Shown piece by piece: positions 1-64,000 of a stretch of 64,000 nt of DNA (within the stretch, counting starts at the first letter, position 1; each line of letters starts with the position of its first letter). Below the pieces are notes generated by a model. It was not told where the DNA came from and did no database searches. It saw only the letters and a program-made list of their open reading frames with translations. Position numbers and translations under genes: made by a program. The DNA is from Ruditapes philippinarum (Eukaryota), in NCBI RefSeq assembly GCF_026571515.1, contig NW_026854155.1, forward strand, positions 1 through 64,000, given 5' to 3'.

Positions 1-1289
1 CTTTGGAGTTTCTCCCAAGTTAGCCATCATGGGGGAGATTTTCTCCCATTTTAATTTTGGGAGGTTTCCGCACCATTTTAATTTTGGGAGATTTCTCCCA
101 TTTACTAAATGGGTTAGTTCAGCCAATGGAGAATTCCAAAATTCTTTAAAATATATTCCTCAAATACTTATAAGTTTATTATAAGTATTATATATTCAAC
201 ATATGTAAAAATATTTAGAAAAAAAAAATACTTTTCCTCCACGGTTTTATTCTCCCACTTTAAGAAATGGGGTTTCAAACCCCACTAAAGTCCCAGTGGG
301 ATACGTAAAAACCCGTGGGAGAATTGAAAAAACCCCATGGGAGGTCACACTTTGAACGCTCACATAGCGTTTAATTATTGCGCTATCTTTGTGTAATCGG
401 TCAATAATCGTCTATTTTCATCCAAATTACTGTTTGATTTAACTTTTTGTATTGAAACTATGTTAAAAAGGGTAGTTGAGTTTGCGAAAATTCCGGATTT
501 GCAAACTTATTCCGGAGGCTGTTTTTAACTTAACGACCCCAATAATGTTGTGATTGTTTTCTGAATTGTTTTTACCAACATAAATATAAAATTATTAGCA
601 AACAAATAAGGGTTGAGAGAGTGTCTTTACTTAAAATAAATCTTATAATTTTGTGTACAAAAATTGATAAGGCCAATTGATTTATTACTCTTTTATACAC
701 TGTAAAAAATCGTGTTTCAGACTGAAGAAAATAAATAGATAAACATCAAATTATGACAAACTTTAGTGATAAAAAGCTATTGTAGAACTTGATACATTTT
801 TTTTTCTAATCAGGAGAACGAAGTGCAGTATAGGAAAATATTTGCCAAAAGAAATAATTTATGAAAGCAACAAACGGAAACAAGACATTTACGGTAATTT
901 GTCATTTAAATGTATTATTCCTAATGACAATAGCTGTTAAAGATTGGATTTACGCTGGAACCGTTCACATGTTGTTTACCTCTTTTCATTTTTTACAAGT
1001 AAAATTTTTATTTAAAGCTTATCTGATTATAAACTTTTTTAAAGGATACTTTTAAAAATACTAATATATTGACATACTTTTGCAAATAGGGGACATTAAT
1101 GCACCAAAAAAAAGAGAAAAGATCCAAAGGGAAAACAGTACTTTCCTAGCGCAAATGATCATTTATTTAAAAATATAAACTCCCTTATTATGGGTCTTCA
1201 AACACAAGCATGTTTTCTTTCTAAATAAATCATAGTGTGTAACCTTTTATATCGTATTTTAAACATCCTTTGACTAAACCATTATGTGG

Positions 1290-1490
1290 CCGTGTGAATT
1301 CCAACCACTGACCACTTGTCACCACTGTTGGTTTGAATCCCAACAGGTACTTTGGATTATTTCATGTAACGAAGCTATCCAGCCAGCTTACAAAATGTCA
1401 ACGTTTATACTCAGGTGCCCGTTTATGTCTGAAATAATGCAACAAATGGCACCTGATATTTTTTGTTTTTATTTCAAAAATCCATAGCTA
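1290..1490 (+). mobile_element. Degenerate tRNA-derived SINE fragment
   Basis: B-box-like GGTTTGAATCCC followed by TTCATGT...GAAGCTATCCAGCCAGCTTAC...ACTCAGGTGCCCG...GGCACCTG; related copy at ~30640-30845. Confidence 0.55.
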
Positions 1491-4408
1491 CCTGATTGTT
1501 GTTAAGCTAATTGTAATGTGGGAAACTTTTAAGGATAAAGACAAAGATATCGATTTGTATAAATTTAAATACCAAATAAAGTAATAAAAAGACAAAAATA
1601 CAATCATGTTATTGGCTCGTACATATTACAATACAAGAGTACAATATAAAGTAGACAGAACTTGTATTAGACCGCAGCTGCTTATAAAAATATTAAAGTC
1701 ATAAAAGTTGGAATGCTGTGACCTGAATGACATAATAAATCGCCCTCCCAATCTTATTAGTTTTTTGTTCCTTCAAGCATTCGACATTCTTATGTTTAGC
1801 ATTGCATTTTGTAAGGCTTCAAAGAAATATAATAGATGAAAAACATCAGTAAGGAAGAACAACATTCAAGGAACACATCCCCCGAACAAAAGATTTCCAG
1901 CATTTAGCCCTGAAGGACACTTTATGTCTTAACATTGTTGTTGGACTATATATTGAATAGCCAAACATTTATATTCGAATCGAAGACGGGAAAATTCATA
2001 TAAATGATAATCATCACAATTCAACATGAAAAAAATACGTTATCTTATATCAATTTCGCAAACACTGTAAAGGTTATACCGCGACTTTCCAGGTATACGT
2101 AAAGTTGTATGCATGTATTAAAACAGGCTCAAAATACACATATCTAAAACATGTTGCAAAAGGTCTTGCTTACTTGGAATATTTATTTTACTTATTTCCT
2201 TGTTTTAAGTCAGTCAAAAGGTAACCAAATGTTGGTTACATTATACTTTCTGGACAACACTGGTAATATGTGATTCTACAATGCTCAATTTAGTTAAGCC
2301 CCCTAAGTTGTTTTTCTGCTCTAATATTTTAGTTAGTTCTGCTCCATTTAACATTTAAATCAAAAAAGCAAAAAAGCTTAAAAATTCTATATAGTGAGCA
2401 TTGATGTTAAATATTTTGTGTGTAGCATTATCTGATAAAAATCTAAAAAAAAAAATTGTTCAAATTTTAACCCTTGGGTCATATTTAACCCCGTCTCAGA
2501 CTGTTCCTTATATAGTTTATGCTTCACTTATCTGTTCTTGCAAACTGGGTTTTTCTTAGATATAATGCATGTGACATTGTATTTTGGACCTCCAACAAAT
2601 GTGTTCACAATTGGTTTCATCCTGGGGTCGGGGTGAGGGATTTTCCTTCTAGGAATACAATAACTTTTTTTTCTACAACCTATAAGACTTTAAGCCTACA
2701 TATTTGACACATTTGACATAAACGTTTTAATTAATAACATAGAACGACTTTCACACTCTTTTTAAAAGTTGAACATTACAGGTAATTTTATGGTAATTTC
2801 TAACATAATTCCTTTCGCGATGTGTATTGTTCAATAGACATGTTAGACAGACTGAAATAAATTAATAATGGCTAATTGTAAATTCATTTTGACTTTCTCC
2901 TATTCATATATATACCCTTGAATAGGCATAATGCCACTTTAATAACACACTTATTTTTCAGAAAATATATAAATAGGAGCTGCCGAACTTCAGAATATTA
3001 TTACCTAATATAACAGGGAAAACAATAATAAAACACTGAGACAAGATTGACCAAACGAATGAACGAGTAAAAAATGTATAAATAAATGATTATAATAACA
3101 GATTTATCGATGAATTGATAAATTATAATCATTTAAAATCAAATTGTATAAAATCATCTGGAAAATAAAGCTATAGCTAGATAACCACAGTAAGTGACAA
3201 CATTTACATCATTGAAAAAGAGCTGTAATGTTAAAGGAAAACTAAGGTAAATTAATTACAAAAATATTAAAGTGAACTTTTGTACTTAAATCAAGCTTAA
3301 ATAAACATTTGTTTTAAGTTCAAGCATAAATTTTTGTTTAAATTCTAAATATGTTGGGTTTTATGAGTAAATATATTTATATATTTTGATCGAAATTAGA
3401 CGCCTACAGAATCACCAAATAGGTTTAAAGCAAGTCTTGTGACTTAAACAAACACTGGAAGTTACCAGACAGATATTGTGGATATTGTATGATTGAAACA
3501 AATCTAAGTCATTCATTTGACATGTTCTTGCACGTTTCCCACAACTTTTGTGAAATCATAGCGCTCTAATTTAACCCACGTGGATCAGGTTAGCAAACCA
3601 TCATTTTATAAGGAGAAAAGTTTTTTCCCATAACTACCTAGTGCATTTATTTTTAGGACATTTGCAGAAAAATAATGAATGAAAAATTCAAAACGAAGAA
3701 ATGAAAGTTTTGCTTTTGTCTCCATTTAATCAATCTGCAACCTGATATAACTTTGTCATGGTAAATACGATTTTGTTTTAAATACAAAGGTACTTGTTTC
3801 CGTTTAGATAGTTTGAATTGTATCGTTAAATAACTAGTGGTATCAAATTACAACTTTCGGCCTATTCATTCACACGTTTAGCTTTGTCATTGTGAAGCAA
3901 ATGAGTAAACGCATTGTGTATGGACAAACAATCCATATTGTTTCATACAGATCAAGTGTTAATTTCTATCATAGATTTCTAATTTATAAACCCTTTAATA
4001 TTTAAAAAACGGGAAAGGGAAAAACGAGCAACTGAAATGTAAGTGGAAAAAAGATCGCACTTTTCTTGATTTTGTTTCCCCTAAAAAATTAAACAAAGTA
4101 TTTCCTTTTGGGGAAAATAATTTTCAAATTTTGCCAAAATTTAAAACCCTTGCTATATCAAAAAAAACACAAACCCAAACATATTTAAAAAAGGCTTGAA
4201 CTTGCATGTTTTACTGATACGAATCAGTTTTTGTCCGTATGAATAGAAATTATTTGTTTTTTGTATTTATTTTCCCAGGACTGTATTATAACATAATCTT
4301 CTGTTTGAGTGACAAACTATTTAAGTATAATTTTTATGGCATATAAGTTAGAACATTACTTCTGCCAGTCAGTGTTGGTAATAGTGAGAAAATTTAGATG
4401 AGGACAAA

Positions 4409-7400
4409 ATGAAGACACTATTCCAGAAGTTTGTAATATTTTCTGCATTATCGTTGCTTTTTGAGCCGACCTTTTGTGAAAAGATCAAACGTTTTACATC
4501 TAACGAACGAAATGCTGGAATACTAGAAATACGAAATGTACGGTCGTTGTTGAAATGTTCCATTCACTTTCAACACAATGCGCATTTCAAGTCGTTTAAC
4601 TATCACAAAACTGATCAAATATGCGAACTGAGTAACCTTTATCCGGAAAGCTCAACAACAGAGGAAGGCTGGTCAGTCTACGCATATATCGGTAAGTTTA
4701 ATTTGAAATGTTGACAGTATTATTTTTTTAAGAAATTGTCAGGTATTTTATATGTCTAATCTTTGTCAAGGCGAGCCTTGAAATCACCAAATAGATAGAT
4801 ACGTAATTCGAGGTCATTTATGGAACATTGCGTACTCTTCAAGTATAGTAAATTATGTAATTTGATTATTACAAGACATGATTGTATATCCGTATTGAAT
4901 ACCTTTCATATAAACTGATAGAAATCAATTAGACAACTAACGCACATATTTGCTAGATTTTGTACCATTGTATACGCAAAAAAAATGTAATTTCTGAAAA
5001 AAAAAATTGAAAGATAATCTTAAAATTATTTTGAAGATAACACACAACATCTGTGCAAAATAGTTTGATATATACTTACTATGCATCTTTAGTCAAAATA
5101 ATTGTGTAATAAGTGAAAATCAGGAGGACATACGACAACAACATGGACACATTGATAAAATCTTTAAAATTTTAAATCATTACAGTAACACATTTAATTT
5201 GAATTGAATGATAACTTGTGTAAACACAGTGTGCATTTAATGAAAATTGCCTTGATGTTTTACTCTATTGCAATATCTTGTCCTGACCTGACTATTTTAT
5301 AAGTTATACACAAAAGGACATTACAAATAACACGATCTTGATAGTTATTGTTGCTAGTTAATCGTATTTGTTGCGGAGGTTTCTTAATTTCAAAGATCAT
5401 GTGTTAATGTGAAAAAAAATTGATTAAGCTGCTGCTGGTTGGGCGTCGGCACTGACTTACAACTTTCTTTTCAATACCGTTCATGAAGGCTTGGTCGTTT
5501 TAAAGCTTTTTTAGATTGTAATTTCTTTTCAATTTGAACATGTAAAACAACTTTTACTGTGGGGGCGATATGAACTGATTACGTTCATACAACATATATT
5601 ATTTTGTTTACTTTCTTGTGTCAACTAAATTTACCGACCATGAAATGTTAATAAACTAAACGTGTTTTGTTCCGGAATAAGGGACTTTAAAATTTTTATC
5701 AGAAATTGAATTATTTAAATAAATGTATCAAACCATAATTCTATTCATTATTTTAGAGACCCCTTAACACCATAAAAGATTTTATGTTCATTTCCCGAAA
5801 GCTTTTTTTGTAATTGATGTCCTGTTACAGTTTCAAAAAAGTGGCTCATTACCATAAGAGCTCAGATATTATTTAATTATGTTGTTTTTCGTGAATTTGT
5901 ACTGTTAAAATAATTATGTATTGTGTGTGGAATTAAAAATACTACTTAGTTTACATTTGTCTCCGTTAGTGACAAATAATTTTAATTTCAGTCCTATTTT
6001 CTCAGGGAATAAGTCTTTAGCATGCTCTTAAACCATGATATAAACATTAAAAAGCTAATTTTTGCCTTTATTATGAAGGACACACTATTTGTTTCAGAGG
6101 CCGATTTATATGTGCCTCTAGATAGTAAAGGACAGTTCCCTTTTTAAGATTTCGGCTTTTCTTTACCTCAAAACCTTAGCATTTTAACGTCCTTTATGAT
6201 GGAATAGCATGATTTTATTAGAAAACGTTTTACATTTATTTTCTTTGAATAAAAAGTCGATGGTTCCTGGGGTAATTGGCTGAACTGGGGCTCGTGTTCC
6301 GTTACATGTGGGGATGGAACAATGTCAAGGTCAAGGATTTGCAACAACCCGACACCTAGCAACGGAGGAGAGCAATGTCAAGGGTCAGATCTCGAAAATC
6401 ATGGTTGCAACGCTGGAGCATGCATGGCGTTTGGTACATTCGTTACTATCTTTCATAAAGGGACTCGACTAAGGTTTTTTTGACAATACGAGACTGAAAT
6501 AGTTTGTTTTGATAGAGGTTTTGTTTTCATTACTTGTTTTAATTGAGTACACCAGTTGATCTATGTAGAACGATATTTTCTATGATTCTTGGCTTGTGAA
6601 TTTCATTGGAGTTCCTTAAAATAGATAAACTACAAGAAAAATGGTTTGACTACATAGTTTTTGTCAACAACTCAATGACCTGATTAACAATTATTAGTAT
6701 GTTTTGTCTCTCATTTAGGCTGGACATTTTTCGAGACTTTATTTGAATACGTTTTTCATTTATTTTCTTTGAATAAAAGTCGATGGTTCCTGGGGTAATT
6801 GGCTGAACTGGGGCTCGTGTTCCGTGACATGTGGAGATGGAACAATGTCAAGGTCAAGGATTTGCAATAACCCGTCACCTAGCAACGGAGGAGAGCAATG
6901 TCAAGGGTCTGATCTCGAAAATCATGGTTGTAACGGTGGAGAATGCATGGCGTTTGGTACATTTGTTACTATCTTACTTAAAGGGACTCCACTTAGGTTT
7001 TTTGACAATATGGGACTGAAAATAGTTTGTTTTGTTAGATATGTTGTTTTCATTTGTCTTGACTTGATCTTGTATGCAAAATTTCAGCTCATCTGCCTGC
7101 TCTATTTTTTGTGAGTATCATATCATAATTATGAAAATTCACCACAAATCACCAAAACATCCGGGTAAGCAAAGAAAAAAGAATGTCGATGTATTTCTGA
7201 TTATTTGCTTTAATTTAGTACACCAGATCTAGATGAACTATGTTAGAAACTATTTTCTATGAGTCTTGGCTTGTGAATCTCTTTGAGGTTGCTTAAATAG
7301 ATAAACTACAAGAAAAAAACCGAGCCTGCAACATTTTCTATTTTGTTGTGTTTGACTTTCTTTAGGGATTCTGTCATTCTCTATTCGTCAACAACTCAAT

Positions 7401-10400
7401 TACCTGATTAACAATTACTAGTATGTTTCTCATTTAGGCTGGACACATTAAGGAATGCGAAAAAATAAAGAAACCATGTATTTATCATTTCTTGCATATT
7501 GATCGTTTTTAACCTTTATTGCAGTCAATGGCTATCACTTGAGTACAGTGTCCGCCAATTGGAACACTGCAAAGGTTAGAACTGGTTTAAATTTGTTTTT
7601 TATATATAGGCACATTATCTTTCAGAGATCCATGTTCATCTCTTTTTTTTTGAAAGTCAAACAGAAGTTAAATGAAATTTTATTTATGGATTCAGAACAT
7701 GTTTGATGTGTTGATTGTTAAGAAGAATTGAAGCATAAAGGAAGCACTTTGTAAAGACTTTCGTACAATGCTTATCAATTTGTATATGAGTTTGGTATTA
7801 CGGCAGAGGAATAAATTTCGTCAGATTCATTTTTTTAAATTTCTAAATGGCGGGAAAACGTGTTACATGATTCAAAATTGTCGATAAGTGCCAACTTTTA
7901 TTTGAGTTATTTTTTTGTAGGATTTTGTATCAATTTTAATGATATTATCACTGGAACCATGTTTTCTGAATATGACCATTGTCTGTAAAGGTTTCTTTAG
8001 AAAGGGCAATTAAGTGCTTTTAGCGTGGTCAGTTTGTTTTTTCTAATATATTCTTCATATAAAATGTCGGCTTTTAAGTATATATATATCACACGTGTAG
8101 AATCATATTTTTTTCAGGCAATCTGTGAAGGTGCATCTGCAAGATTGGTGATAATTGATAGTCAAGTAAAAATGGACAATTTGCTAGCACTATACAATAA
8201 TCAAGGTGAAAATCATAAAAATAGACGATATGAAAATGATCCTATCACTATCACTTGAAAACAATAATTTGAATGTTCCACTACTTCAAAACGTGAATTT
8301 ATAAAAGAATTGATATAAAGGATGTAAAGAAACTGTCGCAGTATGGCATGAACATATTAAGCTTACTTTCTAATTAATAACGATACCTATTTTTATTTAC
8401 CTCATTAAAACATCAATTAAATATGAAAATAAATTTTATTGTACAATTTTATGACAGATATTTACTCTTCAGATGTTTTTTGTTATTAAAATTTCTTCAA
8501 GCATGATTATAGATAGCTCTAAATTGTGGTTTGTTTAATCTAAATTAATCATAAATGTTATTATTTCCCTAGACTTTGATCATTGGATTGGAATGACCTG
8601 TGATTTTGGTACAAATTGCCAATGGATTGATGGCCGAACAGCTGTTTCTGGATTCCAAGTAATATATCAATTAATGTTTTTCATAAGATAGAGTAACCGT
8701 TTGTCGTGTCACATCTTATAATGACGTCCTTAAGACTAGAAAAGCTAGACACATCACGGCATTTTTTTGTGTCGGTTAAAGAGAACTCAATTTCATGGTG
8801 TTGTTAAGCTATAATAAACTAGAATTTTCATGGCGTTACTATGCCTCGATTTACTAGACCTACCATTACATTGTCGTTGTTATGCTTCTGTTAACTAGAA
8901 TTTCCAGTATGTCAGAAAGGTGAAGATTGAACGATTATAAATGAATTTGTTTTTGTGTAGTGCAAGCAATTCTGTTTCCCTGTGTTATAACTGTAGTAAA
9001 TTTGCTATAAGGGTAATTGTAACACTGCTATTCAATTTATTGTCTATTTGGCTTAAACATTTAACAACAAACAATAAAATACAACAACAACATAAGTAGC
9101 CTTAACTTGGATTTGATTCCAAGACCTCTCGCTTCCTAAACGAGCGTGTAACCCTTGGACCACGGTGAAGCTATAAAAATGCCTGAAGCAAACCGCATTA
9201 TTCTAATTACGGTTTGAAATCCTTATTAAATTCGAATTAAATTGAAATCGATCGTCGACTGCCTAAAGTCGTCCCTGTCCTTGATCAATTTCCTTACTTT
9301 ATTTTTTAGAAAGTCTAAATAACAAGCAATTTTCATTGATTAAAATGATATTCATCCGCGTTACAAAATTATTTGAATGCATTACCGGTAATTTGTGTAA
9401 TATTAAAGAATTACACTTTATTAGAAATCTTCAACTATTCTATCTTCCCTGAGAAGGTTTAAAAAATTAATGCCCCTGTCATTTGACAATCTTTATGCAG
9501 TTATCTCCCCTTAATTTGTCGGCGTAGGTATACTTATGAAGGGAAGTAACCGCTTTGAGGATTTCGTGACGAACTACTTGCGGATTTTGCAGATAAGCAT
9601 ATCAGGGTCTGAAATATCGCTTCCATTATTTCTTGGTCTGACGACCCAAACAAATAAAAACGATATTTCACTAGTGTAATAACACTTACACGAGAAGTCA
9701 TTTGCGATATACAAAAAATAGCGCTACTTTTAAGTGCGCTTATGTTAACGTTACGTTATAAGCGCGTCAATTAAAATGACTCTTTTAAACAGTTTACCGT
9801 TCTTATTTTATATGATCAATAATGCATTCATTATATTGAGGGTTAATTCAATACTCAATTTATTACACTCGTTGCATTATGCTCGCCAGAGGCTCACATA
9901 ATATGATTTTATTTTATTTTTGCAATAAATTTATTATTAATTCTTCACTCATTCAATATCTGGTATATACTTTGTACTTCTTTGTTTTTTAATCGTTTAG
10001 ATGTGTTTACGTTTTTATCATTTCCTTAGTATTTTGTTTTGTCAAAGCATATCTTGTGAAAAAGAACAAACGTTCACTAAACAATGATGTTTCTAAATTG
10101 TAATGGTATCATGTATATCGTCGTTAATCAAATAAGCATGTAAGTATAACGCAAAACTATTGTTTTGCTTAAATGTCAAACACTGTGGTTTAGAAATAAA
10201 GTATAGTGGTTTTATACTATGTATTTTTGACACGTTTGTGTAATTTGTATGTAGCTTCGGAAAAGTGAATAGCTTTAAAGGGTGAAGTAAAACTGTAAAT
10301 TTCTACAGTTTTTCTTATTACTAAAGGGATATTAAGAACAAAATATATTGCTAAAGAAAAATTATTTTGTAACAAAACGTTTCGGTCAGTTTTTAATGAT

Positions 10401-12171
10401 GCTTATACGTTAAAGTGATGTTATGTTAAAGCACATACTAATTTTCAGCGTAATTAAAAAAATAAATCATAAAACAATAAGAAAACATTTTGTCTCACGT
10501 TTGTAATATCATTTAATAGTTTTATTTGGTCAGTATATACTTTAAGAAGTTATTTGTATAGTTAGCAAAGATATTTGTATGGAACTATATTTTTTACAGT
10601 CCTGGGCTCCACGTGAACCAAACAGTGAGAATTATGTATATATGTTTTTTTTAACAACAACTGGGATGATACTTTCTGCAGCGATAACAAATTCTACATT
10701 TGTGAACAAATCTACAAATTATTACTATCAGATCAGAAAGAAAATATGTCCATATTTTTTTTTAATTTAAAACCACCCATATCGAATGGCTGTTATGCTA
10801 ATTACAAAAAAGAAACAAAATAAGACAAAAAACATCACAAAACCAGGTTTCAAATCATCACCTTTGCTTAAATGTATGTTGTAGTTGGAATACAAACACA
10901 AGCAACGTTAACGTACAATTAATGTGCTACGTGCTATGTAAAAAAAATGAAACAAAAGTTATAAGTAAGTTTTTTTAAAATATCATTAGAAGGAAAAATT
11001 AAAATTCTCTTCAAAATTATCCTGGGGGATGGTAATAAAAATATATCATTTCTAAATTTAGTTATTGATCGGAAATCGATTTTCTATTTAGTAACAGTAA
11101 CCAACACCCAAAGGCTATCTTAAGTGTGGTCCTCACATCAGCTTGGTATACAGCAGGTTTCATTAAAACATTTCGTTCCAAACTCTAGTAATTGACTGGA
11201 AATCGATATTATATTTTAGTAATATTACCCATTATCTCGATTCTATGAGACCAAAAAGCAATTCAAAGGAGATTTTCTCATAAGCTTAGTTTACACCAAG
11301 TTTCACTGAACTATCATTTTCCAAACTCAAAATAATTTTCTAATTTAGTAACAGACATGTCAAAAGTAATACACAACACTATTCGGCTTACATATCACCA
11401 CGTTAACTTGAAATGTTTCATTTTCCAAGATCAAGTATTGACCGGAAACTGATTATCTATCTTAAGTAACAGCGACTTTGTCCCTAGGTGACCCAAAAGC
11501 CATTACAAGCGAGGTCTATATACTTTTGTACTTCACAACAGCAGGTGTCAAGTGCCGTGTGGCAGCCGTAAAAAGTTGCCCGTAGTCACTTTATTGTTGT
11601 TATATTTTTCTGGTCCTTCGGGATCATTGATGCCAACACTATAAAGTGCTGCAAATTGAGTACCACTCAAGCCTGTGCTTGGGGGCGTGAGGGATATTGC
11701 ACTTATTCATTATCCCTCATGTACAGATTAAACAAACCGAGTCTGCAATTTTTATGTTATTTTGTTGTGATTAATGCTTCCGAGGGATCACTTTATTTCC
11801 AGAATTTTATAATATCTTAATTTACACCAATTTACATTTCTTAGTCTACTTATTGATTATTAACCGATTTTCAACTTTTAAGTAACAGTGATCTTGACCT
11901 TGAATATTCATGACTCATAAAACATAAAACAATAAGAAAACATTTTGTTTTACGTTTTCTAATATCATTTAATAGCTTTTTTGGTCAGTATATACTTTAA
12001 GAAGTTATTTGTATAGTTAGCAAAGACATTTATATGGAACTATAATTTTTACAGTCCTGGGCTCCGTTTGAACCAAACAGTGAGAATTGTGTATATATGG
12101 GTTATTTCAACAACAACTGGGATGATACCTCCTGCAGCGATAACAAATTCTACATTTGTGAACAAATCTAA
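4409..12171 (+). CDS. Gene A: secreted PAN/apple-like + 2x TSP1 + C-type lectin (EPN) protein, ~325 aa; join(4409..4691,6257..6433,6780..6956,7525..7574,8118..8205,8573..8658,12055..12171)
   Basis: Exon 1 gives a hydrophobic N-terminus (MKTLFQKFVIFSALSLLFEPTFC) and a PAN-like RSLLKC...KSFNY...ICELS...GWSVY, ending G|gtaag. Two 177-nt phase-1/1 exons encode VDGSWGNWLNWGSCSVTCGDGTMSRSRICNNP...C (TSP1). Four exons assemble a CTLD: VNGYHLSTVSANWNTAK/AICEGASARLVIIDS.../DFDHWIGMTCDFGTNCQWIDG.../SWAPFEPNSENCVYMGYFNNNWDDTSCSDNKFYICEQI*. All introns are GT-AG, the 978 nt are in frame, and homologous exon sizes match paralogue D. Confidence 0.85.
10600..10716 (+). pseudogene. Degenerate duplicate of gene A terminal C-type lectin exon
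   Basis: ttacag|TCCTGGGCTCCACGTGAACCAAACAGTGAGAAT... is near-identical to 12055-12171 but has Cys->Tyr (TAT), a -1 frameshift in a T8 run, and a lost stop (TAC). Confidence 0.8.
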
Positions 12172-13414
12172 AAGAAACTATCTACTATCTGGTCAGAAAG
12201 GAAATATATTCTGCAGGTGTTTTTTTTTTATACCTTTAATATATTTTATTTCTTTATTTGTAGCGTGATTTCAAAGTCTTTATAAACATCTTAAAGAATA
12301 TAAGAAGCGAATAAGAACGCTTCGAATGCACCTTTCAAATACTAAAGAGAAACGCTGATAACACCAGTCGTACAAATACACATCTACATAACTTAATTGT
12401 TAGCAGCATTATAACATTTGTCTAAATATTATAATATTATCTAATGAAGCCTGTTCTTGGTTGTTGTCATGGAAAAAACAAAATAAATCGTCTCCAAGTT
12501 TGAAATGCAAATCTGAATTTGTTAGCATTTCAACAGTTTGACGGCTGGCGACAGGTCAAACTATTTGCAGACGGACTTTTTAGAGGTAAAGAGTTCATGT
12601 TTACACAAGATATACTTTAAGATTTATTCAAAAACGTTCTGACAAATATCTACTGATCCGAATGATTTATTAATGTTGTTAATAATTTAGTAAATGATTT
12701 AGAAAAAAAGAAGATTTTAAAGGAAATTAATGCTGAATAGAATAGACATGTCAAGTTGGCATTACATTTTGTTCAGATTACATTAAAAAAGCACCAATGT
12801 ACGAGATCCAAACTAACACTTTTACCAAGAAATACTTAAGTGGGCATTGCATTGTTTCTTAACATCTCAATTTTTAAGTTATAGAAGTTTGGAAAAATAC
12901 GAACATTCTGATAAATTCGGTAAAACACAACTATTCGCTGCAAAGCTGTTCTATTGTTATTTTCATAATAGATTAAATTTGAAAATGATTTATGCTTGTA
13001 TTCTGCTTGTCAACTTGAGTTCTAACTTTTAAATCATTTTTGATACCCAATAATTATTTTTTGTTAACATTTTGAAGATCTATTTAACGCTGGTTGAAAT
13101 AGATAGCATGAGAAATGGATTTTAAACAACAGATAACAGGAGAAGATTTAAACAATCTAAAGAATTATTTAATTGGTTGAGCTGCCGTGTAAGTGATATT
13201 ATTTAAGACAAATAAAGTAGCTTAAGGACTTTCCAAATATACGTTTATCACAAAGATCTATATAATTGTATAGACATGTGATTTAAAGCGCTACTTGCTT
13301 TTGTTTTATAATATCAGGCCTTTTGAACATAAATAAAGGTCTTGCGTTGTAAATGCGTTTTATATTTATATAACGTCAATGCACGTTTTAATTTTTAGAA
13401 TAGATTTGGTAATA

Positions 13415-14190
13415 CAGTAGAACTTCTATGAGTCGAACTTCGATTAGTCGATTTTCTCGATGTGTCGAAGTAAAATGAAAGTCCCGATTTTTTCCCTTAT
13501 ATATTCCTTATAAAAACCTATTTATGAGTCGAGATTTTATGTGTCGAGTTTTTCGATGTGTCGAAGTTTTTTCGTGGTCCGTATAGCATAAATCCAGTAC
13601 AATTTACCACAAATGTATCGAAGTTCTTCGATTATTTTGACACCTTCGATCTCGAGACATTTTCACATCTTTTTTGGCCGCGAAGACGATTTCCGATCAA
13701 CTTTAGTGACAGGTGTTAATTACACAGCCGAGTGTTCAAACAGTCTTTGTATGCGTTTAAATGTGTGAAAAAATGCTTTAATTATTACTATTTTAATTGC
13801 CGTAGCGGTATTTGAAAGTACATGTAAACAGGAACTATCATTTGAGTACCTCCGTGACCCGGTGTTGCGTGATAATCACACGCGAAATATTTACTATAAG
13901 CTGGTTAAGTTATTGCCCTTTCGTTTTTTTACGCCTTTTGTAACTTCATTGTATACGTCAACAGGGAGCCGTGAAAAGTTACTTAACATGTAATATGTAT
14001 CTTTGTATAATGTAAAATATCAGATTAATGAATGAAAGAAAAACATGAAATAAGCTACGTTATAGATCATGAGGGCTAGTCACGGGTTGAAATTTTGTCA
14101 TGAAATTTAGACTGATTCATGAGTCGAAGTCCCGATGTGTCGAAGGTTTTACGCAAGTCCCTCCAACTTCGACTTACCGAAGTTCTACTG
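13415..14190. mobile_element. Non-autonomous Tc1/mariner-superfamily (pogo/Tigger-like) MITE, 776 bp
   Basis: Imperfect 24-bp TIRs beginning CAGTAGAACTTC, TA duplication and many internal GTCGAAG/CTTCGA motifs. Removing it restores GGTAATATATAACAG, seen uninterrupted at ~52148-52162. Confidence 0.9.
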
Positions 14191-14662
14191 TATATAACAG
14201 TAATCAACATTTTAAATATTTTCTTTAGTAAAGCATTTGTATTGTCTAGCATAAACTGACAGTTATCTACAAATTTGTAGCTTCTATCTTTAAACAAAAT
14301 TCAAATATAATTATGGTAATTCTGCCTAGTTTTTAGAGTATTTGCAACAGCGCAAATCATCTGTATCTAACTTCAACTGGTGATTTAACCGGTATTGCAA
14401 TTTGTTGAAGAAGTTTGTATGTAAGTAAAAAAAATTGTATGCTTTTTATATATTTTAAACCACAAATATCGAATGGCTGTTACGCTAATTACAAAAAAGA
14501 AACAAAATAAGACAAAAAACATCACAAAACCAGGTTTCCAATCATCACTTTGCTTAAATGTATGTTTGAGTTGGAATACGAACACAAGCAACGTTAACGT
14601 ACGATGTATGTGCTACGTGCTATGTAAATCAGACAAAAAATGAAACAAAAGTTATTAGAAAG

Positions 14663-15592
14663 TTTTTAGCTCACCTGACCACGAAGTGGTCAATGTGAGG
14701 TATAGTGGGCGTCCGTCGTCGTGCGTCGTCAACAATTAGGTTGTTAACAGTCTAGCAGTCACAGTTTTATTTGGATCATCATCAAACTTTGTCAGAATGT
14801 TTGTCTCAATAAAATACAGATCGAGTTCGAAGATGGGTTATCTCCGGTCAAAAACTAGGTCACAGGAGCTAAAAAATAGAAAAAGCTTGTTAACACTCTA
14901 GTGGCTGCAGTTTTCATCCAAATATTCTGAAAATTTGTAAAAAAAGGTTGTTTTGATAATATCTAAGTCCAGTTCGAAGATGGGTCATTTCGGGTCTAAA
15001 ACTAGGTCACAGAAAGCTAAAAATATAAAAAGCTTGTTAACACTCTAGTGGTTGCAGTTTTCATACACATATTCTGGAAATTTGTCAGAAATGTTGCTTT
15101 GATGATTTCTATGTCAAGTTCGAAGATTGGTCATCTCAGGTTAAAAACTAGGTCACATGAGATAAATATAGAAAAAGCTTTTTAACACTCAAGTGGCTGC
15201 AGTTTTCATCCAAATATTCTGGAAATTTGTCAAGAAGGTTGTTTTGATAAGATCTAAATCATGTTCGAAGATTTGTCATGTCCGACCAAAAACTAGGTCA
15301 CAGGATCTTAAAATAGAAAAAGCTTGTTAACACTCTAATGGCTGCAGCTTTGAACCAAATATTCTGGAAATTTGTAAGGAAGGTTGTTTTGATGATTTCT
15401 AGGTCAAGTTTGAATATGGGTCGTCTCCGGTCAAAAATTAGGTCACATTGCCCAAATATGGAAATACATTTTTAACACACTAGAGGTCACATGTTTGACT
15501 CAGTTGTCATCTAACTTTACCAGGATCAGACATTGCTTGGATGCGGTTAATGGGTCAGATGAGCGATCCAGGGACATCATGGCCCTCTTGTT
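14663..15592 (+). mobile_element. Pearl/CvA/HINE-like non-autonomous Helitron/Helentron derivative with ~146-bp internal tandem array
   Basis: 5' TTTTTAGCTCACCTGA and 3' TCAGATGAGC subterminal inverted repeat, GTC-microsatellite near the 5' end, 3' hairpin AGGGACATCATGGCCCT. About 5.5 units start at 14741, 14887, 15034, 15179, 15324, 15469. Inserted in a T-run that is empty at ~10970. Confidence 0.85.
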
Positions 15593-18500
15593 TGTAATAT
15601 CATTAGAAGGAAAAATTAAAATTCACTTCAACATTATCCTGGGGGATGATAATAAAAAAATATAATTTCTAAATTTAGTAATTGATTGGAAACCGATTTT
15701 CTATTTAGTACCAGTAACCAACACCAAAAGGCTATCTTAAGTGTGGTCCTCACATGAGCTTGGTTTACAGCAGGTTTCATTAAAATAGTTCTTTCCAAAC
15801 TCTAGTAATTGAATGGAAATTGATTTTCTATTTTAGTAATATTAACCTTGATCTCGATTCTTTGAGACCCAAAAGCAATTCCAAGGAGATTTTTACATAC
15901 CAAAGTTGCTCTGTTCTATCATTTTCCAAACTCAATTGTTTTTTTATTTACTAACAGACAGGTCAAAAGAAATACACAGCAATATCTTCACTATGCGGCT
16001 TTCTTAACACCACGTTAAATTGCAATGTTTCATTCTCCAATATTAAGTTATTGACCGGAAACTGATTTTCTATTTTAAGTAACAGTGACCTTGATCCTAG
16101 GTGACCCAAAAGCCATCACAAGCGAGGTCTTTATAAAATTTTGCTTTACACAAAGTTACATTTCTTACTCTAGTTAGTGATTATTAACCGATTTTTACCT
16201 TTTAAGTAACAGTGATCTTGACCTTGAATGTCCATGACCCCAAAGAAAGTTGATGAGCTAGCAGGCGTGCATCAAACTAGATGGTTTATTTTAAATAACT
16301 ATATATATTTTGGTTAAATGTAAGAGTTGTGATTAAAAGAATATTACCCTTTATATAACAATATAATCATGGAAAAAACATGGACCATACTTAGGAAAAA
16401 GATTATACAATAACAGAACCCTGAAAACATGCGCTTGATGACATACCTTCTGTTAAAATTTGTTCATAATCTCTTGAAAAGTGTAGGAGAAATTGCGCAC
16501 TGGATAATTGTTTGACGCCCGTCCGCCAGTAAACCTCAGTCTAATAACGTTTTCCCCATTCGGACAGCCTGATTAACAAAACCTTCTTATTTTTTGAAAT
16601 GCTTCATGTCATTTCTAGACAAAGGAAAAAATTGGTGAATTTTCTTCATACCAAACATTGTGTGTGTGTGCGGTTTTATTGTTGATGTTTGTTTTTTGTT
16701 TTGTTTTTTACAAAAGTTAAAACAATTAATTGGGGCGTGTATTATTAAATATATCGTAAATATATTATACAATATTAAAACAAATAAAGGCCATAAGACA
16801 GCAGCTGATTATGTTATACATATTTAACCTCATAAATATAAGGATATTGTGACCTAGCCCACACTATTAATTGTCCTATTAATTTGCCATTTGATTTTAT
16901 TTCTTTCTCTCTCGGCACTTTACAATCGTTGGTTTTACATTTTATTAACAAGATTAAGAGCAGGTTTAAACAAACTGAGCCTACATTATTTGCATTTTTG
17001 CCATATTTGGCTTTCTTTGAGGATTCGATTTTTGTCTTTGTTATGCTTCTTTTGGATATTTTAAGGTGACTAAATCTGGGACAATTTTCAACATTCGATT
17101 TTCACATAATTTTAATTTGTTACTACCTTTGAATACGTGTTATTTCACTGATTTCTTTAGAATTCTTTACTTATGTTGCCCATGTTTTTCTGTTGTTTTT
17201 ATTTTGTATTTCTAAGTGAATACAAAAATCAGCGACCGATCTTGTAGACTCAGTGTTGCTTTATTTTCTTTTTTTAATTTGTGTTGATCAGTTTTTAAAG
17301 GTGCTTCAATGCCTTTGTTTTTTGTTAAGGTTTGTCTCCTTCAACAGACTTTTAACAATTGCCTAATTGTCTTGCAATAAGCTTTATGTTTTGACAATTG
17401 TTTTATTGTTGAATTTGTTTAATTATGTAAATTATTATTTTTATATTTTATATTACTTATTGCATCAATCAGGTAAAGGAAGTGTTGTTGTTTTCTGTCG
17501 CAAGGGATTATTGAATATTAAGTGACCTGGTGCTATGGGACTTAGGAGGTATTGTACTTTCCATTTTCTTGTATTAATCTAGTGGTATTTGACACTTTTT
17601 ATTGTATTTTATACATCGTTCACCTTAATATTTTTTCTTTTTAATAATTTTGAAACAAAGAAGACAAAAATGATAATAATAATAATAAAAAAGTTAAAAG
17701 GGAAATCAATACTTTCAGTCCTACAAAAACAGTCATTTTCTTTGCTTAATAAATTCCCACAAATATGTAATTGTTAACACAAATGTTGAACAAACTCTTT
17801 GTAAGCACATTGAATAAATTTTTGAAAATATGAACATAACCTAATCTGACTTGAACATCGTACTTTTGCTTCCTTTGCTGGTATTCCTAATTTAAGTCTA
17901 CATTCACAATCTACAAAGGCAAATCGCTAGAAAATTTTTGGAATAATATGAGAAATAAAAACAAAAAGTACAAAATTAATTCTATACAGAGTAAGGACCA
18001 ATATTTAATCGCGAATATTATGAAAAAATATTTTGATTTGATTTTTTCACTAACCATACAATTTGTAATTTCTAGTGCACTTTAAATTCAACATAATATA
18101 TATAAGGAATGAATAACTCGGATTGTTAAATAATTTTTGTCACGATCCTTACCTTTTCGTGAACAAGGCCTTAAATTATCACAAAGAACACTAATTCTTG
18201 TTTAACAAATTAAAAATTTTCTTTGTTAAATTTACGAACATTTGATAAGATATATTAGAATAATAGGTCATTTAAAGTTCCATTATAACCGTCATATCAG
18301 CACATCTTCGGATATTTCAAATATCAAAAGTTCAAAAATTTAGTGTTGACTTTTACTTAGGCTGGTGCTACGGGCGTGAACGGTATTTTGCAATTAGCAA
18401 TGCCGTCCAAAAGCAGGCCATACCAAACCGAGTATGCAACATTTTCAATTTTACCGAGTTTGAGTTTCTTAAGGGATTATGTTTTTGTATACATGTATAC

Positions 18501-21500
18501 ATAGCAATGTCTATATTGAGATGGTGTCATAACAAAAATATAAACATACATACTCTATTTTCATCATATTCTCTGTTATTATAAGAAGAGAGATTCCAAT
18601 ATCTTGTTTCTAAACTTGAATGCCTTTCATGAATAACAATAGCTGACATATCTAGGTTACATCAGAAACAAATTTGCACGGAACAAATTAGGTTACACCA
18701 CAAAAATGAAAACTCGAGTGCCAATTAAATATGAAATATAGGGGTTCCCTTTAAACGCTAAAATATTGCAATTATTTAAAGTTTATCAATAACTGAAAAC
18801 TTGATTTCTAAATTAAAATGGGCAATATATAATCTTATATTGTTAAAGCAATAACAAATTGACCATGGCAAAGTATCAAATTTCTTGAAACATACTATCA
18901 TGTTATTGGAAACAAGTAATATAATTTGGTAAATTTTTGAAGGATTTAAACTATATTATTTCTAAAATGATTTTATGTATGAGGTGTATCCATTACAAAA
19001 ACCATTGACACGTTTTCATTATTTATTAATATTTAGTTAGTTACTATCCGAGACAATTGAAACACGCATGGACTTTGGGTTGTTGTATTGAAGTAGGCAT
19101 TCAAAAAGCATGTACATCATTTTGTGGCAATTTAAACAAAAGTTGAAACTCTTACACTTATTTTTTTTCTCTTTTATTTTATTTTATGTTATTAACTCTT
19201 GTATCGGTGAAAATATAAAATGCTTAAATGTGGTGTATGAAACGATTGAAAATTGATAGTCGATCTTTTGTTAAATATAAAGTAAACATGTTTTGACTTA
19301 ACACAAAGTAGATATCTTATAATTTAAACACTTTACACTTTATGAGGACAAAATGTGAATAAAAACTGACAGTATATTTTAAGAAAATACCAGCTTTACT
19401 TGACCCGTTATAAGGAACGCATATTTCCATAAATAGTTTGTGTGTCCTTTTATACGTATGAATAAGAAATGTTTAGTGCGAATATTTTAGATTTCAATAA
19501 ATTATTTCAATAAAATATTTTATTTTATTCAAAGCATACTTTAACAGATCTTTAAAGTAGTATTCATTTTCTATAAACCATTTACATAAATAAGCCAAGA
19601 CAAAATACAGCACTGCTGTGAAGTTATGCGAATTTGTGAATTGAATTGAACTGAATGAGAACGGATGAGCGTCTTAAATCAAAGTAATGACACTAAGTCG
19701 CTTTTTTCCGGAAACAAAATAATGAAAAAGTAATAATGAATAGACATTTTGACGTCAGAAACATACTTAGGGCAATTAATTTGAATTACATAGCAATTTG
19801 TCAATGCACAAAGAAAGGTCTTGGATTTGATTAAATACACATGAGAACTGTAAGCAGTTATAGGAGAACATAATTATTGAGCTTTAAAATATATGCATAC
19901 AGAAAGTTAAATGATGACAACTTTGTACCACAAACATGCATCTGAAATAATGATATAATATAAATAACATTGAACACTTATAGTTCCTTTCCATATTTTG
20001 TGAACATTTGAATAAGTGAAAAGAGTTTATATTGATAAAAATAATTTAGGTATTATTATAAAGAAATGAGATGACCGAAACACAGCCAATGCAATATTAT
20101 GTTATTTCTAAGTTTTCAATACAAAAAGAAACGTGAGCAATGCTTGCCTCAGGATGATCCGATAATTATTGCTTGTTGCTATTAGGAAAATGCCTAGTTT
20201 GTAAACATTGAAATTAAATTATAGCATATTGATATTGATGATTTTTCAAAGAAGAACAATTTCCTTTTTAGGGTGTTCCTTATACTTGTTTTTGGTTTTA
20301 TTTTATAAAGTGTGTAATAATTTACAGATATACTTAAAAGTTAATGAACATCCACATTAGTTGTATATCTTTTTTTAGAACTGTCCTTTACATTCTATTT
20401 TATAGTGGCAAAACTCTCCCACATATTTTATCATAAAGCTATCCTTTCAAGAGTCCCTGGTGAAGGTCACATTGCAGTAAAGTATTAAGTGACAGTTAAA
20501 CCCACTGTCCAAAAGAGTCCCTATATGGAGACAATTAAAACAACTATTTTCACGTTTAAAACAAATTTAATAAAAAGCTTTGCAACGAATGTCAATTGGT
20601 ACTTAACCCATTCTAGAATTTATAAAGTATTTCATATAATAATTATAAAAAAACTTCCACGTAAATTTAAAAGTTTTAAAATATTGGTTGATATTTAATT
20701 AATAAATAGCTTTTGAATAATATTATCAAGTTTAATTGAAAATAAATATCACATTTTTTAAATGAGATTTGTTCCCAGAAACACGTCAATTTACCATTTT
20801 TAAACTTTATATATTAGATCACTATGACAATTGTACTAACAAAATACATTCCATCTTTGTAAATAGAAAACTACGACTCTTTATGACAGTTCAACAAAAC
20901 AACTTTTCTAACCGACTGTATAAAAGGTTTTCCAGCCCTCCGCCGTAAACGTTGATTGGATAAATCTGATTCCCTTCACATGTCTTGTTACCGCGATTCA
21001 AACTAATTGACACAGTTCTGGTGGTTTTGGCCATCCCTGTACAATCTAATAGGGGTGAAACAGTTTTTTATTTTAGACACATCCGCGCATTTCATTGATA
21101 TGACGCATAATTCGTACAATTGTTCAAGTTAAATAATGTGACAAAATCCAACACTAAATATTTCATTTTTTTGCCGTTTCATTTCTAATGGTGACAAAAC
21201 TATAATAAATATAAAATTTGTTTTTAAGCTTTTTTATATTAAATAAACTACTGAAACACCTGGGAACTATAAAGTATGTGAATGTTATATCAAAATTAAT
21301 ATGCATTTTAAAGAAAAAAGCGAATTGCTAACAGTTTACACATAAAAATGCTAATTTGATAGTGCGTTTATTCGCATTGAATAACATGTTTGCATTGCTG
21401 TGGATACAAATCAGCCTACTGTTTATTTACACCTGGTCTGGGAGAGTATTTCACATGTTGTTTTTTTTTGTCAAACATGTTATACAAGTACAATGATATT

Positions 21501-24500
21501 TTATATAGGTCATAGTAAAACGTAAATTAGATATAAATTAATCAAGCAATACTGATTAAACTGTAAACTGATCTGGCAAATTATTTCACAAAGCTAATTA
21601 AAAAATTTAATTGGTAACCTATTGGTTATTATTTGTATTGCTCAAAACAAGCAGATGTTATTATCTGTTATTATCAAATAGTTAGCAATTGGCAAATTAA
21701 AATGAAAGTATTTGCATTTGGCTGTTTGCAATGATAATATAATAATAATTAATATCTTAAAGGTATTATAAGCCGAGTTAGCCATCGTCAATAGATACTA
21801 AATCTTTTATAACAAGGTGCAAATGGTAAAATTTTAACTATATTTAGTAACATATACAACATTGTTAACGATTATTACACGGCAAAAGAATCAACATATT
21901 GACTTGTTGAAATTGCAGTGACCTTACAGCTAGATCTGATCAATTCGCCAAAATTTTTTCCTATTTTGTAATTTGACATACCTACATGTATTTAGCATTG
22001 TTTAAAAACAGGTACAATCAGGCTTATGTTCAAACACTGGCAAAAACCGATTGAAGAGTACGAAAATAAGGACTTAATCGATCTATCTATCCATCAATAG
22101 TATTTTGGGCATAATTCTAACAAAAAAATGACACTTATTGAATAGTTGTGTTAACGCCTCCCTTTTTGTAGGACACTTTTACGTTGCCGATGGTGCCAGT
22201 ACCGTGTCGATGGCTCGATTGCGTTTGAAAAAAAGATAATCTTTTATTTTTGAGCCAAGCTTTGTTAAATGTATTTGTGTTGAACTGTCGAAGGGGGTGA
22301 GGATAATGTTCCTTCCGCGAAAAAATTGGCAGGCATTTAGTTTACGGTAAAATATCACTCAAGGAAGATGTCAAAATAGAAGAATAAGACGCAAGTTTAT
22401 ATTTTGTAAAAGTTTAAGAAGCGTCAACTTCGAAATCTTTAATAATTAGAAGGTTTTTTTTTGTGGCGTAGAATTTTTTCATGTTCGAAAAATAGTATAC
22501 TTTGGAGAAAAATATCTTTAGAAACCATGCTTACCCTTTTCAGTTTAGTTTTGGTCAAGGCTCTAAAATGGAAATGACGAAGGCTTTAATTTATATAGAA
22601 GAGCCACCATTAAGTGGTGTTGTAAGGAAAGCGATATATTTTGCAACTGTGTCGATGTCCTTTTTTCATGTTGATAACTGATAGCAACGATGTAATAATG
22701 TCTGTAAGACTTTCTTAATTTGATAAAAAAAAACAAAAAAACGTTTTTGTTTCATGAAGCCTGAACAAATTAATTACTGTTTCGATAATTGCAAAACAAT
22801 TTCACTATTTCTGAAAAGGTTTATGACAAGATCAATATATTTAAAAGCACATGAAGACAAAATTCATATCAGAAGAAAACACTTTTTATATTATTTACAA
22901 AAGTACGAACTCATAATTGGCTCGTAAATATTACAGTTCTAGAGTACAGTATGAAACAGACAGAACTGAAGTCAGACACCAGCTTCTGATAAACAGGATG
23001 CTTTGACTTTAATGACATTATAGATAGTCCTCCCAATTAAAGCATTGCTGATTTATATAACGGTAAAAATGTCTTCTCGATCATTGGGGAAGGAGTATAC
23101 CATATATATCTTAGATATTTAGCAGAAAACACTACATTGACCCTTACTCAGGGATCATAGTTTTTGCTTATATGCGTCAATTAAAAACTTCCAAATTTCT
23201 GTTTCTCATAAGCCATGAAGACTAACTGACTTATATTTAGCAAGAAACATTGTCTTGTGAATTTCTTAAAAGATTGCTCAATCTTTATCCAATAGTCTAA
23301 GTTGTCACCACCCCGTGGTCATGGATTGTCCTTGTTTCTATATAGTTAAGACTCATGGCATATTTTTTAAAGTTTCGGCTTTGCAATTTTGACATTTACG
23401 TAGTTTAAGATACAACCTTGAACTTTGACCTAAATTTTATTGTAGACCCAGTGACCTACTTTAAATAAACAAAGTTAAAGCTTAAAAATTTGAACTATAT
23501 GCACAGTATCAGATGCAGAATTACATTATTACCTATATTATCACACATTTATATAGACATCACCGATACATGTTCGTATTTTTTACAATTGGAATGCAAA
23601 ATCTGTTTTTTTAATAGATCGTAAAGGCGGAGAACATAATATTAACTCAAATGATAATTGTTCGAGAGAAAAGTTACATTACTCCAATATTTTGCCGATA
23701 TTTCTAAAACAAAATGCAATCAAACTGTGTTTTTTTCAAAGATTAATTGCATTGTTGAATATTTGTTTTGTATCCTTCAAACGTCGATATAGTTTTGGTA
23801 GTTTCAGCTTTGAAAATTGTAATTAACTGAGAATAATAATATCAGTTATATGTTTCGGTTCAGATCCAAATGGATCAGCCCATTGGGCGGTAACATTGGT
23901 TGCTGAGTTACGGGTGGGTTCATATTGGGCATATATATGCCAATCCTAACCATAAACATAGCGGATATTCATTGCTTGCTACCATATTCCATAATTATTA
24001 AATTCTTTACCATAAAAAATAATTCTCACCGAGTTGTATGTCATTACACTATATTCGTACAATTAAGTATGAACTTACGGCAAAATTACGTCATCTTGTA
24101 TAGCATGCGACTCAACTGGCATTCCCGATGCCAGATGACATTTCCGGCAGGGGTAAAACTAACGGAAACGCCAGTCCGATATGTAAGAACAGATATTGTT
24201 CAGAGATCAACAACAAATGTTTTCCCATGTAGATCAATTGGTAATATCTAGCATAGGTTTCTATATATTTCAAATACAAAGTCAAAGCGGAAGGAAATTC
24301 CAGCTGAAATGTCAAAGAAAGAAACAACACTCTGAGCTTTACATTGATACATTTCAATAGTATAAAACAAAGGTATTTTTGAAAGATATTGCAAATACAA
24401 ATCTTAAATCAGTCGTTTTGTCAACAAACAAATGCAATATGCTTTACGGTTGAAACTTGAATGACCTACTTTATAAACGATGTTTTTTTTTTCATTTTTC

Positions 24501-24728
24501 AATCTACAATTGAATGGAAATTCAGCATTTTTATTTACTTTCCCATGAGTGTTTATTATCAATAACATAATTGTCGGTCAGATTGACAAAATATATTTTT
24601 CCAGGACTGTATTACATAATCTTCTGTTTCAGTGAGAAACTAGTTAAGTATTACTTTTATGTCATATATGTAAGGAGTGGCGATATAACCTGTTTTGTGT
24701 TAAATAATAAATGTGAGATGAGGACAAA

Positions 24729-27077
24729 ATGAAGAAACTATTTCAGAAGTTAGTTGTTCTGTTTGCTTTATCTTTATTCTTTGAGCCTTATTCTTGTGAA
24801 AAGATCCAACGTTTCTCAGCTAACGGAAGAAATGCGGGATTTCTAGAAGTACGAAATGTTCAATTTATTTTCAACACAATGCGCATTTCAAGTCGTTTAA
24901 CTATCATAAAAATGATCAAATATGCGAACTGAGTAGCCTTTATCCGGAAAGCGTAACAGCAGAGGACGGCTGGTCGGTGTACGCATATAGTGGTAAGATT
25001 TATGCTTAAAGACTCTCATCTCAAAGTATACAGGCATATTTGCATCAATAAATTAAACACAATGCTTTATAAACTAATGTATACAAATAAAAAAGAATAA
25101 GAAAGCCGCAAACCAGTATATTTTGAATGAGCACGAATAATTTTATATATTTAAAAAATACTAGTATATTTTGTTGCAATTTTGTTTCGCTGTTATTCAT
25201 GTTATTCAAGAAGTTGGCGCTTGTATGTGAAATGATTTACAATGTCGAACCTTAAAGACCCGCAAAAATGTACTGTAAATGTTCAACTGCATAGCACATC
25301 TTTCGACAATCTACGAAAAATACACTTATATGGTATGTGAACGAAACAATCGTAAAATATGAGAAACGTACACATTTAACATAGAAAACTGACAGACGGA
25401 AGAGTTTTTGAATGCTAGTTGGACATGCGCACATATCGGTTGTTTTCTATCAATATATGCACAAGCAATGTAATTTATCAAACAAAATATAAGTTCAGTG
25501 TCATTATACTACAATTAAGAATCACAGATATCTTTTTTTTGTTTAGTTTAATAACTTAAATGTTATTTTTGTATGCATGTTAATGTGTCATGAAAGAATG
25601 AGGCTAAAAATATTAAAAGAGTATTCGGTTGCCTCTCACTTTGATTTTTGCAAGTTGCAAACACTTTATTTCTTTAAAAAATCAGTGTTTAAAATACTGC
25701 AAGTTTATAATACCAGTTATTTTTTTTTTAAATTGATGACGGTTCCTGGGGAAACTGGTTAAACTGGGTTTCGTGTTCGGTAACTTGCGGTGATGGAACA
25801 ATGTCAAGGTCAAGGCTATGCAACGAAGGCGACCAATGTCAAGGGTCAAATGTCGAGCAACACGCTTGTAATGAAGGGGAATGCACGGCGACTGGTAAAG
25901 ATTTTGTGGTATTAGTTATCCATAAAACAGAGAAAGCAAAATTAGTGGTCAAAAAAGAAGTATCTTTTAAACGATTTTAAGCCATGTTTATTCTAAATAA
26001 ATTGTTTTATTGTGATTTTGGCATTCAAAGTTTTGGTTAAAATTTCGGCTTATAACGAATCAGGTCTTTAGAGGACTGCTATTTTCATATTTTTGTGTTC
26101 ATTCTTATTTATTGCATTAGTCATTTATTCATTTTATGAGAAAAAAAATATGAAATCGGTTAGTTGTTTGATCAACTATATATCTATAAATATCTTGCAA
26201 ACTTATGGTTTAGGAAGATCGATATTTTTCTATAAAAAATGTCAGATAGTTTTGGTAGGAGAAGATTTAATGTGTTCGTGAACTGATAAAAAAATATCAA
26301 TACTAAATAACTGCCCCATTGAAATGCTTCTTGTTATAACATAAACTACATTGTATCTAGTGTCCTGTGGGGACGCCAGTGTAGTTTTGCATAAAGCAAA
26401 CGGGACATTTTACATGGATACAGCTACTGTTACATGTGACGCCTGGTATCAAACCAGGAACAATACAATAACCGGTCAGATATCTGGAGAATGGGAAACA
26501 ACGATATGTGAAGGTATCGGAATTTATGCAGTATTTTCCATCTGTTATGATTTGAAGGTTAAATGTTCTTCTTTTCACATATTAAAAACAAAACAAAAAA
26601 AACCAATAGCTGTTGTAACGCATTCGCTTGTCACATATAAGGATGCTTTTTTGAAAGACGTTTTTTTAAATACATTTTTGTATAGCTTTATATTATTCAT
26701 TTTCATATTTTCATCTAGAGTCCTGAAAATGTTACGTCTTTCAGTTGCGATTCACATCAAATTTGTTTTAATGAGGAAACTGAGTCAATTTTGTTTGAGA
26801 TGTATGAATTTGTGTTGCAGATTGCTACTTGACGACACCATGGGAGTATACTGGGAAACGGAATACAACAGTCACAGGAATGCCGTGTCACCGATGGGAT
26901 TCACCTGAGGCAATGATTCATGGTTATACTGATCTTCAATACTTCCCCGAATCGACATTGTCGGAGGCTGAGAACTTTTGTAGAAACCCAGACAGTTGGG
27001 ATTATGAGCCATGGTGCATCACAACAAATGAAAATGCTCCAAATTATTGGGAATATTGCGATATAAAGAAATGTTAA
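24729..27077 (+). pseudogene. Gene B: PAN/apple-like + TSP1 + sushi/CCP + kringle, disrupted; exons ~24729..24992, 25736..25894, 26361..26513, 26821..27077
   Basis: Exon 1 is homologous to A/C/D but 19 nt shorter (frameshift, stop at 24930-24932). The TSP1 exon has lost its AG acceptor (attg vs atag in C) and 18 nt. The sushi-like exon VSCGDASV...TATVTCDAWY...TITGQISGEWETTICE lacks the third Cys, and its donor is uncertain. The kringle exon DCYLTTPWEYTGKRNTTVTGMPCHRWD...NFCRNPDSWDYEPWC...YWEYCDIKKC* has all 6 Cys. Confidence 0.8.
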
Positions 27078-28585
27078 TGGAATTAACTAGACCAATATAA
27101 AGTGTGAATTTTAACATGCGCTTCAAAACATTTTATCTTTCGAGAATCCAATGATGTCACAGTAGACTCTATCACAATGGACTTATTCATTTTTACTTTA
27201 TTTTCATCTCAGATTTTTTGACTTTTATTCGCTAGATACATAATTTTGAACGACAGTATTCAATATTTTAATAAGAAAATTTATAACTAAGGCTATTAAG
27301 TTCGAGAAATTAGAGTGCTGCAGATTACAATACTGTTGTTTATACGGAGTTACAAAATGTTGCAGTTTTACAATTATAATTTATTTTCTATTTTTATTAA
27401 CAGAATCTGTATTATTAAAATTAAACGTTAAATTCCGTTCAATACATTATTTGAAAGTTCAGTTCTCCTTGTCATGTATAAGTGTTTTAATTATGTACAT
27501 GTTTGAAAATTCAAAGAGTTACCGATATTGATTTCCAGTTACGTCAGTGGAAGATATTGAATGAGATTTTTTTTTAATCTATTAATATTTCTAATGATAA
27601 AAAGCACTGTCAAATATGCAGGGGTTTAGAAATGAATTATGTTAATAAAACATATCATAATATAGATAGTTTCCAACAGCATAATTCAAGAACGGCTCAT
27701 TCAGTTTCAGTTCCAAGCATCACTGTGTGACAATGTTTCTATCCAAAAGTGATACCTGCCGAAAAAAAAAAATATTTTTGTACGTTATTAACAAAAATAT
27801 TATTACAAAACATATGACGAAACCGAAGCTTAGATACACTGCAGGGAAAAAATATTAAATAAATATACTTGATAGAGTTTAATGGAAATTGATATGCATT
27901 TTATCAAATATTCTTTACAGTATTTAAAATTGGTGAATAAGAATATATATTTGCCAGGATTATTGTATCCCCCGTAATACGTGGAAAGCCTATAAGCGGG
28001 TACACTGGTTTGATGTTGTGTTTCTTTGAAACCGCTATATACTGATTTGAAAAAAGTGTCGCAATACTGTGTCCTTCACCCATCAACTGAACATGTACAT
28101 GACCGTGCACCTTTTTGTCAAATTATTCTTATTTCATTAAAGTTAGCCATTACTTATTTTATTAACTGAAATATTTAACTGATGCTTGACAAAGCAAACA
28201 CTTGTCATTAGTGAGACATTCAGGTATGACCTTGGCGTAACAACGACCTTGACAGTTAAGGCCAAATACTAAATTGACATAATTGTGTTAGTAATAAAAT
28301 GATCTGATCTTAATTATAAATTATGACATTAACATTTAAAGTTAATGCAGGTTCATCATACTGCCGGTTTTGAATATTGTTCAAAACTAAAAAAAACTTT
28401 AAACTATTTAGCATACTTTTATTTTATATATGGAGTTCTCTTCGTTGAATTAAAAAAAACACCAACAAGGTAAAAGTGTGGGATGGATCGGAAACAATGT
28501 GGTACGTACCAAGACATGGACTGATTAAAGATCGAGACAGGGTGGGCTGTATTTTGCGGCAAAGCAGTATAATCACAGCACGTAA

Positions 28586-29024
28586 CTGTTCACTATTGAG
28601 GGAAGAAGATGTGTAAGCGAACGGATAGCTTAGTCGGTAGTCAGCTGCGGAACAGTATTTTAGGGGTCAATGAGTCAAGTCCTAGTCCGGATGCACATTT
28701 TTCTAACCCTTTGACATTTGACTGACAACAGATAGTACTCAAACAATGTGAAATTGGCCTTGGAGTTTAATACTATCACTTATTCAACGGGGGACCTTGA
28801 TGGTATACAGTTCTAAGTCCTATTTCACATTGTTTACTGTACTCGAAAGAAATTCAAGGACGAATTTCAATATAGCAGTGGAACAATTTCCAAACTGTTC
28901 ACTATTTAGGTGAGTCGATGTATAAGCAACCTTATAGCCCAGTCGGTTGAGCCGTAAACTGGTATTTAGAGGGCACAATGTTCAAGTCCCGGTAAGACTG
29001 CACTCTTTTTTTTAATTTATGACA
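28586..29024 (+). mobile_element. Small TRIM-like element with two ~107-bp TG..CA LTR-like repeats containing tRNA-like sequence
   Basis: Repeats at 28610-28716 and 28919-29024, each with TAGC(T/C)(T/C)AGTCGGT (A box) and GTTCAAGTCCC-like (B box). Each is preceded by CTGTTCACTATT and a purine-rich tract. Confidence 0.55.
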
Positions 29025-30248
29025 GTAACACAATGGCAGATATTAGGCATTTAATGTTGTTTAGTAACAATAAAGCATATTAATACATATTAAGTTCATT
29101 ATGTCAATAAATGTCAATTTCAAGTGCCATTAAAAATATTTTATGATGCCCTCTTTTAGTAAATACTTATATTTAATAGTTTACACATGATTCATAATTT
29201 TTTTGAGTCACACACTCCTTCCCACCTGACACCAATGAAAGTGCATAAGGTTGACGGGTTTCCTTATTTTCCTCATTTTTTCTCACTAACAGTTTTGGAC
29301 CCCAAAAAAATTATTCTTAATATTATACATTTGTACTTTTAATCATAATATTTTATAAGGCTTGTGTGGACACCGATTTAAATGTCACCTCATAACATAA
29401 TAAAGCCCTTGTCTAGAAAATGTGTTGGACTGCAGGTTTGTAATATATTTTTTCCTTTGTGTAAAAAATGTCATGTTAATTTCTTCCGCTGCTATGTAAA
29501 TGACTTGATGACTTAATCGTTGATTTGCTTAAGTTTCTAACATTCTTTTGATTTTTGTTTACACAGGAAGCGGTGTCGACATAATTAACGTTTATCTTAG
29601 AGATTACAGGACTAAAACAAAGTATATTTTTATAAAAACGAACCTGATTTTTATTTTTAATATTAGCGTATGATACCTTATATTGTTTAAAAAGCATTTG
29701 GTGAGGCTGTGACAAAAATTTTATTTTGTGTCAGGTTGTGTGCATTTCAGCTCAAACATTAACCCGTTTAAAACACATGCATGGCTATCATTTAACCAAC
29801 TCGCTAAACGATCTAGCTAAAGTTATTGATAATAGTTACAATATTTTGTTTAATGTTTTGAAACGTTTATATTACGCGTTCGTTAAAGCGTGCGAATATT
29901 GTTTAGCGTATTTCGTTAAGCTCCTGCATTATTCGTTTGGTAAAGCGCGCGTGTAAAGTTCGTTCGTATAGCGTTTAACGTGCATGCGTTTTTTCCCCAG
30001 AGCGTGTGATTTTAACGGAAACGTTCACCCTACTGTATGCTTACTTTCTTATAACGATAACTGTTTTCTATTTACGTCATTAAAAAGCAATTAAATATGA
30101 AAAATAAAATTTCTGGTACAATATTATAACAGACCTTTGCTCTTCAAATGTTTCTCTTTATTAAAGTTTCTTCGAGCATGATTGTAGAAAACTCTACTTT
30201 GAGGTTTGTTTAATTTAAATTAATTATAAATGCTATTGTCTTCTTAAG

Positions 30249-30334
30249 ACTTTGATCAGTGTATTTGAATTACCTGTGATTTTGGTGGCAAATGTCAATG
30301 GATAATTGACCGAACAGCTGATTCTGGATACCAA
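30249..30334 (+). pseudogene. Orphan degenerate CTLD 'WIG' exon (remnant of a lost lectin-type paralogue)
   Basis: ttaag|ACTTTGATCAGTGTATTTGA(stop)ATTACCTGTGATTTTGGTGGCAAATGTCAATGG...CAA|gt is homologous to 8573-8658. Flanking intron homology runs ~30039-32360. Confidence 0.8.
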
Positions 30335-30639
30335 GTAATATATCAAATGTTTTCATAAGATAAAGTGACACTTACTCTTGACATGTCTTATAATGACGAC
30401 ACAAAAAATAGAAAAAATAGTCACATCATCGCATTAGTTGTGTCAGATAACGAGAACTTTCTATGGCGTTCATAAGCCTCGGTTTATTTACTAGAATGTC
30501 TTGCTAAGCTTCGGTTAACTAGACCATCTATGGCGTTGCTAAGCCTTGGCTGACTTTCTATGGCGTTGCTTAGTCTCTCTAAACTATACCTTCAATGACG
30601 TCGTTTAACGTCAGATCACTTAACGTTTCCAAGGCGTTC

Positions 30640-30845
30640 TTGGTCGTGTGGTTTTTGACTGCATATCATAATTACCTATTACGGTTTCGAACCCGTCATG
30701 GATTTTTGCTCTGACACGTAAAGAAGATAGCTAGCAAGTTAATAGAACATCGGTCGTTCTACTCAGGTATCCCTTTCGTTTAAAAATGGGTACCTGCGTC
30801 TTCTTGAACGGGTAAAGCTGGAAACCAGTCATAATTTGTGACCTT
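30640..30845 (+). mobile_element. Degenerate SINE copy related to 1290-1490
   Basis: GGTTTCGAACCC...CGGTCGTTCTACTCAGGTATCC...GGGTACCTG...AAAGCTGGAAA. Confidence 0.5.
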
Positions 30846-31475
30846 CTTGTGTTTTTTTTTTACCTAAAGTCTTACCCACCTTCGCTCCCTCATTCCAAAG
30901 TAAGCTATTTATGATAATACCGTTAAGCCTCGTTTATTTAGACTTTGCATGACATAATTATGGCTAAACTCTAACGTTGATAAGCTTCTATTAACTAGAC
31001 GTAACATTCATGGCATGAATAAGGACAGTTCTCTACATAACAATAACGAAAAAAAAAGGAATCAGATTGAAATTTTTAATTTACAATAACTTAAAGCGAT
31101 GATTATTTTATTTTTTTCAATGCATATTACTTCTAACACAAAATATTTTATATTCACACAAAGAAAAAAATCTTAGTAGATTGATAATTTATCTTTATCA
31201 CATAAAGCTATTCAATAAAAACGATATAACACGAGGGTAGTAACACTTAGACATGATGTCTTTTGTGCTACACAAACATAGCGTTATTTTTAAGTGCGCC
31301 AAAGTTAGCGTTACGTTATAGACGCTTCAATGAAAATGACTCTGTTTAACTGTTTACCGTTCTAATTTTATATATTTGATAAAAAGATTATCATATGTGA
31401 TAAAATATGATAAATAGAATATAATATATTATATTGAGTGTAGATTCAATACCAGGTTTGTTGAACTCGTTGCAT

Positions 31476-32246
31476 AATTATAAGAGGTTAATACTTGGTT
31501 GCTGCTCGGCATTATGCGATAATGGCCCGAAGATGAGCATAATGGCCTGAGGGCCACATGCCCAAAGGACATTATGGACTCGAGAGCCATTATCGCATAA
31601 TGCCGAGCAGCAACCAAGAATTAACGTCTTTAATACCTATGTCCGAAATAAGGCATAAAGACATCGCCGCTAATCTTGGTTGTCGCCCTTTTTAAGAAAC
31701 GGACAGTTGTCAATGTAAACAAAAATATGTCATTCAGTTTAACCCTCTTATTAATTTGAAAACATGAGAAAACAAAATAAATATGAGACAATGTCGTTTA
31801 ATTGTTGATTATATTTTTATTTTCTTTTGTGCCTCCGAGACTGATTTCTTGCTCCATTTGTCATCGATCCGATCTTATTTCTACAGTCAAACTGAAATCA
31901 TTTTTGGAAAATTCTGAGGGTTATGTTTTGTCTTTGGTAGAGTTATTGTATTCTTTTATTGAGTTTATAAATCTTCAATGTTAAGTTTTGTTGATTGAGA
32001 CTGATTACGTAATTTAAACTGAAAGCTTTATGTGCAAGGGACTACAGTTCATTCAACGTCAGCAGCCATCTTGAAAGTCACTGAGAGTTGATTACGTCAT
32101 TTTGCACGTGCGCTCATTCACTCGCCCATTATAGAAAAATAATGCCGAGTAGCGAGGCGGACGAAATTGCATAATGACCTAGATCTTGCCATAATGGCCG
32201 TAAAATACCCTAGATTGTGTTACTATATATAGCAACATAGGTATTT
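31476..32246. mobile_element. Non-autonomous element with 149-bp terminal palindrome (Crypton-like architecture, unconfirmed)
   Basis: Perfect 33-bp arms at 31494-31526 / 31586-31618; inverted repeat AATACCTATGT (31632) / ACATAGGTATT (32235). Absent from homologous sites ~9876 and ~49875. Confidence 0.7.
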
Positions 32247-32367
32247 AAACAGTTTAATGCTAGCCAGAGGCTCGCACAATATGATGTACGTTATTTATCT
32301 CGTTTAATAAATTTATTCAATCAATTTCCTGTATATACTTTGTACTTTATATTTATTTTTTATTTAT

Positions 32368-32998
32368 TATCTATCTATTAATAATATTTGGCAAAACTCC
32401 ACAAAATTGACACCTATTGAATAGTTGCGTTGACGCCTTCCTTTTTCCTAGGGCACTTTCACGTTGCCGATGGCGCCATTTTTGTGTAGATGACTCGATC
32501 GCATTTCAAATAAAAGATTATCTTTTATTTTTGAGCCAAGCTCTGTGAAATATATTTGTGTTAAACCGCCGAAGGGGGGAAGGTAGGATAATGATTCTTC
32601 CACGATAAAATGGGCAGGCATTAGTTTGCGGTCCAAAAATCACCCAAGGAAGGTTTCAACATAGAAGGAAAAGACACGTCAAGTAAATATTTTGTAAAAG
32701 TTTAAAAAGCGTCACTTTCGAAATCTAGAATGATTAATAAGTTGTTTTTTGTGGCGTAGCATTTTTTCATGTTTGAAAAACAAGTATACTTTGGAAAAAA
32801 AGAATATTTTTAGAAACCATGCTTACCCTTTTCAGCTTAGTTTTGGTCAAGACTCTAAAACGGAAATGTCGAAGGTTCTCATTTATACAGAAGAGCCAAT
32901 GAATAAGTAGTGCTGTAGAAAAGCGATAGATTTCGAAACTATGACGATGTCATTGATTTTAGTAACTGATAACAACGATGTGATAATTTCTGGAAGAC
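32368..32998 (+). repeat. ~630-bp direct copy of ~22081-22712
   Basis: Shared TATTGAATAGTTG, ACGTTGCCGATGG, TCTTTTATTTTTGAGCCAAGC and AGAAACCATGCTTACCCTTTTCAG. Confidence 0.85.
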
Positions 32999-34530
32999 AA
33001 ATGTGCCTAATGTGTGTTGTTTATGGGTAATTTCAATTAATTAATATGGTCATGCATGGTCACAATTAGTTATTGAAAAATATTTGTTCTATGTCATTGC
33101 TAACTTTGGCAAGATAAATAAAACTTTATGATAGTAAAGATTTACTTGTGAAGGTGCATCAGCGACACCTGTCATAATTGAAAGTCATTGGTAGAATAAT
33201 ATGGGATAAGTAGTTATTAAATGAGTCTATTAATTTCATTAAAAGGACCCATAATTAAAAATGTGAAATTATAACACAATAACAATAAATTATACTATAG
33301 ACTTCCGTTTCACATCATAAATATATTGTTCATATTGAAGAAAACTGTATAGTAGAAACATGTATACAACTTCAATGGTTTCTTTTTTAATTTCTACTGA
33401 AGTTGTAGGATTCTTTCATTATCGTTTATAAATGGGAGGACATCGATGAATTAGGCATCTTAGCGCGCATTTCGAGTGTCAAAACGTGAAGGTTATATCT
33501 TTAACTCATTCAAGTGTTGTGCTCAAACACTTTTTTAGTCTAACGCCGTTCCTGAAGACAGAATGATTTTGTTCCATTTCATTGGCTACCCATCTTTTAT
33601 CTGTTATGCTCTTATGGCACCTGTTTGAATTCATGTGACGTAATGACCTGCGCAAATCTGTCTACCACTTTATTGAGTTGAAATTATCACATGTAAGATC
33701 TGGGAAAACACAACACTTGATTCAAATCTAATATGGCATAGTTTAAATTGCATTCATTGTAGCATTCTTGTTTATTTACATGTGTAGGACTTTTACGTTG
33801 ATATTGTTTCATATCTCACTAATCATTATCATCGGCATCACCAATTACATACTATAATTATGCTTTTAATTTTTATATCGATTTCGTCATCATAAAATCA
33901 TAATATAAATGTTATAATAATTTCATTGTTAAGTACCAGTAGAAGTGTAAAAATCGATTAATCGTACAGATAAACTTGCCTTGTGGAATTTGAACAATAA
34001 ATTTTTCCTGTTTAAACAATACAATTTTCCTGTTGAAACTTCAAAAACGAGAGGTTGAAAATAGGAATTCACGAAGTTGAAAAGTCAATAACGGAGCAAA
34101 TAGACAAAATGATTCCATTGAAAAAATCGCCAAGCATAAAATTGTGCATGTCATATTCTTGAGTTCTTGTTTTTGTGTTTTATGTTTTCGGCTTAAATAT
34201 GCACGATAGTACAAAATACAAACAAAGGTCATGTTAAAATCACTAAACATAGAATACTACATGTTATGATATTTTGTTTATTCTTGTTTTAGGCTTGTTT
34301 ATGTGTTGTTTCTTTTCTTGTCAATGCATGATTGTAGTAAAAACAAGCTTATGTCTACGCAATACTACTAAACTGCTTACAATCGGTGCTAGCGGGCGTG
34401 AGGGAGGTTCCTTTTTTCAGTATCCCTCATGTACAGACTCAATCAAACAGTCTGCAATAGTTCCGAGTAATCATGTTCCCCTTTTTCTTTACAATTACAT
34501 CGATAAACGTTAAATGCTTAGAAATATAAT
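32999..34530 (+). repeat. ~1.5-kb direct duplication of ~42714-44272
   Basis: Long colinear matches, e.g. TGAATTCATGTGACGTAATGACCTGCGCAAATCTGTCT and GAGAGGTTGAAAATAGG.ATTCACGAAGTTGAAA. Confidence 0.85.
33144..33186 (+). pseudogene. Fragment of CTLD 'AICEGASARLVIIDS' exon
   Basis: Translates TCEGASATPVIIES, similar to 8118-8163; no acceptor retained. Confidence 0.55.
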
Positions 34531-35272
34531 TTACCAAAATATATTACTTGTTTCCAATTTCATGATAGTATGTTTCAACAAATGTGATACTTTGCCAATT
34601 ACTTATTCAATTTGTTATTGCGTTAGCAATATAAGATTATATATTGTCCATTCTAATTTAGTAATCAAGCTTTCAATCATTGATAAACCAAGCGAATAAC
34701 TGCAATATTTTAACGTTTGAAAGAAACCCCTATATTTCATATTTATTTGGCACTCGAGATTTCATTTGTGTGATGTAACCTAATGTGTTCCTTGCAAATT
34801 TGTTTCTGGTTTAACCTAGATATGTCAGCTATTGTTATTCATGAAAGACATTCAGGTTTAGAAACAAGATAATGGAATCTCTCTTCTTATAATTACAAAG
34901 AATATGATAAAAATAGAGGATAGATGTTTATATTTTTGTTATGACAGCATCTCAATATAGACATTACTTGTACATGTATAAAGAAATACAGAATCCCTAA
35001 AGAAACTCAAACACGGTAAAATTGAAAATGTTGCAGACTCGGTTTGGTATGGCCTGCTTATGGACGGCATTATTAATTGCAAAATACCGTCCACGCCCCT
35101 AGCATCAGCCTAAGTAACATTGAACATTAAACATGAACTTTTGAACTTTTGATTTTTGAAACATCCGAAGACGTGCTGATATGACGGTTATAATGGACAC
35201 TTATGTTACCCGTTGTACTAACATGTCTTATCAAATGTTTGTAAATTATACAAAGGAAATTGTTAATTTGTT
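34528..35272 (-). repeat. ~740-bp inverted copy of ~18205-18935
   Basis: e.g. CTCGGTTTGGTATGGCCTGC (35038) is the reverse complement of GCAGGCCATACCAAACCGAG (18413); colinear along the block. Confidence 0.85.
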
Positions 35273-35828
35273 TTTTCTTAAACACAGTGGTCTACTTAAG
35301 CACAAAATGAAATTAACACACTAATTATTTGTTCGTTCCTAAAAATTGTTTCCTATGTTTTCTTTTTGTCTGTACTTTTTCAATACTGGAGACCTGTCAG
35401 CACACCATATTTATTTATTAGTGATCAAAAATAAGGAATGTAAATATTGGCTTTTATCTGCAACGTGTCATTTTTTTTCCTAGTAATAATATCTTTAAGG
35501 CTACTCATTTTAATTAAATTTAAGATAAATATTTACATAGTAAAACGTTGCAAACATTTTAATTTTATAAAAAAATACGAGCCAAAGTTTTAACAATCAT
35601 TGATGAGAATGGGGTGCTGTAGATGATTATTTAAACACGCGTTTTTGTTTGCAATATCCGTATGTATAGAACATTTTTTATTTCAATATATTTTCTCAGT
35701 TCTTAAGAGAGACATTACCTTCTGTTTAAGTGACAACTATTTAAGTATAATTTTGATGGCAAAGAAGTTAAAACATTACTTCTGATAGAAAGTGTTTTTA
35801 ATTAGGAGAAATTTCAGATGAGGACAAA

Positions 35829-38741
35829 ATGAAGACATTATTTCAGAAGTTAATAATATTGTCTGCATTATCGTTGCTCTTTGAGCCTTTCTTTTGTGAA
35901 AAAATCAAACGTTTCACAACTAACGGAAGAAATGCGGGAATTCTAGAAGTACGAAATGTACGCTCGTTGTTGAAATGTTCAATTTATTTTCAACACAATG
36001 CGCATTTTAAGTCGTTCAACTATCACAAAAATGATCAAATATGCGAACTGAGTAACCTTTATCCGGAAAGCTTAACAGCAGAGGAAGGCTGGTCAGTCTA
36101 CGCATATATTGGTAAGTTTCTAATAAAACAAATTCTTCACAAAGTATACAAACTTTTTTGCATCAATAAGTTAAAGCAAATGCTTTATTAAGTTTCATAA
36201 AAAATAATTATGTATAACAAGAAATATGTATCAGTATATTTTGTATGAGCATGAATGGTTTTATATGATTAAAGAAAAATAGTATGTTTTGTCCAAATTT
36301 TGTAACGTTGGATTTTAAGAAGATGATGAAAGCAAAATCTTCACACTCGTATATAAATAATTTACAATGTCGAACCTTAACATATACCTTTCACGGCGGA
36401 AGAGTGTTAGAATTATGGTTGGATATGTGCACATACCGGTTGTATTCTATCAATGTATGTACAAGAAATGTAATGTATCAAACAAAATTAAGTTCAGTTT
36501 TAAATTTATGTTTTATTATACTACAATTAAAGATCACAAACGCCATTTATTTAATAAATTACTTATTAATAAATGTTATTATTTGTATACATGTTTATGT
36601 GTCAGGAAAGAATGTGGATAAAAAAAAGATTTAAAACATTATTTCGGTTGCCTTTCAGTTTAATTTGTGCAAGTTCCCCAAATATTAATTCTTTTAAAAT
36701 ATCAGTGTTTCAGAAAAACTGCAAGTTTATAATACACGTAATTATTCAATTTAAATATAGTTGACGGTTCCTGGGGAAACTGGTTAAACTGGGGCTCGTG
36801 TTCCGTCACATGCGGAGATGGAACAACACTCTGCCATATTATTCATATTTAAAATGGTTTACTACAATAATATATTAGTTCATCATTTTATCATGGTAAT
36901 TTAAATTTTAATTTCTTTTCCATAAAAAATTTTTTACTTACAGCGTATGAATTTCCCAATTTTTTGATAACAAGGGGCCAAGAAAAAGGGTCATCCTAAG
37001 CACGGGCCCCTTTTTTCAAAAAGGGTTCATCTAAACGCTTTTTTCTTTTCAAAAAATTTGGGGTTTTAAAAAATTGAAGTTTTTTGGGGTTTTTCAAATT
37101 TAAATCGGGCACCCGTTTAAACCTTTTAGAAAATATTTTACTTTTTTGAAATTTGCCCTACATTTGATATATTGAGGTAAAGCATTTCAAATATAATGGA
37201 ATAGGCAGATATGCAAGGCAACTTTTTAGTAAGCCCGCAATTTTCTTTTTACCCCCCACAATAAGATTTTAATGATTTAAAAAAAGAAAAATAAACTTTA
37301 AAAAAAGGCCTTTTTTAAAATTTTTAAAAGGGCCCCCACTTGAATTTTTTTGCCCGTCAATTTCGCTCGTTATGAAAAGAAGTGGTAAATTTATACACCA
37401 TTGAAAATAGTTACTGATGAAATGACACTTATTTTCATAGCAAATTATTAATTGAGCTTAATAGTTAAAAATATAATATGCCAAATATGCCAAAAAATAT
37501 GCCAAAAAAATAGCCGCAATACGATTGCGGTTCCTAACGGCAAGCCTCATCACCACCAAATAGGCGCGTTCCCTCGGTATGGATATTCGTATCCGAACCG
37601 CAACATATAACAGATATAATTATTCATTAAAATATGCATTACATTTCTTATTTTCTAGTTTCACGATGGAAACCTTCCAAAAAGCTTTATACTATTTTTA
37701 TCTTGATCGTTTTGATAAAGATGCATTCCCGTCATAATTTTCTATTTAAAATTTACTATTTTCATTTGACATTCACATAAAATGATCTTAATGACGAAAC
37801 AGAATCAGTCTTGTTTGAGATAATGATTAGTATTAGACGTCGCGTGCAACTTGTAGACATGCGGTCGTCCATTCAGCAATTTGGAAAACTTTAGTCTTGC
37901 TTTTATTTTATTTATTCATTTTTGTTTATTTTTGTTTAAACAAAATGTCACTGTTTTCAGATGCCCTCATAAAATAGCTTTTCTGATGTTCAACATGTCA
38001 CCGAGCTTTAAGGAAAGTAAACGTTCAAGTTTTTTAGTAGTGCCGTGTTTGAATATCATATCTTTCTGGGTTTTTTACCGTTTTTATTTACCTATTAAAT
38101 AAAATGTCAATCAGCCAGTCTATAGTCTAATGTCCGGAACAAAAAATTGACAGGAATCCAGAGGTTAGGGTATAATCCATCGCAATTCCCGTTACTTACC
38201 GTAAGGAATTTTTCTTCTTATATTTACGTTATCGTAGATAGAACATTTGTAATGCACAATAAACACGAATATGTGTAAACTAGCATTTAATAAGTAAAAA
38301 TGGATTGATTTGAAGATTTTAAATTCAGTGTACAAACGTATTTTTTTAGCAAATCTTTCAATCGTTGTCGCAACAGACAAACAATTAAAGACTTCAGACA
38401 TGGCATTACTTTGTAAATTTATGCAATAGGTTTTACTTTTTTTTTGGCGGCGTCATCAGCAATTTTATGTATGAATTTGTGTTGCAGAATGTTACTTGAC
38501 AACACCATCGGAGTATACTGGGAAACAGAATACATCCAACACTGGATTGCCATGTTACCGATGGGATTCACCTGAAGCAATAACTCATGGCCATACTGAC
38601 TTACAATACTTCCCTGAATCAACCTTGTCGGAGGCTGAGAATTTTTGTAGAAACCCAGTGAGTTGGTATTTTGACCCATGGTGCATCACCAAACCAAATA
38701 CTGAAAAATATTGGGAATATTGCGGTATAAAGAAATGTTAA
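35829..38741 (+). CDS. Gene C: signal peptide + PAN/apple-like + kringle (~178 aa if join(35829..36111,38488..38741)); TSP1 exon truncated; may be a pseudogene
   Basis: Intact 283-nt exon 1 with G|gtaag donor. TSP1 exon begins at 36761 (atag|TTGACGGTTCCTGG) but homology stops at ~36826 and a stop follows. No sushi exon is visible. The terminal kringle exon ttgcag|AATGTTAC...NFCRNPVSWYFDPWC...YWEYCGIKKC* is intact and phase-compatible with exon 1. Confidence 0.6.
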
Positions 38742-40560
38742 TGAAATTGAATGTGACCAAAGTGAAATATGACTGTAAAAGTGTGTCTTTTAACCTTGGC
38801 TTCATTTCTATCATTCCAGTGATTGTATTATGGACTTTTTTCTTTGTGCCTCAACATTTTGAACCTATTTTTGCTAAATACATTGTATTTTCTAACTGCA
38901 TGTCATTTTTATAGACATTGCATCTGGATGGAATTAATAACTATGGCTAGTTCGAAAGATTTTGTGTAGCAGATTATAATAATATAAGTAACACAATGTT
39001 GTAGTTTAACAGAGTCCAGATGTCATTATATTGTTAATATACCAGTAAAATATTGAAAATACGGAAATGAACAAACATGTTATGACAATGGCCTTTTTTA
39101 ATCACATACGGATTCGCATAATACACGGCCCGGTACATCTCTGTATTTTCAAAAGTATGCCCGCATATAGATAATAAACAAAAACCCATACTCTTTCCTT
39201 TATTGTTCGCAGTCACGTTTGCTAGCTATGATGAACGTTATTTTTTCTCTTAACGATCTGTGTAATAAAATGTTCACTTGTATCTGTAAACAAAACAACA
39301 GTGAAGCCAATTACCTTGTCATTACGTTTGTTTTGAAACAGATACTACTGTTTCAATTGTTTCAGTACATATTATTTTTACATAAAATAAATAGAGTCTG
39401 AACTTGTCATTTAAAAGGAAATGCTGGCCTTAAATTTGATATCATAACACATAATATCATGTTAATATATGCTTAAAGTTTCTCCTCAACATAATTATAG
39501 TATACGCTTAAACAGATTTGCGAAAGGTTTGAAATAAAGTTTGTTTCAGTCAGTTTATTTTTTGGCAGAACTGATTTTCTGTCAATAAATTAAGAAAGTA
39601 ACAAAAAAAAAAACAACACATTTTGTTATGCTCAAGTGCTTTCAAATAATTCATCCGTGTTTCATCTTTGAATTTGATTTAATGTTAAATTCACAGAGTT
39701 ACCGATATGAATTTCCAATAACGTCAATAGAGGATAATATATGAATTGTTTTTTAATCAAGTAATCTGTGTCGGGGTTAAGAAATAAAGTATGTAAATAA
39801 AACTTGTCATATTTATATAGTATGTTCCAAATCCATTATTCAAAAACGGCCCGTCAATTCAAGTTTATAACTCTTGAATTGGATTTCTGGCAAAACAACT
39901 ACATGTATGAAGCATTTGCTAAAATACACTGGAGGGATAAGTAATTTAAAATGCTGAATAAAAATCGATATGCCTTTTATCAAAAAAATCCTCTAAGGAA
40001 TTTAAAAGATATAAATAGTTGAAAATTATACACATTTGCTTAGATTTTTGTATTCCCCGCAACACGAATTTTGTCAGTCTGTAAGCGTGTAAACTGGCTT
40101 GGCTTTGAGGACATTTTCAAACGACTATACTAATTTAAATGAAGCGTTGTAAGAATAATTTCGCGATGCCTCACGTCCTGAGAGATTTAAACTGAACATT
40201 TACATGACCATGACTTCTACTGTAGGATTATTTTTTTCTTCTAAAAATAGCATTTAGTTATCTTATTTATGGACACGCTTATGCAAACTAGGACTGATTG
40301 GTTAAGATCGTTGACTTCAAATCTCTTTCCCCTTATGTTTTTACCATGTTAGATAACATCACCATACTGCTAAAACTTTGTTATTTAACAATTACAGCAT
40401 AAAACATTGGACAATACATTAAGGATCAAACATTCAAATTCGGTTATTTTTATTTTTTTTTTACTTTTTATATACATATATTTAATATATATAATTTTAT
40501 TTTATTTTTTTTTTTTTTGGGGGGGGGAGAGTAAAATATTACGGACGATTTATTAATACA

Positions 40561-41215
40561 TTAATACACTTGTTACTTTATATAGTAACAAAATTGCCTA
40601 TTGATTTCAACTGATTATGAGTGTCACGTGACCTATTATGAGTTTGCGGCCCAGGGCTGAGAACTAGTTATCAGCCCGCAGAACATGTGCACGTTCACAA
40701 ACTGAAACAATGACGTCATATTTTACGTCATCAAACAGTTAACTGTAAAAGTGAAAGTAGGTTGTCAGCACGAATCGCTTTATTTTAATTATGAGAGCTT
40801 AAGCGTATTTAGTACAAATACATTTTTGTTACTATTGAAATTTGAAGAAATAATACGACAAATTCATTCCGAAAAAAAAAATGAAAATAAAACTTGCTTC
40901 TAGATTCTACTGCTTTGAACACACAAACAGTAGACTCTAAACATCTCTGTACAGAACAGTAGAAGAGTACTGTAGACAAGAATTTCAACGAAAGAACTTC
41001 ACAGTATTTGTTGTTTTTTTTTTCTTTTTAAAAAAAATGCTACTATTAGATCTACCAAGTGTCTTAAAGACATTAATACACGTCAGAGTAGGGCCGGAAG
41101 GTGATAATCGGCCCTGAACGAATAATGGCCCTCGGGCTAAAGCCCTCGGGTCCATTATTCATTTTGCGGGCCGATTATCACCTTCCGGCCCTCTCCTGCC
41201 GTGTATTACCCTCTT
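40561..41215. mobile_element. Second long-palindrome non-autonomous element, opposite orientation
   Basis: 135-bp palindrome at 41074-41208 with perfect 24-bp arms (41091-41114 / 41168-41191). The other end, TTAATACACTTGTTACTTTATATAGTAACA, resembles the reverse complement of the 32217-32248 terminus. Confidence 0.65.
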
Positions 41216-42869
41216 ATTAGGACCAGTACATCGATGTAAATTTAATCTTTAAATGTCCGGCCATTCCGGATCCTTAGAATCGTTCTTAACATTTATTTTG
41301 ACATGTGCATCTGTTGAACAGGGACGTTTTGTTTTTTATAGGCTACTGCATTTATAACGCAGACGACAAATTAAAAATTGAGCCCATTACGTCTCAGAAA
41401 AGATATTTTTTTATATTTCACAAAATGTTTAAAGACACAAGTAAATCAAAGGAAGGAGAGAATACACATCAAACATCAGGATGGTTTATAACTGGTTTAT
41501 TTTAAAGGTTTAAAACAAAACTTCTAAACAAGTACACATTTGCCAAAACAATGAACTATGTTTGATTTCTTTGCTGTGTCGGCAATTTGTATAAGTAAAG
41601 TGAAAACTAATTTTGTATGGAAGTTAAAATACTCTTTTGTTTACATTTTGCTACCTTTACGACACATATCTGCACAGTCAGCAGTACCTTCCTCAGCTGT
41701 TAAACATCTAACATGCATTTTAATCCATAAGTAAAACATTATTAAACACATGGTTGACATTTCTAAAGTATTAAATAAATATGTTTATCCGAGGCGAAAC
41801 CTGCCTTAAAGGCTGTTCCTGCCGTTTGACCTTTTCTAAATTGAAACATGTTTGCAAACGGATATGGGACGGGTAGTATAAATGTTTACATACCACAAAT
41901 CTAACAGCTTTTTTAACATCCTTTAAAAATATTTGAATGGTTAATTGTTGTATTAGCACTTTTTGTTTACATATCTTCTGGAAATAAGTATATTTGTTTA
42001 TAGATTATTTAGGCCCATTCACGACAAAAGGTATGTTTTTGAATATAGATTATTTAGGGTCATTAAAAAAGTGAAATGTTTTATTCTGTTGTCATTAAAG
42101 CATTTACAGTATCGATATGAAGTTCTTATAGTTTTACGTTAAATTACGTTTAAAGGTAAATGTAAATTTTGGGATGGAGTGGAGTAATAATAATATACCG
42201 ACAAAACAAAAGAAAAATAATAAAATAAATAAATAAAAAAACAAAAACAAAGAAGAGTGAGGGAAGAAAATGATTTCTTTGAAGTAGCTCGTTTATTTAT
42301 GCCTAATATCATTTTAAGTTATTAAGAAATGATGGAAATTTTTGACCAGTAAACATAAAAGCCTTACTTCCATTGTTGAAATGGCCCACACCTCAAACGA
42401 TTTTCGGAATCGCTATCATTTAATTATCATATGAATGATAACTTTTGTGTCCGCCGACGGGACTGTTTACGTCCCTAATGATAAGTATTATTTTCATTTT
42501 TGTTCCAGCAGAATCATTTATTGAATTAATGATCGAAATTATATTTTAAAAAATGATATAACTAGAACATGTAAATTTCAAACGGTATGTTTATGCATGC
42601 GCACATGATATATTGTCATCTATTCCATGTTGATTATATATCTTACTTTTATTTCAGGCGGCGGCTTTCACCAAAGGTCTCGGGGTTTTCTTCGTCCCAA
42701 GGTGTCCCTAACTTGCCTAATGTGTTGTGGTTATGGGGGATAAGGCTAGTTTTAACTATTTAATATAGTCATGCATGGTCATAGTTCATAATTAAATATA
42801 TTTGTTCTTTATCATGGCTAATTTTTACATGATAAATACATCTGATAGTAAATATCTATACATTTTCAG

Positions 42870-42912
42870 GCCGTCTGTCAACGTGCATCTATGACACCTG
42901 TCATAATGGAAA
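42870..42912 (+). pseudogene. Fragment of CTLD 'AICE...' exon
   Basis: cattttcag|GCCGTCTGTCAACGTGCATCTATGACACCTGTCATAATGGAAA|gtaagt = AVCQRASMTPVIME; lies in the same duplicated block as 33144-33186. Confidence 0.55.
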
Positions 42913-45529
42913 GTAAGTGGAAGAAAAATATGTAATTACTCATTATTAAACGAGACTTTCAAATACATTAAAATGATTCAGAATTAAAAATGAAAATTTT
43001 TAACATTATTATAATAAATCATAATATATACTTTCGTTTCATATCATAAATATGTTGTTCATATTGAAGAAGACTGTCGAGTGAAAACATGAATACATCT
43101 TCAATGTTTTTATTTTAAATTTCTACTTAAGTTCTCTAGTTCTTTCAATATCTTTTATAAATGGGAGTGAACAGGTGAATAAGACATTTTGTGCGCATTT
43201 CAGGAGTTAAAAGAGGGATGGTTTTATCTTTACCTCATCGTTGTCGGGTATATACCAAAATACAGCATTTAGTGTTGTGCTCCAACACTTTGTAGTCTTA
43301 CTCAATAGCGCCGTTCGTGGAGACAGAATGATTTTGTTCCCTTTTATTGACTACCCATCTTGTATCTGTTATGCTCTAATGGCATGTGTTTGAATTCATG
43401 TGACGTAATGACCTGCGCAAATCTGTCTGCCATTTTATTTAGTTGACATTATCACATTTAAGATCTGAAAAACACAACGCTTGATTAAAGTCTAAAGTAT
43501 GGCATAGTTTACATTTTATTTACATCTAATGTTGCATTTATGGTTTTTTACATATGTAGTCATATCTCACTAATCAATCTCACAAATAACATAGTTACTT
43601 TAATCATGCTTTTCATTTTAATATCCCGTTCCGTCATCATAAAATAATAATATAAATGTAACAGTTAATTGTAAATGAAGATTTATTGAAGTTGAGATGT
43701 TAAAATAGTGAAAACATGAACAAACTTGCTTTATGGAATTTAAACGATACAATATTCCTGTTGAAACTTCTAAAACGAGAGGTTGAAAATAGGCATTCAC
43801 GAAGTTGAAAAATCAATAACAGAGCAAATAGTCAAAATGATACCATTGAAAAACATCGTCAAGCATAAAATTAGCATGCCATATTCTTGAGTTTTCTTTT
43901 TCGGCTTGTTTATGCACGATAGTGCTAAATACAAACAAAGGTAATGTTAAAACCACTAAACATAGATTACTACATGTTATGTTTTTTTGTTTCTTCTTGT
44001 TTTAGGCTTGTTTGTGTGTTGTTTCTTTCTTATCAATGCATGATGTTAGTAAAAACAAGCTTATGGGCACGCAATACTAAAAAAATTCTTTACAATCGGT
44101 GCTAGGGGCGTGAGGGAGGTCCCATGTTTTCATCATCCCTCATGTACAGACTAAATCAAACAATCTGCAATTTTCATGTTATTTTAATGATTTTAATACT
44201 TCCAAATAATCATTTTTCCCCTTTTTCTTTACAATTACATCGATAAAACGTTAAATGTTTAGAAACATAATTTGCAGCTTGTTGTCATTTGCAAAATACA
44301 AACATAGGGTAAAACGCACATTATTACAGTTACGATATAGGCGCACCATTGAAGTTAACTGCTTAATACCGTTCGTATGTTTCAGCATGTGATTAATAGA
44401 ATATATTACATGTATTATTCGTGTTGCCGTATCTTAAATTCATTGAACATGTTGAAAATCAAATGCCCAAATCAAGCTAAAATAACAAGTGTTTAAAATT
44501 CAAGTATGATTTTTCTGTTTAAATTCTACATATGCTGGGTTTGAAGCGTAAATATATCTATATATGTCGAACGAAGTTTTAAACTTGTGTCTTGTGACTT
44601 GACCAAACACTGGATGTTACAATGACAGAAATTGTGAAAATTGTATGATTGAAACAGGTCTAATTCATTCATTTGACATGTTCTTTACCGTTTCCAGAGT
44701 TTACTGTGACAACTTTTGTGAATTCTTATCGCTCTCACCTAACCCACGTGGATCAAGTTAGGAAACGAGAAAAGTGTTGCTCTCATGTTTGCCTAGCGTA
44801 TTTATTTTTAGGACATTTGCGTAAATAATGAATGAAAAATTCAAAACGAAGAAATGTACATTTTGCTTGTGTCTCAATTTAATCAATCTGCACTCAGATA
44901 TAACTTTGCCATGGTAAATAAGATTTTTTAAAATACAAAGTTTCTTGTTTCCGTTTGGATAATTTGGATTGTATCGTTGAATGAATAATGGTATCTAACG
45001 ACCCTCGGCCCATTCATTCACACGTTTAGCTTTGTCATTGTGAAGCAAATGAGTATACGCATTGTGTATGGACAAACAATCCATATTGTTTCATACAGAT
45101 CAAGTGGTAATTTCTATCATAGATTTCTATATCTCATAAACATGAATATTTAAAATCGGAAGGAAATACCAGCAGCTGAAATGTAAGAGGAAAATATCGC
45201 ACTTTGCATTGATATGTTTCCATAATATTAAACAAAGTATTTCCTTTGAAAGATATTGCAACTTTTGCAAATTAGAAACCATTCGCTATGTCAATAAACA
45301 AAGCAAACATACTAAACGGCTTGAACTTGCATGTTGTGCTGATACGAATCAGTTCGTGGTTTCATTGTCCGTATAAATAGAAAATATTTGTTTTGAATTT
45401 ATTTTCCCGGGACGGTAAGTTTGAGTGAAAAACTATTTAAGTATATTTTATATGGCATAAAAGTAAGAACATTACTAGTTTTCTTATAGTAAGTGTTTGT
45501 TATTATGAGAAATTTTAGATGAGGACAAA

Positions 45530-48500
45530 ATGAAGACACTATTTCAGACGTTAGTTATATTTGCTGCATTATCGTTGCTCTTTGAGCCGTACTTTTGTGA
45601 AAAGATCAAACGTTTTACATCTAACGGGAGGAATGCTGGAATACTAGAAATACGAAATGTACGGTCGTTGTTGAAATGTTCCATTCAATTTCAACACAAT
45701 GCGCATTTCAAGTCGTTCAACTATCACAAAAATGATCAAATATGCGAACTTAGTAACCTTTATCCGGAAAGTTCAATAGCAGACGACGGCTGGTCAGTCT
45801 ACGCATATATTGGTAAGTTTCTTTTGATATGAGGACTGTATGTTTTTAAGAAATTTTCAGGTCTTTTATATGTCTAATCTATGTCAAAGCGAGCGTTGAA
45901 ATCCCTAAATAGCTGGATACTTAATTCGAAGTCATTTATGAAACAATGCGTACTCTTCCAGTATAATAAATTACGTAATTTGATAATTACAAGACATGAT
46001 TGGATAACTGTATTGAATAACTTTCATATAAACTGACAGAAATCAATTATACAACTAACGCACATAATTGCTAGTTTTTGTACCAGTGTATGTATACGGA
46101 AAAAAATAATTTCTGAAGAAAAAAAAAGAAAGAGAATTTTAAATTTATTTTGAAGATAACTGACAACATCAGTGAAAAATAGTTTGATAAATACTAACTA
46201 TGCATCTTTAGTCAAAACAATTGTGTAGTAAGTGTAAAACAGGAGGACACGACGACAACATGGAAACAGTTATAAAACCTTGTGCCCTGTCCTGTGTTTG
46301 TATGGGCTCCACCTGGGCTCCTTGCCACTGGTTCTTGTTGCTGGTCCTGTGGGTGTTGTTGCGTTTATTGAACGCTGCCTTTCCTTGTGGATCTTGTTTA
46401 TCATGTTTTAAAAATCTAAATCATTACAGTGTTTGTCCGGACTAAGGAACTTTCAAGTTTTATCAGAAATGGATTATAAAGTAAATGTATCAAACAATAT
46501 CATTATTTTAGAGACCCCTTAAGACCTAAAAAGCTTTTATTTTCATTTCCCAAAAGCTTTTTTGTACTTGATGTTCTGTAACCATTTCAATAAAATGGCT
46601 CATTACCTAAAAATCTCAATTATTATTTATTGTTGTTTTCCGTTAATAGGTATTGTTAATCTGATTATGTATTGTGTGTGGAAGTCAAAATACTGCCTCG
46701 TGTTCATTTTACTCCGTTAGTGACGAATAATTTTTATTCAGTGCTATTTTCTCAGGGTAATTAGTCTTTAACATGCTCTTAAAATATGATATAAACATTT
46801 AAAGTTATTTTTTGCCTTTATAATGAAGGGCAAAATATTTGTTTCAGAATCCTAATTAAATGTCCCTTAAAATAGATAAGGACAATTCCCTTTTTTTAAA
46901 AGTTTTCTGCTTTTCTTTTCCGCAAAACCTTAGCATTGTTAACGTCTATCATGACGGAATTGCATGACTTTATTAAAAAACGTTTTTCATTCATTTTATA
47001 TTGAATAAAAAGTTGATGGGTCCTGGGGTAATTGGCTGAACTGGGGCTCGTGTTCCGTGACATGTGAAGATGGAACAATGTCAAGGTCAAGGATTTGCAA
47101 CAACCCGTCACCTAGCAACGGAGGAGAGCAATGTCAAGGGTCAGATCTCGAAAATCATGGTTGCAACGCTGGAGCATGCATGGCGTTTGGTACATTACTA
47201 TCTTACTTAAAAGGACTCGACTAAGGTTTTTTGACAATACGGGACTGAAAATAGTTTGTTTTGTTAGATATTTTGTTTTCATTTGTCTTGACTTGAACTT
47301 GTGTGCAAAATTTCAGCTCATTTGCCTGCTCTATTTTTTCGAGTATCATATCATAATTATGAAAATTCACCACAAATCACCAAAACATCCGGCTAAGCAA
47401 AGCAAAAAGAATGTCGATGTATTTCTGATTATTTGCTTTAATTGAGTAGTACACCAGATGAATTTTGTAAGAAACTATTTTCTATGAGTCTTGGTTTGTG
47501 AATCTCTTTAGAGTTGCTTAAATAGATAAACTCCAAGAAAAAACGAGCCTGCAACATTTTCAATTTTGTTGTGTTGGACTTTTTTTAGGGATTCTGATAT
47601 TCTCTATTCTATTTGATAACATAGTTTTTGTCTACAACTCAATTACATGATTAACAATTACAAGTATGTCTTGTCTCTTATTTAGGCTGGACACTTTAAG
47701 GAATGCGATAAGATAAAGGAACCATCTATATATCACATCTTGCATATTGATCGGTTTTTTTACCTTTATTCCAGTCAATGGCTATCACTTGAGTACAGTG
47801 TCCGCCGATTGGAACACGGCAAAGGTTAGAACTGGTTTTGCTGTTTAATATATAGGCACATTATCTTTCAGTCAAACATATGTTAAATAATTGTCTTCTT
47901 TATCGATTTAGAGCGTGCTTGATGCACTGAATATTAAGAATTGAAGCGTAAAGGTAGCACATTGTGAAGACGTTCGTACAATGCTTATTAATTTATATAA
48001 GATTTTGGTATTACGGCAGATGTTAGAATTTTGTCAGATTCATTTATATAAATTCCTAAATGGCAGATAAATGTGTCACATGATTTAAACTTGTCGATAA
48101 GTGCCAACTTTTATAAGAGTTATTTTTTAGTATGATTTTTTTATCAATTTTAATGATATTATCACTGGAACCATGTTTTCTGAATATGATCCTTGTCTGT
48201 AAAGATTTCTTTTAAAAAAGCAACTAAGTGCTTTTACATGAGCGTGGTCAGTTTTTTTTATAATTAAGGCCTATTCTTCATATAAAATGTTGGTTTAAGT
48301 ATATATATCACACGTGTAGAAACATATTTTTCAGGCAATCTGTGAAGATGCATCTGCAAGATTGGTGATAATTGATAGTCAATTAGAAATGGACACTTTG
48401 ATTTCACTATACAATAATCAAGGTGAAAAGCATAAGAATAAACGATATGAAAATGATCCTAACACTATCACTCGAATAAATATTTTGAATGTTCCACACA

Positions 48501-50725
48501 ACTTTAAAACCTAGAATTTATAAAAGAATCGATACAAAAGATGTAAAGAAGCCGTCTTAGTATGCCATAAACACATTAAGCTTACTTTCTAATTAATAAC
48601 GATAACTTTTGTTCTATTTACTTCATTAAAACAGCAATTTAATATGAAAAATACATTTTATGGTACAATATTATGACCGAGATTTGCTCTTCAGATGTTT
48701 TTTGTTATTAAAGTTTCTTCCAGCACAGCATGATTATAGAAATCTCTAAATTGTGATTTGTTTAATCTTAATTAATCATAAATGATATTTTGTCTCTAGA
48801 CTTAGATCATTGGATTGGAATGACCTGTACTTTTGGTACAAATTGCCAATGGATTGATGGCCGAACAGCTGATTCTGGATTCCAAGTAATGTATTAAATT
48901 TTTTCATTAGATATAGAAACCGTTTGTCGTGTCACGTCTTATAATGACGCCATTAAGACTAGAAAAGCTAGAAAAATGACGGTTGTTTTGTGTCGGTTAA
49001 AGAGAACTTTCAATTTCTGTGGAGTTGTTAAGCCATAATAAATAGAATTTTTCATAGCGTTACTATGCCTCGATTAACTAGACCTTCCATGACATTGCTA
49101 AGCCTCGGCTAACTAGATCTTTTACCGCGTTGCTAAACCTCGATTGATTAGAACTTCCATGGCTAAGGCTCGACTAATGATGAAAACTTCCATGGCGTTG
49201 CTAAGCCTCGATTAACTTGACTTTTCATAGCATTGCTAAGACTCGGTTAACTAGAATTCCCTTACTTTATTTTTCAGAAAGTCTAAATAACAAAATTAAT
49301 GTTCATTTAGGCGATCAGAATAATTCGAAGCTTTTCGGAAAAGGCCGAGCAATTTTCATTGATTAAAATGATATTCATCCGCGTAACAAAATTATTTGAA
49401 TGTATTACCAGTAATTTGTGTAATATTAAAGAATTACAATATATTAGAAATATTCGACCAATCAGGAACTATTCTATCTTCCCTGAGAAGTTTTTAAAAA
49501 TCAAAGCGCCTGTCGTTTGAAAATCTTTATGCAGTAATCTAACCTTAATTTGTCGGCGTGAGTATACTAATAAAGGAAAGTAATGGCTTTTAGGAGTTTG
49601 TGATGGATGGACTACTTGCAGATTTTGCAAATAAGCATATCAGGGTCTGAAATTTCGCTACCTTATTTCTTGGTCTGACGACCCAAAGAAATAAAAACGA
49701 TATTTCACTAGTGCAATAACACTTTGACGTGAAGTCATTTGCGATATACAAATGATAGCGTTATTTTAAAGTGCGCTTATGTTTACGTTACGTTATAGGA
49801 GCGTCAATAAAAATGACTCTTTTAAACACTTTAACGTTCTTATATTGAGTGTTGATTTATTAAACTCGTTGCATAAAACAATATGATGCTCGCCAGAGGC
49901 TCGCATAATATGATTTTCTTCAACCTGTTCAATAAATTTATTATTAATTCTTCACTCATTCAATATCTTGTATAAACTTTGTACTTCTTTGTTTATTAAT
50001 CGTTTAGATGTATTTACTTCTTATTATTTACTTAGTTTGTTTTTGTTTTGTCAAAACATATCTTGTGAGAAAGAACAAAAGTTCACTAAACAATGTTTCT
50101 AAATTGTAATGGTATCATGTATAAAGTTGTTAATCAAATGTAAGCATGTAAGCATAAGACAAAACTATTTTTTTGATTAACTGTCAAAACATGCGGTTAA
50201 GAAATAAATATAGGGGTTATATACTATGTATTTTCATTTTTTTTTGACACGTTTGTGTTATTCGTATGTAGCATCGGAACAATGTACAACTTTAAAGGGT
50301 GAAGTAAAACTGTAAATTTCTACGTTTTTTTTCTTATTACCAAAGGGATACAAAGAACAAAGTATATAGCTAAAGAACAAATATTTTGTAACGAAATGTT
50401 TCGGTCAGTTTTTAGAGATGCTTATAACATACTAGATTTTAACGTTATTAAATTTTACAAATATTTTCATAACAATAAGAAAACATTTTGTTTTACGTTT
50501 GTAATATCAACTAACTTTGTTCTGGTTATTGCATACTTTAAGAAGTTGTTTGCATAGTTAGTCAATACATTTAATTTTAACTTTATTTTTGATATTTGAT
50601 ATTCACAGTCCTGGGCTCCATTTGAACCACTTGGTGCATATTGTGTATATATGGGTTATTGGAACAACAACTGGGATGATACTTCCTGCGGCCATAACAA
50701 ACTCTTCATTTGTGAACAAATATAA
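45530..50725 (+). CDS. Gene D: secreted PAN/apple-like + TSP1 + C-type lectin (EPL variant), ~266 aa; join(45530..45812,47013..47189,47775..47824,48335..48422,48800..48885,50609..50725)
   Basis: Exon sizes (283,177,50,88,86,117) and GT-AG boundaries match gene A; the frame is open throughout. Last exon SWAPFEPLGAYCVYMGYWNNNWDDTSCGHNKLFICEQI*. Confidence 0.87.
49010..49260 (+). repeat. ~35-bp minisatellite (TAACTAGAACTTCCATGGCGTTGCTAAGCCTCGAT-like) in the last CTLD intron
   Basis: About 7 degenerate units here; homologous arrays at ~8790-8910 and ~30450-30640. Confidence 0.7.
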
Positions 50726-52669
50726 AAGAAACTATCTACTATCTGATTAGAAAGGAAATATATTCTGCAGGTGTTTGAGGATCAATATTGATAGGTTTTA
50801 GTTGTTGTTTTGTATACCTTTATTACATTTTATTTCCTTATTTATGCTGATAATTTCAAAGTAAGAAAGAAAAAAGCTTCGAATGCACGTTAAAGTACTT
50901 AAAAAGCAACGCTGATTACGCAAGTCGTATTGTGCGAAATACACATCTACATATGTTATTACTTAATTGAAAGCAACATTATAATGTTTGTCCAAATATA
51001 AGAATATTATCTAAATGAAGCCTGCACTTGGTTGTTGTCATGGAAAAAGGGAGAAAATCGACTCCGAGATTGAAATGCAAATCTGGTTTTGATAGTATTT
51101 CAACAGTTTGACGATTACGATACTGATAATCTGGTTTTAATCCAACGGCTAGCGACAGGTCAAACTCTCTGCAGACGGATTTTTTAGAGGTAAAGAGTTC
51201 ATGTTTACACATTATATACTTAAAGATTTATTCAAAACGTTCCGACAAATATCAGCTGGTCCGAATGATTTATAAATGTTGTTAAATGCATGTGTGAAGC
51301 ACAAGTAAATGATTTAAAAAAACAGATTTTAAAGGAAATTAATACTAAATATAGAAGACGGGTCCAGTTGGCATTACATTTTATTCAATTTACATTAAAA
51401 GAGCATCAATGTACGAGATCAAAACTAACACTTTTACCACGAATAACATAAGTGGTCATTGCATAGTTACTTCTTAACATCTCAATTATTAAGTTATAGA
51501 AGTTAGGAAAAATACGGACATTCTGATGCATTCGGTAAAACACAACATTTTGCTGCAAAGCTGTTCCATTATCATTTTTATAATAGATTAAATTTGAATA
51601 TAATTTATTCTTGCATAGTTACTTCACATCTCAATTATTAAGTTATTGAACTTTGGAAAAATACGGACATTCTGATGAATTCGGTAAAAACACAACTATT
51701 CGCTGTAAAGCTGTTCTATTTTTATTTTCATAGTTATAGATTAGATTTAAATGTGATTTATTTTTGTATTCGGCACGTTAACTTGAGTTCTTAATTTTAA
51801 ATCATTTTTATTACCTAATTTTCATTTTTTGTTTACATTTTGAAGATCAATTTAACTGTGATTGAACTAGTTAACACGAGAAATGGATTTTGAAGAACAA
51901 ATAACAGTGGGTGATATTAATAATCAAAATACCTATCTAATTGGTTGATCTTTATATGTTTGTAAAATTAAATAAGAAGCTTAAGTACTTTCCAAATATA
52001 TGTTTTTCACATTGTAAAGGCATTAGAGTTAAAGTTTCACTTGCTTTTAAAAAAAATCAGGCATTTGAACTTAAATAAATTTCTTGCGTTGTAAATGCGT
52101 TTTTTATTTATATAACGTAAATGTACGTCTAAATGCAGAATAGATGTGGTAATATATAACAGTTAGGGTCATTTTAGATAACGTTTTAGTAAATTTTAAA
52201 CATATTTATCAATCATTTACTGACAGTTATCTACAAATGTGCAGCTTCTATCTTTAATCAGAAATCTAATATATGGTAATTCTGCATAGATTTTACAGAA
52301 TTTGCAACTGCGTTAATCATCTGTATCTATCTTTAATTGGTGAATAAACCCGTTTTGCAATTTTTGAAGAAGATTGTTTGTAATTAAAAGCTTTTTTGAT
52401 GTGCAATTTATAAATTTTAAACCCAAACTATCTAATCGCTGTTTCGCTAATTACTTAAAAAAAAGAAAGAAAATAAGATAACAAACATTGCAATGCCACA
52501 AAACGAGGTTTCATTTCCGATTGTTGGAATACAAATACAAGCAACGTTGACGTATAATGTGAGTATGTGCTACACGCTATGTAAATCAGACTAAAAATGA
52601 AAAAGATGTTATAAGTTAGTATTTTATTAAAATAGTAGAAGAGAAGTTCAAATTATCTTCATTATCCTG

Positions 52670-52967
52670 GTGTGTGTGTGTATTTGAGTTTATTTATACT
52701 CGCCACTGGTTGCCAATATGGGCGAGTCCTCCAAAAGAGTATCAGTCATTTTATATTTTGGAGGATAGAGCAAGAGACTCATACAGAAAGATGCAACAAT
52801 TCCAGAAGCTTCCCCGGGTTCTTTAACGTGTCAAGTGTTTAAACACTCATACACAGGACCTCGATTTATAGTCTCATCCGAACTTTATTTGGCAAGCCCG
52901 GGAGTCGAATTCATAGTATCGGGATTACAAGTCTCGCGCTCTAACCGATTGAGCTATGCGGGCTGGC
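52670..52967 (-). mobile_element. tRNA-derived SINE with Meta-type central domain and (CA)n tail
   Basis: Minus strand reads GCCAGCCCGCATAGCTCAATCGGTTAGAGCGCGAGACTTGTAATCC...AATTCGACTCCCGG (A/B boxes), then CGGATGAGACTATAAATCGAGGTCC...ACGTTAAAGAACCC and a CA repeat. Absent from paralogous sites ~11025 and ~15640. Confidence 0.8.
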
Positions 52968-53603
52968 ACAATGGGATAATAATAAAAAATATATCATAAT
53001 AAATTTAGTTATTGATCGGAGGGCACTTTTCAATTTTAGTAACAATAACTATGTCCCAAAGGCTATCTTAAGTGTGGCCCCTCACATAAGCTTAGTTAAC
53101 ATCAAGTTTCATAAAAAACAACTCATTCCAATGATTTGAAATTCTAGTAACAATAGCTTTGATCTCGATTCTATGAGACCCAAAAGCAAGTCCAAGGAGA
53201 TGTTCCCAAAAGTAACAAACAACAATATCTTCCCTATAATTTAATAAACCAGATCAACAAGGAAGGCGGCGTTCAATGAAGATTACTTAACACCACATTT
53301 AATTGAAATGTTTCATTCCAAGATCTTGTTATTGACCAAAAACTGATTTTCTATTTTAAGTTACAGTGACCTTGACTCGAGGTGACATAAAAGCCATCAC
53401 ATGCAAGGTCTTTATAAAGTATTGCTTTACACCAATTTACATTCCTTACTCTAGTTATTGATTATTAACTGATTTTCAACTTTAAGTGATAGCGATCTTG
53501 GCCTTGACTCTACATAACCCCAAAACATGAAGACAGGCGTTCATCAAACTATATACTTCATTTAAGATAACTATATATAGTTTGGTTAAATGTAAGAGTT
53601 ATA

Positions 53604-64000: not shown

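Follow-up and report, generated by a model that had tools for sequence, protein, structure and literature searches.

Clustered PAN-TSP1-CTLD genes of Ruditapes philippinarum and the kringle-ended copies among them

Does a group of neighbouring genes sharing one N-terminal front carry freely exchangeable C-terminal binding heads, and which of these genes are still able to encode a protein? This question is raised by a 64-kb window (the whole stretch of DNA analysed) from the clam Ruditapes philippinarum, in which the original prediction placed four same-strand paralogues with phase-1 joins between all of their domains. Both points were borne out: exon 1 occurs on the + strand in four copies starting at 4409, 24729, 35829 and 45530, here designated genes A, B, C and D, and phase 1 was found at the exon 1-TSP1, TSP1-CTLD, TSP1-sushi and sushi-kringle junctions. 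The further expectation that exon 1 would be nearly identical in the four genes agrees with the 88% protein identity among A, C and D, but not with gene B, whose exon 1 bears a 19-bp frameshifting deletion. In short, A and D are intact members of the cluster, B is dead and C is damaged.

Genes A and D end, as anticipated, in a four-exon C-type lectin domain (CTLD) in which every splice site is GT-AG, and both display an open frame and a clean GT-AG model. Gene A comprises 7 exons encoding 325 aa, all of them, like every feature described below for the window, on the + strand. Its exon 1 (4409-4691) encodes the predicted signal peptide and the PAN/apple domain, the assignment being based on sequence plus fold, and ends in phase 1. 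Two TSP1 exons of phase 1-1 follow (a, 6257-6433; b, 6780-6956), the second being an internal tandem duplicate of the first with 92% nucleotide identity, so that the single TSP1 exon per gene originally described does not apply to A. Next come CTLD exons a (7525-7574), b (8118-8205) and c (8573-8658, with the WIGM motif), and a last CTLD exon that is also duplicated: the proximal copy (10600-10730) is degenerate, with a frameshift in a T run, a Cys-to-Tyr change and the stop codon gone, and the intact distal copy (12055-12171), with EPN and WDD motifs and a stop codon, is the one used in the gene model. Gene D is an intact signal peptide/PAN-TSP1-CTLD gene of 6 exons and 266 aa, namely exon 1 (45530-45812), one TSP1 exon of phase 1-1 (47013-47189), CTLD exons a (47775-47824), b (48335-48422) and c (48800-48885), and the last CTLD exon (50609-50725), in which EPL replaces EPN and which ends in a stop codon.

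Domain identities were evaluated against the Pfam cut-offs for TSP1 (PF00090, 21.6 bits), kringle (PF00051, 34.3 bits), CTLD (PF00059, 22.6 bits), sushi (PF00084, 20.7 bits) and PAN (PF00024, 21.4 bits), with the exons of B, C and D scanned singly. TSP1 was recovered above its cut-off in D (49.3 bits), in B (43 bits) and in a copy beyond the window, named E and described below (40.7 bits), and the translations contain WxxW motifs, a CSVTCG-type motif and six cysteines. These scores sustain the predicted TSP1 exon in D and B, but in B the acceptor is lost and in C the exon is reduced to a 66-nt stump. The kringle exons of B (62.6 bits), C (58.5 bits) and E (60.9 bits) also exceeded their threshold and have all six cysteines, in agreement with the ends foreseen for B and C, although the sushi exon of B falls below the Pfam cut-off. 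For the CTLD, whole paralogue proteins scored 62 and 55.9 bits, and the last exon of D alone 21.1 bits.

The N-domain, previously described as PAN-like, fell under the PAN/apple sequence threshold (14.1-16.2 bits), but its fold supports that description. In an AF2 model with a pLDDT of 90, superpositions gave Z values from 11.2 to 9.0 with rmsd of 1.9-2.2 Å over 67-70 residues; all of the ~20 best matches were of PAN/apple type, including the plasminogen PAN domain (Z 11.2), the TgMIC4 apple domain (10.1), SML-2 (10.0) and the HGF N domain (9.8); in addition, a phmmer search with the N-domain picked up genuine PAN repeat proteins (E 5e-6). The model thus points to a true PAN/apple fold, with three cysteines conserved across 25 family members, compared with the four to six, paired in two or three disulfides, that are usual in PAN domains. 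Preceding it, a hydrophobic stretch of ~20 residues forms a helix in the model, though with lower confidence, and no other such stretch appears further on in the exon translations; this predicted signal peptide suggests that the proteins are secreted.

The CTLDs of A and D contain the WIGM motif and six cysteines, and they were compared with the criterion for a calcium-dependent mannose-type CRD, which consists of EPN, the following Glu and the WND ligands of calcium site 2. Gene A displays EPN, then Glu, then WDD, whereas gene D displays EPL, lacks the following Glu and has WDD; judged from these motifs, the EPN mannose-type calcium site appears to be kept in A and lost in D. A and D may be soluble proteins for glycan or pattern recognition, an immune role being suggested by analogy. 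The dN/dS between A and D over CTLD exons a-c was 1.44, but the 11 non-synonymous and 2 synonymous changes behind this value are too few for positive selection on the CTLD to be considered a result rather than a trend. The same genes could instead serve in shell matrix, mucus or adhesion, a role that we consider possible but doubtful: perlucin and other CTLD proteins function in biomineralisation, a paper on Mercenaria points out that CTLs may have both immune and biomineralisation roles (PMC9781830), and a Mercenaria relative carries a chitin-binding domain, yet the loss of calcium/sugar ligands in D and the rapid turnover of copies equally fit recognition families.

The genes with other heads are in a different state. 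In gene B, the deletion within exon 1 (24729-24992) lies between 24852 and 24853, is flanked by two short direct repeats, and shifts the frame into a stop after 67 codons. Its TSP1 exon (25736-25894) has an intact donor, but the acceptor reads TG where the paralogues have AG, with an in-frame TAA just upstream. The sushi exon of phase 1-1 (26361-26513) lacks the third cysteine, having three instead of four, and scored 16.9 bits; as its homologue, sushi 2 of a gene on contig C4619 (63% amino acid identity), has four cysteines and passes Pfam with 31.7 bits, the exon of B is a decayed sushi. The kringle exon (26821-27077) retains six cysteines and a stop codon. Gene B, with the layout PAN-TSP1-sushi-kringle, is a pseudogene.

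In gene C, exon 1 is intact (35829-36111) and the kringle exon with its stop codon is present (38488-38741), but the TSP1 exon between them survives as a 66-nt stump (36761-36826) with an intact acceptor, encoding the first 22 residues only; the remainder and the donor were removed by a deletion of ~450 bp, as measured against the intact copy E. The only open product is obtained by skipping from exon 1 to the kringle exon, in frame, giving 178 aa, so that C would at best encode a PAN-kringle protein. Copy E (C2642:79763-82667) is a PAN-TSP1-kringle gene with phase-1 joins, good splice sites and a fully open frame, and is the sole intact one among the three kringle-type copies (B, C and E). In each of these the kringle exon terminates in a stop codon, with no protease domain downstream. 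B and E are collinear over the whole unit and form sisters in the tree (support 97/98) nested among CTLD-type copies, while exon 1 of C shows no clear grouping with them. C was also considered as a recombinant, A/D-like at its 5' end and E-like at its 3' end, which was unsupported, its exon 1 being equidistant (89-90%) from both groups and the upstream regions aligning poorly. In exon 1 and TSP1 the dN/dS was 0.15-0.3, and for B versus E overall it was 0.36; for the kringle of C versus E the value of 0.71 suggests that this domain may be under weak constraint.

These data bear on whether all four genes are functional, with freely interchangeable heads, the lesions of B being assembly or haplotype artefacts and C producing a PAN-kringle protein. 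Consistent with that reading, the last three exons of B are open in the domain frame for 188 codons up to the terminal stop, B versus E shows the low ratio given above, the exon 1-to-kringle join of C is in frame, and the RefSeq model of a paralogue (P0020) skips a damaged TSP1 exon. However, the three defects of B are independent and differ in kind: slippage deleted 19 bp, a substitution destroyed the acceptor, and the sushi lost a cysteine. Such defects are atypical of sequencing errors. In addition, the kringles of C and E diverge at the higher ratio, and of at least 33 copies in the genome 3 have kringle heads, all of them in this cluster. We therefore regard this reading as improbable.

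The source of the kringle end was indicated by homology: the sushi and kringle exons of B share 83% nucleotide identity with the two 3'-terminal exons of the C4619 gene, which has the architecture PAN-sushi-sushi-kringle and is otherwise unrelated to the cluster genes. Our explanation, which we consider likely as a whole, is that of a venerid PAN-TSP1-CTLD family in which one young sub-lineage has had its CTLD end replaced by a kringle. Tandem duplication expands the family and pseudogenisation erodes it; in a single young sub-lineage, confined to this cluster, a kringle exon with its own stop codon, preceded in B by a sushi exon, now follows the phase-1 TSP1 exon. A cassette related to the end of the C4619 gene would have captured the 3' end of the recipient gene, and the old CTLD exons were presumably left to decay. 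This order of events is the one we infer. A candidate remnant lies 3 kb downstream of B (30036-32362), where the decayed remains of the 3' portion of a CTLD-type gene are collinear with positions 8358-9991 of A and contain a relic of CTLD exon c (30248-30334) with an in-frame stop; this block could also derive from a separate truncated duplicate rather than from the ancestor of B.

The kringle and sushi exons might alternatively be debris, or exons of other transcripts, with PAN-TSP1-kringle never having been a working architecture. The genome does contain at least 150 scattered kringle exons, two of the three kringle copies are damaged, and no database protein with a PAN-TSP1-kringle architecture was found. 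Such an origin nevertheless seems quite unlikely, given that exon order and phase-1 compatibility are identical in three paralogues, that a stop codon closes every kringle exon, that E has an unbroken frame and good splice sites, and that B and E are collinear throughout with a dN/dS of 0.36.

Beyond the window, the genome contains at least 33 copies of exon 1, several of them with stop codons, and the relatives found in protein database searches belong to venerid clams only, which supports the proposal of a lineage-specific birth-and-death family whose signal/PAN/TSP1 front stays constant. For the census of heads, exon-1 copies were fetched together with their downstream sequence, covering all but the eight most distant ones. 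Nearly all of the copies examined were PAN-TSP1-CTLD, and among these copies kringle heads occurred only in this cluster. The predicted variability of the binding head therefore applies in a restricted sense: the N-domain is linked to a chitin-binding CBM14 domain in a Mercenaria protein and runs straight into the CTLD in some family copies, but the alternative heads of the window reside in a pseudogene and a damaged gene, and the sole intact kringle copy lies outside it. Under the same explanation, the members are probably small secreted proteins of venerid clams in which a signal peptide and a PAN/apple domain are combined with one or two TSP1 repeats and a short-form CTLD.

The PAN-TSP1-CTLD architecture had been put forward as unrecognised among named families. 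No paper describing a PAN-TSP1-CTLD or PAN-TSP1-kringle family in bivalves was found in the literature, but the former is already present among the RefSeq models of Mercenaria mercenaria and R. philippinarum (XP_060601408.1 and XP_053387603.1 among others), under automatic names (adhesion GPCR B3-like, collectin-12-like, thrombospondin-1-like, ADAMTS1-like) unfit for proteins of 200-270 aa that are predicted to be secreted. These models share the N-domain/TSP1/CTLD layout and 35-55% exon 1 identity, being paralogous or orthologous to A and D, although none has a kringle; the R. philippinarum proteins were 100% identical to family loci on other contigs of the assembly. No database protein matching A, C, D or E was found, and their expression may accordingly be low or absent.

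Among known systems, the bivalve CTLDcps are secreted single-CTLD proteins forming large lineage-specific tandem repertoires with unusual extra domains (Saco et al., 2023, PMC10140915); the clam family resembles them in being tandem, lineage-specific, single-CTLD and probably secreted, but a PAN/apple and TSP1 front is mentioned neither there nor in a 2025 review (PMC12842671), and the N-domain subfamily was recovered from venerids only. With plasminogen and HGF the N-domain shares the PAN fold (Z 9.7-11.2), and in E and C a kringle follows this domain, comparable to the NK1 fragment of HGF. In contrast to members of that family, which combine PAN, kringles and a C-terminal serine-protease-like domain, B, C and E have one kringle and no protease-like domain, E has TSP1 between PAN and kringle, and the kringle appears to be a recent local gain. 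Apicomplexan micronemal adhesins (MIC4, SML-2, TSP1-family) are likewise built from PAN/apple and TSP1 modules that serve adhesion, and their galactose-binding PAN domains are among the best structural matches, but the organisms are unrelated and identity reaches 16-22% at most, so that only the modules are shared. As a concept, a constant N-terminal scaffold with alternative lectin heads is also known from the VIgL proteins of the snail Biomphalaria (FREP, CREP, GREP), although their scaffold is IgSF rather than PAN-TSP1, their heads are fibrinogen, CTLD or galectin, and the comparison implies no somatic diversification in the clam.

A bolder idea would be a recognition system in which paralogues swap CTLD, kringle, sushi-kringle and CBM14 heads by recombination in phase-1 introns and kringle-type proteins bind CTLD-type partners encoded in the same cluster, as the CTLD of vertebrate tetranectin binds kringle 4 of plasminogen. 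We consider it highly improbable; if true, the two components of a self-assembling lectin complex would be encoded at one locus.

The cluster exemplifies exon shuffling clearly, though in a fairly ordinary form, and no new mechanism is indicated. Its value as a teaching and test case resides in displaying side by side a donor-like gene, an intact and a dead recipient, the loss of a middle exon, the leftovers of a replaced head, and duplications of both a TSP1 and a terminal exon, illustrating how phase-1 symmetric exons permit the gain, loss and replacement of modules. For the family as a whole, our results point to an undescribed venerid-specific group of PAN-TSP1-CTLD genes with at least 30 loci, mislabelled in public annotation as GPCR-, ADAMTS- or collectin-like, which is of use in the interpretation of farmed-clam transcriptomes related to immunity or biomineralisation.

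The window, bases 1-64000 of contig C2642 in an assembly of 1.41 Gb and 15,874 contigs, is AT-rich (GC ~30%). Four paralogues had been predicted in it, here named A to D, and tBLASTn within the window located four plus-strand copies of their exon 1, which encodes a signal peptide and an N-terminal domain (N-domain), at 4409, 24729, 35829 and 45530. The same searches placed TSP1 exons at 6257, 6780, 25736, 36761 (partial) and 47013, last exons of a C-type lectin domain (CTLD) at 10600, 12055 and 50609, a single sushi exon at 26361, and kringle exons at 26821 and 38488. A and D, which share 83-86% identity, introns included, are whole-gene duplicates; B and C constitute a second pair with 75-86% identity. 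Tandem repeats lie between genes at 14824-15447 (period 145 bp, 4.3 copies) and 51459-51766 (period 149 bp, 2 copies), and a 35-bp repeat array occupies 49063-49260 within the long CTLD intron of D. Further downstream, a GC-richer block at 54-56 kb contains a 122-aa open frame on the minus strand (54694-55059) with weak matches to HTH_32 and HTH_29 (E 0.0014), probably a transposase remnant, and the stretch at 56000-58200 (GC 0.17), rich in AAT/ATT/TAT microsatellites, adjoins masked N runs (57-63 kb).

In the gene models, D consists of six exons with GT-AG borders throughout (266 aa), and A of seven exons (325 aa), including two TSP1 exons that are 92% identical and represent an internal duplication. 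A second duplication in A affects its last CTLD exon, whose proximal copy (10600-10730) carries a T-run frameshift and a Cys to Tyr change and has no stop; the distal copy (12055-12171) is intact. Every inter-domain junction is phase 1, as originally predicted, and the CTLD's internal introns have phases 0, 1 and 0. The CTLDs of A and D each have a WIGM motif as well as six cysteines; in D, EPN is replaced by EPL and the following Glu is lost. With regard to domain identities, TSP1 and kringle score comfortably above Pfam thresholds and the CTLD passes Pfam in full-length paralogue proteins; the N-domain, at 14-16 bits, misses the PAN_1 threshold. An AlphaFold model of the N-domain built from 25 family sequences (pLDDT 90) superposed at about 2 Å over 67-70 residues on the plasminogen PAN domain (Z 11.2), Toxoplasma MIC4 apple 5 (Z 10.1), the Sarcocystis lectin SML-2 (Z 10.0), the HGF N domain (Z 9.8) and the apple domains of factor XI/prekallikrein (Z 9.0-9.3). 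Foldseek concurred, and phmmer reached true PAN repeat proteins (E 5e-6 to 1e-3). These comparisons identify the N-domain as a divergent PAN/apple domain with three conserved cysteines, versus the four to six of PAN/apple domains.

Exon 1 has at least 33 matches in the genome, on many contigs, and among 31 other loci with readable flanks almost all contain the N-domain, TSP1 and the four CTLD exons in that order; the variants lack TSP1, carry it twice or are interrupted by in-frame stops. Two more copies were observed on the 24-kb contig C209: one, with an exon 1 90% identical to that of A, has no detectable TSP1 exon, and the second is interrupted by stop codons in both exon 1 and the last CTLD exon. 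The two may form a paralogous mini-cluster or derive from a diverged haplotig. The RefSeq models XP_060580108.1, XP_060601408.1, XP_060595617.1 and an ADAMTS1-like model, all from Ruditapes philippinarum, agree with other loci of the assembly in every exon at 100% identity. When a set of 1.84 billion representative proteins was searched in full with HMMER, only 19 matches came back; those with a named species come from R. philippinarum and Mercenaria mercenaria, and the others are short environmental-assembly fragments and weak matches to generic PAN proteins. Among the family members are N-TSP1-CTLD and N-CTLD proteins and one from Mercenaria in which a linker rich in Ser, Gly and Thr occurs with CBM14, a chitin-binding domain. 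A profile search limited to 142-453 aa recovered neither a counterpart of A, C, D or E nor any kringle-bearing protein, and therefore the window's genes seem unannotated. TSP, PAN or kringle partners go unmentioned in two bivalve C-type lectin surveys (PMC10140915, PMC12842671), and nothing closer to a PAN-TSP1-CTLD or PAN-TSP1-kringle family appeared in the bivalve literature searched. The family is genuine and confined to its lineage, and has so far gone undescribed.

The kringle-type copies had been taken as family genes on a par with A and D, a reading that holds for neither B nor C, the latter having lost most of its TSP1 exon. In exon 1 of B, 19 bp are gone between two short direct repeats, in what looks like a slippage deletion, shifting the frame to a stop after 67 codons. 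Its TSP1 exon has TG in place of the acceptor AG present in A, C, D and E, beyond rescue by any nearby acceptor because an in-frame TAA lies just upstream, and its sushi exon, without the third cysteine, falls under the Pfam cut-off. With these lesions B is a pseudogene, even if the last three exons remain open in the domain frame. In C, exon 1 and the kringle exon are both intact, homology in the TSP1 exon ends after 66 nt, and ~450 bp are missing relative to E, the donor included. Translation through the stump terminates after 124 codons. If the stump is skipped instead, the two phase-1 ends fit together and a 178-aa PAN-kringle frame results. Such skipping has a precedent in the RefSeq model XP_060580108.1 (hepatic lectin-like), in which exon 1 is joined directly to CTLD exons, passing over a frameshifted TSP1 exon (9302-9471 of stretch L036, contig C1945).

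An intact kringle-type gene, E, lies 16 kb past the window's end (C2642:79763-82667; L031 1763-4667). Its exon 1, its TSP1 exon and its kringle exon, stop included, are preserved and meet at phase-1 junctions throughout; a sushi exon is absent. A 117-aa environmental-assembly fragment (P0001), nearly identical to this exon 1, is an allele or orthologue of it. Kringle exons are very common in the genome (at least 150 matches), spread over many contigs and often in tandem, and genes with kringles seem to have undergone strong expansion in this species. Only four of these matches are close to the kringle of B, including those of C, of E (C2642:82413-82664) and of a gene on contig C4619. The latter is a different gene, encoding a signal peptide, a PAN-like domain, two sushi domains that both pass Pfam, and the terminal kringle (exons at about 4398-4730, 5790-5990, 6450-6620 and 7013-7264 of L032, G000:C4619:96001-105000). 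Its last two exons and their flanks are 83% identical to the sushi and kringle exons of B, which makes it the likely donor type for that end. Furthermore, a block 3 kb downstream of the B kringle exon (30036-32362) is collinear with CTLD exon c of A and the next intron, and its exon relic carries a stop codon. The exon-1 tree pairs B with E (support 97/98) inside an unresolved group that also holds A, C, D and a C209 copy of the CTLD type; every outgroup is CTLD-type. The genome census, E, the likeness to the C4619 gene, the CTLD relic and the tree together support a CTLD that would be the ancestral head, and a kringle head that would be a recent, local replacement by a cassette that brought a stop codon of its own; the order in which this happened is inferred from these comparisons.

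According to Nei-Gojobori estimates, dN/dS for exon 1 and for TSP1 among A, C, D and E is 0.15-0.3. Between A and D it is 0.42 overall, 0.39 in the last exon and 1.44 in CTLD exons a-c, the last value from only 11 non-synonymous and 2 synonymous changes; B versus E gives 0.36 overall, and the kringles of C and E 0.71. These values point to a constrained protein front and a faster-changing CTLD, the EPN to EPL replacement and Glu loss in D included. The encoded products are small, modular and rich in cysteine, with a hydrophobic N-terminus, and are predicted to be secreted. PAN and TSP1 would serve as the constant, adhesive stalk of the protein, and glycans would be bound by the CTLD, in a calcium-dependent, mannose-type manner in A and a non-canonical one in D. 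Several PAN domains are themselves lectins, and therefore the N-domain may do more than act as a passive scaffold. A role in immune recognition is our best guess, to which we give about an even chance; the proteins may instead serve in shell matrix or mucus. The proposal of a family with swappable binding heads stands as regards a lineage-restricted family, but the swap is overstated for the window, because both alternative heads sit on the defective copies B and C. The cluster nevertheless offers a tidy example of exon shuffling.
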